In this document: positions 1 through 64,000 of the stretch, one piece after another | How positions within the stretch are numbered: position 1 is the stretch's first letter | Layout of the letters: every line of letters starts with the position of its first letter | Program-made: the position numbers and the translations under genes | Source: an uncultured Acidobacteriota bacterium | Lineage (GTDB): Bacteria > Acidobacteriota > Thermoanaerobaculia > UBA5066 | Direction: 5' to 3' | Assembly (NCBI GenBank): GCA_963821435.1 | Contig: CAWGDR010000011.1 | Coordinates: forward strand, 185,277-249,276 | DNA length: 64,000 nt | Notes under the pieces: model-generated | Database searches by the model: none | What the model was told of the DNA's origin: nothing | The model's input: only the letters and a program-made list of their open reading frames with translations

Positions 1-539
1 TCCAGGCGAAGGGGCTGCCGTACCGGCTCGACGAGCTCCTCGACGGCGACCCGCTCGCCGGGGCGTTCGAGGGGGGGGCCTACCAGACGCTCTACCTCGC
101 GCCGAAGGACTACCACCGGATCCACGTCCCGGTTCCCGGAGTCTGCGTCGGCGTCGGACGCGTCGAAGGGGAGCTCTGGCCGGTGAACGAGGCCTCGACC
201 GCCTTCACGCCGCGTCTCTACGTCCGGAACAGGCGGGCCTACTGGATCGCCGAGGGAACGGGTTCCTGCGTGGGCCTCGCGGCCGCCGTCGTCCTCGTCG
301 GTGCGACGCACGTCGGCGGCGTCGTGATCGAGGAGCGCTGGCTCTCGGGCCGGACGCTCCCCGCGCGCGGGCGCCTCGCCGTCGACCGACTCCCCGCCGC
401 GGCGGGCGACCCTCTCGGGGTCTTCGAGTTCGGCTCCACGGTCGTCCTGCTTCTCGGGGGGGCCCGAAGCCGCGACTGGAAGCTCCGCCGGGCCCCCGGC
501 CCGGTCCGGGTCGGGGAGAGGCTCGGCAGCTTCGGGTGA
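1..539 (+). CDS. psd: phosphatidylserine decarboxylase, C-terminal part (5' end outside window)
   Basis: Frame-3 translation from nt 3 reads QAKGLPYRLDELL...LAPKDYHRIHVPV...VFEFGSTVVLL. This includes the Psd-type DYHR motif and the GST self-cleavage motif. Stop at 537-539. Confidence 0.8.
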   Translation, partial: QAKGLPYRLDELLDGDPLAGAFEGGAYQTLYLAPKDYHRIHVPVPGVCVGVGRVEGELWPVNEASTAFTPRLYVRNRRAYWIAEGTGSCVGLAAAVVLVGATHVGGVVIEERWLSGRTLPARGRLAVDRLPAAAGDPLGVFEFGSTVVLLLGGARSRDWKLRRAPGPVRVGERLGSFG

Positions 540-555
540 TACCTTTCTCCGGACG

Positions 556-1345
556 GTGAGGAGAGCGGCGGCGGGGTGGGCCTTGGCGCTCGCGCTCTCG
601 GCGCGGGGCGCCGCAGAGCCGCCGGAATTCCGCTGGGGAGGCGACGCCGAAGGCGGGCGCGCCGATCGTGGAGGCCGACCCCGCCGACCCGTCGCGGGTC
701 CGCGGCTTCGACGTCGACATCGCGGCCGAGATCGCGAAGGGGCTCGGGCGGACGCCCCGGTTCGTCCAGGTCGCCTTCGCCTCGATCGACCAGTCGGTCG
801 CGCGCGGGCGACTTCGACGTCGGGATGAGCGGCATCGAGGAGACGCCGGCGCGGCACGAGGCTCTGCGCGGTGACGGCGCCCGTATTTCGAGTTCCGCGA
901 GGTGCTCACCGTCCGGGCCGCCGACCGGGACCGGTTCCGCGACGCTCGCCGACCTCCGGGGCCGGCGCGTCGGGACGCTCGGGGGGACGATCGCCTACGA
1001 GATCCTCCTCCGCGCGAAGGGCTCGGACGGGCTCGAGCCGGTCTCGTACGACGACGACGTGAACCCCTATGCCGACCTCGCCCGCGGACGGCTCGACGCC
1101 GTCCTCCTCGACCACATCCTCGCCGAGCGGTCGGTGAAGAAGAACCCGACCCTCGCGATCCAGCCCGGAGTCGTCGAAACCGGGCATTACGTCGGCGTCC
1201 TCGCGAAGGGAAACGGAGAGCTCCGGGAACGCGTGGACGAGGTGCTGAAGGCGCGGATGCGCGACGGAACGCTGAAGCGGATCTTCGAGCGCTGGGGCGT
1301 CTGGGACGCGGGGCAGCAGCGGCTCTTCGACCGGGTGGCGGGAGG
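556..1345 (+). CDS. polar amino-acid ABC transporter substrate-binding protein (interrupted by about 2 frameshifts; may be fused to the downstream permease)
   Basis: The protein is pieced from three frames: signal-like MRRAAAGWALALALSA, then VEADPADPSRVRGFDVDIAAEIAKGLGRTPRFVQVAFASIDQSVARGDFDVGMSGIEET, then GTLGGTIAYEILL...LDAVLLDHILAE...LKRIFERWGVW. No in-frame stop separates it from the permease segment. Confidence 0.6.
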
Positions 1346-1371
1346 GGCGCCGGCGGCCGGCGCGTGCGGCG

Positions 1372-2036
1372 AGCGGCCCGCCGTCGCTCGCGACGCTGAC
1401 GCTCCGCTACCTGCCGTCCCTCTTCTCGGCGGCGCTCGTGACGATCGCCCTCTCCTGTCTCGCGATGGCGCTCGCCGTCGGCGCTGGGCGTCGCCGTCGC
1501 CACCGGGCGGATCTACGGCGCGGCGCCCGTCCGCGCGCTCCTGACCGGCTGGGTGGAGGTGACCCGCGGAACGCCCGTCCTCCTCCAGCTCTTCGTCCTC
1601 TACTACGGCCTCTCGCCGGTCGTGAAGCTCCCGGCCTTCGTCGCGGCGCTGCTCGGCCTCGGCCTCAACTACGCCGCGTACGAGAGCGAGATCTACCGCG
1701 GCGCGATGGAGGCGGTCCCGAAGGGGCAGCTCGAGGCGGCGCGGACTCTCGGCCTGACCGAGGGGCAGGTCCTCAGGCTTCGTCCGCGGCCCGCAGGCGT
1801 TCCGGCTGGCGCTCGCGCCGATGACGAACGACTTCGTGGCTCTCCTGAAGGACTCGTCCCTCGTCTCGGTCATCACCGTCGTCGAACTGACGAAGCAGAC
1901 GTCGATCTTCGCCGTCAACATCGGGAGCTGGGTCGTCCCGGGGGCGCTCTGCGCCGCGCTCTATCTCGCGATGTCGCTTCCCCTCGCGCGCCTCGCCAGG
2001 AGGCTCGAGGCCCGCTGGAAGGCGCCGACCGCGTGA
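1372..2036 (+). CDS. amino-acid ABC transporter permease (frameshifted; 5' boundary uncertain)
   Basis: LRYLPSLFSAALVTIALSCLAMALAVG..., GRIYGAAPVRALLTGWVEVTRGTPVLLQLFVLYYGL, YESEIYRGAMEAVPKGQLEAARTLGLT and MTNDFVALLKDSSLVSVITVVELTKQ are HisM/GlnP-type motifs spread over three frames. Stop at 2034-2036. Confidence 0.65.
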
Positions 2037-2795
2037 GCGCCGTCCTCACCCTCCGCGGAGTCGCGCTGTCGCGAGGCGGGCGAAACGTCCTCTCGGGGGT
2101 GAACGTCGCCGTCGGGCGCGGCGAACTCGTCGCGCTCATGGGCCTCTCCGGAGGGGGGAAGACGACGGTCCTCCGCGCCGTCGCGGCGCTCGACGCGTTC
2201 GAGGCGGGGGAGATCGACGTCGGCGGCGTGGCCCTCCGCCCGGGCAGCACGTCCCGCGCGCCGGCTGCGCGAGCTCCGGCGCAAGGTCGGGATGGTCTTC
2301 CAGCACCCTTCCCTCTTCGAGCACCTGACCGCCCTCGAGAACGTGACGCTGGCCCCGGTCCACGTCCTCGGGATGGCGCGGGAGGCCGCGGCGCAGCGCG
2401 CGCTCGGCCTCCTCTCCTCGCTCGGCGTCGGGAACCGGGCGGCGGCGCTGCCCCGGGAGCTCTCCGGCGGCGAGGCGCAGCGGGTGGCCATCGCCCGGGC
2501 GCTTGCGATGGACCCGCCGCTCCTCCTGATGGACGAGCCGACGGCCGCGCTCGACCCCGCCCGGCGGGCGGAGCTGGGCGAGGCGCTCGGGGCGCTCCGG
2601 CGGGACGGGCGGGCGCTGCTCGTGACGACGCACGACGACGACTTCGCCCGCCGCTTCGCGACGCGGGTCGTCGTCCTCGGCGACGGTGCGGTCGTCGAGG
2701 AGGGCGATCCGACGCGGGTCCTGACCGATCCCCAGCACCCCGAGACGCGCCGGCTGCTCGCCACGGGCGAGGGGCTGGCGCGCGGCCGGTGCTAA
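2033..2795 (+). CDS. amino-acid ABC transporter ATP-binding protein (one frameshift near 2270)
   Basis: GTG start overlaps the permease stop (GTGA). Walker A is GLSGGGKTT. The second frame gives MVFQHPSLFEHLTALENV, the signature LSGGEAQRVAIARAL and Walker B LLLMDEPTAALD. Confidence 0.8.
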
Positions 2796-2814
2796 CCTTT
2801 CTCCCGGGAACCCG

Positions 2815-3809
2815 ATGACCGAGATCGCCCGGCTGAAGAGGGAGATCCTCCGGGAGGTGGTCCGCGACAACGCGGACCTCGTGGAGGGGCGCCGCCGAGA
2901 GCCGCTCCGCCCCGGGCAGCGGCGCCGACGGACGCTCGTCTTCGCCGTCGGATTCGTCGTCGCTCCGCTCGCCCTGTTCCTCTCCCTGAACGCCCTGACG
3001 ACCGGGAAGGGGGAGCGGACCGACGTCCTCGTCGTCGGGAATCCGGCGGCGCCGGCCGCGGCACCTGCCGCCGCGTTCGTCCCCGCGCCGAAGGGGATGG
3101 AGCCGTCGCTCTTCCGGCTCGACGTGAAGACCGTGGTCCTGGACCCGGGCCACGGCGGCCCCGACCCGGGCGCGCACGCCGCGGGGGGGCTGTCGGAGAA
3201 GGAGATCACGCTCGACATCGCCCGGCGGGTCCGGGCGCTGCTCGCCGCGGCCCGGCTCTCCGTCGAGATGACGAGGGAAGGCGACGCGGGCCTCTCGCTC
3301 CGCGAGCGGGCTCTCTTCGCGAACGCACGGAAGGGAGACCTTTTCGTTTCGATCCACGTGAACTCGATGCCGACGGCCGACGCGGTCGGCGTCGAGACGT
3401 TCTTCCTCGGCGAGGCGGCGGACGCGCGCTCCGAGCAGCTCGCCGGCGACGAGAACCGCGATTCCGGCTACGCGCTCCACGATTTCAAGAGGCTGCTCGA
3501 GGGGGTCTACGCGGGGGTCCGGCAGGGCGAGTCGAAGACGCTGGCCTCGGCGGTGCAGGGCCGTCTCGTCGCGGCGCTCCGGAAGCGGAATCCCGGGCTC
3601 GAGAACCGGGGCGTCAAGAGCGCTCCGTTCGCCGTCCTCGTCGGGACCGAGATGCCGGGATCCTCGCCGAGGTGTCGTGCCTCTCGGCGCCCGACGAGGT
3701 CCGGCGGCTCGGCGACCCGGTCTACCGGCAGACCATTGCGCGCGCGCTGGCCGACGGCGTCCTCGCGTACGCGGAGTCCCGCAATCACCCGGCTGGCGGA
3801 AGGAGTTGA
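2815..3809 (+). CDS. N-acetylmuramoyl-L-alanine amidase (AmiC/Amidase_3 family), membrane-anchored (one frameshift near 3659)
   Basis: N-terminal TM segment LVFAVGFVVAPLALFLSL. Amidase_3 motifs: VVLDPGHGGPDPGA, DLFVSIHVNS and RGVKSAPFAVL. The C-terminus continues in frame 0 as PGILAEVSCLSAPDEVRRL...LAYAESRNHPAGGRS with a stop at 3807-3809. Confidence 0.8.
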
Positions 3810-3814
3810 GCAGC

Positions 3815-4830
3815 ATGGCGGCAGCGAAGGACGTTCTCTGGGTCGGGGTCGATCTCGGCACCTCGCGAAGCTCGATCTCGGCGTCCAACGGGAAACGCCA
3901 CGTCATCGAGAGCTTCGTCGGCTGGCCCGTCGACATGGTGGCGCGCAAGGTCGTGAAAAAGCCGGTCCTCTTCGGGCACGAGGCGCTGGAGAACCGGACG
4001 ATGCTCGAGCTTCACCGGCCGCTCGAGCGGGGCCTGATCAAGGAAGGGTCGGCACGCGACGAGGAGGCGGTCCGCGAGCTTCTGAACCACCTCTTCGCGC
4101 TCGCCGAGCCGGCGGCGGGGCAGAAGGTCCATGCCGTCATCGGCGTCCCGGCCGAAGCGCTCCGCGTCTCCCGGCAAAACCTCCGGAACGCGGTCAAGGG
4201 GCTCGCCGACTCCCTGATGATCGTCTCGGAGCCCTTCGCCGTCGCCTACGGGATGGACGCGCTCCTCCACACGATGGTGATCGACATCGGCGCGGGGACC
4301 ACCGACTTCTGCGTCATGATGGGGCGCTTCCCGTCCGAGGACGACCAGCGGACGCTCACGAACGCGGGGGACTCCGTGGACGAGCAGCTACAGGGCCTCA
4401 TCAAGGCGCGGCACCCGTCGGCGCGCTTCTCGATCTACATGGTCCGCGAGTGGAAGGAGAAGTCGAGCTTCGTCGGGGACCCGCCCGCGCCGGTCGTCGT
4501 GAGGTTGACGGTGAACGGGAAGCGGACCGAGGTCGACATCACCGCCGAGATGAAGCGGGCGTGCGAGAGCCTCCTCCCCCCGATCACCGAGACGATGCTC
4601 GACCTCCTCTCGCGCGTCGAGCCCGAGTTCCAGGAGAAGGTGCAGAAGAACGTCATTCTCGCCGGAGGCGGCTCGCAGATCCCCGGCCTCGCCGCGGCGC
4701 TCGAGAAGGCGCTCGGCGAGTTCGGCGGCGGCCGCGTCCGGGCGGTCGAGGACTTCGTCTTCGCCGGCTCGAACGGAAGCCTCGCGATTGCGACCGACGC
4801 GCCCGAGGGCGACTGGGAGCCGCTCTCCGC

Positions 4831-4834
<4 letters not shown>
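3815..4834 (+). CDS. actin-like ATPase, MamK-like (ASKHA superfamily) filament protein
   Basis: ATG at 3815 follows GGAAGGAG. Actin-fold motifs present: VGVDLGTSRSSI, VIGVPAEA, VSEPFAVAYGMD, IDIGAGTTDFC and ILAGGGSQIPGL. The EDQRTLTNAGDSVDEQLQ block resembles MamK more than MreB, FtsA or ParM (from memory of MamK sequences). Confidence 0.7.
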
Positions 4835-6351
<1,517 letters not shown>

Positions 6352-6361
6352 CCGCCAGCGC

Positions 6362-7276
6362 TTAGCGCCCCGAAGCCGCCCGCCAAGCCTGCAAGTAGCG
6401 CGGCGCGCCGTCGGCGAATCCGCCGTGGCGCGGCTGCCAGCCGAGGAGCCGGACCGCCTTCGAGGAGTCGAGGTGTTGGGAGAGCGCGAGGCACTCGGCG
6501 TACGCCGCTCCCATCGCCTTTGCGGCCTCGGCGAGCGGCCACGAGACCGTCTTCCCGCCGGCGCCCGCCGCGAGGCTGGCCGCCCGCGCGCACTCGAGGA
6601 CGGTGAAGCGGCTCCGGTCGGAGGCGTTGAAGACCTCCCCACCGTACGGCGACTCTGCCGCCCGGACGTAGAGGTCGGCCAGATCCTCGACGTGGACCAT
6701 CGCCCAGCGGCTCGCGCCGTCGCCCACGAAACGGGAAGCCCCCTCCGTCACCGCGCTCTCGAACCAGGAGGCGGTCATGCCGCCCGGTCCACCGTAGACG
6801 CAGCCGGGGCGGAGGACGAGCGTCTTCAGGAGCGTGCCGTTCGCGTCCAGGACGCCGTCGTCGGAGGCTGGCCGCGGGGCGACGAGCGCGGGCGGCGCGA
6901 GCGCCGACGCCTCGTCGGCCACGCCGTCCCCGGTGTCGCCGTACACCCAGCAGCCGCTCGTCACGATAAGCCGGCGGGGTCGGCGGGCGCGGCGCGCGCT
7001 TTCTATCAGCGCCTCGACGGAGCGCGAATGGAGGTTCCATTGATTCTCCGAGTACTCAACCGCGCAGTGGACGAGGACGTCGCAGGCGTCCGCGGCGGCG
7101 CGCCAGCCGTCCGGGTCGTGGAGATTCCCGGCGACCGGCGTTGCTTCGGTCGCGGCGAGGCGCGCGGCCTTCGCCGGAGTCCGGACGAGCCCGAAGACGT
7201 GGTGACCCTTGCGCGCAAAGGCGGCGGCGACGGCCGCGCCGATGTACCCCGTGGCGCCGGTGACGAAGACCCTCAT
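6362..7276 (-). CDS. NAD-dependent epimerase/dehydratase family protein
   Basis: Intact 304-aa ORF beginning MRVFVTGATGYIGAAVAAAF (Rossmann GxxGxxG), with extended-SDR architecture. Confidence 0.8.
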   Translation of the reverse strand: MRVFVTGATGYIGAAVAAAFARKGHHVFGLVRTPAKAARLAATEATPVAGNLHDPDGWRAAADACDVLVHCAVEYSENQWNLHSRSVEALIESARRARRPRRLIVTSGCWVYGDTGDGVADEASALAPPALVAPRPASDDGVLDANGTLLKTLVLRPGCVYGGPGGMTASWFESAVTEGASRFVGDGASRWAMVHVEDLADLYVRAAESPYGGEVFNASDRSRFTVLECARAASLAAGAGGKTVSWPLAEAAKAMGAAYAECLALSQHLDSSKAVRLLGWQPRHGGFADGAPRYLQAWRAASGR

Positions 7277-7295
7277 GTCGTTCCTTTCGAGCGCT

Positions 7296-7996
7296 TCATC
7301 CCGAGATCAGCTTCGCGAGCACGAAGGCGGCGCCGGAGGCGAGTGCGCCGACGAAGACCGTCCGCCCGGCTTCGCGGAGCGGCGGCCGGCCGGTGAGGCG
7401 ACCCTTCACGGCGCCGAAGACGGCGAGAGCCGTCAGCGTGACGGCGGCGGACGCGGCGAGCGCCGTGAGGACGGGGACGTGGAAGAGGTAGGGCGCGAGG
7501 GGAATGGCGCCCCCCGCGACGTAGGAGCCGCCGATCGTCAGAGCCGAGACGCGGGCGCGCGACGGATCGGGCTCGGCGAGGTTCAGCTCCTCGCGCATCA
7601 TGAAGTCGACCCAGCGCTTCGGCTCGGCGCAGATGGCGGCCGTCGCCGCCTCGAGCGTCTCGCCGGCGAGCCCCCATCCGGCGAGGATCTTCCGGACCTC
7701 GTCCCGCTCGTCGGCCGGGATCTCGCTCACCTCGGCGTGCTCGCGCCTGAGCTCGCTCGCCCAGGTGTCGGCCTCGCTCTTCGCGGCCAGATAGCCGCCC
7801 AGCCCCATCGCGATGGCGCCGGCGGCGAGCTCCGCGACGCCGGCGATGACGATGACGCCGGAGGTCGTGGCGGCCCCCGTGAGCCCGGCGGCGAGGGCGA
7901 ACGGGACGGTGAGGCCGTCCGACATCCCGAGGACGACGTCGCGGACGATCTCCGAGCCCGAGAAGTGCTGTTCGACGTGATGGTGGCGCGGCCGCG

Positions 7997-8000
<4 letters not shown>
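7296..8000 (-). CDS. VIT1/CCC1 family iron/manganese transporter
   Basis: GTG start at 8000 overlaps the upstream stop (GTGA). VRDVVLGMSDGLTVPFALAAGL and C-terminal TM helices (TIGGSYVAGGAIPLAPY..., FVGALASGAAFVLAKL) are typical of VIT proteins. Confidence 0.75.
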
Positions 8001-8707
<707 letters not shown>

Positions 8708-8772
8708 GTTCTCTCCGGGCGGCGATTCTAGTCCCCGGAGTCGCAGGATCCTCCTGCTAGGCTGCCACTCCG

Positions 8773-10063
8773 ATGCCGGCCGAGCCCTCGTCGCGCCTCG
8801 ACCCGCGCCGCCGCCGGCGGGTTGCCGTCGCTCTCTTTCTCGTGACGGCTCTCGGCGCCTTCGAGTCGACGGTCGTCGCGACCGCGATGCCGACCATCGT
8901 GGCCGACCTCCGGGGCCTCGACCTCTACTCGTGGGTCTTCTCGATCTTCCTCCTCGGCTCCACCCTCGCGATGCCCGTCTACGGGCGTCTCGCCGACGTC
9001 TGGGGGAGGCGGCGGCTCCTCCTCGGCGGGATTGCGCTCTTCACGGCGGGCTCGCTCCTTTGCGCCGTCGCGCGCTCGATGGGCTTTCTCGTCGCCGCGC
9101 GGGGGCTGCAGGGTCTCGGGGCCGGCGGTCTCGTCCCCCTCTCGCTGACCGTCGTGGGCGACCTCTACACGCTCGAAGAGCGGGCGCGCGTGCAGGGCTA
9201 CTTCAGCAGCGTCTGGGGGCTCGCGAGCGTCGTGGGGCCGCTGGCCGGCGCCGCCCTCACGATCCACTTCGGCTGGCGGTCGATCTTCGTCTCGGTCCTG
9301 CCGCTCGCGTTCGTTGCCGCCCTCCTCGTCTCCCGGGAGCTCGTCGAGGTCCGGCGCGGGCCGGCGGTGGGAGGTGAGCGACTCTTTCCCCGCGGCCTCC
9401 TGACCGACCGCGCGACGGCGGCGCCCTACCTCGCCGGGCTCCTCCTAGGGACGACGATCTACGGCGTGACCGCCTGGGTGCCGCTCTTCGTGCAGGGGGC
9501 GCGGGGCGGCACGGCGGGTGCCGCGGGAGCCGTCATCACCCCGCTGATCCTCTGCTGGGCTATCTCCGCCGCGGCGGCCGCGCGGGTCCTGCCGCGGGCG
9601 GGGTTCCGGAGGACGGCGCTCGCGGGCGGGTTCCTGGTCGTTGCCGGCCAGGCGGGTCTCCTCGCCACGGCGCGTGCCGACCTGGGCGTGGCCGCGTCGA
9701 GCGTCGCGTGCGCGATCATCGGGCTGGGGCTCGGGCCGTCGTCGCTCGCCCAGCTCCTTGCTGTCCAGCACGTCGTCTCCGAGAGCCGGCGCGGCGTCGC
9801 GACGAGCCTCGTTCCGTTTTTCCGGACCGTCGGCGGCTCGATCGGCGTCTGGGCGCTCGGCCTCGTCCTGATGGCGGGGTTGGGCGGGGAGGCCGGCGGC
9901 GGGCCGCCCGGGGCGGTTTCGGTAGTGTCTGCCGTCTCCCGCCGCGCGCCTCGCGCTCGAAAGGGCCCTCGTCCCGGTCTTCGCGGCGATGCTCGCTCTC
10001 GCGGTCGTGAACCTCGCGGTCGCCGCCCGGTATCCCGGCGTCCCCCGGCGCCCGGACGCCTGA
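8773..10063 (+). CDS. MFS transporter (DHA2/EmrB-like), one frameshift near 9915
   Basis: MFS motifs VYGRLADVWGRRRLLL and RGLQGLGAGG with multiple TM helices. The C-terminus continues in another frame (ARLALERALVPVFAAMLALAVVNLAVAARYPGV) to a TGA at 10061-10063. Confidence 0.75.
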
Positions 10064-10096
10064 GCACAGGGTGCCATTGGCGCGGCCCCTCGTTTT

Positions 10097-11839
10097 TTGC
10101 CATGCTCCGCGCTTCATGCGAGGGTCCGTCTGCTGCCGCTGGCGCTGGCGGCCGGCGTATTCGCGCCGGTGCTCCGCGCCGACGGGCCGGCCGACGACGA
10201 CGTCGTCGTCGTCGACGCGCTGCCGAAGAGCCTCGCGGGAAACGTCGAGTTCGCCTTCGGCGACCCCCCGGAGGACCCGCCGGCGTCGACGCGCTGACCT
10301 GGAGGCGGATCGCCGTCCCCGGCACCTGGCAGGCCGCCGGTTTCGCCGGTCACGGCACCGGCTGGTACCGGTTCCGCTTCCGCGTGACGCCGGAGGTCCA
10401 GGCCGAGCCGCTCGCGTTCGTGGTGCCGCAGATCCGGGACGCCGACGAGGTCTTTCTCGACGGCGCTTCCGTCGGCCGGTGCGGCGGCTTTCCGCCCCGG
10501 TACGACAAGGCCACACTCCAGCCGCGCCTCTACGAGCTGCCGGCCACGCTCACGTCGTCGACCGGGACCCATACCCTCCTCGTCCGCGTCTACAACGCCG
10601 GACCGCGGGCGGGAGGGATCACGGCCGTGCCCGAGATCGACGCCGTCGGCGCGGCCTACTGGAAGCTGATCTTCCGGGAAGCGCCCTTCGCGCTCGCGGC
10701 CGCGGCGATCTTCGCCCTCGGCCTCTTCGCCCTCTTCGTCTTCTTGCGCGACCGCCGTCAGGTCGAGTTCCTCGTCTTCTTTCTCTTCACGTCCGGCGTG
10801 GCCATTTACATCTCGACCTGGCTCTCCGTCTGGACGGTCCTGAACGTGCCGCTTTCCCTCGTCTTCCGGCTGAATTTCGCCCACTCGTTCGCGCTCGCGG
10901 CCCTCTTTCCCCTCTTCTTCCAGCACTTCCTGGGAATCCCGATCCCCGCGTGGCAGCGGGTCGTGATGGCCGTCCAGGGGGCGGGGACCCTCGCGTCGCT
11001 CGCCTGGCCGCGGGTGGACGACCTCTACTACTTCCTTCCGGTGCTCTACGTCACGCTGGCGCTCACGGGGGGGCGGATCGCCTGGGCTCTCGTGTCGCGC
11101 TGGCGGCGGCGCGTCGAATACGCGGGCGCGGTCCTCCTCGGCTTTCTCATCATCCTCGCCTCCGTGCTCCATGACATCCTTCAGGACCTGAGAATCGTCC
11201 CGGAGGAGGGAACGATTCGCCTCGTCGGGTCCCGGGTTTCTGATCTTCGCGGCGATCTTCCTGACGGTCGTCGCGGACCGGATGGCCCGCCTCCGGATCG
11301 CCGCCTCGACCGACCCGCTGACGGGGCTCGCGAACCGGAAGACCCTCTGGGACCGGATCGCCCTCGAGCTGGCGCGGTCGAGGCGGGGCGGAAAGCCGCT
11401 CTCGCTCGCCGTCCTCGACCTCGACCTCTTCAAGGAGTTCAACGACCGCTTCGGCCACCTGGCGGGCGACCGCCTCCTGATGGCGATGGGTGAGACGCTG
11501 ACGCGCGGCATCCGGGAGACCGACCTCGCCTCCCGGTACGGCGGCGAGGAGTTCGTCGTCCTCCTGCCGGAGATCGGCCGCGAGGAGGCGGCGACCTGCC
11601 TCGAGCGGATCCGCGAGGCCGTCGCCGCGATCCGCGTGCCCGGGGCCGACCGCGCGACGACGGTTTCGATCGGCCTCGCGATCCACGCCCCGGCCGAAGG
11701 CGCTTCGGTGACGGCCGCCGGGCTTCTGCGCGGCGCGGACGCCGCGCTCTATCAGGCGAAGGCCGACGGGCGAAACCGGATCGTCGTCCTGGACGGTTCG
11801 CCGGCGGAGACGGACGGCGTAAGATTCTCGACACCATGA
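10097..11839 (+). CDS. diguanylate cyclase with 7TMR-DISM extracellular and 7TM domains (2 frameshifts, near 10266 and 11230)
   Basis: Signal peptide, then WRRIAVPGTWQAAGFAGHGTGWYRFRF...DEVFLDGASVGRCGG (7TMR-DISMED2-like), then seven hydrophobic helices. The GGDEF domain has DPLTGLANRK, DLDLFKEFNDRFGH and the RYGGEEF active site. The first shift falls in the C6 run at 10264-10269. Confidence 0.8.
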
Positions 11840-12657
11840 GAAACCAACTCGCCGTCGCGCTCCTCGCGGCTCGGCCTCGCCGCGACGTCGGCCCTCGCGC
11901 AGGAACCCTCTCTGACAACGGCCGGCCAGACCGTCGTCATCCCGAACCTGCCCGGCATGGGGAACAACAAGGAGATCCGGATCGGCGGCCAGGAGATCCA
12001 GAACGCGGAGATCACCGGGCCGGAGCTCTCGGTCAGCGCCGAGGTCGTCCAGTGGGAGACGGGGCGCTCGATCACCGTGCGTTTGCCTGACGGGTCGACC
12101 CGCGTCGTGCCGGTGCCGTCGAACATCATCTTCCCGCCCGACCTCGCGCCCGGTCTCCGGATCACGTTCCTCGTCCGCCAGACGAGCGACGGCCGCTACC
12201 GCGTGACGGGGCTGACGACCGGCTCCACGTCGGTTCCGGCCCTCGTGGGCGGGCCTCCCGGCGCGCAGCCGCCTCCGGCGCCCCAGCGCCCCGCCGGCCG
12301 CCGCGCCCCCGGTGACGCCCGCGGCCGCTCCGCCGCCGATCCCCACGCCCGGGCCGTTGCCCCCGAGGGGGAAGGCCGTCCGCGAGGCCTCCTACCTGAC
12401 GGTGCGCGGGACCATGACGGCGTACGAGAAGGGAGCCTCGCTCACGGTGACCCAGAAGAGCGGGAAGGTCCTGACGATCGCGATCGCGAAGGAAGCCACC
12501 GTGCCGTCCGACCTCGACGGTCGGGGAGAACGTCTCAGTCCGGGTCCCGCTGCAGAGGCCCTGGGACGGCCGGACCGCCGACAAGATCTCCAGGGCGAAC
12601 CCGCCGAAGACGCCGATCCCGTCGAAGTTCAAGGCCGCCGAGTCGCCGAAGTACTGA
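11836..12657 (+). CDS. hypothetical secreted protein (about 3 frameshifts)
   Basis: Pieced reading: MRNQLAVALLAA...LAQEPSLTTAGQTVVIPNLPGMGNNKEIRIGGQEIQNAEITGPELS..., then TVRGTMTAYEKGASLTVTQKSGKVLTIAIAKEATVPSDL, then VGENVSVRVPLQRPWDGRTADKISRANPPK...ESPKY to a stop at 12655-12657. I recognise no family. Confidence 0.35.
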
Positions 12658-12688
12658 CGCCTCCAAGCGTCGTCTATCCTCCGCCACC

Positions 12689-13836
12689 ATGACGCGCGTT
12701 CTCCGGATGGGGGCCGGGCTGGCGATCGTCCTCGTGGCGCTGTCGGTGGCCCACGTCGGGCTGAACCACGGCGGGAGGATCCGCGCGGCCACGGCGGCTC
12801 GCGGCGATCTCGCGGTCGGCCACCTCCCCGTGACGTGACATCTCACCTGTCCCGTCACCAGTTGGGTGACGACGCACTCGGAGAAGGGCTCGGTCTTCCA
12901 GTCGAAGCGCTACACGAACTTCTCGGCGATCACCGAGGACATGACGGCCGGGACCCTGAAGGCGTCGTTCATCCTGGCCCCGCTCGCGATGGTCCTGAAC
13001 CGGAAGGGGGTCCCGGTGAAGATCGTCCACCTCGGCCACCGCGACGGCACGACCTTCATGGTCCGGAGCGACTCGCCCTACCACTCCTTCGCGGACCTGA
13101 AGGGAAAGCGGATCGCGATCCCGCACCGCTATTCGAACCAGCGGATCCTCGTGGAGCGGCTGAAGGACCGGTTCGGCTTCGGCCCCGACGACGTCACGCT
13201 CGTCGACTACCCGCCGCCCGAGATGCCGGCGGCGCTGAAGACGGGGCAGATCGACGCCTACGTCGTCGGCGAGCCGATGGCCGCGAAGGCCGAGATGGAC
13301 GGGTTCGGGCGCGTTCTCTACTTCACGAAGGACATCTGGCCGGACTTCATCTCGTGCGTCCTCGCCGTCCACGAGGACCTGATCCGGACGAACCGCCCGC
13401 TCGTCCAGGAGCTCGTGAACGGCATCGGCGCCTCGGGCGAATGGATCGACGCCCCCGGGGAGGACCTCGCGAGCGGCGTCGTCGTGGAGCGGACGCCCCG
13501 GTCCCGGGGACGCCGGGGCGGGAGCTGCTGACGATCCTGAAGGACGGCTTCGGGAGGACGCACCGGATGCAGGCGGCGGCGATCGCCGCCCGCCGCGAGT
13601 ACTACGCGCAGGACCCCGACCTCCTGAAGTTCGTCCTCTCGAATCCCCCCGATCGCGTCCGCTATTCGAATCTCCTCCCGGCCCGCAAGGACTTCGAGGA
13701 GATCCAGCGCTACGCGGAGAAGCTCGGCTACTTCTCGTTCCGGCCGGTGACGTCGGAGGACCCGTTCGGCTTCGACGACTACTGCGACCCGTCCTTCGCG
13801 GTCGAGCGCCTGAAGCGGAAGGAGGCCGCGAAGTGA
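12689..13836 (+). CDS. NitT/TauT (NMT1/SsuA-like) ABC transporter substrate-binding protein; contains in-frame TGA at 12836-12838 and one frameshift near 13490
   Basis: Signal/TM MTRVLRMGAGLAIVLVALSVA, then VGHLPVT-TGA-HLTCPVTSWVTTHSEKG continuing in the same frame into KVVHLGHRDGTT...KGKRIAIPHRYSNQRILVERL...QIDAYVVGEPMAAKAE. The C-terminus in another frame ends [10 protein letters not shown]. Confidence 0.7.
12853..12871 (+). other. candidate SECIS-like hairpin downstream of in-frame UGA
   Basis: A perfect 7-bp stem, cgtcacc (12853-12859) paired with ggtgacg (12865-12871), has a 5-nt loop AGUUG that contains GU. The stem starts 14 nt after the UGA at 12836-12838. Confidence 0.3.
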
Positions 13837-14610
13837 CGACGCTCCGCCGGCTCCTCCGGCCGTTCCTCGGCCTCGCCCTCTTTCTCCTCTTCTGGCAGCT
13901 CGTCACGCTCGGCAACAAGCGGACCGACGTCCCGGGCCCCTACCTGACGTGGATGGGGCTCCGGGAGCTCCTCGTCCAGGGAGTCCTCCTCCGGAACGTC
14001 GTCGCCTCGGTCTTCCGGGTCGCGTGGGGCTTCTCGCTGGCGGCGGTCGTCGGCATCCCGCTCGGGATCGCCCTCGGCCGCTTCCCGTACCTCAACCAGC
14101 TCTTCAACCCGCCGGTCCAGCTCCTCCGCCCGATCTCGCCGATCGCCTGGCTCCCGATCGCGACGCTGATCTTCGGCCCGGCGCGCTGGTTCGACCCGAG
14201 CGACCTCGCGGCGATCTTCCTGATCTTCCTCTCGTCGTTCTTCACGATCACGACGGCGACGGCGTCCGCGGTCGCCTCGATCGACCGGAAGTACCTCCGG
14301 TCGGCGCGGAACTTCGGCGTCACCGGCCTCGCCGCTCGCGACGAAGGTCCTCTTCCCGGCGGCGCTGCCGCAGATCCTGACGGGCCTCCGCCTCGCGCTC
14401 GGCATCTCCTGGGTCGTCGTCGTGGCGGCGGAGATGCTGGGCGTCTCGTCCGGCCTCGGCTTCCAGGTGAACGACGCGCGGAACAACCTCCGCTACGACC
14501 TCGTCGTCGCCGCGATGGTCGTCATCGGGCTCATCGGGATCGGCCTCGACGCCCTGATGCGCGGCCTCGAGCGCCTCGAGCTCAGGCGCCGCGGCGCGGG
14601 GCGGGCGTGA
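13833..14610 (+). CDS. NitT/TauT-family ABC transporter permease (one frameshift near 14330)
   Basis: [11 protein letters not shown]..., [23 protein letters not shown] and [18 protein letters not shown]. The second frame continues [31 protein letters not shown]...[12 protein letters not shown]. The start overlaps the upstream SBP stop. Confidence 0.8.
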
Positions 14611-14635
14611 GCGCCGCCGCCCGAAGATCCGCGTC

Positions 14636-15369
14636 GTGGGCGTCTCGAAGTCCTTCCGCAAGGGGAAGGAGACGGTCGACGTGCTCTCCGGCATCGACCT
14701 CGACGTCGCGGCCGAGGAGTTCCTCGCCATCGTCGGGCCGTCGGGGTGCGGCAAGTCGACGCTCCTGAACTGCATCGCCGGTTTCGAGGAGCCGACGTCG
14801 GGGACGGATCGAGATCGACGGCGAGCGCGTGACGCGCCCCTCGAAGAAGCGGGTCTTCGTCTTCCAGGAGACCGGCATCTTCCCGTGGCTCCCGGTGCGC
14901 GACAACATCGGCTTCGGGCTCGCGGGACCGGACCGAGCGCGAACGGCGCGAGATCGTCGCGCGGTACGTGGCGCTCGTCGGCCTCGAGGGCTTCGAGAAG
15001 GCCTATCCGGCCGAGCTCTCGGGCGGAATGAAGCAGCGCGTCGAGTTCGCGCGGGCGCTCGCGGTCGACTCGGACGTCCTCTACCTGGACGAGCCGTTCG
15101 GCGCCCTCGACGCCTTCACGCGCCTCGAGATGCGGCGCGAGATCTCGCGGATCTGGAAGGAGACCCGGAAGACCTGTCTCCTCGTGACGCACGACGTGGA
15201 GGAGGCGCTGGAGCTGGCGGGGCGGGTCGCGGTCATGACGCGGCGCCCCGCGACGCTGGCGACGATCCTCGAGAACCCGCTCCCGCGCCCCCGCGACCCG
15301 GGGGCCCTGGAGTTCCGGGCGCTCAAGGACCGGATCTTCGAGATACTCGGCGTCGAGCGAAAGGTATGA
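14636..15369 (+). CDS. NitT/TauT-family ABC transporter ATP-binding protein (2 frameshifts, near 14800 and 14930)
   Basis: Walker [11 protein letters not shown]-loop [11 protein letters not shown], signature [15 protein letters not shown], Walker [13 protein letters not shown] and H-loop [10 protein letters not shown], spread over three frames. Confidence 0.8.
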
Positions 15370-15782
15370 AGCTCCGGAACCTCCTCGTCTCCGCGCTCGT
15401 TCCGCGGGACGCTCCTCGCCCAGCAGGTCGACCCGGGGCCGAAGGCGACGCCTCCCGTCGGAGTCGTCGTGCCGGCGGAGCAGAAAGCCGTCGTGCCGTC
15501 GTTTCCGAACGAGGAGAACCGGACGATCGACCTGAACGCCCCGCGGCCCGTCCCGACGAAACCGCCCGAGCCGGGACCCGTCGTCGGCCGACGCGCCGGC
15601 CCCCGGCGTTTCGGTCGCTCCGGCCCCGGCGGTCACGGGCTCCCCGCGCTCCGGGGTCTCGAAGAAGAAGGCGACCTCGAGGACGGCGACGGCGCCGAAG
15701 GCTCCGAAGAAGACGAAGAAGGAAGCCCGTCAAGAGCTCGATCGGGCCCGACGGGCAGGTCGTCCTCTCGAACGAGCGCTGA
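15366..15782 (+). CDS. hypothetical small secreted, Lys/Pro-rich protein (frame uncertain)
   Basis: ATG overlaps the ATPase stop. [11 protein letters not shown] looks like a signal peptide, and later pieces (VVPAEQKAVVPSFPNEENRTIDLNAPRPVPTKPPEPGP, KPVKSSIGPDGQVVLSNER) lie in different frames. Confidence 0.25.
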   Translation: MKLRNLLVSALVPRDAPRPAGRPGAEGDASRRSRRAGGAESRRAVVSERGEPDDRPERPAARPDETARAGTRRRPTRRPPAFRSLRPRRSRAPRAPGSRRRRRPRGRRRRRRLRRRRRRKPVKSSIGPDGQVVLSNER

Positions 15783-15806
15783 GCGCCGCGGGGTAGGCTT
15801 CGGCGC

Positions 15807-16500
15807 GTGATCCTCTTCGAGTCCGCGGAGGTCCTCGCGCTCGACAAGCCGGCCGGCGTTTCGATGGCGACCTCGTCGAAAGCGGGGAAGTCCGAGGCCG
15901 AGGTGATCGGGCGGCTGCTTTCGGCCTGCGACGCGCGAAACCCCGGGCCCGCTCCGACTCGTCCACCGGCTGGACGCGGGGACGTCCGGCCTCGTCCTCC
16001 TCGCGAAGAGCGCGGAAGCGCACCGCGCCCTCTCGCTCGCCTTCCAGGAGCGGCGCGCCGCGAAAACGTACCGCGCGCTCGTCTGGGGGCATCCCGTGCC
16101 GGCCGCGGGGGTCCTCGACGCCCCGCTCGCGCGGGACCCGGCGGACGGCCGGAAGATGCGCGCGGCCGGGGCGGGGAAGCGCGCCGTCACGCGCTACCGG
16201 ACGCTCCGCCGCCACCCCTCCGTCGCCGACCTCGAGCTCGAGCCCGAGACGGGGAGAACGCATCAGATCCGCGTCCACCTCGCGGCCAAGGGGCACCCGA
16301 TCGTCGGGGACGACCTCTACGGCGGGGCGACCCGCTGGAAGGGGGTCCGCGACGTGGCGCTGCGCGAGGCGCTTCGGTCGGTCGAGCGCCCGCTCCTCCA
16401 CGCCCTCCGGATCGCGATCCCGGAGCTCGGCCTCGACGTCGAGGCGCCGCTGCCGGCGGACTTCGCGCCTGCTGAAATCGCGGCTCGACGGCTGACGGCG
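15807..16500 (+). CDS. RluA-family pseudouridine synthase (one frameshift near 15960; 3' end uncertain)
   Basis: ILFESAEVLALDKPAGV, then in the next frame RLVHRLDAGTSGLVLLAKS (catalytic HRLD), KTYRALVWG and ETGRTHQIRVHLAAKGHPIVGDDLYG. There is no in-frame stop before it runs into the convergent kinase gene. Confidence 0.75.
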
Positions 16501-16517
16501 GAGCGGCGTCCGGCGGC

Positions 16518-17669
16518 TCAGGAGAGGAGCCAGACGCCGACGGCGCCGAGCGCGAGGAGCGCGGCGACCGCGGCCCCGATCCGGGCCGCGGCGCGGGAGA
16601 CGGCGGGACGGGAAGACGCTCGGCCGGCGCGGTGCGGGGCGTCCGCAGATCGGCGCCCGCGGGATCCGTGGCGGGGCGCGGCGGTAGAGCGGCGGCCGGG
16701 GCGCCGACGTTCGGCGACCGCGGCGGCCACGGCGCGCATCTCGGCCGCGCTCACGCGCCGAGCCATCCCGAGGAGCTTGTCGGTCCGGCTGACGCTCCCC
16801 AGCTCGCGCCGGGCCACCATCAGGTCGAGGAGCATCTGCGCCGCGCTGCCGTAGCGCTCGGACGCGTCCTTCTTCAGGGCCCTCGCGAGGATCTGGCGCA
16901 GGACCTCCGGGATCGGGGCCGATTCGGGGATGACGTGCGCCTCCTGGGTCATCATCCGGGCCACCATCTGGGTCACGCTCGCGCTCGCGAACGGATGGGT
17001 CCCGACGAGCATCTGGTAGAAGACGATCCCGAACGAGAAGAGGTCGGATCGCTCGTCCAGCGGGTTGCCGAGCGCCTGCTCCGGGCTCAGGTAGTCGAGC
17101 GTTCCGACGATCATCCCCTCGCCGGTCTGGCGGGGCGAGGCGGCGGAGTCCTTCGCCCCCTCCATCATCAGCTTGGAGAGGCCGAAGTCGAGGATCTTCA
17201 CGCGCCCGTCGGGCGCGATCATGATGTTGGCCGGCGTCACGTCCCGGTGGAGGATGCGCCGCTGGTGCGCGGCCTTCAGCCCCTCGAGCGACTGGATGCC
17301 GATGTCGAGGCACTCGTCGAGCGTCAGCCGCCGCTTCTCCATGATCTCGTCGACCGCGAGCCCCTCGAGGTACTCGAGGACGAGGTAGAGGATCCCCTTG
17401 GCGAAGCCGACGTCGCGCTCGTCCGTGACGCCGACGTCGTGGATCGTGATGACGTTCGGGTGATTCAGGCCCGCGACGGCGCGCGCCTCGTTCATGAACC
17501 GGCCGCGCATTTTCGCGTCGTTCGCGAGCGCGACGGGGAGGATCTTGATGGCCACCTGGCGGCCGAGCGCCGGGTCGGCGCAGAGATAAACCTCTCCCAT
17601 CCCGCCGCGCCCGAGGAGGCGACGGACCTGATAGCGGCCGATGCTCGTCGGCAGCGTCTCGGAGTTCAT
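16518..17669 (-). CDS. Ser/Thr protein kinase (Hanks-type) with C-terminal TM anchor
   Basis: Intact 383-aa ORF. Motifs: GRGGMGEVY, VAIK, catalytic loop HRDVTPANIM (V-T replaces the usual L-K), DFG and SPEQ. C-terminal hydrophobic tail IGAAVAALLALGAVGVWLL. Confidence 0.85.
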   Translation of the reverse strand: MNSETLPTSIGRYQVRRLLGRGGMGEVYLCADPALGRQVAIKILPVALANDAKMRGRFMNEARAVAGLNHPNVITIHDVGVTDERDVGFAKGILYLVLEYLEGLAVDEIMEKRRLTLDECLDIGIQSLEGLKAAHQRRILHRDVTPANIMIAPDGRVKILDFGLSKLMMEGAKDSAASPRQTGEGMIVGTLDYLSPEQALGNPLDERSDLFSFGIVFYQMLVGTHPFASASVTQMVARMMTQEAHVIPESAPIPEVLRQILARALKKDASERYGSAAQMLLDLMVARRELGSVSRTDKLLGMARRVSAAEMRAVAAAVAERRRPGRRSTAAPRHGSRGRRSADAPHRAGRASSRPAVSRAAARIGAAVAALLALGAVGVWLLS

Positions 17670-17726
17670 CCGGCGTGTTCAGTATAGGGGCCGCCGAGCG
17701 CCCCGTCGGCGCCCAGACGACCGGAA

Positions 17727-18317
17727 TCACACCTTTTCGGCGACCCGGATCTCGAGCTGGTACTTGTCGCCCTCGCTGTGGCGCGCGACGGGGCACCCGG
17801 ATTTCTCGAAGACGCGGAGCATCCCCGTGTTCGTCGTCAGCACCTCCGCGTCGAAGACGGCGACGCCGTTTTCGCGCGCGATCGACGCGAGCCTGGCGAA
17901 GAGGATCGAACCGATTCCCTTCCCCTGGAGCGCGTCGGCGACCGTGAACGCGACCTCGGCGTGGTCCGGCCGCGCGGCGTTTCGGTGATAGCGGGCGACG
18001 GCCACGATCTCTCCGTCCTTGAGCGCGACGACCGCGAACTGGTCGTGATAGTCGACGTGCGCGAGGTAGTCGGCCTTCGTGGCGTCCTTGGCGGGGACGG
18101 CGAAGAAGCGCTGGTAGAGGCTCTCGTTCGAGAGCCGGTCGTAAAGGCGGAGGAGGGCGGGACCCTCGTCCGGTCGGATCGGGCGGAGGTGAAGGGACGT
18201 GCCGTCCTTCAGCGTCACGTCGCTCTCGTAGCCCTCCGGGAACGGCGCCTGCGGCTTCGCCAGGTGCTGCTGCTCCTCCTCCTTGGAGGGGATCCGCCGG
18301 ATGATGCCGCTTCCCAC
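17727..18317 (-). CDS. GNAT family N-acetyltransferase
   Basis: Intact 196-aa ORF. LRPIRPDE...LYQRFF... and the acetyl-CoA motif QGKGIGSILF. It resembles the stand-alone GNAT domain of Pat-type protein acetyltransferases. Confidence 0.75.
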   Translation of the reverse strand: MGSGIIRRIPSKEEEQQHLAKPQAPFPEGYESDVTLKDGTSLHLRPIRPDEGPALLRLYDRLSNESLYQRFFAVPAKDATKADYLAHVDYHDQFAVVALKDGEIVAVARYHRNAARPDHAEVAFTVADALQGKGIGSILFARLASIARENGVAVFDAEVLTTNTGMLRVFEKSGCPVARHSEGDKYQLEIRVAEKV

Positions 18318-18368
18318 GAGTCGGACGATACCGCTTGGCCGTACGGAGCGCGACGGAGCCGCCGGGCG

Positions 18369-19886
18369 CTAGCCGGCGGGGCCGTGCCCGTGGCCGCCGG
18401 GCAGCCGCCCCGTGAGCTCGACGAGGCGGCGGATCCGGGCCGCCGATGCCTCGGAGAACTGCGCCGGGCGGGCCCTCCACGACCAGTTCGCCTCGGCGCG
18501 ACCCGGCACGTTCATCCGCGCCTCGCTCCCGAGGCCCGCCACGTCCTGCAGCGGGACGATCGCGCGGTCGGCGACGGAGGCGAAGGCCGCTCGGATGAGG
18601 TCCCAGGAGATGTCGGCGCCCGTCGTCCCGAGATAGTCGGCAACCCGGCTCCGCGACTCCCCGTCGAGCGTCTCCCACCAGCCGCGCGTCGTATCGTTGT
18701 CGTGGGTCCCGGTGTAGACGACGGCGTTCGGGACGAGGTTGTGGGGGAGGTAGAGGCTGTCGGGCTCGCCGAACGCGAACTGGAGGACCTTCATGCCCGG
18801 GAAGCCCGTCGCCCGGAGGAGCTCCCGGACGTCGTCGTCGATCGAGCCGAGGTCCTCCGCGATGATCGGCTTGTCGCCCAGCGCGCGGTGGATCGCGCGG
18901 AAAAGGGCGTCGCCCGGGGCGGAGACCCACCGCCCGTTCAGCGCCGTCGGCTCCCCGGCCTTCACCTCCCAGTACGCGGCGAAGCCCCGGAAGTGGTCGA
19001 TCCGGACGACGTCGGCGAGCCGGAAATTGTGGCGGAGCCGCTCGATCCACCATCGAAAACCGTCGTCCGCGAGGACGTCCCACCGGTAGAGCGGGTTTCC
19101 CCAGAGCTGGCCCGTCGGGCTGAAGTAGTCCGGCGGCACGCCGGCTACGGTCTCGCGCCGTCCGTCCGCGTCCACCGTGAAGAAGCGCCGGTTCGCCCAG
19201 ACGTCGGCGCTGCCGAACGCGACGTAGATCGGGACGTCCCCGACGATCCGGATCCCGCGGCGATTCGCCTCGCGCTTGACGCGCTCCCACTGCCCGAAGA
19301 AAAGCCATTGGCGGTAGGCGCGAAACTCGATCTCCGGCGCCAGCTCGCGCCGCGCGGCCTCGAGGGCGGCGGCGTCCCGTTCGACGATGTCGCGGGGCCA
19401 GGAGGGCCACGAGATCTCCCGGTTCCGGCCGACGAGCGCCGCGAAGAGAGTCCAGTCGGAGAGCCAGTCCCTCTGCTCCGGATGATCGGCGAAGGCCCGG
19501 AGCTCCTCGCGAAGGGAGCGGCGGTGTGCGAGGACGTGCTGCCAGGAGGCCCAGAGAAGATTCCGCTTCCACGTGATGATCGGCCCGTAGTCGACGTGGT
19601 CGTCCGGGAAGCGCGGCGCCCCTTCGAGCTGTCCGGCGTCGAGGAGGCCATCCACGACGAGCTGCTCCGGCGAGATCAGGAGCGAGTTGCCGGCGAAGGC
19701 CGAGAGGCATCCGTACGGAGAGTTCCAGTAGCCGGTCGGCCCGACGGGCATCGTCTGCCAGAGCGTGAGGCCCGCCGACGCCATCCAGTCCAGCACCCGG
19801 TCGGTGGACGGGCCGAGGTCCCCCACGCCGAAGCGCGACGGCAGGGACGTCGGATGCAGAAGGAGGCCCGCCGCCCGCGTCGACAT
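18369..19886 (-). CDS. malQ: 4-alpha-glucanotransferase (amylomaltase, GH77)
   Basis: 505 aa from the ATG at 19886. Motifs: GLLLHPTSLPS, GVGDLG, WGNPLYRW, VRIDHFRGF, IIAEDLG and YTGTHDNDT. The longer listed ORF (to 20765) is an Arg/Pro-rich upstream artefact. Confidence 0.9.
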   Translation of the reverse strand: MSTRAAGLLLHPTSLPSRFGVGDLGPSTDRVLDWMASAGLTLWQTMPVGPTGYWNSPYGCLSAFAGNSLLISPEQLVVDGLLDAGQLEGAPRFPDDHVDYGPIITWKRNLLWASWQHVLAHRRSLREELRAFADHPEQRDWLSDWTLFAALVGRNREISWPSWPRDIVERDAAALEAARRELAPEIEFRAYRQWLFFGQWERVKREANRRGIRIVGDVPIYVAFGSADVWANRRFFTVDADGRRETVAGVPPDYFSPTGQLWGNPLYRWDVLADDGFRWWIERLRHNFRLADVVRIDHFRGFAAYWEVKAGEPTALNGRWVSAPGDALFRAIHRALGDKPIIAEDLGSIDDDVRELLRATGFPGMKVLQFAFGEPDSLYLPHNLVPNAVVYTGTHDNDTTRGWWETLDGESRSRVADYLGTTGADISWDLIRAAFASVADRAIVPLQDVAGLGSEARMNVPGRAEANWSWRARPAQFSEASAARIRRLVELTGRLPGGHGHGPAG

Positions 19887-19936
19887 GCGCGGATGGTAGA
19901 CGAAGAGCGCCGCGCCGCAGTCTAGAATCCTCGGCG

Positions 19937-21832
19937 GTGGGAGCGAGTCGCCGGGCGTCTCTGGCCCTCGGGGCCGTCGTCCTCGCCGCAGCCTTCCTCC
20001 TCCGGATCGCGAACCTCGACGTCGCCTTCCTCGGCGGCGTGCCGCTCCTCTCCCCGTTCGACGACCTCTATCAGGCGAAGCGGATCGTCTACTCGGCGCG
20101 GCACTTCCCGGCGGTCCTCGATTTCGATCCTGACCGCGGGACGTCCGGAGCGTTCTGCCCCTGGCCCCCTCTCTACCCGCTCGCCGCCGGGGGCCTCGCC
20201 GCGCTTCTCGGCGGCCGTTCGACGGCGGAGATCCTGACGCGGGCCGCCTGGATCCCGCCCGTTTTCTCGTCGCTGGTCCTGGGACTCCTGGCCGCGGTCC
20301 TCGCCCGGAGGCTCGGATGGCTGGCGGGGGCCGCCGGAGGCGTCGCCGTGGCGGCGTCGATCCCCCTCGTCGAGAGCTCCCGGATCGGCGCGATCGACCA
20401 CCACTTCCTGGAGTCGGCCCTTCTCCTCGGGGTGCTCGGGGCCACCCTCCGGATCGTCGCCAGAGGGCGCCGACATCGGCCTTTCGTCGACGGGCTGCTC
20501 CTGGGGCTCGCGCTCGTCGCGGCTCTCTTCGTCCAGACCGGCCTCCTGCCGGCGGCCGCGCTCTCGTTCGTCCCGATCTTCTTCTTTTTCGGCGACGACG
20601 CGGCGCTCCGCTCGGGGGCGACGGGATTCGGCGTGGCGGGCGCCGCGGTGGCCCTCCACCTCCTCGGTCGGCAGGAGGGAAGCCCGCCGGACGTCTGGTT
20701 CCTGGGCCTGCCTCACCTCGCGGCTCTCCTCGGGGCGGCGGTCGCGTGCGCCGTTCGCCTCGCACTCCGACGGCGCTGGAGCGATCGGTCGGCGTCGCTC
20801 GTCGCGCTGGCCGGCGGAGGCGGGGTCGCCCTGTCGCTTCCGGACGTTTCGTGGGCCTGGTTCGGCGGGGCGGCGTTCTTCGGCCGTTCGTCCTGGCTCG
20901 ACACGATCGCGGAGTTCCAGCCTCTCTTCACGGGCGGCCCCGGAAGCGTGAACCTCGACGTCCTGAGGCTGGGTGGCGCGGCGTTCCTGGTCGTTCCGCT
21001 CGTCCTTCTCGCGCTTCGAACCCCCTCCCGCACCCTCCGGACGGTCGCGCTCTTCTCGGCGGCGTACCTCGTCGTGGCCCTGAGAAGCCAGCGATTCCTC
21101 ATTCCGGCCGCCCCTCTCCTCGCCGTCGCCGCGGCGCTCGTCGTGAGCCACGAGCTCCAGGCCGGGCGGCGGCTCGTGGCCGCGGCCTGCGCGGCCCTCG
21201 TCGTCGCCGTTGCGGCTCTCGGCCTCCCCGTCCTCGTCCCGTCGCCGTCGGCGATCCGGACGATCTGGCTGCCGCCCATCCGGGCGGCGCACTGGCTGAA
21301 ACAGGCCGGGGGACGCCCCGGTCACCTGCTCGGCCCCTGGTCGTGGGGGCACCTCTTCGACGTCATGGGAGAGCGTCCGGTTCTCGTCGACAACTTCGGC
21401 CCCTTGATCGAGAGCGTCGGGGGCCGTGCCGCCGTCGCGGCGCCCCTTCTCCCGGGCGAAGAGCGCCTCGCGACGTTCTGCCGCCGGACGGGCGTCCGCT
21501 TCGTCGCGCTCGAGAACCCGCTCCGGACGCTTTCCGCGGCCGTCGTGACCGTCGGACAGGACCCCTCGGCCTACCTCCGCCCCGGCGCGGCGGCCGACCG
21601 GCCGCCAACCTTCACGCGGCTCTCCCAGGCGAGCTTCTGGTGGCGGGCGTACTTCGACGGCGGCAGGGCCCGTCCCGAGGCGGGGCGCTGGGGCCGCCCC
21701 TTCCGTTCGTTCCGCCTCGTGTGGGCCGACAAGGAGGGCTCCGGCGACCCGGCGCCGTATTCGGGACCCGCCATGCAGATCTGGGAGTTCGTTCCCGAAG
21801 GCGTCCCCGGCGACGCCCCGGGCCGGTCCTAG
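19937..21832 (+). CDS. GT-C fold integral membrane glycosyltransferase, STT3/AglB-like
   Basis: Intact 631-aa ORF with more than 10 TM helices. The first loop, SPFDDLYQAKR, resembles the STT3 DxD/FDPYF..R loop. After the last TM, GPWSWGHLFDVMGERPVLVDNF resembles the WWDYG catalytic motif. A soluble C-terminal domain follows. Confidence 0.5.
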   Translation: MGASRRASLALGAVVLAAAFLLRIANLDVAFLGGVPLLSPFDDLYQAKRIVYSARHFPAVLDFDPDRGTSGAFCPWPPLYPLAAGGLAALLGGRSTAEILTRAAWIPPVFSSLVLGLLAAVLARRLGWLAGAAGGVAVAASIPLVESSRIGAIDHHFLESALLLGVLGATLRIVARGRRHRPFVDGLLLGLALVAALFVQTGLLPAAALSFVPIFFFFGDDAALRSGATGFGVAGAAVALHLLGRQEGSPPDVWFLGLPHLAALLGAAVACAVRLALRRRWSDRSASLVALAGGGGVALSLPDVSWAWFGGAAFFGRSSWLDTIAEFQPLFTGGPGSVNLDVLRLGGAAFLVVPLVLLALRTPSRTLRTVALFSAAYLVVALRSQRFLIPAAPLLAVAAALVVSHELQAGRRLVAAACAALVVAVAALGLPVLVPSPSAIRTIWLPPIRAAHWLKQAGGRPGHLLGPWSWGHLFDVMGERPVLVDNFGPLIESVGGRAAVAAPLLPGEERLATFCRRTGVRFVALENPLRTLSAAVVTVGQDPSAYLRPGAAADRPPTFTRLSQASFWWRAYFDGGRARPEAGRWGRPFRSFRLVWADKEGSGDPAPYSGPAMQIWEFVPEGVPGDAPGRS

Positions 21833-22383
21833 AAGTAGTAGCGGACGCCGGCGTTTGTCGTGACGAAAGACGACGTGAGGCCGTTGACCGACCCGAGGCC
21901 GTGGACGAGCACCTCGCCGGTCAGGGCGATCCGCCGGCGGAAGTAGAACGCCACCCCCGCGCCGGCGTGGAGGCCGACGCGGAACGCGGTGCTGCCGTAG
22001 GGTGGGTCGACGAAGTAGAAGCCGAAGCCCCCGATCGCGTACGGCACGAGCGTTCCATGGGAGAACTCGTAGAAAGAGGAAGCGAGCAAGTAGCCCATCG
22101 AGCGCGAGGGGTTGCCCGCGAGATCGGTGCCGGAGTGTGTATAGGCCATCGTGCCGCGGAGGCCGGCCTGCTTCGAGAAGAGGTAGTAGTCGAACTCGGC
22201 GCCGACGTCCCAGCCGATCGAGACGCTGCTCTCGAAGGGAAAGACCGCGCCGCCGCCGAGACCGACGGCGACCTGCCCTTCTTTGGGGATCTGGGCGTCC
22301 GCCGGTGACGGGGCGAGGGCGAAGAGGGAGATTCCGAAGACGACGGGGAGGGCGCGGAGGGGGAGTGCGCGGCGGTTGGTCAT
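21829..22383 (-). CDS. outer-membrane beta-barrel protein (OmpW/OmpA_membrane-like small barrel)
   Basis: Signal peptide ends APSPADA-QIP. Alternating-hydrophobicity strands are present, and the C-terminus is ...NAGVRYYF (aromatic terminal residue). Confidence 0.75.
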   Translation of the reverse strand: MTNRRALPLRALPVVFGISLFALAPSPADAQIPKEGQVAVGLGGGAVFPFESSVSIGWDVGAEFDYYLFSKQAGLRGTMAYTHSGTDLAGNPSRSMGYLLASSFYEFSHGTLVPYAIGGFGFYFVDPPYGSTAFRVGLHAGAGVAFYFRRRIALTGEVLVHGLGSVNGLTSSFVTTNAGVRYYF

Positions 22384-22427
22384 CGGGGGGAGTTTAGGGG
22401 AGGCGGGGCCCGAAGCGGCTGCATCGC

Positions 22428-22455
22428 TTGACAGGCGTCCCGGCGGCCCTATCCT
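22428..22455 (+). promoter_or_regulatory. sigma-70-like promoter for the cus operon (TTGACA-16 nt-TATCCT)
   Basis: TTGACA at 22428-22433 and TATCCT at 22450-22455. The first start codon (GTG 22464) is only 8 nt downstream and has no Shine-Dalgarno sequence, which suggests a leaderless or near-leaderless transcript. Confidence 0.4.
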
Positions 22456-22463
22456 GATAGGCT

Positions 22464-22820
22464 GTGAAGAACCGGCGTGCCCCGGGAATCCTCCTCCTCG
22501 TCGCGGCCGCGGCGCTTGCCGCGGGGCCTTCGCTCAGGCTCGCGGCGGCCTCGCCTTGTGCGACCGGGGCGCCGATGAGCTGCTGCGGCGGCTCCGGCAC
22601 CGATGTCGAGGAAGCCGCTCCGCCGTGCGGCTGCACACTGAAGCCTGTCACGCCCCTTTCCGCTGTCGTGGAGCAGGCACCGCCGCCCGTCGTCCTTGCC
22701 GAGGCGCCCGCCGACGAGGCGATGGCGGCCGACGGTGCGTCCGCACCCGCGGAGGCGCCGATCGCCCCCCGCGCCCGCGCCGGCCCGCTCTTCCTTCTCG
22801 GCTCCGCCTTCCTCAACTGA
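22464..22820 (+). CDS. small Cys-rich secreted/anchored protein preceding the Cu/Ag efflux genes
   Basis: 118-aa ORF with a signal peptide (GILLLVAAAALAAG). Cys cluster: SPCATGAPMSCCGGSG...PPCGCTLKP. The C-terminus is hydrophobic (GPLFLLGSAFLN). Confidence 0.5.
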   Translation: MKNRRAPGILLLVAAAALAAGPSLRLAAASPCATGAPMSCCGGSGTDVEEAAPPCGCTLKPVTPLSAVVEQAPPPVVLAEAPADEAMAADGASAPAEAPIAPRARAGPLFLLGSAFLN

Positions 22821-22893
22821 CGCCGCGTCGTCCGCTCCCTCGGCCGCCCGCTCCGGGCGGCACCGATGAGATTGCGTTCGACGAGGTGACGTC

Positions 22894-24258
22894 ATGTTCC
22901 AGGATTTCCGGGGCCTTCGGGCCCGCGTCGACTCCCGCCGGATCGCCGGCACGCTGATCCTCTTTTTCCTGATGTCCGGGCGCTCCGCGCCGGGGAGCGA
23001 GCCGGTTCGGCCGGACGACGCGGGCGCCGAAGTCGCGGCGCTGGTGGCTGAGGCGCTCCAGAAGAACGCCGAGCTGATCGCCGCCAGACAGGAGGCCGCT
23101 GCCGCCGCCGCGCGCGTTGGCCCTGCCGGCGCGCTTCCTGATCCGATGGTCACCGTCGGCTACGAGAACGAGGGCGCGGCCCCGTCGCTCGGGACGGAGC
23201 CGATGACACGCCTCGCGTTCGTGGCGCAGCAGGCGTTCCCGTTTCCCGGAAAGCTCGGCCTCGCCCGCGACGTCGCGAAGGCAGACGCCGCCCGGGCCGG
23301 CACGAGGCCGGAGCGGGTCGCACTCTCTCTGGCGGCCGGTGTCAAGCGCGCGTACGCCGACCTTCTCGAGGCCCGCGAGGAGATCCGGCTGGTCGACGAG
23401 CAGCTCGAGACATGGCGCGACATCGAGGGGGTCATCCGCGCCCGGTACGCGGCTGGCATGGGCACCCAGCAGGACATTCTCCGAGCCCAAAGCGAGAGGA
23501 CCCGCCTTCTTCAGCAGCGCCGGCGCGACGAAGCCTCCGAAAGCCGGGCGCTCGCGGCCCTCCGGGGCCTTCTGTTCCGGGCCCCGGAAGCGCCGATTCC
23601 GACCGCGGGCCGGCTCTCGGGCGGACTGATTCCGGCGGCTCCGGCGGCCGCGGACATCCTGGCCAGGGCCCTCGAGGTGACGCCGGAGCTGAAGGACGCG
23701 GCCCTCGCCAAGGAACGGGCGAAGCTCGCGGCCGAGCTCGCCCGCCGGAACCTGAGACCCGACTTCGTCGCCTCGGCGGCCTACATGAACCGCGGCGGCC
23801 TTCCCCTGATGTGGTCGGCCGCCGTCGGTGTGTCCATCCCGCTCTGGGCCGGGGAGAAGCAGCGACCCCTGATCGTCGAGGCGGACAGCCTCTTCGAATC
23901 GGCCTCGGCGCGGGAGACCTCTCTCTGCCGGCAGATCCAGGCGCTGACCGAGGAGAGGCTGATCCGGATCGACTCCCTCGCTGCCGAAGCGACGCTCGAC
24001 GCGGAAGGGATTCTCGTCCAGGACCGGCTCTCGGTCGACGCCGCGCTCGCCAGCTATCGGACCGGTTCCGTTCCTTTCGTCAGCGTTCTCGAAGCGCTCG
24101 GCACGTTCTTCTCCGATCGCCGCGCGGCCGTGTCGCGCCTCGCGAGCCTGATCCGGGCGGAGGCTGACCTCCACGAGTTTTCCCTCGACCGCAGCGCTCA
24201 GACGTCCATGGCCTCTCCGACAGCCGGTACCGCCGGATCGGCCAGCCCGAAGGTGTAG
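22894..24258 (+). CDS. cusC: TolC-family outer membrane efflux protein (CusC/CzcC-like)
   Basis: Intact 454-aa ORF with two OEP repeats (e.g. RAQSERTRLLQQRRRDEAS..., ASYRTGSVPFVSVLEAL). It is first in a three-gene RND operon. Confidence 0.8.
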   Translation: MFQDFRGLRARVDSRRIAGTLILFFLMSGRSAPGSEPVRPDDAGAEVAALVAEALQKNAELIAARQEAAAAAARVGPAGALPDPMVTVGYENEGAAPSLGTEPMTRLAFVAQQAFPFPGKLGLARDVAKADAARAGTRPERVALSLAAGVKRAYADLLEAREEIRLVDEQLETWRDIEGVIRARYAAGMGTQQDILRAQSERTRLLQQRRRDEASESRALAALRGLLFRAPEAPIPTAGRLSGGLIPAAPAAADILARALEVTPELKDAALAKERAKLAAELARRNLRPDFVASAAYMNRGGLPLMWSAAVGVSIPLWAGEKQRPLIVEADSLFESASARETSLCRQIQALTEERLIRIDSLAAEATLDAEGILVQDRLSVDAALASYRTGSVPFVSVLEALGTFFSDRRAAVSRLASLIRAEADLHEFSLDRSAQTSMASPTAGTAGSASPKV

Positions 24259-24266
24259 GAATCGAC

Positions 24267-25589
24267 ATGAAGAAGCACCGTTTCCTCACGATCGTCCTCG
24301 CCGCCTCCCTTTCCGCGGTGGCTGGTGTTTCCGCCCTGGTCTCGTCCGGATGCAAGAAGAGCGGCGGACCTGCGGCTGCAGCCAGGCGGTATCAGTGCCC
24401 GATGCACCCCGAAATCGTCCGCGACGCCCCGGGCGACTGCCCGATCTGCAGCATGAAGCTCGTGCCGATCGAGGAGGGAGCTCCGAAGGCCGCCGAAGCG
24501 GCGACGACCGGTCCCGAGGGCCTCGCCGCGGTCACGATCGACGCACAGAAGCAGCAGTTGATGGGCCTCAAGACGATCGAGGTGAAGAGGGCTCCCTTCG
24601 AGACGTCCATTCGGACGACCGGGCGCATCGCGGCCGACGAGCGGCGAGTCCATCACGTCCACACGCGTTACGAAGGCTTCGTGGAGCACGTCACGGCGGA
24701 CTTCACGGGCAAGTTCGTGACGAAAGGCGAGGTTCTCGCGCACGTCTACAGCCCGGAGCTTTACGCGACGCAGCAGGAGTACCTGCTCGCCCTGAAGGCG
24801 TCCGGCTCGCTCGGACCGTCCGGGGTTCCGTCCGTCGCGCAGGGAGGCCGCGACCTTCTCGACGCCGCGCGCCAGCGACTCCTGCTCTGGGAGATCACGC
24901 CCGCCGACATCGCGGAGATCGAGAGACGGGGCGAGCCCATCCGGGCGATGCCCGTCTACGCTCCGATCTCCGGCTACGTCACGGGGCGCACGGCGTACCA
25001 CGGGATGAAGGTGATGCCGGCCGACACGCTCTTCGACATCCTCGACCTCTCCGCAGTCTGGGTGCTCGCGGACGTCTACGAGTACGAACTCCCACGCCTC
25101 TCGCTCGGCGAGAAGGCGACGATGACGCTCTCCTACTGGCCGGGCCGCTCCTGGGAGGGCACGGTCACCTATGTCTATCCGTCCGTGGACGAGAAGACGC
25201 GCACGGTCAAGGTGCGGGCCGAGTTCGGAAATCCGAAAGGCGAGCTGAAGCCCGAGATGTTCGCGGACGTCACGATCCACGCCCGCCCGCGCACCGTGCT
25301 CCAGATCCCCGACGACGCGATCCTGGAGAGCGGGACGCGAAACATCGTCTTCGTGTCCGAGGGTGATGGGCGACTCGTGTCGCGCGAGGTCTCGGTGGGC
25401 GATCGCGGTGCCGGCGTCGTGGAGATCCGGGACGGCCTGAAGGAGGGCGAAGTCGTCGTCCTGGGCGCGAACTTCCTCGTCGATTCCGAGTCGCGGCTCA
25501 AGGCCGCCATCTCGGCCCTGACGTCCAGGGCGCCTGCCGGGAAGAAGGACGCGCCCGCGCCCCCGCCGGACACCGGGCACAAGCACTGA
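24267..25589 (+). CDS. cusB: efflux RND periplasmic adaptor with N-terminal heavy-metal-binding domain (CusB-like)
   Basis: YQCPMHPEIVRDAPGDCPICSMKLVP is a metal-binding zinc-ribbon-like HMBD. HlyD/CusB barrel-sandwich and beta-barrel regions follow. Confidence 0.85.
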   Translation: MKKHRFLTIVLAASLSAVAGVSALVSSGCKKSGGPAAAARRYQCPMHPEIVRDAPGDCPICSMKLVPIEEGAPKAAEAATTGPEGLAAVTIDAQKQQLMGLKTIEVKRAPFETSIRTTGRIAADERRVHHVHTRYEGFVEHVTADFTGKFVTKGEVLAHVYSPELYATQQEYLLALKASGSLGPSGVPSVAQGGRDLLDAARQRLLLWEITPADIAEIERRGEPIRAMPVYAPISGYVTGRTAYHGMKVMPADTLFDILDLSAVWVLADVYEYELPRLSLGEKATMTLSYWPGRSWEGTVTYVYPSVDEKTRTVKVRAEFGNPKGELKPEMFADVTIHARPRTVLQIPDDAILESGTRNIVFVSEGDGRLVSREVSVGDRGAGVVEIRDGLKEGEVVVLGANFLVDSESRLKAAISALTSRAPAGKKDAPAPPPDTGHKH

Positions 25590-25599
25590 GGGGGATGGA

Positions 25600-28500
25600 A
25601 TGAACCCCTACCCCCACGGCGAGCCGGGCCTCATCCAGCGGGTGATCCGCTTCTCCGCCGAGAACAAGTATCTTGTCATCGCGGTTTACGCGATCGTGAT
25701 CGTCCTCGCGATCGGCGTCATCAAGAGGACGCCGCTCGACGCCATCCCCGACCTCTCGGACACGCAGGTCATCATCTACTCGCGCTGGGACCGAAGCCCC
25801 GACATTCTCGAGGACCAGGTCACGTATCCGATCGTGACGTCTCTTCTCGGGGCGCCGAAGGTCAAGACGATCCGTGGCTTCTCCGACTTCGGTTTCTCGT
25901 ACGTCTACGTCATCTTCGAGGACGGAACGGATATCTACTGGGCCCGTTCCCGCGTCCTCGAGTACCTCTCGAAGATCCAGTCCCGCCTCCCCGCAGGCGT
26001 CAAGACGGAGCTTGGCCCGGACGCGACGAGCGTCGGGTGGATCTACCAGTACGCGCTCGTGGACGAGAGCGGGAAGAACGCGACCGACGAGATCCGCTCC
26101 TATCAGGACTGGTTCCTGAGGTACGCGGTTCAGTCGGTGCCGGGCGTCGCGGAGGTCGCCAGCGTGGGCGGCTTCCAGAAACAGTACCAGGTGACGCTGG
26201 ACCCCAACACGCTCGCGGCGTACGGCCTGCCGCTCGAATCCGTCGTGGAGGCGATCCGGAAGAGCAACAACGAGATCGGCGGGCGTCTCATCGAGTTCTC
26301 CGGGCGTGAATACATGGTCCGGGGCCGCGGCTATCTCAAGACGGTCGAGGACATCGGAAAGATCGTCGTCAAGACCAACGAGAAGGGGACGCCGCTGACG
26401 GTCTCGGGCATCGGGCGCGTGTCGCTGGGTCCGGAGATCCGGAGGGGGATCTCCGATCTCGACGGCAAGGGGGACGCCGTGGGCGGCATCGTCGTGATGC
26501 GGAGCGGCGAGAACGCCTTGAGCGTCATCGAAAGGGTCAAGGCCCGACTCAAGGAGATCGAGCCGTCGCTCCCCCCGGGCTTGAGAATCGTCACGACCTA
26601 CGACCGTTCGGACCTGATCAAGCGCTCCGTCGACACGCTTCGCGAGAAGCTCGTCGAAGAGATCGTCGTCGTTTCGATCGTCATCCTCGTTTTCCTCTGG
26701 CACGTTCCGAGCGCGATCGTGCCGATCCTGACGATCCCGATCTCCGTCGTCCTCGCGTTCATCCCGTTCAACGCGATGGGTCTGAACATCAACATCATGT
26801 CGCTCGGCGGCATCGCGATCTCGATCGGCATCCTCGTGGACGGAGCGATCGTCGAGGTGGAGAACGCGTACAAGAAGCTGCAGCAATGGAACGATGGCGG
26901 CCGGCCCGGAGACTTCCACAAGGTCCGGCTCGCGGCCCTCATGGAAGTCGGACCCGCCGTTTTCTTCTCGCTCCTCGTGATCGCCGTCGCGTTCCTGCCG
27001 GTGTTCACGCTCGTGGACCAGGAAGGACGCCTCTTCAAGCCGCTGGCCTGGTCGAAGAACCTCGCGATGGCGATCGCGGCATTCCTGGCCATCACGCTCG
27101 ATCCGGCCATCCGGATGCTCTTCGCGCGAATGGACGGCTTCTCGTTCCGTCCGAAGTGGCTGGCCTGGGTCGTCAACCAGATCACGGTTGGGAAGTACTA
27201 CGCCGAGGAGAAGCATCCGATCAGCGTGGTCCTTCATCGGCTCTATGAGCGGCCCTGCCGGGCCGTGCTGCGGCATCCGAAGAAGACGATCGCGATCGCC
27301 CTCCTCGTGATGCTTTCCACGGTCCCGGTCTTCCTGAAGCTCGGGTCCGAGTTCATGCCGCCGCTCTACGAAGGGTCGATCCTCTACATGCCGACGACGC
27401 TGCCGGGGATCTCGGTAACCGAGGCCGAACGGCTGCTGCAGGTGCAGGACCGCGTCCTCAGGTCGTTCCCGGAAGTGGAGCGCGTCTTCGGCAAGGCGGG
27501 CCGGGCGGAGACGTCCACGGACCCGGCGCCGTTCTCGATGATGGAGACGACGGTCATCCTGAAGCCCGAGTCGGAATGGCGGAAGAAGGAGCGGTGGTTC
27601 TCCTCGTGGGCACCGGAAGGACTGGCCAGCGTCTTCCGCCATGTGTGGGGGGACCACATCTCCCACGACGAGCTCGTGGACGAGATGGACCGGGCGCTGA
27701 AGATCCCCGGGACGACGAACGCGTGGACGATGCCCATCAAGGCGCGCATCGACATGCTCTCCACGGGGATCCGGACGCCGATCGGCATCAAGGTCTTCGG
27801 CGCCGACCTCAAGGAGATCGAGAGGATCGGCGCGGAGGTCGAGGCGGCCGTGAAGACCGTTCCGGGCACGCGTTCCGCCTTCGCCGAGCGGGTGGGCGGC
27901 GGCTATTTCATCGACTTCGACCTCAACCGCGACGCGCTCGCCCGCTACGGCCTCACGGTGGACGACGCGAACGCCGTCATCATGACGGCGATCGGGGGTG
28001 AGACGGTCACGACCGTCATCAAGGGGCGCGAGCGGTACTCGGTCAACGTGCGCTACTCGCGCGAGCTGCGCGAGGACCCCGACCGGCTCGCCCGCGTCCT
28101 GGTCCCGACGATGTCCGGCGCCCAGGTGCCGCTCGGCCAGCTCGCCGCGATCCGCCAGGTGCGAGGGCCGGCCATGATCCGGAACGAAAACGGCCTCCTG
28201 TCGGGCTATGTGTACGTCGACTTCGATACGTCGAAGGAGGACGTGGGCGGATACGTCGAGAAGGCGAAGAAGGCCGTTTCCGAAACGGTCAAGCTGCCGC
28301 CCGGCACGACGCTGCTCTGGAGCGGCCAGTACGAGAACATGATCCGCGTCAAGGAGCGTCTCAAGGTCGTCATCCCCGTGACGCTCGTCCTCATCTGGCT
28401 TCTCATGTACGCCAACACGAAGTCGGCGATGAAGACGATGATCGTCCTCCTCGCGGTGCCCTTCTCGATCATCGGCGCCGTCTGGCTCCTCTGGCTCCTC

Positions 28501-28920
28501 GGCTACAACCTGTCCATCGCCGTCTGGGTCGGGATGATCGCCCTCATGGGGCTCGACGCCGAGACCGGGATCTTCATGCTCCTCTTCCTCGACCTCGCGT
28601 ACGGCGAGGCGAAGGCGAAGGGACTCCTCCGGAACGGGGCCGACCTCGACGAGGCGATCGTCCACGGCGCCGTCAAGCGGGTCCGGCCGAAGGCGATGAC
28701 GGTGGCGGCGGCCTTCATGGGCCTCCTGCCGATCATGTGGTCGACGGGGGCGGGCGCCGACGTCATGAAGCGGATCGCGGCGCCGATGGTCGGCGGCCTC
28801 GCGACGTCGTTCCTCCTCGAACTTCTCGTCTACCCGGCGGTCTACCGGCTGTGGAAGGGGCGCGACCTTCCGGGTAAGACGACGCCGCGCACCGCGATCG
28901 TGGAGGTGACGGGAGGGTGA
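25600..28920 (+). CDS. cusA: CusA/CzcA family heavy-metal efflux RND transporter (Cu/Ag type)
   Basis: Intact 1106-aa ORF, collinear with E. coli CusA as I remember it: EGSILYMPTTLPGISVTEAE, FGKAGRAETSTDPAPFSMMETT, PIKARIDMLSTGIRTPIGIKVFG and HGAVKRVRPKAMTV. Confidence 0.9.
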   Translation: MNPYPHGEPGLIQRVIRFSAENKYLVIAVYAIVIVLAIGVIKRTPLDAIPDLSDTQVIIYSRWDRSPDILEDQVTYPIVTSLLGAPKVKTIRGFSDFGFSYVYVIFEDGTDIYWARSRVLEYLSKIQSRLPAGVKTELGPDATSVGWIYQYALVDESGKNATDEIRSYQDWFLRYAVQSVPGVAEVASVGGFQKQYQVTLDPNTLAAYGLPLESVVEAIRKSNNEIGGRLIEFSGREYMVRGRGYLKTVEDIGKIVVKTNEKGTPLTVSGIGRVSLGPEIRRGISDLDGKGDAVGGIVVMRSGENALSVIERVKARLKEIEPSLPPGLRIVTTYDRSDLIKRSVDTLREKLVEEIVVVSIVILVFLWHVPSAIVPILTIPISVVLAFIPFNAMGLNINIMSLGGIAISIGILVDGAIVEVENAYKKLQQWNDGGRPGDFHKVRLAALMEVGPAVFFSLLVIAVAFLPVFTLVDQEGRLFKPLAWSKNLAMAIAAFLAITLDPAIRMLFARMDGFSFRPKWLAWVVNQITVGKYYAEEKHPISVVLHRLYERPCRAVLRHPKKTIAIALLVMLSTVPVFLKLGSEFMPPLYEGSILYMPTTLPGISVTEAERLLQVQDRVLRSFPEVERVFGKAGRAETSTDPAPFSMMETTVILKPESEWRKKERWFSSWAPEGLASVFRHVWGDHISHDELVDEMDRALKIPGTTNAWTMPIKARIDMLSTGIRTPIGIKVFGADLKEIERIGAEVEAAVKTVPGTRSAFAERVGGGYFIDFDLNRDALARYGLTVDDANAVIMTAIGGETVTTVIKGRERYSVNVRYSRELREDPDRLARVLVPTMSGAQVPLGQLAAIRQVRGPAMIRNENGLLSGYVYVDFDTSKEDVGGYVEKAKKAVSETVKLPPGTTLLWSGQYENMIRVKERLKVVIPVTLVLIWLLMYANTKSAMKTMIVLLAVPFSIIGAVWLLWLLGYNLSIAVWVGMIALMGLDAETGIFMLLFLDLAYGEAKAKGLLRNGADLDEAIVHGAVKRVRPKAMTVAAAFMGLLPIMWSTGAGADVMKRIAAPMVGGLATSFLLELLVYPAVYRLWKGRDLPGKTTPRTAIVEVTGG

Positions 28921-28962
28921 AGTCCGAACGAGCATGACCGGCGACGGAGACCGGGAGGTCCG

Positions 28963-29901
28963 TCATTTGATCCGCTCCCAGAACTTACGCCGGTTCGCGA
29001 TGTTCGGAAAGACGAGCTGGCCTTCATGAAACGTGAAGGGCTGGGACCGGTGGCCCCCGTCCTCCCAGTCGAGGGAGAGGGAGGTGCCTTGGACGCTCCA
29101 GCGCCCGCGAGTGACCGGTGTCCTGTCGGACGCGGTGACGGTCCATGTCTCGGCGGTGCCGTCGGCGCGCAGCACGAGGTGCTCGTCGCGGGGGCTTCCG
29201 AAGCTGATCGACGTGCTGCGCCAGTGTCCCGCCACGGTTGAACCGCTGCTCGCGCCCGCGCTCTTCGGGGCGGCCCGCCGGGCGGCGTCGGCCAGACGTG
29301 TCGCGGCCGCCAGGGCCCCGGCTTCCGGCCAATCCCGGGCGAACTGCTGCATCAGTGGCAGGAGCTCCTTCGGCCAGGCGCCGGCGGGGGCGCCGAGCGC
29401 CTCCTGGACGAGGGACGGGTTCATCTCTCTCGCGAGCGGCGAGAACTTCTCGAGCGCCTTAGCGAACTGCTGCGGCGAGTCCGCCGACAGCGCATAGCCC
29501 GCAATGAGCCTGACCGACAGCAGGCGCGCGGCGGCCGCCGCACCCTGCAAACGACAGTCGAGCGAAAGCTGCCGCTCGAGAAGGAGCAGACCGCGCTGGT
29601 GGGCGGCGAGGGCCGGATTTCGAAGCTGCTCGTCCGCCAGTTCGACCGTTCGAGGGCTCCGGATGACGTCCTCGAATCGCGCGGTTGCCTCCACGATTTC
29701 GCGGTAGCCGTTCGAGAGTTCGACGGCGCCGACGGCCTGTCGGATTTCGAGATCGCTGACGTTCTTCCGGGGCGGTCCTGTCGAGGAAGGTTCCTGGCCG
29801 GACAGGACGCCGCCGATCGTCGCGAGCGGGAGGAGTGCCGCGACGAGCGGGGCGAACCGGTTCTGTCCTCTCATGCCCGGATCCTCCCTCGGAAGCCCCA
29901 A
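28963..29901 (-). CDS. hypothetical secreted protein
   Basis: ORF with a signal peptide (FAPLVAALLPLATIGGVLSG; a likelier start is MRGQNRF at 29874). It lies 24 nt downstream of the ATP-grasp gene on the same strand. I recognise no family. Confidence 0.45.
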   Translation of the reverse strand: MGLPREDPGMRGQNRFAPLVAALLPLATIGGVLSGQEPSSTGPPRKNVSDLEIRQAVGAVELSNGYREIVEATARFEDVIRSPRTVELADEQLRNPALAAHQRGLLLLERQLSLDCRLQGAAAAARLLSVRLIAGYALSADSPQQFAKALEKFSPLAREMNPSLVQEALGAPAGAWPKELLPLMQQFARDWPEAGALAAATRLADAARRAAPKSAGASSGSTVAGHWRSTSISFGSPRDEHLVLRADGTAETWTVTASDRTPVTRGRWSVQGTSLSLDWEDGGHRSQPFTFHEGQLVFPNIANRRKFWERIK

Positions 29902-29924
29902 GTCTCAGTGGGTCTGACGGGGGC

Positions 29925-31463
29925 CTACCGCCCGAACGAGGTCTCGCGGTCGAGGATGCCGAGCGTCCGGTCGTAGAGCGCCTCGACCTCCTCGCGGCTG
30001 TTGCCGATCGCGGTCATTCCGAGCTTGCCGAACTGCGAGAGGGCGCCGATCAAATGGAAGAGGACGCCCGACTCGGTGTTGTGGCTGTAGTGGAGCGAGT
30101 TGATCGTCAGGATATCGGCGAGGTCCTCGGGCAGGAGCCCGCGGTACGTCTCCGAATGCAGGTTGTCCGTCGCGTGGTAGTACTTCGGCCTGCCGCGCGG
30201 TGAGAGGAAGAGGCCGCTCGTCGCGTCGAGCTGGCCCCCGGTGAGGAACTGGAGGGCGAGGTACGGGTGGGTCGTGCCTCCCATCCGGAGGTTGATCTCG
30301 ATGGCCGAGTGGGTCCACGGCTCGCCGGGGCCGTCCCGGGCGACGAGGAAGTCGACGGCGAAGCGGCTCACGACCCCCTTCGCGGAGAGGACGGCCCCGA
30401 TCCTCATCCCCGCCTCGTGGATCTCCCGCCGATACTCGTCGTGGGCGGGGAAGAGGCAGCCGAGGTAGACCTGACCGCTCGGCCCGCCGAGGAGCTGGTC
30501 GTGCGTCGAGACGGGGACCACCGCGCCGTGCGGGTCGACGCGGAGCTGGACGCTCGGGGACTTCTTTTCCGCCCCCTCGATCCACTCCTCCACGATGCCG
30601 CCCATGCGGCGGAAGCGGTCCATGTAGTCGTCGACCGTCTCCCAGTCGACGGAGAACTCGAGGCGGCGCAAGGCGTCCCGGACGGCGCCGGGACGGTCGC
30701 CTCCCTCCGCGGGGTAGCGGAAGAGCGCGTTGCCCTCCCCCGAGAAGCTGTCGTTCAGCTTCACGACGGCCTTCTCGAGCTGCGGCTTCCGACGCTTCAG
30801 CTCGACGAGCGCCCGCTCGACGTCGCCGCCGTCGGCCAGGTCCTCGAAGCCCGACGGGAGGGGGACTCCCGCCTCGCGAAAGACCCGGCGGCTCCCGGAC
30901 TTCGAGCCCAAGTGAGAGAGGGACGGGTCGCAGCCGTTCAACGGGATGCCGAGCAGGACCGCGAGCTTCCGCTCGAGCGGCGTCGAGTTGAAGACGGTGA
31001 GGTACGAGCGGGAGGGGTCCGGGATGCCGGCGCGGATCCTCTCGATCAGCCGCGGCCGCTCGAGGATCTTCTCGGTCAGCGAGCGGGGCGACGCATCGTG
31101 CGCGCAGAGAAGGGTGAGGCGGGCCCGCGCATGGCTCGCCGGGATGCCGACGAGGAACTGGAAGTAGTACTCGAGGATGAGGGGGTGGACCGGCTGCGAC
31201 GTGACGAAGACGACGCGCGCCCGCGGGTTTCGGAGGCGGATCAGGAGAAAGAGAAGGCGCTCCTCGTAGAAATTCGAGCCCTCGAGCTTCCGGAGCTCGG
31301 CCTGGTCGAGCGTCAGGGACGGGACGACGACCGACGTGTGGGGCTCCTCGTCGCGGAGCGCGATGGCGTTCCAGACCTCCCGGAGCCGCGGCTTGAGCCG
31401 TTCGAAGTCGGCCAGCTCCCGTTCGAGCGTCAGCTCCGACGCGAACGGCGGGTGCGGAATCAC
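29925..31463 (-). CDS. ATP-grasp peptide/carboxylate-amine ligase, PGM1-related (pre-ATP-grasp + ATP-grasp)
   Basis: Intact 512-aa ORF. VVVPSLTLDQAELRKLEGSNFYEERLLFLLIRLRNPRARVVFVTSQPV...ILEYYFQFL..., LTEKILERPRLIERIR, TPLERKLAVLLGIPL and GSKSGSRRVFREAGVPLP match the PGM1-like family as I remember it. Confidence 0.65.
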   Translation of the reverse strand: MIPHPPFASELTLERELADFERLKPRLREVWNAIALRDEEPHTSVVVPSLTLDQAELRKLEGSNFYEERLLFLLIRLRNPRARVVFVTSQPVHPLILEYYFQFLVGIPASHARARLTLLCAHDASPRSLTEKILERPRLIERIRAGIPDPSRSYLTVFNSTPLERKLAVLLGIPLNGCDPSLSHLGSKSGSRRVFREAGVPLPSGFEDLADGGDVERALVELKRRKPQLEKAVVKLNDSFSGEGNALFRYPAEGGDRPGAVRDALRRLEFSVDWETVDDYMDRFRRMGGIVEEWIEGAEKKSPSVQLRVDPHGAVVPVSTHDQLLGGPSGQVYLGCLFPAHDEYRREIHEAGMRIGAVLSAKGVVSRFAVDFLVARDGPGEPWTHSAIEINLRMGGTTHPYLALQFLTGGQLDATSGLFLSPRGRPKYYHATDNLHSETYRGLLPEDLADILTINSLHYSHNTESGVLFHLIGALSQFGKLGMTAIGNSREEVEALYDRTLGILDRETSFGR

Positions 31464-31493
31464 GCGCGAAGTATCGCCGTTTTCCCAGGAGGA

Positions 31494-31507
31494 GGCATAC
31501 TTCTTGA
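31494..31507 (+). promoter_or_regulatory. candidate sigma-54 (-24/-12) promoter upstream of pilin gene 1
   Basis: GGCATACTTCTTGA has GG-N10-GA geometry. It shares GGCA-N6-CTTGAAT with the site upstream of pilin 2. The -12 element is TTGA rather than the consensus TTGC. Confidence 0.3.
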
Positions 31508-31528
31508 ATCCGCGTGATCAGGGAAGGC

Positions 31529-32023
31529 ATGCATGTCGTGAGGGCTCGGCGGGGATTCACGCTGATCGAGATGCTGATCGTCGTCGCGATCATCGGGATC
31601 ATCGTCGCCATTTCCGTGGCCAACCTCATAAGCGCGGTCCAGCGGGCCAAGCAGAGGCGCTCGATGGGAGACATGCGGACGGTGGCCCTCGCCGTCGAGA
31701 GCTTCACGACCGACTTCAACCGCTATCCGGCGGCGGCCGGGTTCGGCCTCCCGTCGGGCCTGAGCCTCCCGACGGCCACGCTGGGCGACGTGGTCTCGCA
31801 GCTCGCCCCGACTTACCTCAGGACCGTTCCGCTCCTGGACGGCTGGAACTCCTGGTTCACCTACTCGGTGAGCGAGGAGCGGTACGACTACGCGATCCGT
31901 TCGAATGGCGCGGACGGGGCGCCCGAGTCGGCGCCCCCGTTCGGTCCCACTCATCGCTTCGACAGCGACATCATCCTCGTGGACGGGATGTTCGCGCAGT
32001 ACCCCGAGGGGGTGCAGAAGTGA
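31529..32023 (+). CDS. GspG/PulG-like prepilin (type IV pilin-like) 1
   Basis: MHVVRARRG/FTLIEMLIVVAIIGIIVAI is a class III signal peptide with G-1, F+1 and E+5. It is followed by QRAKQRRSMGDMRTVALAVESF. The protein is a paralogue of the next gene. Confidence 0.85.
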   Translation: MHVVRARRGFTLIEMLIVVAIIGIIVAISVANLISAVQRAKQRRSMGDMRTVALAVESFTTDFNRYPAAAGFGLPSGLSLPTATLGDVVSQLAPTYLRTVPLLDGWNSWFTYSVSEERYDYAIRSNGADGAPESAPPFGPTHRFDSDIILVDGMFAQYPEGVQK

Positions 32024-32141
32024 GGGGAGCGGCGACAATGGATGGATGGGACGCAGTCGAGGAGCCGACAAAATTTGTCAGGTCGAGCGTCACGCGGACG
32101 GATTCTGTCCGTAAGTGTTGCAGGAACAGAGCTTGAACATC

Positions 32142-32157
32142 TGGCAACGAACTTGAA
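32142..32157 (+). promoter_or_regulatory. candidate sigma-54 (-24/-12) promoter upstream of pilin gene 2
   Basis: TGGCAACGAACTTGAA: TGGCA at 32142-32146 and TTGA at 32153-32156 (GG-N10-GA). It sits in a 156-bp lower-GC intergenic spacer, 24 nt upstream of the AGGAGG-ATG start. Confidence 0.4.
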
Positions 32158-32179
32158 TACCCAAGGCAGGAGGTTTTCA

Positions 32180-32677
32180 ATGAGACTCAATCGGAGCAAG
32201 AAGGGTTTCACCCTCATCGAGCTTCTGATCGTCGTCGCCATCATCGGCATCATCGTGGCGATTGCGATTCCGAACCTGCTCAACGCCATCCAGCGGGCGA
32301 AGCAGAAGAGGACGATGGGCGACATGCGGACGATCGGCACCGGTGCCGAGGCGTACGCGGTCGACACGAACCGGTACCCGTCGGCGGCCGGTTATTCGCT
32401 TCCGTCGGGCATGAGCATGCCGACGACCACGCTCGGCGGCACCAACATGCCGAACCTGGTCCAGCCCACGTACGTCCGGGTGCTGCCGCTCCTGGACGGG
32501 TGGAACTCGTGGTTCATGTACACCACGACCGGTCAAGACTACATCATCCTCTCGAACGGCAAGGATGGCACAATTGACGGCGGCGCCCAGCCCATCGGTC
32601 CCACGACCGACTTCAACCAGGACATCATCTTCGCCGACGGACAGTTCCTCCAGTTTCCCGAAGGAATCCAGAAGTAA
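32180..32677 (+). CDS. GspG/PulG-like prepilin (type IV pilin-like) 2, probable major pilin
   Basis: AGGAGG RBS precedes the ATG at 32180. MRLNRSKKG/FTLIELLIVVAIIGIIVAIAIPNLL carries the class III signal. A strong terminator lies immediately downstream. Confidence 0.85.
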   Translation: MRLNRSKKGFTLIELLIVVAIIGIIVAIAIPNLLNAIQRAKQKRTMGDMRTIGTGAEAYAVDTNRYPSAAGYSLPSGMSMPTTTLGGTNMPNLVQPTYVRVLPLLDGWNSWFMYTTTGQDYIILSNGKDGTIDGGAQPIGPTTDFNQDIIFADGQFLQFPEGIQK

Positions 32678-32717
32678 CCGGCGACATCGGCCGGGCCTCT
32701 TGCCGGCCGGGAGAACG

Positions 32718-32747
32718 GGCCCCCGCCTCGCGGGGGCCTTTTCTTTT
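32718..32747 (+). terminator. Rho-independent terminator after pilin gene 2
   Basis: GGCCCCCGC-ctc-GCGGGGGCC is a 9-bp GC stem, followed by TTTTCTTTT. A second hairpin (GGCCGG...CCGGCC) lies at 32689-32708. Confidence 0.7.
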
Positions 32748-32791
32748 CGGGGCCCGGATCGCTCCGGGCGCTTCCGTAGAATCGGCCGAAG

Positions 32792-35050
32792 ATGAAGGCG
32801 CCGCTCCTGGGAGCCCTTCTCGGGCTTGTTCTCGGTGGCGCGCTCCTTCTTCCGGCGGCGGTGTCGGGCGGGGTCCCGGCCCGCGGCGACCTGCCCGATT
32901 TCTTCTGGCCGATGAAGGCGTACACGGCCTCGCGCTGGGCGACCGGGAACGTGCCGCTCTGGAACCCGCTCTCGGGATGCGGAGAGCCCTGGCTGGCCCA
33001 GCTTCAGCCGGGGGCCCTCTTCCCGCCGGACCTGCTCTTCCTCCTCCCGGGCGCCGCGGGACCGATGGCGTCGCTCGCGTTCCATCTCGCGGTCGCCGCC
33101 GCCGGGATGGCCGCATGGCTCTCGAGCCTCGGCCGGTCGCGGCTCGCGTCGCTGGCCGGGGCGGCGGTCTTTGCGGGCGGGGGCGCGTTCGTCTCCCTGA
33201 TTCCGGTCCTCAACAACTTCACGACCGCGGCCTGGCTCCCGTGGATCTTTCTGGGAGCGCAGCGCGCCGTCCGCGGGGAGGGCGTGCCGGTTCTCGGCGC
33301 CTCGACCGCGCTCGCGTTTCTCGGCGGCGAGCCGGCCCTTGCGGTGGCCGGAACGCTGGCCGCGGCCACGGTTTCGTGGGCCGCCCGTTACGAGGAGCCC
33401 GGTCTCGCCGGCGTCGTGCCGGGCCGCGCCTTCCGGCGGCTCGCCGCCGGCGTCCTCCTCGGGACCGGGTTGTCCGCCGCCGCGGCCCTGCCTTTCGTCG
33501 AGCTCGTCGTCGCCTCGGGCCGCTTGACGAACGTCACGCGGGAGGAGGCGCTCGCCCGGGCCGTCGGCTTCTCGGACCTCGCCGACTCGGTCTGGCCGCC
33601 TCCCGCCTCGATGACGGGGGGCGAGTCGGCCGGGCGAGGCGGCTACCTCGCCACGCTGGCGATCGGACCCCTCGCGTTCCTGCTCGCCGCCGGCGGAGCG
33701 GCAGGTCTCGAGGACCGCCGCCGCTTCCTCCGCGGGCTCCTGGCCGTCGCGGCCCTCGGCCTCGTCCTGTCGCTCGGGGCCCGGGGAGGGCTTGCGGCGC
33801 TGCTCTGGGACAGCGGCCTGGTCCGGGGCCTCCGCTACCCGGCGCGGTGGATCGTCTTTCCGCACCTCGTCCTCGCCCTCCTCGCGGGCGCCGGGGTCGA
33901 CGGGTGGCGCCGGGAGAACGCCGATGGCCGGGAGCGGCTCTTCGGTCTCGCGACGCTGCTCGTCGCGGCGGGCCTCTTCGCCGCGGCCCTCCTCGAGCCC
34001 GGGCGCCGGGTCGGCGACGGCGTGGCGCGCGCCGCCGCCGGGTTCGCGGCGGCGGCCGGCGGAGCGGTCCTGCTCCGTCTCTGGCGGAGGCCGGGGGCGG
34101 GGGCGGAGCCGCGGGGCGCTGGTCTGCTCCTCGTCCTGGTCGCCGCCCCCCTTCCCTGGTTCGCCGCCGCCGCCGTCGCCGCGGCTCCCGCGCGCGATCT
34201 CCTCACGCCCGCCCGGATCGCCGGCGGTTCCCGCCCTGGCGACGCCGGCCGACTCCTCGTGGCGGTCCACGACCGGCATCTCCTCTCCCGCTTCGTCACG
34301 TCGGGGCCCGACACCTCGCTCGTCGCGATGGTCCGCCGCGCCCATGCCTCGATGGCCGGCTACGGGAACCTTCGGTCGGGGGTCGCGACGGCCGGCTCCG
34401 CCTCGCCGATCCAGGACCCGCGCCGCGCGCGCCTTCTGGGAGCCGCGCTGGGCGGCGGCGACGCCCCCGCTCTCCTCTCGCTCGCCGACGTCCGCGGGAT
34501 CGTCACCCCGTATCCGACGACGATCCCGGGAGCGCGCCTCGCCGGGCGGGAAGAAGGCGTCCTCCGGTACGCGCTTCCGGCCCCGGCCGGCCGCGTCCTC
34601 TTCGTCCGCGAGGCCCGGGTTGCCGGAGACGACGAGGTCTGGCGGGCCCTGACGACGCCCGGATTCGAGCCCGACGCGGTGGGGTTCGTGGCAGGAGCGG
34701 AGGCCCCGCTCCCGCCGCCGCGTCCGCGGAACGGCTTCTCCGTGGCCCGCGTCGTCCACGACGAGCCCGAGGCTCTCGAGGTCGCCACCTCGACGTCCGA
34801 GCCCGGCCTCCTCGTCGTCACCAGGAGCTGGGACCGGGGCTGGACGGCGAGCCTCGACGGGAAGGCGGCGCCGCTCCTTCGCGCCGACCTCGCGTTCCAG
34901 GGGGTCGTCGTCCCCGCGGGGGAGCACGTCGTCCGGCTCGTCTACGCCCCCGCGTCGTTCCGGACCGGGTCCGCGGTGTCGGCCGTCTCCCTCGTCGTCC
35001 TCCTCGGCCTCGTGCTCGCGGGGCGGCCGCCGCTGGGGGCCCGAAGGTGA
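32792..35050 (+). CDS. YfhO-like GT-C polytopic membrane protein (putative glycosyltransferase)
   Basis: Intact 752-aa ORF. The N-terminal loop DFFWPMKAYTASRWATGNVPLWNPLSGCGEPWLA precedes many TM helices. The C-terminal periplasmic domain plus final TM (LLVVTRSWDRGWTASLDGKAAPLLRADLAFQGVVVPAGEHVVRLVY...) is typical of YfhO proteins. Confidence 0.6.
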   Translation: MKAPLLGALLGLVLGGALLLPAAVSGGVPARGDLPDFFWPMKAYTASRWATGNVPLWNPLSGCGEPWLAQLQPGALFPPDLLFLLPGAAGPMASLAFHLAVAAAGMAAWLSSLGRSRLASLAGAAVFAGGGAFVSLIPVLNNFTTAAWLPWIFLGAQRAVRGEGVPVLGASTALAFLGGEPALAVAGTLAAATVSWAARYEEPGLAGVVPGRAFRRLAAGVLLGTGLSAAAALPFVELVVASGRLTNVTREEALARAVGFSDLADSVWPPPASMTGGESAGRGGYLATLAIGPLAFLLAAGGAAGLEDRRRFLRGLLAVAALGLVLSLGARGGLAALLWDSGLVRGLRYPARWIVFPHLVLALLAGAGVDGWRRENADGRERLFGLATLLVAAGLFAAALLEPGRRVGDGVARAAAGFAAAAGGAVLLRLWRRPGAGAEPRGAGLLLVLVAAPLPWFAAAAVAAAPARDLLTPARIAGGSRPGDAGRLLVAVHDRHLLSRFVTSGPDTSLVAMVRRAHASMAGYGNLRSGVATAGSASPIQDPRRARLLGAALGGGDAPALLSLADVRGIVTPYPTTIPGARLAGREEGVLRYALPAPAGRVLFVREARVAGDDEVWRALTTPGFEPDAVGFVAGAEAPLPPPRPRNGFSVARVVHDEPEALEVATSTSEPGLLVVTRSWDRGWTASLDGKAAPLLRADLAFQGVVVPAGEHVVRLVYAPASFRTGSAVSAVSLVVLLGLVLAGRPPLGARR

Positions 35051-36213
35051 ACCCCGCCGACGTCATCCACGCCGGGGCGTTCGCCCTCGGCGCGATCGTC
35101 GGGTCCTTCGCCAACGTCTGTATCCACCGGATGCCGCGCGGCGAGTCGGTGGTGACGCCGCCGTCGCGCTGCCCGGCCTGCGGAAAGCGGATCGCGTTCT
35201 ACGACAACGTTCCGATCCTCTCGTGGCTCGTCCTCCGCGGCCGGTGCCGGAGCTGCCGCGCGACGATCCCGGTCCGTTACCCGGTCGTGGAAGCGACGAT
35301 GGCGGCCGGCTTCCTCGCGGCGTCCCTCCTGTGGGGGGCCTCGGCCGCCACGCTCGCCGCGATGCTCCTCGGCGCGGCGTCGCTCATCCTCGTGGCGACC
35401 GACCTCGAGAGCCGGATCCTCCCGGACGAGGTCACGCTCGGGACCCTCGGCCTGGCGCTTCTCCTCGCCGTCGTCCGCGACGCCTGGGGGCGGCCGGCCG
35501 GCCAGCCGTTCCGCGTCGGGACGAGCGTCACGATGGAGGCGATCCTCGGGGCCGCCCTCGGCGCCGGCTTCCTCCTCGCGGCGCGGGCCCTCTACCTCCG
35601 GCTTCGCGGCATGGAGGGGATGGGGCTCGGAGACGTCAAAATGATCGCGATGATCGGCTCCCTGACGGGCCCCGCCGGCGTCCTCGTGGCGCTTTTTCTC
35701 GCCTCGCTCTCCGGAGCCGTCCTGGGCGGCGTCGCCGCGGCGGTCCGGCACGTCGGCTGGGCCCTGTCGTTCCGCCGCGCTCGGGCGGGGGGAGACGCTC
35801 CGGCCGCGGAGGCGCGGCGCCACGGCCTCCTCCTCGACCGGGAGGGGAGCGTCCTCGCAGCGTCTCTCCGCGTCGCCGGGATCCCGGGGTTCGCCGGGAC
35901 CGGCGAGAGCGCGGCCGGGTCGGCGGGCGCCGCGCGTCCGTTCGCGGCGTTCGTCCGCCTCGCCCGCCGCCGCGCGGGGCAGGGGCGATCGACCGGGTTC
36001 GGACGGCTCGCGCTCGACGACGGAGAGTACTTCCGCGTCCTCGCGGTGCGCGCGGTTCCCGCGGAAGAAGGGCTTCTCGTCCTGGTCTCCCGGGCCGACA
36101 TTCCGTTCGGCGTCTTTCTCGCCGCCGGCGGGCTCGCGGCGTTCGCCTTCGGCCGTGCGCTCCTCGCCCGCCTCGCCCCGGACCTGCCGCTCCCGGGGAG
36201 CCTCCTGCCGTGA
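35047..36213 (+). CDS. pilD: prepilin peptidase (A24 family) with an approximately 115-aa insertion before the last TM
   Basis: GTG overlaps the yfhO stop (GTGA). Zn-finger CPACG...CRSC, catalytic Asp motifs LVATDLESRILPDE and GLGDVKMIAMIG, and the terminal IPFGVFLAAG are present. An extra segment spans about aa 236-350. Confidence 0.85.
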   Translation: MNPADVIHAGAFALGAIVGSFANVCIHRMPRGESVVTPPSRCPACGKRIAFYDNVPILSWLVLRGRCRSCRATIPVRYPVVEATMAAGFLAASLLWGASAATLAAMLLGAASLILVATDLESRILPDEVTLGTLGLALLLAVVRDAWGRPAGQPFRVGTSVTMEAILGAALGAGFLLAARALYLRLRGMEGMGLGDVKMIAMIGSLTGPAGVLVALFLASLSGAVLGGVAAAVRHVGWALSFRRARAGGDAPAAEARRHGLLLDREGSVLAASLRVAGIPGFAGTGESAAGSAGAARPFAAFVRLARRRAGQGRSTGFGRLALDDGEYFRVLAVRAVPAEEGLLVLVSRADIPFGVFLAAGGLAAFAFGRALLARLAPDLPLPGSLLP

Positions 36214-37704
36214 GCAGCCGGCCGTTCGAACGGGAGGTCCGGCTCGCGGTGGTCGGCGGTGTCCTTTTCCTCCTCCTCCTCGCGGGCTTGTCGCTCGTCG
36301 TCCTCAGGAACGTCGTCGCATGGGGGGAACGGGAGGCGATCGCGCTCGCCGAGGCGCAGGACCCGGACGGTGGTGGAGAGGCTGCAGGTCTCCGGAGATC
36401 CGTCGCTCTCCCTCGGCGGCGACGCCGGCGTCGCGAAGCTGCTCGCCGACGGCCGGGCGCGGTACGCCGCCCTCTACGACGCCGAAGGGAATCGGCTCGG
36501 CGAGGCGGGCTTCCTTCCCGACGCGGCGCTCGCTCCGCGGAAGCTCCCGGCGGAGCGCCGTCCCCGGGGCGACGGCCTCCTCGCGCGCGACGACACGCAG
36601 GTCTCCCCGCCGGGCCTCGCGCGTCTCCGCCGGATTCTCCGGGGGGCGGCGGCTCCTGGCCGTCCTCTACGACGGGTCGGATTTCGTCGAGGCCCGGCGG
36701 AACGGGCGGATCCTGTCGTGGGTCGTCCCCGTCTCGGCCGTCGATCCTGACCGTCCTCCTCGTCCCCTTCTTCCGGCGGCTCATGCGGCCGATCGACGCG
36801 CTCACCGCGACCGCGAAGGGGGCGGGCGAGGTCGTGCGCGGGCCCGAGTCGCCGCACGACCCCCCGGGGCGCGACGAGACGGAGCGCGCCCTCCTGACCT
36901 TCCAGCGGACGATCGAGGCGCTGAAGCGCCGGACGGCCGAGCTGGAGGAGATGCGCGGGCGCGAGACAGCGGCGCGCCGACGACCTCGCCCTCCGCGCGG
37001 AGACGCTCGTCGTCTCGGCGAGCCGCCTCGAGCGGGAGCTCTCCTCGCAGCGCGAGCTCGCGCGCCTGGGCGAGATGTCGGCGGGCATCGCCCACGAGTT
37101 CCGGAACGCGACGGCGACGATCCTGGGCTACGCGCGCCTCGCGGCCCAGACGGAGGAGCCCGCCGCCCGTGCGCGGCACCTCGCGGCCATCGGGGCCGAG
37201 GCCGAGCACGTCGCGCGCGTGACCGGGGACTTCCTCTTCTTCGCGCGGCCCGAGAGGCTCGAGCTGCTGCCGACGGCGCTCGGACCGCTCCTCGCGGAGA
37301 TCGCGGCGGAGCAGAGGCAGATCACGCCGGGCGTCGCCGTCGAGGTCGGAGGGACCTTCGCGACCGCCCCGCTCGACGCCGCCCTCTACCGGAGGGCGAT
37401 CGTCAACCTCCTCCGGAACGCCGTCGAGGCGGCCCGATCCCGGGTGGTCCTTCTCGGCGAGGGGGAGGAGGGCGGGGTGGCCCGGGTCGCCGTCGAGGAC
37501 GACGGCGCCGGCGTGACGCCGGACGCCCTCCCGAAGCTCTTCGTTCCCTTCTTCTCGACGAAGGAAGGGGGAACCGGGCTGGGGCTGGCGCTCGTCGCGA
37601 AGATCGCCGCGCTCCACGGCGGCTCGGTCTCCGCGGAGCGCTCGGCCCTCCTCGGGGGCGCGCGCTTCGTCCTGTCGGTGCCGGTCGCGCCTCCCGCCGC
37701 CTGA
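36210..37704 (+). CDS. sensor histidine kinase (PilS/NtrB-like), about 4 frameshifts
   Basis: GTG overlaps the pilD stop. N-terminal TM LAVVGGVLFLLLLAGLSLVVL, a second TM ILTVLLVPFFRRLMRPI, and a HAMP-like coiled coil. HisKA is EMSAGIAHEFRNATATILGY and HATPase is NLLRNAVEA...VEDDGAGV...FFSTKEGGTGLGLA. Confidence 0.75.
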
Positions 37705-38823
37705 TCAGCGGGGCGGGCGAGGTCCCGGCGGCCGGGGCCTTCGGAGCGGCCCGCCGCTTCTCGACGAGGCCCTTGAAGCTCTCCTTGTCGAGCGCCTTCT
37801 CGAACGCCTCGTCGGGCGCCACGAGGTCGGCCACGACGAGGTCCGCGAGGTACTGGTCCATCCCGATCATCCCGGCCCCGCGCCCCGTCTGGATGAGCGT
37901 GTTGATCATGGCCGTCTTCCCCTCGCGGATGTTGTTGCCGAGCGCCGAGGAGGAGCGGAGCACCTCGAACGCGGGGACGCGCCCTCCCCCCTTGCGCTTC
38001 AGGAGGACCTGCGCGACGACGGCCTTCAGGACCTCCGCGAGGACGGTGCGCGTCTGCTCCTGCTCCTCGGCGGGGAAGGAGTCGATCAGCCGGTCGACGG
38101 CTCTTGGCCGACGAGTTGGTGTGAAGCGTGCCGAAGACGAGCAGGCCGGTCTCGGCGGCCTGCAGGGCGAGGCTCATCGTCTCGAGGTCGCGGAGCTCGC
38201 CGACGAGGACGACGTCCGGATCCTCGCGCATCGCCGCCTTGAGGGCGCCGGCGAACGTCGGCGTGTCGAAGCCGAGCTCCCGGTGCGTCATGACCGACTT
38301 CTGCGGCATGTGGACGAACTCGACCGGGTCCTCGATCGTGATGATGTGGAAGGCGCGCGTCCGGTTGATCCAGTCGATGAGCGCCGCGAGCGTCGTCGAC
38401 TTGCCCGAGCCGGTCGGCCCCGTGACGAGGATGAGCCCGCGCGGGAGCCGTGCCACGTTCGCGACGACGGGCGGGAGGCCGAGCTCCTCGACCGTGAGGA
38501 CCTTCGGCGGGATCATCCGGAGGACGGCGCCGGAGCCGTGCTCCTGCCGGAAGACGTTGACGCGGAAGCGCGCGACGTCCCCCATCCCGTAGGCGAAGTC
38601 GGTGTCGCCGGTCGACTTCCACTCCTGGTAGAGGTTCGGCGGGGCGATCGGGGACGAGGAGTCCCTCGAAGTCGTCCTCCGTCAGGGTCCTCCATTTCAG
38701 TCTCTGGAGGTCGCCGTCCACCCGGACGATCGGCGGGGAGCCGACGGCGAGGTGGAGGTCCGACGCCTTCTTGTCCACGACGATCCGGAGGAGGGTGTCG
38801 ATCCGGTTCTCGACGTGCGTCAT
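37705..38823 (-). CDS. pilT: type IV pilus twitching-motility/retraction ATPase PilT (about 2-3 frameshifts; 3' end uncertain)
   Basis: MTHVENRIDTLLRIVVDKKASDLHLAVGSPPIVRVDG..., then GDVARFRVNVFRQ, Walker A GPTGSGKSTT, ITIEDPVEF, DPDVVLVGELRD and LVFGTLHTN. The third frame gives AVDRLIDSFPAEEQ...ALGNNIREGK. The ATG overlaps the upstream stop (ATGA). Confidence 0.8.
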
Positions 38824-41336
38824 TCGAGCGCCTGCCTTTCCTCCGAGAGCAGCTTCTCGAACGGATCCGGCTTCAGCGCCTTCGCCATCGCGACCTCCGG
38901 GTCGACCGTCCCCTCCTCGCAGAGACGGAGGAGCGACTGGTCCATCGTCGTCATCCCGACGTTCTGGCCCGTCTGGAGAAGGGAGGGGAGCTGGTGCGTC
39001 TTCCCCTCGCGGATCAGCGACGCGACGGCCATCGTGGACCGGAGGATCTCGAACGCGGCGACGCGCCCGGCGAACCCCCGGCGCGGCAGGAGCGTCTGGG
39101 AGATGACGGCCTTCAGGGAGTCCGCGACCATGACCCGGATCTGCGACTGCTGGCCCGGAGGGAACGAGCTGACGATCCGGTCGATCGTGGCCGACGCGTT
39201 CGTCGTGTGGAGCGTTCCGAAAACGAGGTGGCCGGTCTCCGACGCGGTGATCGCGAGCGAGATCGTCTCGAGGTCGCGCAACTCGCCGACCATGATCACG
39301 TCGGGATCCTCCCTTAGCGCGGCCCGAAGCGCGCGGGCGAAGGAGGCCGTGTGGTGGGGGACCTGGCGCTGGTTGACGAGGGCTTCCTTGGCGGGGTGGA
39401 CGAACTCGACCGGATCCTCGACGGTGATGATGTGGCAGGGGCGCGTCTCGTTGATCCGGTCGAGGAGCGCGGCGAGCGTCGTCGACTTCCCGCACCCCGA
39501 GGGCCCCGTCACGAGGACGAGCCCCTGCGTGAACTTGAGGACGTCGGCGACCGACTCGGGGAGCCCGATCTCCTCGATCGACGGGATCGAAGCCGGGATG
39601 ACGCGGAACGAGGCGTCGTAACCGCCGCGCTGGGAGAAGAAGTTCGCGCGGAAGCGCCCCACCTTCGGCACCGCGATGCAGACGTCGATCTGCCGCTCGG
39701 TCTCGAGGCGCCGGAAGTCGGCCTCGTCGAGGACCTCGCGGATGAACGCCTTCGCGCGGTCGGCCGAGACGGTCGGCATCTCGAGAGGTTCGAGGGTTCC
39801 CTGGATCCGGCGGTGAGGGACGAAGCCCGTCGCGATGTGGAAGTCGGAGCCCCCCCGCGCGACCGTGTCGGCGAGGAGCTCCACGAGCCTCGTGGAGTCG
39901 CGGATCTGCGCGGGAGCCTCCACCTTCGCGTCCTCGATCTCCGGCAGGCCGGCGAGCGCCGCCTCGCCCGAGAGCCGGCCGACCAGTCGCCGGGCCTTTC
40001 CCCGGACGCGGGCATCGATCTGGGGCGTCTGGACGATCTTCGCGAGCGCGGGGGCGACGCGGGGGTCCTTGGCGCCGAGGCGGGCCATGCCGTCGAGGAC
40101 TTCCAGCTGCACGTCGGCGCGCGTCATCGCCTTCTTGAACCCCTCGAAGAGCGGACCGAGCGCGCGCGGGTCCCCGAGGTCGCCGAGCGCGGAGGCCGCC
40201 GGCATCGCGAGGTCCGGGTCGTCGAGGGCCTGCGAGAGCCGCGCGAGCACCTGGTCGTTCCCCGCACCGAATCGTCCCAGCGTCTCCACGGCCCGCGCCT
40301 TGACCCAGACGTCCGGGTCGTCGACGAGCTTCAGCCAGACGGGAATGGCCGAGGGATCGGCGAGGGCGAGCGTCATTTCCGACGCGGCCTTGGCGACGCC
40401 GGGGTCCGGTTCCTGGGTCAGCTTCAGGAGGGCGGGCACGAAGTTCGGAAGGCCCTCCTTCGCCGTCTCGACCGCGCGGTCGCGGACCCAGACAAACGAG
40501 CCGCGGAAGTGCTCCAGGATCCGGCGCGCGAGGAGGTCGGGCGCGTAGGGGAGGAGGAGGCCGAGGGTGCCGGCGCGGACGTTGGCGTTCCCGTCCGCGA
40601 GGAGCGGGACGATCTCGGGCGTGTGATCCAGCTTCGCGGAGGCGAGGAGCTTCTTCAGCGCCGAGAAGGACGCCTCCATGACGCGCCCGCCCCCCGACCT
40701 CGCCATCTGCAGGACGTCGGGGAAGTAGGTCTCGTTCGGGTTCTTCTCCAGGACGGCGAGCGCCGAGTAGCGGATCTCCTCGTTCTCGTCCTGGAGGAGG
40801 GGGACCGCGAGGTTCGCGGCCATCGCGGCGCTCCCCGCGAACGACATCTCGCTCACGGCCCGCAGCGCGCGGGCCCGGACGGCCGGGTTCGAGGCCTGCA
40901 TCACCTTCTTGGCGATGTCGAAGGCCGTCTCCGCGGGCACCTCCTTCGCCAGCTCGAGCGCGGCGAGCCGCGCGAAGTCGTCCCCGTGGCCGGCGATCTC
41001 CGTGAGGAACGCGGCGAGGTGGGGGCCGGCGAGCTCCTTCAGGAAGCGCTGGACGGCGCGCCGCACGGCGTCCGAGCGCGTCCTGAGGAGCGGCAGCAGC
41101 GCCTGGAGGCCGGCCCGGTCCTTCCGGCGGCGAAGGATGTCGAGCGCGGCGGCGCGGATCTCGGGCACGGGGTCGACGGCCGCCCAGGCGATCCACGCGG
41201 GCTCCGGGTTCTCCAGGGCGAGGAACTTCCCGAGCAGCTCCTTCCGCTGGTTCTCGTTCGTGAAGCGGTGCTCCCGGAGCTGGACGACGAACGCCGGCTC
41301 GCTCCTGAGGCCCTTCCGGAGCCTGTCTAGGACCAA
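38820..41336 (-). CDS. HEAT-repeat domain fused to a complete PilT/PilU-like hexameric ATPase
   Basis: Intact 838-aa ORF with a TTG start 4 nt after AGGAGG. About aa 1-470 carry repeated ...AVRARALRAV.., ..NANVRAGTLGLL.., DPDVWVKARAVETLGRFG and DPDLAMPAASALGDLGDPRA (PBS-lyase HEAT-like). About aa 475-838 form a full PilT: [48 protein letters not shown] and VASLIREGK. Confidence 0.8.
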   Translation of the reverse strand: MVLDRLRKGLRSEPAFVVQLREHRFTNENQRKELLGKFLALENPEPAWIAWAAVDPVPEIRAAALDILRRRKDRAGLQALLPLLRTRSDAVRRAVQRFLKELAGPHLAAFLTEIAGHGDDFARLAALELAKEVPAETAFDIAKKVMQASNPAVRARALRAVSEMSFAGSAAMAANLAVPLLQDENEEIRYSALAVLEKNPNETYFPDVLQMARSGGGRVMEASFSALKKLLASAKLDHTPEIVPLLADGNANVRAGTLGLLLPYAPDLLARRILEHFRGSFVWVRDRAVETAKEGLPNFVPALLKLTQEPDPGVAKAASEMTLALADPSAIPVWLKLVDDPDVWVKARAVETLGRFGAGNDQVLARLSQALDDPDLAMPAASALGDLGDPRALGPLFEGFKKAMTRADVQLEVLDGMARLGAKDPRVAPALAKIVQTPQIDARVRGKARRLVGRLSGEAALAGLPEIEDAKVEAPAQIRDSTRLVELLADTVARGGSDFHIATGFVPHRRIQGTLEPLEMPTVSADRAKAFIREVLDEADFRRLETERQIDVCIAVPKVGRFRANFFSQRGGYDASFRVIPASIPSIEEIGLPESVADVLKFTQGLVLVTGPSGCGKSTTLAALLDRINETRPCHIITVEDPVEFVHPAKEALVNQRQVPHHTASFARALRAALREDPDVIMVGELRDLETISLAITASETGHLVFGTLHTTNASATIDRIVSSFPPGQQSQIRVMVADSLKAVISQTLLPRRGFAGRVAAFEILRSTMAVASLIREGKTHQLPSLLQTGQNVGMTTMDQSLLRLCEEGTVDPEVAMAKALKPDPFEKLLSEERQALE

Positions 41337-41514
41337 GAGACCTCCTTTCCCCTATCGTAGCCGACGGGTGACTCCGGCGACGGGAACCCGCCCGAGGCCC
41401 GCCGGACATGTTACGAAAAGTGTCGCTTCGAGCACGCGAGGCCCGGGTCGCCGGAGCCCGGCCGTTCTAGCAACTCTCTTGTATTGGAGTCAGTTCCACC
41501 CGGTTAGCCCATCC

Positions 41515-41530
41515 GGGCACGGAGTTCGCT
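41515..41530 (+). promoter_or_regulatory. candidate sigma-54 promoter for the minor-pilin/PilY1 operon
   Basis: GGGCACGGAGTTCGCT compared with the consensus TGGCACG-N4-TTGCW. GG is at 41516-41517 and GC at 41528-41529 (exact N10 spacing), 21 nt upstream of the ATG at 41550. Confidence 0.5.
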
Positions 41531-41549
41531 AAGATGGTGTCGAGTTCTT

Positions 41550-42200
41550 ATGTCCTACGTCCGAACATCTTCGCGGTCGGCTCCCCGTGGGTTCTCGCTC
41601 GTCGAGTTGCTCGTGGTGATCGCGATCGTCGGGCTCCTCCTCGGGATTGGCGGGATCGAGGCGGGGAAGGCGATCAAGCGGCAGCAGCCGGCCGCGGTGG
41701 CGCAGAACCTCCAGATCTTCGCCAAGAGGGTCTTTACGGAGAGCCAGCGGCGGGGCGCCGTCACCTTCCTCCGGATCGCCCCGGCGACGGTGGCCGACCC
41801 GAAGTCGATCCCGGTCCAGATCTGGGCGGACGCCGACGCGAGCGGAACGCTCGACACGACGCTCGACACGCTCGTCGAAACGTACGCGATCCCCCTCACG
41901 GACGCGGCCGGGAACGACGTCCAGCGGATCGCCCTCTCGACCGCCGCGAAGAACCAGGTGGAGACCCAGAACTGGTCCTATAACACCGATGGCGATTGGA
42001 CGAAGGAGCGGATCCTCGAGTGCGATTTCCAGGGACGCGCGCTCGACACGTCCGGCACCCCGCCGGTGCAGATCGCCGGGGCCGCGACGCTCTCGGTGAC
42101 GCACGCCGAGATGGTGGCCGGAAACCTCCGCGCGAAGAAGAACTTCCAGCTCCGCATCAGCCCGGCCTGGAACGTCCAGGTCGTCGACTTCCTCTACTGA
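41550..42200 (+). CDS. minor pilin/pseudopilin (GspH/FimT-like)
   Basis: SAPRG/FSLVELLVVIAIVGLLLGI is a prepilin N-terminal methylation motif. This is the first of four consecutive prepilin-type genes. Confidence 0.75.
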   Translation: MSYVRTSSRSAPRGFSLVELLVVIAIVGLLLGIGGIEAGKAIKRQQPAAVAQNLQIFAKRVFTESQRRGAVTFLRIAPATVADPKSIPVQIWADADASGTLDTTLDTLVETYAIPLTDAAGNDVQRIALSTAAKNQVETQNWSYNTDGDWTKERILECDFQGRALDTSGTPPVQIAGAATLSVTHAEMVAGNLRAKKNFQLRISPAWNVQVVDFLY

Positions 42201-42202
42201 CG

Positions 42203-42751
42203 ATGACGACGAAGATGAAGCCGCGCCCTCCCGTTTCCGCCCCCCACGCCTCCCGGGGCTCCAGCCTGGTCGAGGTCCTCGTGGCGCTGGCGATGATGGG
42301 GATCATGATGGTCGGGATCCTCCAGATGTTCTCCGTGGCGCTCGTCGTCAGCGAGGGAGCGGGGGCGCGGACGCAGCTCCTCTTCAAGTGCCAGCAGGTC
42401 GTGGAGAACATCCGGTACTACGTCTCGGTCGTCCGCTCGGGCGGCACGCCCCCCGCGAACACGGGGATCCCGCTCACTTTCACGGCGGGGACGACGTTCA
42501 ACCTCCCCTACGACGGAACCCCGGCCGCAGAGTGGGCCTACTGGGGACCGAACGGGGCGAACGTCATGGAGCAGGTGAAAGGCCCCTACCAGATCTCCTA
42601 CCGCGTGGAGCAGTCGAGCGCGAGCCTCAACCCGGTCTGGATCATCACGGTCACCGCGGTGCCGACGGCGGACACGACCGCGGCGCAGCGGTACCTCCGG
42701 GTCGGGCCCGGAACCAAGCGAGTGGACTATGTGGCGTCGTTCCCGCCGTAA
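42203..42751 (+). CDS. minor pilin (PilV-like)
   Basis: ASRG/SSLVEVLVALAMMGIMMVGIL is a prepilin-type leader with E+5. It starts 3 nt after the preceding stop. Confidence 0.7.
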   Translation: MTTKMKPRPPVSAPHASRGSSLVEVLVALAMMGIMMVGILQMFSVALVVSEGAGARTQLLFKCQQVVENIRYYVSVVRSGGTPPANTGIPLTFTAGTTFNLPYDGTPAAEWAYWGPNGANVMEQVKGPYQISYRVEQSSASLNPVWIITVTAVPTADTTAAQRYLRVGPGTKRVDYVASFPP

Positions 42752-44048
42752 GCCGCTCCGCGGCTTCAGCCTCGCGGAGGCGAGCATCTCGCTGACGCTC
42801 CTGATCATCGTGATGGTCGTGTCGCTGACGCTCCTCTTCTCGATGCGCTCCTTCGCGGAGCGCCAGCAGTTCGTCATGGAGCCCCGCCAGACGGCCCGCC
42901 GCGCCGTCGAGTACCTGTCGTTCTTCCTGGAGGGGGCCGCGGATCTCAATCGCGAGGGCGGTATGCCGAACGCGATCGTCACGTACTACAACTCCGACGC
43001 GTCGAACGACGCCAGCCTGGTGCAGGCCTCCTACAACAACCTCGCGGACGGCAAGGACGGGAACGCCGCCCTGAGCCTCGCGACACCCCTCGGGACGATT
43101 GCGAGCACGAATTTCGGCGACCTCGGGACGGACATCATCTCGGTCGCCGTGCCGACCGTCCGCCCCGCGAAGTACGCGATCTTCGGCGCCTTCCCGGGGA
43201 ACGGGGCGGACCGGGACCTCTGGATCAACTTCCGGGAAGGGTGCGGCGTCAGCGACGCCAGGAACATGGAGCTCTTCAAGGCGGCCACGTTCGGCGGGCC
43301 CACGGACGCCGATTCCAGCCCGGACAACCTGACGGTCGTCGACAACAACGGAGTCTGGGCCTATCTGAAGATCGTCTCCTACGTTTCCCCGAGCAACTGC
43401 GCTTCGGCGAACCAGGTCATCCATGTCAAGGTCAGCCCCGGGCAGGCGCCGGGAAGCGGCGGGCCGATCGCGCCTCCGTTCGGCTCCCTCGCGGACCCGG
43501 CGGTCGGCGACCCGTCGTTCCTCGTCACCGGCCTCCAGTACTTCTCCTTCCGGGTCCGGACCGACGCGGCTACAGGGATCCCGAGCCTCGAGCAGAAGAA
43601 CGGCCTCTTCAACCCGCTCACCGACAACCCCGGCGCCGCGTTCGTGCCGGTCATCGAGAACGTCGAGGACCTGCAGGTCGCCTACATGTACTTCACCGGC
43701 GAGATCTGGAACTCGGCCGTCCAGGTGATGTCCGCGGCAATGGCCAACTGCACGACCTGCCTCACCGACGTTCCGATCCAGTCGGGGCCGAAGGCGGCAT
43801 CGTTCCAGCCGCTCGACGTCCTGAACGTGGCCGGGCTGCGCTTCAGCCTCGTCGGCCGGTCGCGGCCGATGAGCCTCCAGGTCCGAACCCAGACGAACAT
43901 CTCCCCGTCCGGCGCCCCGGGCACGACCGGCAACCGGCACTTCCGGCCCGCCATCGAGGACCACACGGCGGCGGCCGCCTACGACAACTTCGACCACCAG
44001 CGCCTCACGACGACCCTCATGCTCCGCAACCGGATGCTGGGAAACTGA
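42729..44048 (+). CDS. minor pilin (PilW-like)
   Basis: PLRG/FSLAEASISLTLLIIVMVV is the leader. The internal VIENVEDLQVAYMYF block is typical of PilW-family proteins. It overlaps the preceding gene by 23 nt. Confidence 0.7.
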   Translation: MWRRSRRKPLRGFSLAEASISLTLLIIVMVVSLTLLFSMRSFAERQQFVMEPRQTARRAVEYLSFFLEGAADLNREGGMPNAIVTYYNSDASNDASLVQASYNNLADGKDGNAALSLATPLGTIASTNFGDLGTDIISVAVPTVRPAKYAIFGAFPGNGADRDLWINFREGCGVSDARNMELFKAATFGGPTDADSSPDNLTVVDNNGVWAYLKIVSYVSPSNCASANQVIHVKVSPGQAPGSGGPIAPPFGSLADPAVGDPSFLVTGLQYFSFRVRTDAATGIPSLEQKNGLFNPLTDNPGAAFVPVIENVEDLQVAYMYFTGEIWNSAVQVMSAAMANCTTCLTDVPIQSGPKAASFQPLDVLNVAGLRFSLVGRSRPMSLQVRTQTNISPSGAPGTTGNRHFRPAIEDHTAAAAYDNFDHQRLTTTLMLRNRMLGN

Positions 44049-44050
44049 CG

Positions 44051-44695
44051 ATGAGAAGGAACCAGAACCTGACGCGGCCGACGCGGGGCAGCGCGCTCGT
44101 CACGGTGATCCTCGTGGTCCTGATCCTGACGGTCGTCGGGGTCGGCATCGCCTACTTCACGCAGATGGAGGACCGGCTCTCGGGGAACAGCCGCGTGATG
44201 CGCGCCGCGTTCTACGCGGCGGACGCCGGCATCCGGAAGGGGGAGACCGTCATCTCCGGCGTCAACTCCGCCGGCCTCCCGCTCGACACGATGCTGCAGT
44301 ACCTCGGGGGGACGCCCCCCCTGAACCCGCCGGGCGGCGGGTGGCAGGCGGTCATCCTGAACGCGCAGGACCCGGAGGACTCCACGACCAAGGAGTTCCT
44401 CAACATGCCGATCACCCTGCCGGGAGCGGTCGTGGACCGGGGGGACTACTCGCTCTACGTGAGGAACAACCAGGAAGAGACCGATCCCTTGGCTTCGCCG
44501 ACGGTGGACAAGGACAACATCATCAACCTGATCTCCGTCGGACGGATCGTCGCCTTCGGGGGCAACTACACGAAGATCCTGGAGGAGCAGCTCGTAGTCG
44601 GCTCCCCCGGCGTACACGGTGGTGGGCAGAAGGAAATCGACTCCGGCGGCACCGGCTCCGGCCAGAAGAGCGTCAATGCCGGAGGCCACCCGTGA
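44051..44695 (+). CDS. PilX-like minor pilin (PilX N-terminal domain)
   Basis: [26 protein letters not shown]...[14 protein letters not shown] matches the PilX_N pattern. Confidence 0.65.
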
Positions 44696-44708
44696 CTGTG
44701 AGGACGAA

Positions 44709-47700
44709 GTGACGTCACCCCGACTCCACCTGCGGTTTCCCGTGAGGCTGAGGAGGGCCTGCGCCCTCCTCCTCGGCTTCATCCTCGCGGCCGGAAGCGA
44801 GTGGCCCCTCTTCGCGGCGGAGGGCTTCGACCCGCTCCGCCAGATCAGCCTCCAGGTCGTCCGCGCCAACCTCGACATCGTCCTCGACAACAGCACGTCG
44901 ATGCGCCTCGACGTCTTCGGCAACGAGCTCCGAGACCGGGAGGACTCGATCGGGCGCCTCGTCTGGTACGCGACCTGCGCGGATCCGAACCCCGGCCCGA
45001 CCAACACGCCGACGGTGACGCCGACGGTGACGGTGACGGAGACGCCGACGGTCACCCCGACCGAGACGACGACCGCGACGCCGACGCAGACCCCGACGAT
45101 CACGGCGACCATCACGCCGTCGACGACGCCGACCTACACCGAGACGGCCACTCCGACGGTGACGCCGACCGTGACGCCGACCTTCACCTTCACGACCACG
45201 CCGTCGGTGACGCCGACGGTTACGCCGACCTACACGCCGTCCCAGACCGCCACGGCGACCACGACGTCGACCCCGTCGATCACGCCGACCATCACGATCA
45301 CGACGACGCCGTCGCGGACGCCGACGGTCTCGGCGACGTCCACGGCGTCGCGGACGCCGACGGTCACACCGACCTGGACGGTCACGAGGACCCCGTCGCG
45401 GACGCCGACCGTGACCCCGACCGGCACGGCCACGCGGACCCCCAGCCGGACGCCGACGCGCACCGCTTCCAGCACGCCGACGCGGACGCCGACCGTGTCC
45501 CCCACCGGCACCGCCACGAGAACGCCGACCCGGACCCCGACGCGGACGCCGACGCGCACGCCGACGCGGACGCCGTCGATCACGCCGACCTTCACGCCGA
45601 CGAACACGGGCGTGCCGACCGCCACACCGACGATCACGCCGACGATCACCCCCACCTCGACGCCGACGAACACGCCGACCTGGACGGCGACCGGGACGCC
45701 GACGCGGACGCCGACGATCACGCCGACCTGGACGGCGACGGGGACGGCGACGGTGACGCCGACGTCGACGCCGACGAACACGGCGACGCGGACGCCGACC
45801 ATCACGCCCACCTCCACCTGGACGAACACGCCGACGGTGACGCCGACGGTGACGCCCACCGCCACCCGGACGAACACGCCGACGGTGACCCCCACCTCAA
45901 CGGCCTCGAGCACGCCGACGGCGACCCCGACCGTCACGCCGACGCCGACCGAGACGCCGACGCGCACTCCCAGCTACACCCCGACGATAACCGCGACCTA
46001 CACGGCGACGAACACGCCGAGCGCGACACCCACGGCGTCGCCCACCCGGACGGCGAGCAACACGCCAACCTCGACGCCGACCACGACGCCGTCGAACACG
46101 CCGTCGAGGACGCCGACGGCGACGCCGACGCCGACCGAGACACCGACCGTCACGCCGACCGCGACGCGGACGAACACGCCGACCAACACGCGGCCGGGCG
46201 GCAGCGAGTTCCGGCCGCCGCTTCCGAAGGACGTCCCCCCGCGCCCGCCCGAGCAGTGGGCGCTCGCCGCGCCGCGCCCCGTCCCGCTCTCCGCGCCGGG
46301 AGCGGTGGCCGCGCTCGCGACGGCGATGCTCGCCGAGCCCCACGGCGGCTCCGAACGCCCGTCCGCTCTGGACCGGGGTCGGCGCGAGCCTGCCGGAAGG
46401 CCTCCTGCCGCGCGAGCCGCACGGGCCGCGCGGGATGAGCGCCGCCGTCCTGCCGGCCGTGGCCGCGATCTTCCAGGCCCCCCCGACGACACCGACGGCC
46501 GTGGCGAATCCTGGCTGCGCGACCTGGACGTACCACCTCCACTTCGACCTGCCGTCGCGCCTCGCCATGATGAAGAACGCGCTCGGCAACTCGCGTCACG
46601 CTCGTCACGAGCTTCACGGCGCCCGGTTCCGGGGCGCAGTCCGACTGGCCGGACGTGACGCTGGCGCCGAACTGGAACTACCCGCTCCGGACGCTCCCGG
46701 ACTACGACCACGGCGGGTCGATCACCTACACCGTCGGCTTCGACCAGGGGGGCGTGCAGAACGACTGGGCCTGGACGGTCCGGTGGGGCTTCGACGTCTT
46801 CAACGGCATCATCTACCGGGACGACCCGGGGATCCCGTTCACGGCCTACGACAGCACGACGGACATGTCGGGGAACTCGATCCCGATGGTCACGGGCCGG
46901 CCGATCCTCGGGACGACGCCCGGCTCGTGGACCGTGGAGCCGCCGCAGAACGTCATCGGCAAGAACAAGGACCTCGTGAACTGGGGCCTCCTGAAGTACT
47001 ACGACATCGCGCCGACCATCGACTCCACGAACTGCACGTATCCCGACAACTACGTCCGGGTGGTCCCGATCGACCCCCTCGACACGGGAGACGTCTCCGC
47101 GATCGAGACCGCGATGCAGGTGGCCTACTTCGGCGGGCTCAACATCAAGCCCCGCGCCGGGACGCCGAACAAGGGTGCGCTCGACCAGGACAAGGCCTAC
47201 TTCCCGACGCTCTTTGCGAGCGACCCGAAGAACAAGTGCGACCGGACCTATGGCGTCATCCTCGCGACCGACGGGCTCTCGAACACCTGCAACCCGCCCG
47301 GCTCCCCGGGCGACCCGCCCGTTCCCTGGTTCTCCCCGGACCAGGGGTGCGCGATCAACCCGGCCACCGGGCTGGAGGAGTGCGCCGGAGGGTACGCGTC
47401 GGGCTCCTCTCCCGTCTGGTTCAGCCCGGGCGAGGAGTGGGTCAGCCCCTGCCTCGGGCGGTTCGGCATCGACGCCGGCTGCGCCGACCCGGCGAGCCCC
47501 CTCTTCGGGCGCTGCTGCGACCAGTACTCGAAGGCCAACGGCTCGGGCTACGACTGCAACGCCGACTACGTGACGTCGTACACGCTCTTCCCGCCGGGCT
47601 CGTCCGAGGAGATCTACAACCTCAACATGACGGTCGCGGGCCGGACGCTGGCCCCGGTGCAGCCACGCACGTTCGTCGTCGGGATAAGCCCGACGGTCGG

Positions 47701-49876
47701 CCGGTGCGAGCTGAACTACACGGCCTACCGCGGCCGGACGGACGCCAGCAGCCCGAACAAGGACGCCGGCTTCGACACCGACAACGACCCGCGGATCCCG
47801 AAGACGACCGAGGACGGCACGACGCCCGACCGGTACGGCGCGGCCCTCGGGGCGAAGAAGGACTGGGCGTTCTTCGCCACGGACGCGAAGGCGATGGCGA
47901 AGGCGTTCACGACGATCGTCGCCGCCACGGCGACGGGCGACTACACGACGGCGCCGCCGGTGTCGGGCTCGGTCCTCTCGCTCGGCAACATCGTCCTCCT
48001 CCCGTCGTCGGAGTTCCCGACCTGGAAGGGGCACATGTACGCCATCGACTCGACGAAGAACCCGGGAGACGTCGGCTACCTCAGGTGGGACGCCGGCAAG
48101 GCCCTGTCCGACCCGGCCGACCCCGGCTACGTGGCGCCCGGGAGCCGGAAGATCTACACGTGGGATACCTCGAACGCCCTCGTTGAGGTGATCGACGCGA
48201 ACCAGGACACCCTGGCGAACCTCGCGGGGCTTCCGAACCCGAGCGGATTCGACACCTCGGCCTTCAACACGAAGGTCATCGACTTCATCCGCGGCAACGA
48301 CGGGACCAAGACGAGCACCGGCCGCTTCTGGCGCTTCGGCCCGCCGATCAACGCGACGCCGGCGGTCATCGGACCTCCCGAGATCTACAAGCAGAGCAAG
48401 CTGCCCGACCACAAGCCGTTCGAGGGGGCGTACAAGACCCGGACGGCGCTGGCGTGGGTCGGCGCGGACGACGGAATGCTGCACGCCTTCAACTTCACGA
48501 CGGGCGCCGAGGTCGTGGCGATCATCCCGCCGAACCTCCTCAAGCCGCAGGTCGACCTCTACAACAACTACCTCGCCGGCGAGTCGCTGACGGGCCAGAA
48601 CGTCGACCTGACGAACCACATCTGGGGCCAGGCGAACTCGCTCCGCTACTACGACGTCTGGGACGGCTCCGAGTACCACACGATGGGGTACCTCACCGAA
48701 GGTCCCGCCGGCACGCTCCTCGCCGCCCTCGACATCACGCATCCCTCTCCGACCGATTCGAACTACGCCGATTTCGGCGGCGATCCGGTGAGGGTCGTCT
48801 GGACGAAGTCGCAGGCCGACTTCGCCCCCGTGCCGAGCCTTTTCAACACCTGGAGCGTCCCGGCCACCGCCGCCGCCGCGTACCTCGACTACCGGCTCTT
48901 CTTCGGGCAGGGGCAGAACACCGCCAGCACCGCCGCCGCGCAGGTGGACGCGAGCTTCTTCACGGTCGACTCCTGGAGCGGCGCGCAGATCGGCTCGACG
49001 AAGACGCTCGCGAAACTGGCGATCCCCGCGCCCTGGGTCGGGGAACAGTCGTTCGCCGACTCGGTCTTCTTCCAGACAGGCGCGCCGGGCTACTTCGGCG
49101 ACAACTTCGCCAACCTCGCCCTCCAGGCCGACCTGAACGGGCGGATCTGGTTCAACTACGACGCGTCCGCGGCGTCCGGCTTCCCGGACGTAGCGATCGG
49201 CATCGACGCCACCGCCAAGGCCGGCCAGTCCCAGCCCCTCTACTATCCGCCGGCGGTGAGCGGCCTCGGGAAGAGCGGCTGCCAGGTCTACGCGTTCGGC
49301 AGCGGCACGGCGTACGAGCAGAGCCCGACCGTGACCGGGCGTCAGATCGGCACCTCGCCCAACTTCATCCCGCAGTTTTACCTGGCCGTCAACACCCAGA
49401 CGGCGCCCGTCTTCAACACGACGGTCCCGAACACGCAGATCGTGACCGGCGCCTTCTCCTCGTTCCAGAAGCCGGCGGGCTCTCCGGACTACCCGGGCCC
49501 GCTGGGCGTCCGGACGATGCTGACCTCGTCGCCGTTCCTTCTCGTCCCGGGGGACGGGAAAGGCGTGGCGAACGCCCTCTTCCTCCTCTTCGACCCCGAC
49601 GTCGGCTGCAACGGCTGGTCGTATGTCGCCATCGTCTCGTTCAACCTGACCGCCTGCGCGTCGGACTTCTCGGTCAACCCGATCACGAAGGTGGACGTCT
49701 TCGCCGCCGGTGCGGGTGCGGCGTCGGGCTTCGCCCTCGCGGGCACGGAGATCGTCGTCGCCAAGTCGGGCATCGGCAAGGGGGCTTCGGCGGGTCTCGT
49801 CAAGCCGGGCGTGAACATCACGGCCTATCTCGGTCTCGGAAATATTGCGCCGAACTTCTGGAGAGAGCTGAAATAG
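44709..49876 (+). CDS. giant PilY1-like tip adhesin: signal peptide, vWA domain split by an approximately 400-aa Thr-rich insertion, C-terminal PilY1 beta-propeller (at least 2 frameshifts between 46190 and 46655)
   Basis: Signal [23 protein letters not shown] lies at 44886-44900. The (T-X)n tract spans 45001-46190. The vWA then resumes ([13 protein letters not shown]..., [24 protein letters not shown]). The PilY1 C-terminal domain shows [18 protein letters not shown] and [29 protein letters not shown]. The start (GTG 44709 versus ATG 44676) is uncertain. Confidence 0.75.
45001..46190 (+). repeat. in-frame low-complexity coding repeat (ACG-CCG-ACN-NNN)n encoding (Thr-Pro-Thr-X)n
   Basis: About 1.19 kb in which nearly every second codon is Thr ([20 protein letters not shown]...[19 protein letters not shown]...[13 protein letters not shown]). 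The antisense strand reads (VGV)n, which explains the spurious ORF at 45230-45967. Confidence 0.9.
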
Positions 49877-49884
49877 GGGCTGAC

Positions 49885-49911
49885 GCCGCCGGGGCCGCGC
49901 GCCCCGGCGGC
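49885..49911 (+). other. GC-rich 11-bp hairpin between the pilY1-like gene and the next pseudopilin gene (no U-tract)
   Basis: GCCGCCGGGGC-cgcgc-GCCCCGGCGGC. It is not followed by a T-run, so it is not a canonical intrinsic terminator. It could be an mRNA-stabilising or processing structure. Confidence 0.3.
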
Positions 49912-49935
49912 CGCCCGGCCTAAGATGAGGCCGGG

Positions 49936-51189
49936 ATGCGGACGTCGCGGAATTCAACCGGGAGGAGGAAGCCGGCCGGCTCCCTCCTCCGCGGCTTCTC
50001 CCTTCCCGCGCTCCTCGCGACCCTCCTGGCCTGCGTCGTCCTCGTCGCGGCGGCCCTCCTCGTCGTCGACCGGACCACGCGGATCCGTCCGGCGGCCTCC
50101 GCCCCGAAGCTCAAGACGTCTCTCGACGCCGCGAGCCGGGCCCTGGCACGCGACCTCGAGGCGGCTGCGGGAGGCCTCCTTCCGACGCGAGAGGCGGTCC
50201 GGCCGCTCGCGGACAACTTCGAGGGGACCCGGCTCTTCACGAACGTCTTCGGCCAGGCGACGCCGGTTCGGGCCGGAACGGACATCCTGGGACTCCGGGG
50301 GGTCCTCCGGGCGCCCGTGCTGCGTCTCGACGGGGGAGCGCCCGCGGAGTTCGGCCAGCCGAGCGCCGCGCCTCTCCGGATCACGGGAGCCCCGGGACCC
50401 CGGAACGAAGCCCTCGTCGCGACGGCGGCGAGGCTGCGCGCCCGGGACCTCGCCGGGCCGGCCCGGCGCTTTTTCCTCGTGGTGGATGCGGCGGGCCTCT
50501 GGGCAGTGGCGCGGGTCACGGCCTTCGACGCGTCGGGGCTTGACGGCTGCGAGGGGGGGGTCGGGGGATCGACCGCCCGTCCCTGCGGCCTCGGGCTGAC
50601 GCTCGACTTCACGGATCCTGACGCCGTCGCCGGGAATCCCGGAGGGAACCCTGCGGCGGCCTCGCGCCTCGGCCCCCTCGTGGCGGCGGGGCTCTACGAC
50701 GAGGTCGCTTTCTTCGTCGCCCTTGGCCCAAGCGGCCGCCCCCCGGACTACTTCGTCGTGAACGACCCCCCCTCCATGGCGAACCCCCACCCGTTCCTCG
50801 CCGCGGCGGAGGCGGCGGGCGCCGGGCGCTGGGAGGTAGCGCGGGTCGCGGACGACATCGAGAACCTCCAGGTGGCGTTCGGTCTGAAGGGGGCGGACGG
50901 GGGCGAGGTTTGGGTGGGGGAGCGGCCCGGAGCGCCGGTGCCGGCGGACGGGATCGGGCCCGATGTCGGGATTCCGGCGCGGCTGAAGGCGGTTCGCTGC
51001 GCCCTGGTCGCGATCGGACCGCGCCGGAGCGGAGCGGGCCCTGCGGATTTCGCCGCGGCGCTTCCCTTCAACGCGCCACCGGCCGGCGAGGGATCGACGC
51101 CCGTCGGCTGGGCGTCCGTGGCCCGGAACCAGATCGCCGTCGCGCGGGAAAGCCGAGTCGTGGAGGTGCGATTCCCCGCCTCCCCCTGA
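49936..51189 (+). CDS. PilW-like pseudopilin (second copy)
   Basis: LLRG/FSLPALLATLLACVVLVAAALLV is a prepilin-like leader that lacks E+5 (P-A-L-L-A). The internal VADDIENLQVAFGL block resembles the PilW block. Confidence 0.55.
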   Translation: MRTSRNSTGRRKPAGSLLRGFSLPALLATLLACVVLVAAALLVVDRTTRIRPAASAPKLKTSLDAASRALARDLEAAAGGLLPTREAVRPLADNFEGTRLFTNVFGQATPVRAGTDILGLRGVLRAPVLRLDGGAPAEFGQPSAAPLRITGAPGPRNEALVATAARLRARDLAGPARRFFLVVDAAGLWAVARVTAFDASGLDGCEGGVGGSTARPCGLGLTLDFTDPDAVAGNPGGNPAAASRLGPLVAAGLYDEVAFFVALGPSGRPPDYFVVNDPPSMANPHPFLAAAEAAGAGRWEVARVADDIENLQVAFGLKGADGGEVWVGERPGAPVPADGIGPDVGIPARLKAVRCALVAIGPRRSGAGPADFAAALPFNAPPAGEGSTPVGWASVARNQIAVARESRVVEVRFPASP

Positions 51190-51227
51190 GGACGAGGGGT
51201 ATGATTTGGTGTTCACCGGAGGTGTCC

Positions 51228-52178
51228 ATGCGTCGCCTTCTTCCGTCGACGATCCTTGCGACCGCCCTCCTCTTGGGCTTCGGGGCGGTTGCGGACGATG
51301 TCATCCTCAAGGACGGCCGGGTCATCCGGACAGTCGGACCTCCCATGCTCAAGGGACGCATGGTCATCCTGAAGACGGCCGACGGCCAGCTCCTCTCTCT
51401 CCCGGCGGGGGAGATCGACCAGGAGAAGACGGCGGCCGCCCGTGTCGCGCCGACGCCAGCTCCCGCTCCGACGGCGACGCCGAACCGCCCTCTGACGCCC
51501 GCCGAGGCCGCCCGCCTGACGAAGGGGAAGAAGGCCACCGTCGTCCTGACCGATGACCAGGTCGCGGGAGGAGAGCTCGCGGGAGCAGACCCCGAAAAGA
51601 AGGAGGCCGGTGAAGAGCGTGTCGACGTCGCCAACGCGTCGGCGACGAAGACCAAGGAGGGCTACGCGTTCACCGGGTCGCTCGTCAACAGCGGAAAGGT
51701 GGATGTCTCGGGCGTGGGGGTCACGATCGAGGCGATCGGCCCGGACAACAAGACGATCGTCTCGGGGTTCGGCCAGGTCGCGAAAGACAACCTGGGTCCG
51801 GGCGAGAAGAGCGCGTTCACGGCGGCCCTGGCGACCGACGCCGAGGCGGCCACGTTCCGCTACGTCCCGCAGTGGCAGGTCAAGATGGGCGTGAAGGGCG
51901 CGAGCGGAAGCGGATCGGGCCCCTCGGGTCCCGCAGGGGCCGCGGATTCGAGCGGCATCGTCCCGACGCCGACGCCCGGCGTGATCCCGTCGCAGGTCGG
52001 TGAAAAGGCGGACAGGCTCCCCGGCGACAAGGCGGCCGCGCCGCCGCCGACGCCACTGCCGCGGCCCGACATCGCGCCGCAGTCGCCGAACGCCGCGATC
52101 GGCGCCCCCGACAAGCCGGGGGGGACGTTCATCCCCAAGCCGACCGGCGACCAGCCGAAGCCTCCGTCGGGGAACTGA
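51228..52178 (+). CDS. secreted protein with FxLYD-like beta-sandwich domain and Pro-rich tails
   Basis: Signal MRRLLPSTILATALLLGFGAVA. The central region YAFTGSLVNSGKVDVSGVGVTIEAIGPDNKTIVSGFGQVAKDNLGPGEKSAFTAAL resembles FxLYD domains. The C-terminus is P/G-rich. Confidence 0.45.
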   Translation: MRRLLPSTILATALLLGFGAVADDVILKDGRVIRTVGPPMLKGRMVILKTADGQLLSLPAGEIDQEKTAAARVAPTPAPAPTATPNRPLTPAEAARLTKGKKATVVLTDDQVAGGELAGADPEKKEAGEERVDVANASATKTKEGYAFTGSLVNSGKVDVSGVGVTIEAIGPDNKTIVSGFGQVAKDNLGPGEKSAFTAALATDAEAATFRYVPQWQVKMGVKGASGSGSGPSGPAGAADSSGIVPTPTPGVIPSQVGEKADRLPGDKAAAPPPTPLPRPDIAPQSPNAAIGAPDKPGGTFIPKPTGDQPKPPSGN

Positions 52179-52234
52179 ACGGGAGACGGCGGTGCCGAAA
52201 CCGCTCGCGCCCTAGGGACGGGCCCCGCCACGCC

Positions 52235-53584
52235 ATGCCGGCCGAGATCCTGCTCGTCGAGGACCGGGAGTCGCTCCGCGCGATGCTGGCGGAGACTCTC
52301 GAGCGGCTCGGCTACGGCGTCGAGGCCGTCGCGGCCGGCGACGAGGCCGTCCGGCGGCTGCAGGCCGGCCGCCGCTACGCCCTGGTCCTCACGGATCTGA
52401 AGCTCCCCGGGGCGGACGGGCTTGCGGTGCTCGCCGCCGCCCTGGCGGCTGATCCCGGGCTGCCGGTCGTCGTGTTGACGGGATTCGGCACCGTGGAGAC
52501 CGCGGTCGCCGCGATGAAGGCGGGCGCGGCGGACTTCCTCAGCAAGCCGGTCGACCCGGACCTCCTTCAGCTCCTCGTGGCGCGGCACGTGGCGGCCCGG
52601 CGCGGCGCGGTCGCGCACGCCCTCCTCGCGGCCGAGGCCGGGCTCTCGGGCATGCCGGCGATCGTCGGCTCCTCGCCGGCCCTCGCCGAGGCGCTCGAAC
52701 GGATCCGGCGGGCCGCCGAGACCGACGTGACCGTCGTCTTGACCGGCGAGTCCGGGACGGGGAAGGAGCTCTTCGCGCGCGCCCTCCACGCCCTTTCCCC
52801 CCGTTCCGCGGGGCCGTTCGTCCCGGTCAACGTCGCGGCAATCCCCGAGGGGCTCGTCGAGAACGAGCTCTTCGGGCACGAGCGGGGCGCGTACACGGGC
52901 GCCGTCGAGCGGCGGGCCGGCCGCTTCGAGCTGGCGGACGGCGGGACGCTCTTCCTCGACGAGATCTCCGAGCTGCCGGCGCCCTCCCAGTCGAAGTTCC
53001 TTAGGGTCGTCGAGGAGCGGCAGTTCCACAGGGTCGGCGGGACGGTGCCGGTCTCGGTCGACGTCCGGATCGTCGTCGCGACGAACCGGGACCTCACGGC
53101 CCTCGTGAAGAGCGGCGCGTTCCGCGAGGACCTCTTCTACCGGCTCGAGGTTTTCCCGGTCCGGCTTCCGCCTCTCCGCGCGCGCAAGGAGGACCTGCCG
53201 GCGCTCGCGCGGTCCTTCGCCGAGAGCGCCGCGCGCCAGATGCGGAAAAAGGCGCCGGAGTTCTCGCCGGCGGCCCTCGCGCGCCTCGCCGAGCACGACT
53301 GGCCCGGGAACATCCGCGAGCTGAAGAACGTCGTCGAGCGGGCCGTGATCCTCTCCCGGGGAGAGACGATCCGCCCGGCCGACATCGTCCCCGGCCTCCC
53401 GGGCGAGACGGCGAGCCCCCACCCGTCGCTCGACGGGGCTCTCGACGACGTGATCGAGAGGTGGAAGCGGGCGGGGGAGACGGCCCGGATCCGGCGTGCG
53501 CTCGAGGAGGCGGCGGGCGACCGCGCCAAGGCGGCCGAGGAGCTCGGCATCCCGGCGCGCCGCCTCGCCCAGCGGATGAAGGAG

Positions 53585-53596
<12 letters not shown>
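52235..53596 (+). CDS. sigma-54-dependent two-component response regulator (NtrC/PilR family)
   Basis: Intact 453-aa ORF. The receiver is LVLTDLKLPG...KAGAADFLSKP. The AAA+ domain has GESGTGKE, GAYTGA (a variant of GAFTGA) and DVRIVVATNRDL. The C-terminus is a Fis-type HTH (AAEELGIPARRLAQRMKELG). Confidence 0.9.
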
Positions 53597-54959
<1,363 letters not shown>

Positions 54960-54989
54960 CGTCGGAAACTGTAGACTAATCGCGTCGCC

Positions 54990-55578
54990 ATGCCGGACAC
55001 CATCGAGAACGAGCTCGCGGTGCTCGAACGGGGCCTCACGGCGCTCCGCGTGGAGTACGAGCGCTTCTTCACGGGCGACCTGAAGAAGCCGCCGGTCCAG
55101 ACGAAGAAGCGGATCGAGGATCTCTTCCGGCGCCTCGAGGACGTCCACGTCGACCGTGCCGCCGACCGGTTCCGGCTCCAGAACCTCCAGAGCCGCTTTT
55201 CGTCCCTGACGGAGCTGTGGGAGAAGCGGCTCCTGCAGCGGGAGCAGGGAAAGCTCGTCCCCGCCCGCCCTGCGCCTCCGCCCTCCCGGGAGGAGGCGGC
55301 CCCGGCGCCGGGGCGCGACGCGGAGGCCTCGGCGTCCGTAAGCAGGAAGGGACGAGTCGACCTGATGCCGATCTTCGAGCGCTTCTGCGACGCCCGGCGG
55401 GCCCTCGGGGAAGACGTCTCCCGGCTCAAGTACGAGCGGTTCGAGGAGCTCCTGAAGAAGCAGGCGGCCGCGATCCGGAAGGAGACCGGGGCGTCCCGCC
55501 TCGTCTTCGAGGTCCTCACCGTCGAGGGAAAGCGTCCGCCTCGTCGGCCGCCCGGCCACCCCGAAAGGAAACCGATGA
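54990..55578 (+). CDS. conserved hypothetical cytoplasmic protein (coiled-coil; one frameshift near 55535)
   Basis: MPDTIENELAVLERGLTALRVEYERFFTGDLKKPPVQTKKRIEDLFRRLED...RFRLQNLQSRF...YERFEELLKKQAAAIRKETG.... The end is VEGK-VRLVGRPATPKGNR with its TGA overlapping the next ATG. It resembles a myxobacterial/acidobacterial conserved family; my recollection of the name (MXAN_5187-like) is uncertain. Confidence 0.45.
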
Positions 55579-56591
55579 GACGCTTCCTCGCCGCCGGCGC
55601 CGCCGCCCTCCTTCTCGCCGCCGGTCCCATGGCCGGCAAGGACGTCTACAAGGCGTTTCTCAGCCCCGAGGTGCCGCACCATCGCGCCATCCAGGAGATC
55701 CTCGCGCAGATCGAGGCGCATCCTGACGACGCGAGCCTCTTCAACGACCTCGGCTGCCTCGTCGCGTGGGACGGCTTCTGGCGCGACGCGCTCCGGAACT
55801 TCGAGACCGCGGCGAAGCTCGACCCGGCCGACACCCGGCCCATGTTCAACGCCGGCATCGTCTATGCCTACAAGGGGGAGTGGGGCAACGCCCAGGAGCG
55901 CGTTCCACGAGGCCGTGAAGCGAGGGCCGGGGAACTGGGCCGGATGGTGGATGCTCGGCTACGCCGAGGAGCAGCTGGGCCATCTGCAGTCCGCCGTCGA
56001 TGCCTATCGGACGTCGCTCCGGATGGACACGTCGCTCTTCGACGTGAAGCGGAACCCGTTCGCCGCCAACTCCCGGCTGAAGGCGATCGTCCTCACGGCG
56101 ACCTATGAGAAGAGGCTCGCGCGGTCCGCCATGCCCCGGGCGGAGGAGTTCGCGGACGAGGCCCGGATCGGCGCCCTCCTTCAGCCGACCAAGGCCGCGC
56201 CGCGAGCCGCGGCCGCTCTCGCCGCCGAACCGGAAGCGCCGTCCGTCCGCGACGGGCCCGGTCATCACGAACGTACCGCCGGCCTCGACGGCCCCGGCGC
56301 GAACCGGGAAGCGTCGCTCCCGCCCCACCGACGTGCCGCCCGATCCGCGACCGCGCCCGGAAGCGAGCCGGCGTCCGCGACCGGCACCGCGTCCCGCAGA
56401 CGGACACGTCCCGCCGGATTCCCGGGACCGGGAGGCTTCGAGGCGACGCCCGGCGCGCCTCCGCGGCCCGCCGGCGTGCCACGCACCGCGCCCGGGGCGC
56501 CGCAGACCGCTCCGGGGCACCGCAGACGGCGCCGGGCGCGCCGGTTCCGGCGCCGACGGCCGTCGTCCCGGGACCCGGCGCCGGGGCCTGA
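55575..56591 (+). CDS. secreted TPR-repeat protein with Pro/Ala-rich C-terminus (about 2-3 frameshifts)
   Basis: Signal MRRFLAAGAAALLLAAGPMAG. TPR-like helices: ASLFNDLGCLVAWDGFWRDALRNFETAAKLDPADTRPMFNAGIVYAYKGEW, then SAFHEAVKRGPGNWAGWWMLGYAEEQLGHLQSAVDAYRTSL. Confidence 0.55.
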
Positions 56592-56601
56592 CCGCGCCGA
56601 G

Positions 56602-57964
56602 TCAGTCGTTCTTCCAGCGCGGGACGTAGAGCGTCGGGGAGCCGGCGCCCCCGCCGGCGCCGGTCACGAACTTGAGGTCGTCCCCGACGGCCTCGACCCG
56701 CCGGAGAAGGTCCGAGAGCCGTCCCGAGACGATGGCCTCCGAGATTCGCCCCGCCGCACGCCCCTTCTCGATGAGGTACCCGCCGGTCTGGAGCCGGAAG
56801 CGGTTCGCGGCGACGTCGACCGCCGGGACGGGAGAGGAGGATCGCCGCGTAGAAGCCCCTCGCGGCGCCGCCGAGGAGATCCAGCGGCGAGACGCCGGCC
56901 GCCGGGTCGACGAAGAAGTTCGTCACCCCGATGGAGGGAGGGTCGGACCAGGCGCGGCGGACCGCGTTTCCCGTCGGGGGCGTCCCGCGCCGTGCCGCCG
57001 CCGCCACGTCGGTCAGCCGCGAGACGGGGACGCCGCGCTCGACGACGACGTGCCGCGCCTGCGGCGTTCCCTCCCCGTCGCGGGGCGTCCGGACGGGCCC
57101 CCCGGGAGCCGACGCGTCGTCGACGAGCGTCACGAGCGGCGCGGCGAGCGGATCGCGGCCGTCACGCGTCCGGGCCGCGAGGAGCGCGTCGGCGTCGTCG
57201 CCGAAGAAGAGCGGGGCGAGGCGCGCGACGACGTGCGCGGCGACATGGGAGTCGAGCAGGAGGTCGAACCGGGACGCTTCGAGCGGCCGACCGTGGAGCG
57301 GGAGGAGGACGCGGTCCGCGGCGTGGCGCGCGAGGCGGTGGAGCGGCAGCTCTTCGGGCACGCGGCCGCTGCGCGACGACGCGGGCGGAGATCGCGCCCG
57401 CCGGCGCTTCGGCCGACGACCGTGCCGACGAGCGAGGCAGCCACGGGTCGTCCACGCCGCCTCCCGGCCGGCGGTCGTCGCGATCCGCTCGCGCCGCTCG
57501 CCGAGCGCGATCGACGCCTCCGAGAGCGTCACGGCTCCTTCCCCGGCGGCGCGCGACGAAGCGCCGGAAGCCGGCGAGCAGCTCCCGGGCGAGGGCTTCG
57601 TCCGGGGGACGTCAGGTCCGTCGCGGCCTCGCGAACCGGCGCGTCTCCCGGAGACCGGCGGTGCGGCGCGGGCTCCGCGGCGCGCGCGGGAGCGGGGAAG
57701 CGCGGCCCGGGCGCGATCGAGGAGGCCGGCCACGGCCTCGGGCCCGCCGGCCGCGAATGCGGTGCGGCCCGACCGGTAGACGCGGACCGCGAATCCCGCG
57801 CTCGCGCGATTCCGAGATCCGCACCCCGTCGTCGTCCTCGGAGACCTCCAGCGCGGCGCCGCGGCGCTCGTAAACCTCGGCGCTCTCTCCGTCGCGCTCG
57901 GCGGCGCGCGCGGCGTCGAGCAGGCCGTCGAAGAGGGGGTCGCCGCCAGGCGGCGGGGCTTCAC
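56602..57964 (-). CDS. pmbA: PmbA/TldE metalloprotease subunit (multiple frameshifts)
   Basis: The C-terminus reads ...GFYAAILLS..LQTGGYLIEKGRAAGRISEAIVSGRLSDLL...SPTLYVPRWKND with a stop at 56602-56604. N-terminal pieces are DPLFDGLLDAARAAERDGESAEVYERR and ASAGFAVRVYRSGRTAFAAG. The GTG start overlaps the tldD stop. Confidence 0.65.
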
Positions 57965-59321
57965 GAGCCGCCTCCCGCGACGACGAGGGCGCGAAGCGAG
58001 GATCGCGCGGCGACGCGCCGCCGACCGGTACGGCGTCGCCTCCCTTGAGGCAGAGATCGAGACCGGAGGCCGGGAGGGAGGCGTCGCCCCGCGCGGCCTC
58101 CAGCTGTCGGAGCGCCGACAGGAGGTCCCCGGAGAGCGCGAACCGGGCGACGGGCGCGCCCGCTTCGCCCGCGGCGGACGAGGTCCGCCGCCTCGACGAC
58201 GAGCAGGAAGCGGCCCGATTCGGGGTCGGCGGAGCCCGCGGAGATCTCGCGGACGTAGAGGCCGGAGCCGCAGCGCTCGAGGAGCGCGGCGAGCGGGAGG
58301 CCGCCGGCGGGCACGACGAGGTTCGAGAGGCGCGGGCGAGGGCGGCCGCCGGTAGTCCGGACAGCGCCCGTGTCCGTTCGAAGCGGCGTTTCCCGTCCGG
58401 CGGTCGGTCAGGAGCCCCGTGACGCGGCCGTCCTCGAGGAGGGGCACGGCACGCGAGGGCGTCCCCTCGTCGTCGTAGTCGAAGCTCCCCGGCAGGTCCC
58501 GCCGCGTCGGGTCGGCCGAGACGAAGAGACCCGGCGGCCCGACCACGGCGTTCGGCACGCGCGCGAGGACCGACCGGTGCTCGCCTCCCTCGGCCTCGAG
58601 CGGATGGCCGACGACCTCGTGCCAGAAGACGGAGGCGGCGGCGGGGGAGAGGACGACGTCCACGCTCCCGGCGGGCGGCGGGGCGGCGGAGACGGGCCGC
58701 GCGGCCTCGGCGAGCGCGCGCGAGAGCGCGTCCGACGGCGCTGCCGAACGCCGCGGCCGACTGGAAGGCGAACGGTCGCGTGCCGTCGGCGCGCCGGATG
58801 AGACCCGTGGCGACGAGACGCGACGCCGACCCGCAGAGGACGAAGCGCGCGCGAGGTGACGACGGCCCGCGTCACCCGGACGCGGGCGATCGAGAGCGAC
58901 ACGGAGAGTCCGCGCGGGTCGGGGAAGGCGCGGGCGATCGCGGCGGCGAGGGCGGCGGTCCGCTCCTCCTCGCCGGCCTCGAGGGCCGCGGCCGGCGGCG
59001 GCGCTTCCTTCGGACGGGCCTTGAAGAACGGCGAGCCGCCTGCCCGCCGCGCCGCGTCGCGGACCACCTCGCGAAGCGCTTCGGGACCGTCGCCGCCGCG
59101 CGCGATCAGCAGCGCCTCACGCCCTCGCCGGATCCGGGCGGCCGTGCCGCGTTCTTCGGAGATGCGACGGGCTGGAGGAGACCCGCCTCCGAAGCGCTCC
59201 AGGCGACGGTCGTCCGGCGCTCGCGGAAGACCTCGCCGTGGTCGCCCCGGCGCAGGAGCCCGGAGACGATGCGGACCGCGTCGTCGGCGTCTTCGGAGAT
59301 CTCGCGCTCGGGGCTGATCAA
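57961..59321 (-). CDS. tldD: TldD metalloprotease (multiple frameshifts; start uncertain)
   Basis: [13 protein letters not shown] (HExxxH), [61 protein letters not shown] and the C-terminal ..LVVAGGGS. The fragments lie in several frames. Confidence 0.7.
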
Positions 59322-59369
59322 TCTGCAGGATTGTAGGAGGGGACCGGTCTTCCGATATTCTCCCGCGCC

Positions 59370-59649
59370 ATGGCCCTCTCGGATTCGCGGATTCGCGCCC
59401 AGGCGGCGTTCGTGGCGCGCCGTTTGCTGGCCGAAGGCCTCGTGAAGACCGCGTCGCCCGCCGAGCTGCGGCGCGCGATGGAAGCCGGTTCTCGCGTTCG
59501 ACCGGGACCGGGAGCGGGCGCTGGACGACGAGGTCAAGGCCCTGCTCGCGAAGAACGCGTCGGCGATCCGGGGCCAGGGCGTCGACTACGCCGAGATGTT
59601 CCGGAAGGCGAAGAGGATGCTGGCCGAAAAGAAGAAGATCCCGCTGTGA
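59370..59649 (+). CDS. DUF507 family protein (one frameshift near 59490)
   Basis: [39 protein letters not shown], then [53 protein letters not shown]. The pattern matches DUF507 proteins as I remember them. Confidence 0.55.
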
Positions 59650-59683
59650 GGGCGGCGACGCCAGGGGCGAGAAGAGAGGCGAC

Positions 59684-61238
<1,555 letters not shown>

Positions 61239-61242
<4 letters not shown>

Positions 61243-62733
61243 CCGCTCCCCGGCTCCTGATCGCCAACCGCGGCGAGATCGCCATCCGGATCATCCGGGC
61301 CTGCCGCGACCTCGGGATCACGCCGGTGGCCGTCTACTCGGAGACGGACCGGATGTCGCTCCACGTCCGCCTCTGCGACTACGCGGTCCCGATCGGTCCG
61401 CCCCCGGCGCGCGAGTCGTACCTCGTGCCGCAGAAGATCCTGGACGCCGCGAAGAGGACGGGAGCCACGCTCGTCCATCCCGGCTACGGCTTCCTCGCCG
61501 AAAACGCCGCCTTCGCGCAGGCCGTCCTCGACGCCGGCCTCGCCTGGGTCGGGCCGTCACCCGCCTCCATCTCCGCCATGGGCTCGAAGACCGCCTCGCG
61601 GGCGCGCATGCTCGCGGCCGGCGTTCCGGTCGTCCCCGGCATGACGACCCCGGCGAAGGACGCCGAGGAGATCGCGGCGTTCGGCGACGCGAACGGCTTC
61701 CCGCTGCTTCTCAAGGCGGCGGCGGGAGGGGGCGGGAAGGGAATGCGCGTCGTCCGGAGCCGCGACGAGGTCCCGGCGGCCTTCGCCCGGGCGCAGAGCG
61801 AGGCGAAGTCCTACTTCGCCGATTCGGCCGTCTACGCGGAGCACTTCGTCGAGAACCCGCGCCACATCGAAATCCAGGTTCTCGGGGACGCCACGGGAAA
61901 GGTGCTCGCCCTGGGCGAGCGCGAGTGCTCGCTCCAGAGGCGACACCAGAAGGTCCTCGAGGAGTGTCCCTCCGCGGCCGTCACTCCCGACCTCCGCCGC
62001 CGGATGGAGGAGGTCGCCGTCGCGGCCGCGAAGGCGGTGAACTACGTGTCGGCCGGGACGGTCGAGTTCCTCCTCGCGAAGGACGGCCGCTTCTTCTTCC
62101 TCGAGATGAACACGCGGATCCAGGTCGAGCACCCGGTCACCGAAGTCGTCTACGGCGTCGACCTCGTGACCGAGATGATCCGGATCGCGATGGGCGAGCC
62201 GATGTCGATCGCCGCCCGCCCGGAGCCGCGCGGTCACGCGCTCCAGTGCCGGATCTACGCGGAGGACGCCGCGCACAACTTCGCCCCGTCGCCCGGGAAG
62301 ATCCGGCGGCTCAGGCGGCCCCAGGGCCCCGGCGTCCGCGTCGACTCGGGCGTCGAGGAGGGGGACGTCGTGCCCCTCGACTACGACCCGATGGTCGCGA
62401 AGTTCGTCGTCTGGGGGAAGGACCGCGACGAGGCGATCCGGCGGACGCGGCGGGCGCTCGACCGAGTCGCGCGTCGAGGGAATCGATACCACGATCCCGT
62501 TCTTCCTCGCCTTGCTCGAGGACCCGGACGTCCTCGCCAACCGCGTCTCGACGCAGTTTCTCGACGGATGGAGCTACTCCCCGGCGGACCTCGGGCCCCG
62601 GGAGCGCCAGACGTCGCTCGCGGCCGCGGCACTCGACGCCTTCTCGCGCGCGGCGGCCGCGCGCCCCGACGTCGCGCCGCCCGTCGCCTCCGCGTGGCGG
62701 ACCGCGCGCCCGACCTTCGGAGTTCGCGAATGA
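61239..62733 (+). CDS. accC: biotin carboxylase (one frameshift near 62465)
   Basis: [53 protein letters not shown] and [16 protein letters not shown]. The C-terminus [29 protein letters not shown] continues in frame 1 to a TGA at 62731-62733. Confidence 0.85.
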
Positions 62734-63254
62734 AATTCCGCGCCCGCTCCGCCAACGGCGCCGCGGGCGAGACCCCGTTGACGCTGGAAGGCCCGGCCCC
62801 GGCCTTCTCCGTGACCGTCGATGGCACCCGCGTGTCGGGAAACGCCGTCTCGGAGAGACCGGGAACCTGGTCTCTCATCCTCGAAGACGGCCGGCAGATC
62901 GAGGTGAGCCTCGAGTCGCGGCCCGACGGGACGCTTCGCTCCCGGTTCGGCAACGGCGTCCTGGCGTTCGAGCTCGTGGACGAGCTGGCGGCGCTCGCGC
63001 AGGCCGGCGGTGGCCGTGGCCGTTCGAAGAAGGGCAACGTCGTCCCGGCCGCGATGCCGGGACGGGTCCTCCGCATCGCAGTCGCGCCCGGGGAGACCGT
63101 GACGGCGGGACAGCCGCTCCTGGTCCTCGAGGCGATGAAGATGGAGAACGAGGTCAAGTCGCCCCGCGACGGGACCGTCGATTCCGTCGCCGTCGCGGCC
63201 GGGCAGGCCGTGAGCGCTGGCGACGTTCTCGTGAAGCTTCGCCCCGAAGGCTGA
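62730..63254 (+). CDS. biotin carboxyl carrier (biotinyl/lipoyl domain) protein
   Basis: ATG overlaps the accC stop (ATGA). The C-terminal domain is [46 protein letters not shown], with the biotinyl-lysine motif EAMKME. Confidence 0.8.
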
Positions 63255-63315
63255 ACGGCCGCGGGTTCGCGTAAGCTCCGGGTTCGAGTCCGATTCGAGG
63301 AGGGCTTTCGACACG

Positions 63316-64000
63316 ATGTTCACGCTTCCGCGCTACTGCGTCGCCGCCGCCGTCTCCGTCGGCCGCGTTCTCCGCGGGCGGGCTCGCTCCCGCCGCGCAG
63401 GCGCCTCCGAAGGGCGCCCCGCCCCCGAAGGAGGCGTCCACGTCGGCTCCGAAGGCTCCCGAGGTGAAGGACGCGGCGCTGACCGCGTGGCTCGAGGGCT
63501 TCTTCACCTGGGGCCCGGGGGAGGTGAAGGTCGAGGAGGTCCCTCAGGTGAAGCTCCCGGGCGAGAAGCTCGTCCGGGTGACGAAGAGCTACGCCGGCGA
63601 CGCCCGGGCGAACGACCAGCTCTTCGCGGTGCTCGAGGAGGGGAGCCGCAGCGTCCTGATCGGCGACGCCTTCGGCGACGAGGAAAAGCTGAAGAACCCG
63701 GCCCCGGTCCGGACGGACGGCGATCTCGCCGGGCTGAAGGAGTCGCTGAAGAAGTACTTTCAGGCCCCCTTCCGGATGACACTCGATCCGTCGCTCGACC
63801 GGAAGGGGTGGAAGGGCGTCTGCTCCGCCCCGAGACGGGCTACGGTTCGTACCAGCTGGCCGCCTACGTCTCGGCGCAGGACGGCGGGGTCTTCTTGATC
63901 GGGCGTCCGTGGGACAGGAACCGGAGCGTGGCCGAGCAGCGCCGCGAGATGATCAAGCTCGCCGACACGCCCTCGGCCGGCCCCGCCGACGCGAAGATCA
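63316..64000 (+). CDS. secreted protein, probable N-terminal part of a DsbA/thioredoxin-like oxidoreductase (frameshifted; 3' end outside window)
   Basis: MFTLPRYCVAAAVSV.. is a signal peptide, followed by a PK-rich linker and ALTAWLEGFFTWGPGEVKVEEVPQVKLPGEKLVRVTKSY.... The window ends at ...ADTPSAGPADAKI, which usually precedes the FSDFQCPxC thioredoxin motif in DsbA-like proteins. Confidence 0.35.
   Translation, partial: MFTLPRYCVAAAVSVGRVLRGRARSRRAGASEGRPAPEGGVHVGSEGSRGEGRGADRVARGLLHLGPGGGEGRGGPSGEAPGREARPGDEELRRRRPGERPALRGARGGEPQRPDRRRLRRRGKAEEPGPGPDGRRSRRAEGVAEEVLSGPLPDDTRSVARPEGVEGRLLRPETGYGSYQLAAYVSAQDGGVFLIGRPWDRNRSVAEQRREMIKLADTPSAGPADAKI

Follow-up and report, generated by a model that had tools for sequence, protein, structure and literature searches.

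The type IV filament genes occupied 31.5-53.6 kb of the window, i.e., the whole 64-kb stretch of acidobacterial DNA that was analysed, and every gene listed in the preliminary description was recovered there. The core order was pilins, a GT-C enzyme, PilD and a kinase, followed by convergent genes for PilT and a HEAT::PilT fusion, and then by a divergent set encoding FimU/V/W/X-like pilins and PilY1.

Pilins and the GT-C enzyme

Pilin 1 (31530-32023, plus strand), the candidate major pilin, and pilin 2 (32180-32677, plus strand), a paralogue about 55% identical to it whose family alignment contained 105 unique members, both matched the Pfam families N_methyl and T2SSG. In pilin 1 a class III signal peptide, MHVVRARRG/FTLIEM (the slash marking the G/F junction), preceded a globular domain of GspG fold, and full-length alignments in the PDB were obtained with PulG (1.2e-9) and Thermus PilA4 (3e-7). 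The class III signal (G/F-x-x-x-E; N_methyl/TIGR02532) was found in pilins 1 and 2 and in minor pilins 1 and 2, with G/FTLIE read directly. The two genes had been called tandem GspG-like prepilins, and the tandem arrangement and both domains were indeed present; however, although GspG was the best NCBIfam model for both, pilin 1 (70.5 bits) and pilin 2 (71.0 bits) remained under the cutoff of this equivalog (TIGR01710, 88.85 bits).

The next gene (32792-35050, plus strand) encoded a 752-aa membrane protein, predicted to be a YfhO-family glycosyltransferase of the GT-C fold and a candidate pilin-modifying enzyme. It scored 40.9 bits against Pfam YfhO (PF09586; gathering score 28.5), with only the C-terminal 64 aa aligned, and gave weak C-terminal matches to NCBIfam PgfM1 and PgfM2; in the YfhO paralogues of locus L161 the Pfam alignment spanned residues 96-516. 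The conserved acidic motif that GT-C enzymes have in the first extracytoplasmic loop was seen just after TM1, where D33 and D36 were invariant among 34 homologues and were followed by FFWP and K42. In the AF2 model (pLDDT 87, pTM 0.91) the predicted fold was that of a GT-C enzyme, as previously proposed, with Foldseek ranks 1-11 all occupied by such enzymes (AftD at 1.6e-7, EmbC, ArnT, STT3, Pmt4, AglB) at 12-15% structural-alignment identity; a sequence search of the PDB returned no YfhO structure. In every locus the gene had the pilin genes on one side and pilD on the other, with identities down to about 30% across the contigs sharing this gene order, and some loci carried in addition a second YfhO paralogue or genes for a UDP-sugar dehydrogenase and an epimerase.

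Peptidase, regulators and promoters

PilD (35047-36213, plus strand) was assigned to prepilin peptidase family A24 (Pfam A24_N_bact 117 bits, Peptidase_A24 58 bits), and the GTGA overlaps said to couple the GT-C gene to pilD and pilD to the kinase gene were both present in the sequence. The sensor histidine kinase (36210-37704, plus strand; HisKA, HATPase_c), for which a PilS-like role may be proposed, had a periplasmic sensor domain and two TM segments. The gene was not intact in the window: relative to the intact 496-aa orthologue in L003, it was split by four 1-nt insertions (36358, 36621, 36744 and 36968), and with these removed it read as a full kinase.

As previously stated, the divergent operon ended in an NtrC-family, sigma-54-dependent response regulator, candidate for a PilR-like role (52235-53596, plus strand; Pfam Response_reg, HTH_8 and, at 228 bits, Sigma54_activat), with a GAYTGA motif and an orthologue at the same position in L007. 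Three sigma-54-type -24/-12 elements were located on the plus strand: GGCAT-N5-CTTGAA, read from the sequence, upstream of pilin 1 (31494-31508), TGGCAACGAACTTGAA upstream of pilin 2 (32142-32157), and GGGCACGGAGTTCGCT upstream of the minor-pilin operon (41515-41530). In L002, L003, L004 and L009 the first was kept as GGCAC-N5-CTTG and the second lay at -38 to -43, and the site equivalent to the third read CGGCACGAAGCTCGCG (GAACC in L009) in L001, L004 and L009. Altogether, GG-N10-(T/C)G elements before the three transcription units were conserved in five to six lineages. The motif count across the window did not exceed chance expectation (6 vs 6.2); the elements are supported by their position and conservation. 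The combination of an NtrC-type enhancer-binding protein and -24/-12 elements before pilin genes is that of PilS-PilR/sigma-54 control, and the kinase and the regulator would form the corresponding pair.

PilT-class ATPases

The HEAT::PilT fusion (38820-41336, minus strand), present as had been described, was an intact protein of 838 aa with about 480 aa of HEAT repeats (Pfam HEAT_2, 102 bits) followed by a complete PilT (T2SSE, 155 bits); 87 homologues were collected. Its stop codon overlapped the start of the short pilT (ATGA; 37700-38823, minus strand; about 370 aa, 3' end uncertain). In the latter, comparison with the intact L003 orthologue revealed single inserted bases at 38654 and 38109 that spread the coding sequence across three frames, and the gene read through with both of them removed.

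Both proteins clearly belonged to the PilT class, as judged from profile scores, which bore out the earlier count of two such ATPases. Against the retraction-ATPase family pilT_fam (TIGR01420, cutoff 319) HEAT::PilT scored 429 bits and the short PilT 433 bits, whereas they reached only 150 and 138 bits, respectively, with NCBIfam PilB (cutoff 676) and 143-149 bits with GspE (cutoff 630). No N-terminal GspE-type domain was found in HEAT::PilT, the region before its PilT part being HEAT repeats. In the PDB, HEAT::PilT matched PilT at 335, PilU at 229 and PilB at 111 bits; similarly, the short-PilT orthologue of L002 (P0088) matched P. aeruginosa PilT at 350 bits and PilU at 229.

The short pilT had been called canonical, and its class assignment stood, but the gene was not intact in the window and its His box (ETG-L-LVFGTLHT, H223L) was non-canonical. 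The short PilT always lacked H223 of the His box, and HEAT::PilT lacked H230 in 6 of 14 paired loci. This complementary loss of His-box residues between paired PilT partners was an unexpected result.

Minor pilins and PilY1

Four minor pilins, identified as N_methyl or PilX_N proteins in agreement with the preliminary description, were encoded on the plus strand at 41550-44695 in the order of fimU-pilV-pilW-pilX-pilY1. They were a FimU/GspH-like protein (41550-42200; N_methyl, weak GspH match), a PilV-like protein (42203-42751; N_methyl, weak and sub-threshold PilV match), a PilW-like protein of 439 aa (42729-44048; weak, sub-threshold PilW match over the whole profile, E 0.019), the orthologues of which had N_methyl, and PilX (44051-44695; PilX_N, 47 bits).

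The PilY1-like tip protein that followed (44673-49876, plus strand) had a signal peptide and a start with a vWA-like DxSxS motif; next came about 400 aa of Pro/Thr linker, for which a hexanucleotide array (45006-46191) codes, and then a beta-propeller region. The length of 1700 aa attributed to it was close to that obtained by reading through (about 1730 aa), and the gene was a single ORF in the relatives L001 and L004; its parts in the window, however, lay in three different frames (44673 to about 46170, 46513-46620 and 46595-49876). Its C-terminus scored 15 bits with Pfam T4P_PilY1, under the cutoff of 28.1, whereas the L011 orthologue, 38% identical to the window protein, scored 39.6. The set of minor pilins and PilY1 constituting a priming complex was recognised from PilX_N and from the L011 PilY1 orthologue, with the PilV and PilW matches sub-threshold.

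Two further plus-strand genes were confirmed as present, although the families suggested for them were matched only below threshold. The 417-aa conserved protein (49936-51189), previously considered a second PilW-like pseudopilin, gave a weak PilW match (E 0.05); it had a single predicted N-terminal hydrophobic segment, RGFSLPALL, without Glu5, and orthologues in L001, L004 and L007, and may be a further pseudopilin. The 318-aa FxLYD-like secreted protein (51222-52178) scored 22.3 bits with NCBIfam FxLYD_dom (cutoff 23) and had orthologues in L007, L011, L012 and L152.

Conservation of the locus and search for extension genes

The gene order had been regarded as unrecognised. No description or published characterisation of it was found in the literature searched, but it is not rare: in the synteny comparison at least 24 public contigs shared the core order, and the pair of HEAT::PilT and PilT was common to 31 loci. 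In L007 the motor, tip and regulator genes occurred with no pilin module, whereas L146, L104 and L113 had the pilin module but not the motor, tip and regulator genes; this complementary gene content indicates that the cluster is modular. An ATP-grasp ligase gene (PGM1/BesA-like; 29925-31463, minus strand; Pfam ATP-grasp_IQCH and PGM1_C, NCBIfam BesA-like 169 bits, under cutoff) was divergent from pilin 1 and adjoined it also in L002, L003, L004, L009, L010 and about 15 metagenome loci. This neighbour is syntenic, and its membership of the system is uncertain.

As claimed in the preliminary description, PilB, PilC, PilQ and PilMNOP were missing: among the called genes of the whole 64 kb, Pfam detected no T2SSF/PilC, secretin, PilM/N/O/P or PilB/GspE-class ATPase, with frameshift-fragmented stretches such as 56.1-61 kb only partly scanned. 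GspC/D/E/F/L/M were likewise absent from the window, and so was a flanking standard pilBCMNOPQ cluster, which had been named as one of the observations that would overturn the claim. The sole PilM_2 match (E 0.008, sub-threshold) was to an MreB/actin-like protein at 3815-4834. No PilB-like ATPase lay within 10 kb of about 45 related loci, an absence from the locus only, and no PilC was seen near the related loci, as checked in Pfam-annotated relatives and by a few spot checks.

Discussion

Based on these results, it is likely that the locus represents the part of a type IVa pilus system concerned with the pilins and their modification, with retraction, with priming and with regulation, the extension machine being encoded elsewhere, and with frame breaks that are assembly errors. 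As P. aeruginosa exemplifies, genes of type IVa pili are as a rule dispersed among several loci. Of 77 PilT loci taken from unrelated genomes as a control, only 8-9 had a PilB-like ATPase no more than 10 kb from pilT, and the present locus can therefore be regarded as belonging to an ordinary type IVa pilus whose extension machine is probably located elsewhere in the genome. Two readings had been offered before, an accessory module serving a machine encoded elsewhere and a filament with non-canonical energetics. The former is better supported by the 77-locus control and by the components, which are standard type IVa accessory parts: pilA-like genes, PilD, a PilS/PilR-like pair with sigma-54 promoters, PilT paralogues and the FimU-PilV-PilW-PilX-PilY1 order. 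The latter received no positive support, both ATPases being of the PilT class and no platform-like protein being present.

A self-contained filament, in which one PilT-class ATPase (e.g., HEAT::PilT) drives both assembly and retraction on an unrecognised platform, is very unlikely. The strict pairing of the two ATPases, their unusual His boxes and the lack of a PilB-like ATPase in the window and around the related loci would agree with it, and a single ATPase, CpaF, powers assembly and retraction in Tad pili. However, both proteins are unambiguous members of the PilT family, far under the PilB and GspE cutoffs, and an ATPase alone is no substitute for the absent PilC/GspF-like protein, secretin and alignment proteins; moreover, pilT was usually distant from pilB in the control set. 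It is extremely unlikely that the locus is a type II secretion-like pseudopilus module with the GspG-like proteins forming a periplasmic piston instead of a surface pilus. The T2SSG matches, the GspG model and the full-length PulG alignment point in that direction, but both pilins fall short of the GspG equivalog, the GspG fold is also that of the Thermus major pilin PilA4, the PilT-class ATPases, the PilX_N minor pilin and the PilY1 beta-propeller are features of type IVa pili, and none of the GspC/D/E/F/L/M components accompanies them.

The frame breaks raise a different alternative, namely that the locus is decaying in this organism, with pilT, the kinase gene and pilY1 as true pseudogenes and a pilus that has lost retraction or has ceased to be produced. 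At least eight breaks occur in these three genes, and the six in pilT and the kinase gene fall within 2.3 kb, with none in the flanking genes. Such clustering also fits a recent inactivation of pilT and the kinase gene. Decay of the locus is nevertheless unlikely, as all six breaks aligned with L003 are 1-nt insertions, and the fragments, at 75-90% identity, match the level of the neighbouring intact genes, with no extra amino-acid divergence and no in-frame stops. Equivalent +1 jumps break two ABC-transporter operons unrelated to the pilus (1.5-2.8 kb and 14.5-15.4 kb of the window), and the long-read style assemblies of relatives L002, L009 and L010 have similar split genes at other positions. 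Since these housekeeping transporter genes also show the jumps and the orthologues are intact, the breaks in pilT, the kinase gene and pilY1 are probably assembly errors. Sample ERR11523661 contains a contig identical to 32302-36090 of the window.

In P. aeruginosa, pilA-pilBCD, fimU-pilVWXY1Y2E, pilTU, pilSR and pilMNOPQ lie at separate loci. The present locus resembles that system in its pilins, PilD, minor-pilin/PilY1 operon of matching order, two adjacent PilT-family ATPases, and kinase and sigma-54 regulator that would drive a pilin promoter. On the other hand, the 22-kb cluster here unites four of the P. aeruginosa modules, neither pilB nor pilC adjoins pilA and pilD, HEAT::PilT takes the place of PilU as second ATPase, and the kinase has two TM segments and a periplasmic sensor domain whereas PilS has six TM segments. 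The GspG-fold pilins are also reminiscent of the wide-pilus major pilin PilA4 of Thermus thermophilus (PDB 6xxd, about 125 aa), but the similarity is distant and the locus has two tandem paralogous pilins.

Among the enzymes of pilin O-glycosylation, which include TfpO/PilO and PglL, TfpW is a GT-C arabinosyltransferase whose gene adjoins that of the group IV pilin in P. aeruginosa Pa5196. The locus enzyme is likewise a large polytopic GT-C protein encoded directly downstream of a pilin gene, and its best structural matches are the mycobacterial arabinofuranosyltransferases AftD and Emb; the likeness is one of fold and position, and the locus enzyme differs in belonging to the YfhO family (PF09586) and in being translationally coupled to PilD. 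YfhO of Bacillus and Listeria is a GT-C enzyme of teichoic acid glycosylation (PMC5836110). That protein and PgfM1/PgfM2 of Streptococcus mutans share with the locus enzyme the GT-C fold and the YfhO or weak PgfM1 and PgfM2 matches, but the locus enzyme comes from a diderm acidobacterium and is encoded among pilus genes. Glycosylation of the pilins by this enzyme is suggested by its adjacency and predicted fold.

For the motors, the closest parallels are PilT/PilU and MXAN_6705/6706 of Myxococcus xanthus, tandem PilT paralogues of which one has a longer N-terminus (PMC13584747, PMC6762196). The locus likewise has two adjacent, co-oriented PilT-family genes, one of them for an N-terminally extended protein, and interdependence of the partners would be expected. 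However, both locus proteins are closer to PilT than to PilU, and the extension consists of about 480 aa folded as a HEAT solenoid. The locus partners also show complementary His-box residue loss, whereas all five M. xanthus PilT paralogues have the hallmark Walker and Asp/His box motifs (PMC13584747/PMC6762196).

A possible working of the system can be proposed. Phosphorylation of the NtrC-type regulator would presumably come from the locus kinase, and the regulator would activate the sigma-54 promoters that precede both pilin genes and the minor-pilin operon; PilD would cleave and methylate the prepilins. At the periplasmic membrane face the GT-C enzyme may transfer a sugar from a polyprenyl-phosphate donor to its presumed substrates, the pilins and possibly the Pro/Thr linker of PilY1. 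The priming and tip complex would consist of PilY1 together with the FimU/PilV/PilW/PilX-like pilins, and the translationally coupled HEAT::PilT and short PilT would power or regulate retraction, with the HEAT domain as a putative docking or regulatory module. The extension ATPase, platform, alignment complex and secretin would be supplied from elsewhere in the genome.

The cluster is real and is widely conserved as one supercluster in Thermoanaerobaculia-type Acidobacteriota. The absence of an extension motor nearby is ordinary for PilT loci. For a type IV pilus the cluster supplies pilins and a sugar transferase linked to them, as well as retraction motors, a tip complex and regulators, and it is the paired PilT motors, one of them HEAT-fused, and the YfhO-type transferase that are its unstudied parts.

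Organization of the pilus locus

The G+C content of the window was about 72%, and shadow frames crowded the ORF lists. Genes were located by codon-position G+C together with a codon model, and then by Pfam and NCBIfam searches; GC3 filtering and the codon model alone missed frameshifted genes in the first gene calls. The locus opens with two pilin genes (pilin 1, 31530-32023; pilin 2, 32180-32677), the products of which each carry a class III signal peptide and a T2SSG-type domain. These are followed by the gene of a 752-aa YfhO-family membrane protein, modelled as a GT-C glycosyltransferase and called GT-C here (32792-35050), a prepilin peptidase gene, pilD (35047-36213), and a histidine kinase gene (36210-37704). 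Convergent with them is the gene of a PilT of about 370 aa, the short PilT (from about 38823 to 37700), and 5' of it on the same strand lies that of HEAT::PilT (41336 to 38820; 838 aa), in which about 480 aa of HEAT repeats precede a complete PilT. GTGA overlaps were found between GT-C and pilD and between pilD and the kinase gene, and an ATGA overlap between the two ATPase genes. Divergent from HEAT::PilT are four minor pilin genes (41550-44695; PilX_N domain in the fourth) and a PilY1-like gene (44673-49876), the operon order being fimU-pilV-pilW-pilX-pilY1, and then genes for two conserved proteins of 417 and 318 aa and for an NtrC-type sigma-54 response regulator with a GAYTGA motif (52235-53596).

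The flanks of the locus encode SelA, TPR proteins, TldD/PmbA, a biotin carboxylase, an ATP-grasp ligase and a Cus-type RND efflux operon. The ligase, of the PGM1/BesA type (29925-31463, minus strand), is divergent from pilin 1 with a gap of 66 bp, a position kept in about 20 related loci. The heavy-metal efflux operon (22894-28920, plus strand; OEP, a CusB-like protein with an HMBD domain and a CusA-like ACR_tran protein) lies directly 5' of the pilus cluster. In a 906-aa ORF at 8773-11493 (plus strand), domains of an MFS transporter and of a 7TMR-DISM_7TM sensor occur together; the ORF could be either a real fusion or a read-through caused by an assembly indel.

PulG (1.2e-9) and PilA4, the major pilin of Thermus (3e-7), both aligned with pilin 1 over the full length, and the score of pilin 1 was under the GspG equivalog cutoff. 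Together with PilT, PilX_N and PilY1 in the locus, these scores favour a type IVa major pilin over a T2SS pseudopilin, and the T2SS reading was rejected. Elements of the form GGCAC-N5-(C/T)T(G/C)N were located 35-45 nt 5' of pilin 1, pilin 2 and the minor pilin operon, and these sigma-54-type elements were conserved in five to six lineages. They fit control by the sigma-54 activator of the locus, with its GAYTGA motif, and by the kinase. The element of pilin 1 sits in the intergenic region that it has in common with the ATP-grasp ligase gene.

The PilY1 of most lineages contained a (Thr-Pro)-rich linker of about 400 residues, which was lacking in the orthologue of the related locus L011, a protein that scored above the Pfam threshold. 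In the window the linker is coded by a 1.2-kb imperfect (ACGCCG)n array (45006-46191), the antisense of which holds a long Gly/Val-rich ORF (45230-45967, minus strand). Genes called on the opposite strand over the equivalent repeat in public assemblies such as those of the related loci L002 and L004 look like the same artefact, by which PilY1 would be mis-split there.

Frame breaks and assembly quality

Compared with the intact orthologues of a related locus, L003 (PilT, 370 aa; kinase, 496 aa), six single-base insertions were found in the window, at 38654 and 38109 in pilT and at 36968, 36744, 36621 and 36358 in the kinase gene; full-length PilT and kinase were restored once all six were taken out. 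Similarly, a single ORF of about 1620-1830 codons encodes the PilY1-like protein in L001 and L004; in the window its gene is spread over three frames, with breaks at about 46170-46620. A Logan contig of 3.8 kb (run ERR11523661) was identical to positions 32302-36090 and ends before the frameshifted stretch.

The clustering of the six insertions inside 2.3 kb could be taken as a sign that pilT and the kinase gene are truly inactivated in this organism. This is regarded as a minor possibility, and the breaks in pilT, the kinase gene and pilY1 are probably insertion errors of the assembly, because intact orthologues exist, because the same +1 frame jumps occurred in two unrelated ABC-transporter operons (1.5-2.8 kb and 14.5-15.4 kb, with jumps at 1.8-2.3 kb and 14.7-14.9 kb), because other genes were split in related contigs whose names are of long-read style (L002, L009 and L010), and because the frameshifted fragments matched their orthologues as closely as the neighbouring intact genes did. 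Altogether at least 12 single-base insertions (+1) were found across the 64 kb, a pattern typical of unpolished long-read assemblies, and gene-level readings of this contig should allow for it. The gene content given in the preliminary description was largely right, with the caveats that pilT, the kinase gene and pilY1 are frameshifted and that some domain matches fall below threshold.

Absence of extension machinery from the locus

No domains of PilB, PilC, PilM, PilN, PilO, PilP or PilQ were found among the genes called and scanned across the 64 kb, that is, in the locus, 31 kb upstream and 10 kb downstream of it, and no standard pilBCMNOPQ cluster flanks it within this range. The absence noted in the preliminary description was confirmed within this scope, and had been attributed there either to an accessory module served by a machine encoded elsewhere or to a filament with non-canonical energetics. 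A control was provided by loci from a scan of genome contigs with the HEAT::PilT alignment, which carried generic PilT motifs and were mostly unrelated PilT loci: among the matches listed for GTDB genomes, a PilB-like ATPase was present in the fetched flanks of only eight to nine of 77 such loci. None was found in the fetched flanks of the approximately 45 loci related to that of the window, and neither set of loci yielded a PilB of acidobacterial origin among the matches listed. When the PilT of a 2.18-Mb contig was used as query, only orthologues of at least 68% identity were retrieved among the matches listed. Genes for type IVa pili are typically dispersed, as in Pseudomonas aeruginosa, where they occupy five loci. 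Given this dispersal and the control counts, absence from 22 kb or 64 kb is expected and is no evidence for new energetics; pilB, pilC and pilMNOPQ are presumably encoded elsewhere in the genome. The accessory-module reading is thus supported, and the other one is not, since both ATPases also belong to the PilT class (see below).

An actin-like protein at 3815-4834, 27 kb away, was considered as a PilM candidate and rejected (MreB_Mbl, 3e-20 versus PilM_2, 0.008). This actin/MreB-like ATPase is followed by a 483-aa SPOR-domain protein (3815-6351 for both, plus strand), and with a sub-threshold PilM_2 match the two are unconvincing as a PilM/PilN pair.

Paired PilT-class ATPases

Both ATPases passed the NCBIfam PilT/PilU model (429 and 433 bits versus a cutoff of 319), but reached only 138-150 bits with the PilB/GspE equivalogs, the cutoffs of which are 630-676. 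Against solved structures, residues 483-832 of HEAT::PilT matched the whole PilT chains of Geobacter (335 bits) and P. aeruginosa (332 bits), with 229 bits for PilU and about 111 for PilB; the corresponding values for P0088, the short PilT orthologue of L002, were 350 (PilT), 229 (PilU) and 105 (PilB). Walker A, the Asp box, Walker B with the catalytic Glu and the PilT-type A..(L/N)IREGK motif were retained in both. Judged by these profiles and motifs, neither HEAT::PilT nor the short PilT is an extension-type ATPase. When the HEAT domain was queried alone, collinear fusions of about 830-845 aa were recovered in at least 10 clusters at 50% identity.

The two partners differed in the His-box (Geobacter PilT numbering), of which both histidines were present in 96 of 99 generic PilT-type ATPases from the unrelated control loci, among the matches listed. 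H230 contacts the gamma-phosphate, and the H229A substitution abolished twitching in P. aeruginosa PilT (McCallum et al. 2019, PMC6858323). T221 and H230 are partners between chains. Each of the 14 pairs checked (the window and 13 other loci) lacked H223 in the downstream short PilT, where L, V or T replaced it, and in distant lineages T221 was absent from the short PilT as well. HEAT::PilT retained the H223 and T221 positions, and had lost H230 (S or N) in six of the 14 pairs (L006, L007, L008, L011, L013 and L152). In a column-wise comparison, an Arg near the nucleotide site was also seen to be changed to Gln in distant HEAT::PilTs, and a Glu at an open-interface position to Gln in close ones. 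In the window, where the His-box sites lie at about 38156 (short PilT) and 39242 (HEAT::PilT), the short PilT is atypical (H223L); from its residues, the HEAT::PilT of this lineage looks catalytically complete, and only the short PilT departs from the norm. The same upstream/downstream pattern was found in tandem PilT pairs without HEAT repeats from two Verrucomicrobiota and Desulfomonile (L071, L077 and L065); on the tentative motor reading given below, paired PilT motors would form a broader class that has so far gone unrecognised.

The complementary His-box losses and the ATGA coupling suggest functional interdependence of the two ATPases, possibly within a mixed ring. A stronger form of this reading, in which they constitute an obligate two-component, possibly hetero-hexameric, retraction motor and neither is a complete PilT, is proposed tentatively and is considered unlikely. 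Under it, the HEAT solenoid would be an input or docking module. In L006 a cluster of CheW, a response regulator, a HEAT-repeat protein and CheR (1-4649) lies about 5 kb from the HEAT::PilT and PilT pair, with unrelated genes between; it may hint at a connection, through HEAT domains, from chemosensory output to the motor.

A pilin-linked GT-C enzyme

The Pfam YfhO match covered the last 64 residues of GT-C only, and the family profile gave no significant match to PDB sequences. Its AlphaFold model was confident (pLDDT 87, pTM 0.91), and the eleven best PDB matches of the model were all GT-C enzymes acting with polyprenyl-phosphate sugars (AftD, EmbC, EmbB, ArnT, STT3, Pmt4 and AglB). There are 220 homologues, all apparently from the clade of the window; an alignment of 34 homologues showed an invariant D33-L-x-D36-F-F-W-P-x-K directly after TM1, and the gene was always placed between the pilin genes and pilD. 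A second YfhO-family paralogue occurred near the pilin/GT-C/PilD/kinase module in two loci (L113, 15284-17722; L161, 2232-4562), and genes for a UDP-sugar dehydrogenase and an epimerase in another (L146, 15239-17554). The pilin loop LPSG(L/M)S(L/M)P(T)xTLG offers several Ser/Thr positions, some of them conserved across 105 family members.

By analogy with the YfhO-like Pgf enzymes (GT-C gave weak matches to PgfM1/M2) and with P. aeruginosa TfpW/TfpO, glycosylation of pilins at the periplasmic face would be the likeliest function of GT-C. Whether this is the first YfhO-type GT-C pilin glycosylation system, which would be a second new element beside the paired motor, is doubtful, the two being put forward jointly at the same low confidence. 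Another GT-C enzyme is encoded in the window at 19937-21832 (plus strand). It is an STT3/AglB-like oligosaccharyltransferase with a sub-cutoff match to NCBIfam archaeo_STT3 (2e-27), and may be a sign that this bacterium can glycosylate proteins.

Distribution and implications

Among the 87 HEAT::PilT homologues found, those of named source were from Thermoanaerobaculia (55-96% identity) or of Vicinamibacteria type (about 35%). The core order, GT-C, PilD and kinase followed by convergent PilT and HEAT::PilT, recurred in at least 24 public contigs (L002-L005, L009-L011 and 17 JGI metagenome contigs), and contigs reaching further had pilins upstream and minor pilins and PilY1 beyond HEAT::PilT. 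It was kept even where GT-C was only 30-35% identical to that of the window (L152, L160, L161, L165 and L172). The order had not been recognised in the preliminary description, and full-text literature searches likewise returned no account of it, nor of HEAT::PilT, YfhO proteins with pilins or Thermoanaerobaculia pili; its recurrence nevertheless indicates that it is common in nature. The cluster is modular. The motor, tip and regulator part lay by the same SelA/TPR/TldD flank without the pilin module in L007, and the pilin, GT-C, PilD and kinase part occurred without motors in L146, L104 and L113, L146 being another large contig from the metagenome of L007. The HEAT::PilT and PilT pair stood alone in L019 and in the more distant Acidobacteriota L006, L008, L012 and L013.

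If the main reading is right, these results show how a large, poorly studied acidobacterial class arranges its type IV pilus genes. They would also benefit annotation, as public gene calls split PilY1 at the Pro/Thr repeat and label GT-C 'hypothetical'. Two leads deserve experimental work. The first is the strictly paired PilT paralogues, from which it could be learned how accessory ATPases of the PilT type work together, a matter also unsettled for PilT/PilU. The second is the YfhO-family GT-C linked to the pilins, with which a new family of enzymes would be added to those of pilin glycosylation.

What the first reader, a model, noticed from the sequence alone, without database searches (positions are those of the whole stretch)
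38820..41336. HEAT-repeat domain (about 470 aa) fused N-terminally to a complete PilT-class ATPase
**Seen.** This is an uninterrupted 838-aa ORF. The N-terminal half consists of repeated PBS-lyase/HEAT-like helical hairpins (..AVRARALRAV.., DPDVWVKARAVETLGRF, ASALGDLGDPRA). The C-terminal half is a full PilT with its own N-domain, Walker A (GPSGCGKST, a Cys variant of GPTGSGKST), Asp box, Walker B and His box. It is translationally coupled (ATGA) to a canonical pilT downstream.

**Established.** PilT and PilU act as bare hexamers that dock on the platform.

**Inference.** A HEAT scaffold on each protomer could recruit cargo or a regulator, or anchor the motor. It may form hetero-hexamers with the adjacent PilT.
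Basis: partly seen in the sequence, partly recalled or inferred. Interest (0 to 1): 0.65.

Follow-up and report, generated by a model that had tools for sequence, protein, structure and literature searches.

The report
PilT pilus motor with HEAT-repeat arm
This is a real, conserved and so far undescribed version of the bacterial pilus-retraction motor PilT: it carries a 460-residue HEAT-repeat arm at its front end and is always encoded directly ahead of an ordinary PilT, which points to a two-motor retraction unit with a built-in docking or regulatory scaffold.

Summary
On the minus strand (41336->38820) an 838-aa ORF starts at TTG behind an AAGGAGG ribosome-binding site. It encodes an HEAT solenoid (aa 1-462), a poorly conserved 20-aa linker, and a complete PilT (NCBIfam TIGR01420, 429 bits against a cutoff of 319, model positions 2-341 of 343). 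All four catalytic boxes are intact.

The fusion is not an artefact. About 40 full-length homologues (48-96 % identity in the HEAT half) come from independent assemblies, Illumina ones included. A profile search of 1.84 billion representatives places at least about 80 clusters (at 50 % identity) with this architecture among the top 150 hits. Named sources are Acidobacteriota/Thermoanaerobaculia and Myxococcota.

In every lineage examined (10 of 10 deep lineages, plus every Thermoanaerobaculia locus that extends past the gene), the gene is followed by a canonical PilT gene, from an 11-nt overlap to a 52-nt gap. Other neighbours vary. I read this as a conserved two-motor cassette, analogous to PilT/PilU, in which the HEAT arm tethers or regulates. 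That function is inferred, not shown.

One correction: the downstream pilT in this window is broken by three single-base indels, which are probably assembly errors. No searched paper describes the fusion, and databases name it plain "PilT/PilU". I rate it a new variant of a known kind, of moderate interest.

The parts
38820..41336 (-). HEAT-PilT coding sequence: 838 aa, TTG start at 41336, TGA stop at 38822-38820.
   Evidence: It aligns in a single frame, aa 1-839, to the L001 homologue.
41341..41347 (-). Shine-Dalgarno sequence AAGGAGG, 4 nt upstream of the TTG start.
   Evidence: Sequence read. The N-terminus matches the family consensus MVLxKLRKGLRSEP.
39951..41336 (-). HEAT (PBS-lyase-like) alpha-solenoid, aa 1-462. 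It has about 29 helices, or about 14 hairpins. The most conserved stretch is aa 281-400, with the signature D-x-W-x-(R/K) (W283/R285/R287, D342/W344).
   Evidence: Pfam HEAT_2 in 7 stretches. PDB sequence hits to alphaRep designed HEAT proteins. AF2 helices, pLDDT mostly 85-94. Conservation profile.
39888..39950 (-). Linker, aa 463-483. The model gives it no secondary structure, and it is the least conserved segment.
   Evidence: AF2 DSSP and pLDDT about 69. Column identity 0.15-0.17.
39597..39887 (-). PilT N-terminal domain (N2D-type, PAS-like), aa 484-580.
   Evidence: TIGR01420 model positions 2-341 begin at aa 484. AF2 strands and helices. Foldseek match to Geobacter PilT4 6ojx, TM 0.91 normalised by target.
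38823..39578 (-). PilT C-terminal ATPase domain, aa 587-838. It includes the AIRNLIRE-equivalent AVASLIRE (aa 770-777) and a conserved C-terminal helix (F826/E827).
39480..39506 (-). Walker [10 protein letters not shown], aa 611-619.
   Evidence: The Cys is shared by the whole close clade (Ser in the second clade). The Lys is kept in 42 of 43 and 27 of 27 representatives.
39405..39425 (-). Asp box, TVEDPVE, aa 638-644.
39273..39308 (-). Walker B with the catalytic Glu, DPDVIMVGELRD, aa 677-688.
39204..39239 (-). His box, ETGHLVFGTLHT, aa 700-711. Both His residues are present here.
37705..38823 (-). Partner canonical pilT. Its ATG at 38823-38821 overlaps the HEAT-PilT stop (ATGA). In this window it is broken by three 1-base insertions, near 38655, 38102 and 37714. 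Read through, it gives a 371-aa PilT.
   Evidence: It is intact in the 93 %-identical relative L003 and in other relatives.
41550..44692 (+). Divergent minor-pilin operon: two N_methyl prepilins (41550-42197 and 42197-42748), a 439-aa gene (42729-44045) homologous to the weak-N_methyl gene of L001, and a PilX_N protein (44054-44692).
31514..37674 (+). Convergent pilus gene set: two T2SSG/N_methyl pilins (31514-32020 and 32042-32674), a YfhO-like membrane protein (32852-35032), the prepilin peptidase A24 (35530-36114), and a HisKA/HATPase_c sensor kinase (36225-37674, frame-shifted in the window).

Best explanation
**What it is (shown).** The gene encodes a PilT-class type IVa pilus retraction ATPase that looks catalytically competent. 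Each protomer carries an N-terminal PBS-type HEAT solenoid of about 460 aa on a flexible linker of about 20 aa. It belongs to an old, widespread and unnamed family found in Acidobacteriota/Thermoanaerobaculia, Myxococcota and unplaced metagenomic lineages. Members are invariably encoded immediately upstream of a canonical bare PilT, and are often translationally coupled to it.

**How it most likely works (inferred).**
- The two proteins form a two-motor retraction module analogous to PilT/PilU.
- The bare partner PilT hexamer docks on the PilC platform.
- The HEAT-PilT hexamer acts as the second, accessory ring.
- Its N-terminal face, and therefore six HEAT arms, point into the cytoplasm.
- The arms would serve as protein-binding scaffolds that tether the motor pair to the machine or to a landmark, or that receive a regulator.

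**Context.** In this organism the cassette sits inside a type IVa pilus locus that also holds major and minor pilins, a PilX-like protein, the prepilin peptidase and a sensor kinase.
For: **Identity (shown).**
- HEAT_2 in 7 stretches plus T2SSE.
- TIGR01420 scores 429 bits against a cutoff of 319, over the full model length.
- The best solved relatives are PilT (5zfq 335 bits, 3jvu 332 bits), well above PilU (9n32 229 bits) and PilB (111 bits).
- AF2 model: mean pLDDT 83.8, solenoid plus linker plus PilT fold. Foldseek TM 0.91 to PilT4 6ojx.
- Walker A, Asp box, Walker B with the catalytic Glu, and both His residues are intact.

**The fusion is real and conserved (shown).**
- About 40 full-length proteins of 837-840 aa share 48-96 % identity in the HEAT half. 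A second clade shares 25-30 % identity.
- The ORF is uninterrupted in 20 or more independent loci, including Illumina assemblies.
- At least about 80 clusters (at 50 % identity) show the architecture among the top 150 of a 1.84-billion-protein profile search, and their alignments run colinearly across the junction.
- Pfam confirms the architecture on sampled representatives.

**Partnership (shown as a genomic pattern).**
- A canonical PilT gene of 353-431 aa follows directly, from an 11-nt overlap to a 52-nt gap (+72 or less in L002, where the partner is frame-shifted), in L001, L002, L022, L023/24, L025, a JGI contig, and L026-L029. The other flanking genes are unrelated among these loci.
- The same holds in every Thermoanaerobaculia locus (L003-L020) that extends past the gene; L017 ends inside it.

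**Geometry (inference from the literature).**
- PilT bridges PilU to PilC as stacked hexamers.
- The PilU C-terminus contacts D2 and E53 on the N-terminal face of PilT (10.1101/2025.10.30.685630).
- An N-terminal appendage is therefore compatible with the distal ring but would obstruct the bridging ring.

**Pilus context.**
Against:
- By sequence the ATPase half is PilT-like, not PilU-like. It is also encoded upstream of its partner, the reverse of the usual pilT-pilU order.
- Outside Thermoanaerobaculia the cassette is not next to pilus genes, so a link to type IVa pili in those lineages is assumed.
- In the ~830-aa class, many members have lost the second His of the His box (28 of 43 representatives) or changed the catalytic Glu (9 of 43, mostly to Asp). 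The family may therefore not have one uniform mechanism.
- The HEAT half is only moderately conserved, and its conserved positions are mostly the structural repeat consensus. No obvious ligand patch emerges.
- The NJ tree is unrooted by an outgroup and has no support values.
Confidence: 0.6

Rival explanations
1. HEAT-PilT is the primary, platform-docking retraction motor. Its HEAT arm plays the role that N-terminal domains play in GspE and PilB, anchoring the ATPase to the cytoplasmic ring or platform (PilM/PilC, analogous to GspL). The bare downstream PilT would then be the accessory, PilU-like motor.
For: - The gene order (HEAT-PilT first, bare PilT second) mirrors pilT followed by pilU.
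- The ATPase half scores as PilT, not PilU.
- Other secretion ATPases use N-terminal extensions for anchoring or input, such as GspE-GspL (4pht appears among the structure hits) and the PilB MshEN domain. One family member even carries MshEN ahead of the HEAT region (P0225).
Against: - In the PilT-PilU model, the N-terminal face of the bridging ring, including residue 2, is the contact surface for the second ring. A 460-aa appendage attached there would probably block it.
- The partner PilT also scores as PilT rather than PilU (350 against 229 bits).
- Catalytic degeneration is seen in HEAT-PilT members, not in the partners. That fits an accessory role better than a primary one.
Confidence: 0.2
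2. HEAT-PilT is mainly a regulator or adaptor rather than a force-generating motor. It would form a ring, or mixed rings with the partner, that gates when or where the bare PilT can engage. Examples are sequestering PilT away from the machine, or coupling it to a signal through a protein bound by the HEAT arm.
For: - The His-box second His is lost in 28 of 43 representatives of the ~830-aa class, and the catalytic Glu is changed in 9 of 43 (7 to Asp).
- The partner is always present and always catalytically intact.
- Sensory or signalling neighbours or domains occur in some lineages: an MshEN fusion, Ser/Thr kinases and TPR proteins downstream, and a sensor kinase here.
Against: - The window protein and its whole clade, and all 27 representatives of the ~920-aa class, keep every catalytic residue. 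That argues ATP turnover matters.
- PilT/PilU precedent is for homohexamers (PMC6821130).
Confidence: 0.15
3. The fusion is an artefact: two genes (a HEAT protein and a PilT) merged by a sequencing or assembly indel in an error-prone window.
For: The window does carry indel errors in the adjacent pilT and in the kinase gene.
Against: - The same 819-845-aa single ORF, without stops, is found in more than 20 independent loci, including Illumina assemblies, and in dozens of protein clusters from ENA, JGI, NCBI and Logan.
- Alignments run colinearly across the linker.
- No conserved internal start exists (4 of 20 loci).
Confidence: 0.01

Closest known systems
PilT (type IVa pilus retraction ATPase; e.g. 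P. aeruginosa PilT 3jvu, Geobacter PilT4 5zfq/6ojx, Aquifex PilT 2ewv)
   Same: The C-terminal 355 aa form a complete PilT. The N2D-type domain and ATPase domain are present, along with Walker A, Asp box, Walker B and His box. Identity to solved PilTs is about 45-47 %, with TM up to 0.91. The gene lies in a pilin, PilD and minor-pilin locus.
   Different: It carries a 460-aa HEAT solenoid and a linker at the N-terminus, whereas described PilTs are bare proteins of about 345-390 aa. The PilT signature AIRNLIRE reads AVASLIRE. Walker A has Cys in place of Ser.
PilU (PilT-dependent accessory retraction ATPase) and the stacked PilC-PilT-PilU model
   Same: It is a second PilT-family ATPase encoded in the same operon as a canonical PilT. 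It probably needs that partner, and an N-terminal appendage fits the distal position of a stack.
   Different: By sequence it is nearer to PilT than to PilU (335 against 229 bits). The gene order is reversed. No PilU-type C-terminal extension was demonstrated. PilU has no structured N-terminal domain.
N-terminal input or anchor domains of the sister ATPases: GspE N1E (binds GspL) and PilB/MshE MshEN (binds c-di-GMP)
   Same: The principle is the same: a hexameric secretion ATPase with an extra N-terminal domain on a linker that anchors or regulates the motor. One family member combines MshEN, HEAT and PilT (P0225).
   Different: The fold is different (alpha-solenoid) and there is no homology. 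These domains are known on extension and secretion ATPases, not on PilT. No ligand is known for the HEAT arm.
PBS-lyase-type HEAT repeat proteins (NblB/CpcE-like; the alphaRep designed proteins are derived from this consensus)
   Same: The repeat consensus and fold agree. Pfam HEAT_2 and HEAT hits exceed their cutoffs; the HEAT_PBS hit is below its own. PDB hits to alphaRep reach 8e-28. NCBIfam NblB gives a sub-threshold hit.
   Different: No lyase context is present. It is fused to a motor ATPase, and its repeats carry family-specific Trp residues (DxWxVR).

Membership tests
PilT/PilU family type 4a pilus ATPase (NCBIfam TIGR01420) | Full-length match above the curated cutoff. | tested here: met
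   428.9 bits against a cutoff of 319.1. aa 484-823 cover model positions 2-341 of 343.
PilT/PilU family type 4a pilus ATPase (NCBIfam TIGR01420) | Walker A, Asp box, Walker B with the catalytic Glu, and a His box with both His residues. | tested here: met
   [26 protein letters not shown] and TGHLVFGTLHT.
PilT proper (as opposed to PilU or PilB) | Closer to characterised PilT than to PilU or PilB. | tested here: met
   PilT 327-335 bits, PilU 213-229 bits, PilB about 111 bits. Foldseek ranks PilT4 and PilT above PilU.
PilT proper | AIRNLIRE motif in the C-terminal domain (recalled from the literature, not retrieved here). | tested here: inconclusive
   The window has AVASLIRE, matching 5 of 8 positions. 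The LIRE part is conserved in the family.
PilT proper | Bare two-domain architecture of about 345-390 aa with no further domain. | tested here: not met
   838 aa with a 462-aa HEAT solenoid ahead of the PilT part.
PilT proper | Forms hexamers, hydrolyses ATP and powers pilus retraction. | not testable with these tools
   Only a monomer prediction was available. No biochemical or genetic data exist.
PilU | Sequence groups with PilU; encoded downstream of pilT; C-terminal extension whose conserved Lys contacts the N-terminal face of PilT. | tested here: not met
   It scores lower against PilU than against PilT and is encoded upstream of the bare PilT. The C-terminal contact was not testable (one search gives the criterion).
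HEAT repeat, PBS-lyase-like (Pfam PF13646 HEAT_2 / PF02985 HEAT / PF03130 HEAT_PBS) | Repeat matches above the gathering cutoffs, and an alpha-solenoid fold. | tested here: met
   HEAT_2 scores 102 bits (cutoff 27.7) and HEAT scores 40.7 bits (cutoff 23.5). HEAT_PBS scores 16.5 bits, below its cutoff of 20.9. AF2 gives about 29 helices in hairpins with high pLDDT. AlphaRep hits appear.
Type IVa pilus gene cluster (context) | Prepilins with an N_methyl motif, a PilX-like minor pilin, and the prepilin peptidase, in the same locus. | tested here: met
   PilB, PilC and PilMNOPQ were not found within the 64-kb window: the only T2SSE-type hits are the two PilT genes.

The most novel reading that the evidence does not exclude
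HEAT-PilT defines a third class of pilus retraction ATPase, beside PilT and PilU. It would form the distal ring of a stacked two-motor complex, and its six HEAT arms would form a cytoplasmic crown. The crown would recruit a specific partner (a regulator, a polarity or landmark factor, or a machine component) and so set when and where the bare PilT retracts. In lineages that have lost the His-box His or the catalytic Glu, it would have become a pseudo-ATPase adaptor. WD40-PilT and MshEN-HEAT-PilT fusions in the same protein universe would then be variations on one theme: scaffold-bearing PilT motors.
Probability: 0.25. Interest if true: 0.7.

Novelty: new variant of a known kind. Interest (0 to 1): 0.5.

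Why it matters
Retraction ATPases are treated as bare hexamers whose recruitment and regulation depend on other proteins. How two retraction motors cooperate has only just been worked out for PilT and PilU. Here is a widespread family in which a PilT carries its own large protein-binding scaffold and is genetically locked to a bare PilT. It offers a natural system for three questions:
- How are retraction motors tethered and gated?
- Is stacking of two rings general beyond Gammaproteobacteria?
- What does the free N-terminal face of the distal ring do?

It also matters for annotation. These 820-960-aa proteins are currently labelled simply "PilT/PilU family ATPase" or "twitching motility protein PilT". 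That label hides the architecture in soil and wetland Acidobacteriota and Myxococcota.

Tried and rejected
1. **Fusion as an assembly artefact: rejected.** Intact single ORFs occur in more than 20 loci and in dozens of clusters.
2. **An internal start in the linker giving a separate bare PilT isoform: rejected.** The window has GAGGA followed by a 7-nt spacer and GTG at V472. Only 4 of 20 loci have any SD-plus-start in the linker.
3. **PilU identity: rejected** by score and by gene order.
4. **A real pilT pseudogene downstream: judged unlikely.** Related Illumina-derived contigs lack a base at all three frameshift sites, and removing those bases restores a 371-aa PilT. A strain-specific decay cannot be fully excluded.
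5. **Literature: nothing found.**
   - No paper combines "HEAT repeat", "type IV pil", "ATPase" and "PilT", or PF00437 with PF13646.
   - The M. xanthus paralogue paper reports only disordered extensions.
   - Searches found nothing relevant.
6. **Transcription evidence: none available.** No RNA run could be listed.
7. **Taxon of the second clade (L002): not resolved.** No source names it.
8. **The Foldseek search of the whole model** was dominated by the PilT half and said nothing specific about the HEAT arm.
9. **The NJ tree gives weak evidence only.** Partner PilTs group with stand-alone PilT representatives, and the ~920-aa class is monophyletic. There is no outgroup and no support values, so a single origin of the fusion is suggested (colinear junction) but not proven.


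Full report

Yes, with one clarification and one correction. The clarification is that the ORF lies on the minus strand (41336->38820). It is 838 aa long and starts at TTG. AAGGAGG sits 4 nt upstream of the start.

At about 70 % G+C, long open frames arise by chance. A 1107-aa shadow ORF overlaps on the same strand. Four things single out this frame:
- GC3 of 0.95.
- Pfam hits to HEAT_2 (7 stretches, 2e-29) and to T2SSE at aa 488-752 (3e-45).
- An end-to-end NCBIfam PilT/PilU match: TIGR01420, 428.9 bits against a cutoff of 319.1, aa 484-823 covering model positions 2-341 of 343.
- Full-length homologues.

The Walker A, Asp, Walker B and His boxes are intact. The TGA stop overlaps the ATG of the next gene as ATGA.

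**2. Correction: the downstream pilT is broken in this window.**

Translating the three frames shows the PilT sequence jumping frame near 38655 and near 38102. tblastn with a relative's PilT shows the same. Logan contigs from Illumina bog metagenomes that carry near-identical sequence lack one base at 38655, at 38102/38103 and at 37714. Removing those three bases, all of which lie in G/C runs, restores a complete 371-aa PilT with a stop at about 37705.

The neighbouring histidine-kinase gene also changes frame several times relative to its homologue. The closest genomes are nanopore-style "MFD" MAGs, some of which are themselves riddled with frame changes (L018, L019). I therefore regard these indels as assembly errors rather than gene decay, although a strain-specific pseudogene is not strictly excluded. 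The 838-aa ORF itself shows no frame change against any relative.

**3. Is the fusion genuine?**

All three are answered in favour of the fusion.
- Searching only the N-terminal 480 aa returned about 40 proteins of 837-840 aa that carry both PF13646 and PF00437. Identity in the HEAT half ranges from 96 % down to 48 %. A second clade of 827-840 aa shows 25-30 % identity.
- Eighteen GTDB species representatives, all Thermoanaerobaculia or Acidobacteriota MAGs, carry the gene.
- The ORF is uninterrupted in more than 20 loci, including Illumina assemblies made with megahit or SPAdes.
- A profile of 44 full-length members was searched against 1.84 billion cluster representatives. Among the best 150, roughly 48 representatives of about 800-880 aa align end to end. 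About 33 representatives of about 910-960 aa align colinearly from the middle of the HEAT region through the linker to the C-terminus.
- That amounts to at least about 80 clusters at 50 % identity, and it is a lower bound because the list is cut at 150.
- Pfam scans of sampled representatives confirm HEAT plus T2SSE. They also reveal a 1336-aa MshEN-HEAT-PilT protein from an Archangium MAG.
- Source names, where present, are Thermoanaerobaculia, Acidobacteriota, Myxococcales, Myxococcota, "Deltaproteobacteria" and, for one record, "Pseudomonadota". The product names are always the generic "PilT/PilU family type 4a pilus ATPase" or "twitching motility protein PilT".

**4. Anatomy.**

The AlphaFold2 model was built on the 44-sequence alignment (mean pLDDT 83.8). 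It shows:
- About 29 helices forming an alpha-solenoid over aa 1-462.
- A stretch without secondary structure at aa 463-483 (pLDDT about 69).
- The PilT N-domain at aa 484-580 and the ATPase domain at aa 587-838.

The pTM of 0.52 indicates that the solenoid and the motor are not confidently placed relative to each other, which points to a tethered arm. Foldseek matches the motor half to Geobacter PilT4 (TM 0.91 normalised by target) and P. aeruginosa PilT, ahead of PilU, DotB and PilB. Sequence scores agree: PilT 327-335 bits, PilU 213-229 bits, PilB about 111 bits. The HEAT half hits the alphaRep designed proteins, which are PBS-HEAT consensus repeats.

Across 68 diverse members, mean column identity is:

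| Segment | Mean column identity |
|---|---|
| HEAT half | 0.36 |
| Linker | 0.17 |
| PilT N-domain | 0.48 |
| ATPase domain | 0.60 |

The best-conserved HEAT stretch is aa 281-400, with a recurrent D-x-W-x-(R/K) signature (W283/R285/R287 and D342/W344).

**5. Catalytic census.**

| Group | Walker A Lys | Catalytic Glu | Second His of the His box |
|---|---|---|---|
| ~830-aa class (43 representatives) | 42/43 | 34/43 (Asp in 7) | 15/43 (Asn 16; Pro, Arg, Gln in others) |
| ~920-aa class (27 representatives) | 27/27 | 27/27 | 24/27 |
| Partner and stand-alone PilTs (7) | 7/7 | 7/7 | 7/7 |

The window protein and most of its close clade keep everything; P0040, P0042 and P0043 in that clade have Asn or Ser at the second His. 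The Cys in Walker A (GPSGCGKST) is a clade trait, with Ser in the second clade. So this member is predicted to be active, while part of the family may be drifting towards a non-catalytic role.

**6. Genomic context.**

The window is syntenic with L001, a 2.18-Mb contig whose HEAT-PilT is 62 % identical. The locus contains:
- An ATP-grasp gene.
- Two T2SSG/N_methyl pilins.
- A YfhO-like membrane protein.
- The prepilin peptidase.
- A HisKA sensor kinase, convergent with the pilT pair.
- Divergently upstream: two N_methyl prepilins, a 439-aa gene, a PilX_N protein, and a large (about 1070 aa) protein in the PilY1 position.

This is a type IVa pilus locus. PilB, PilC and PilMNOPQ are not within the 64 kb.

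The decisive pattern comes from wider sampling. HEAT-PilT is immediately followed on the same strand by a canonical PilT gene of 353-431 aa. Where the partner gene was called intact, spacing ranges from an 11-nt overlap to a 52-nt gap (+72 or less in L002), and L022 has two PilTs. This holds in:
- every Thermoanaerobaculia locus that extends past the gene (L003-L020; L017 ends inside it);
- ten deep lineages: L001, L002 (second clade), L022 (~920-aa class), L023/24 (Myxococcales), L025 (Archangium), a JGI contig, and L026-L029.

The remaining neighbours share nothing among these loci. The conserved unit is therefore the two-gene cassette.

In a crude NJ tree, the partners group with stand-alone PilT representatives rather than with their own HEAT-PilT. 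The pair is thus not a recent duplication.

**7. Mechanism.**

What is shown: a PilT-class motor carries a tethered HEAT solenoid and is genetically locked to a bare PilT.

What is inferred: the two act together as a retraction module. The best precedent is PilT/PilU.
- They are homohexamers (PMC6821130).
- PilU reaches the machine only through PilT.
- Recent modelling, genetics and in-situ data support stacked rings, PilC-PilT-PilU.
- The PilU C-terminus (K348) contacts PilT D2 and E53, that is, the N-terminal face of PilT (10.1101/2025.10.30.685630).

A 460-aa appendage attached to residue 1 of a PilT would obstruct that face. It is therefore more compatible with the distal ring, or with a ring that carries no further partner. 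My preferred model is this:
- The bare partner docks on PilC.
- HEAT-PilT is the accessory ring.
- Six HEAT arms project into the cytoplasm as binding scaffolds for tethering or regulation.

The rivals are the following:
- HEAT-PilT is the primary motor and the HEAT arm is a GspE-N1E-like anchor.
- HEAT-PilT is mostly a regulator or adaptor. This is suggested by catalytic degeneration in part of the family and by signalling neighbours or domains in some lineages.

None of these could be tested here, because only monomer prediction was available.

**8. Comparison with known families and novelty.**

The protein passes the membership tests for the PilT/PilU family and sits nearer PilT than PilU. 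It fails the "bare two-domain architecture" that characterises every described PilT. It is neither PilU-like in sequence nor in gene order.

Full-text searches found no paper that links HEAT repeats with PilT or type IV pili. The 2026 study of M. xanthus PilT paralogues reports only disordered extensions. The proteins are present in public databases but under generic names.

I therefore class this as a new variant of a known kind: real, widespread and uncharacterised. It is not categorically new.

**9. Verdict.**
- Observation: confirmed, on the minus strand, with the downstream pilT broken by probable assembly indels.
- Interpretation: partly supported.
- Interest: moderate (0.5). The conserved HEAT-PilT/PilT cassette is a tidy, testable addition to the emerging picture of cooperating retraction motors, but its function rests on inference.

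Noticed in passing
window 37705-38823 (-) and 36225-37674 (+): The partner pilT carries three single-base insertions in G/C runs (about 38655, 38102 and 37714). The adjacent HisKA kinase changes frame several times relative to its L001 homologue. The window behaves like a long-read MAG with homopolymer indels, so other apparent pseudogenes in it should be distrusted.
   Followed up: yes
window 44619-46658 (+), repeat 45006-45889: An ORF lies between the PilX_N gene and the large PilY1-position gene. It contains about 380 aa of (Thr-Pro-Thr-x)n low complexity, encoded by a degenerate 12-nt tandem unit ACGCCGACGGTG with about 74 copies. This could be a mucin-like or O-glycosylation-type linker in a pilus-associated protein. 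L001 has no counterpart detected by tblastn. The GV-rich 245-aa ORF on the opposite strand is its shadow.
   Followed up: partly
window 46655-49873 (+): A 1073-aa protein with no Pfam hit is conserved with a 1083-aa protein of L001 (42 % identity). It lies downstream of the minor pilins, in the position where PilY1-type tip adhesins are usually encoded.
   Followed up: partly
proteins P0243, P0249 (representative library): PilT-family ATPases also occur fused to an N-terminal WD40 beta-propeller (730 and 937 aa). This is a second kind of protein-interaction scaffold on a PilT motor. Several other PilTs of 460-910 aa have N-terminal extensions without any Pfam match.
   Followed up: partly
proteins P0149, P0152, P0154, P0164 (representative library): Single polypeptides carry two T2SSE/PilT domains in tandem (723-1024 aa; one also has a DUF4388 domain). 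Either these are covalent PilT-PilT fusions or they are merged gene calls.
   Followed up: no
L025 6001-10011 (protein P0225, Archangium sp. MAG): A 1336-aa MshEN + HEAT + PilT protein is followed by a bare PilT and a TPR protein. MshEN is the c-di-GMP-binding domain of MshE/PilB-type extension ATPases, so this hints at second-messenger input into a retraction motor. It is seen on only one contig.
   Followed up: partly
L022 8001-12929: In the ~920-aa class, HEAT-PilT is followed by two canonical PilT genes in a row (364 and 355 aa, both PilT-like by PDB score), making a three-ATPase operon.
   Followed up: partly
family alignment, position equivalent to H710 of the window protein: The second His of the His box is replaced (Asn, Pro, Arg, Gln and others) in 28 of 43 representatives of the ~830-aa class. 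The catalytic Glu is changed in 9 of 43 (Asp in 7). The partners keep both residues.
   Followed up: yes
window 52004-53593 (+), 53722-54975 (-), 25522-28917 (+), 16521-17678 (-): Other genes in the window are a sigma-54 activator (REC, Sigma54_activat and HTH_8; PilR/NtrC type) about 10 kb from the pilin genes, selenocysteine synthase SelA, an RND efflux pump and a Ser/Thr protein kinase.
   Followed up: no
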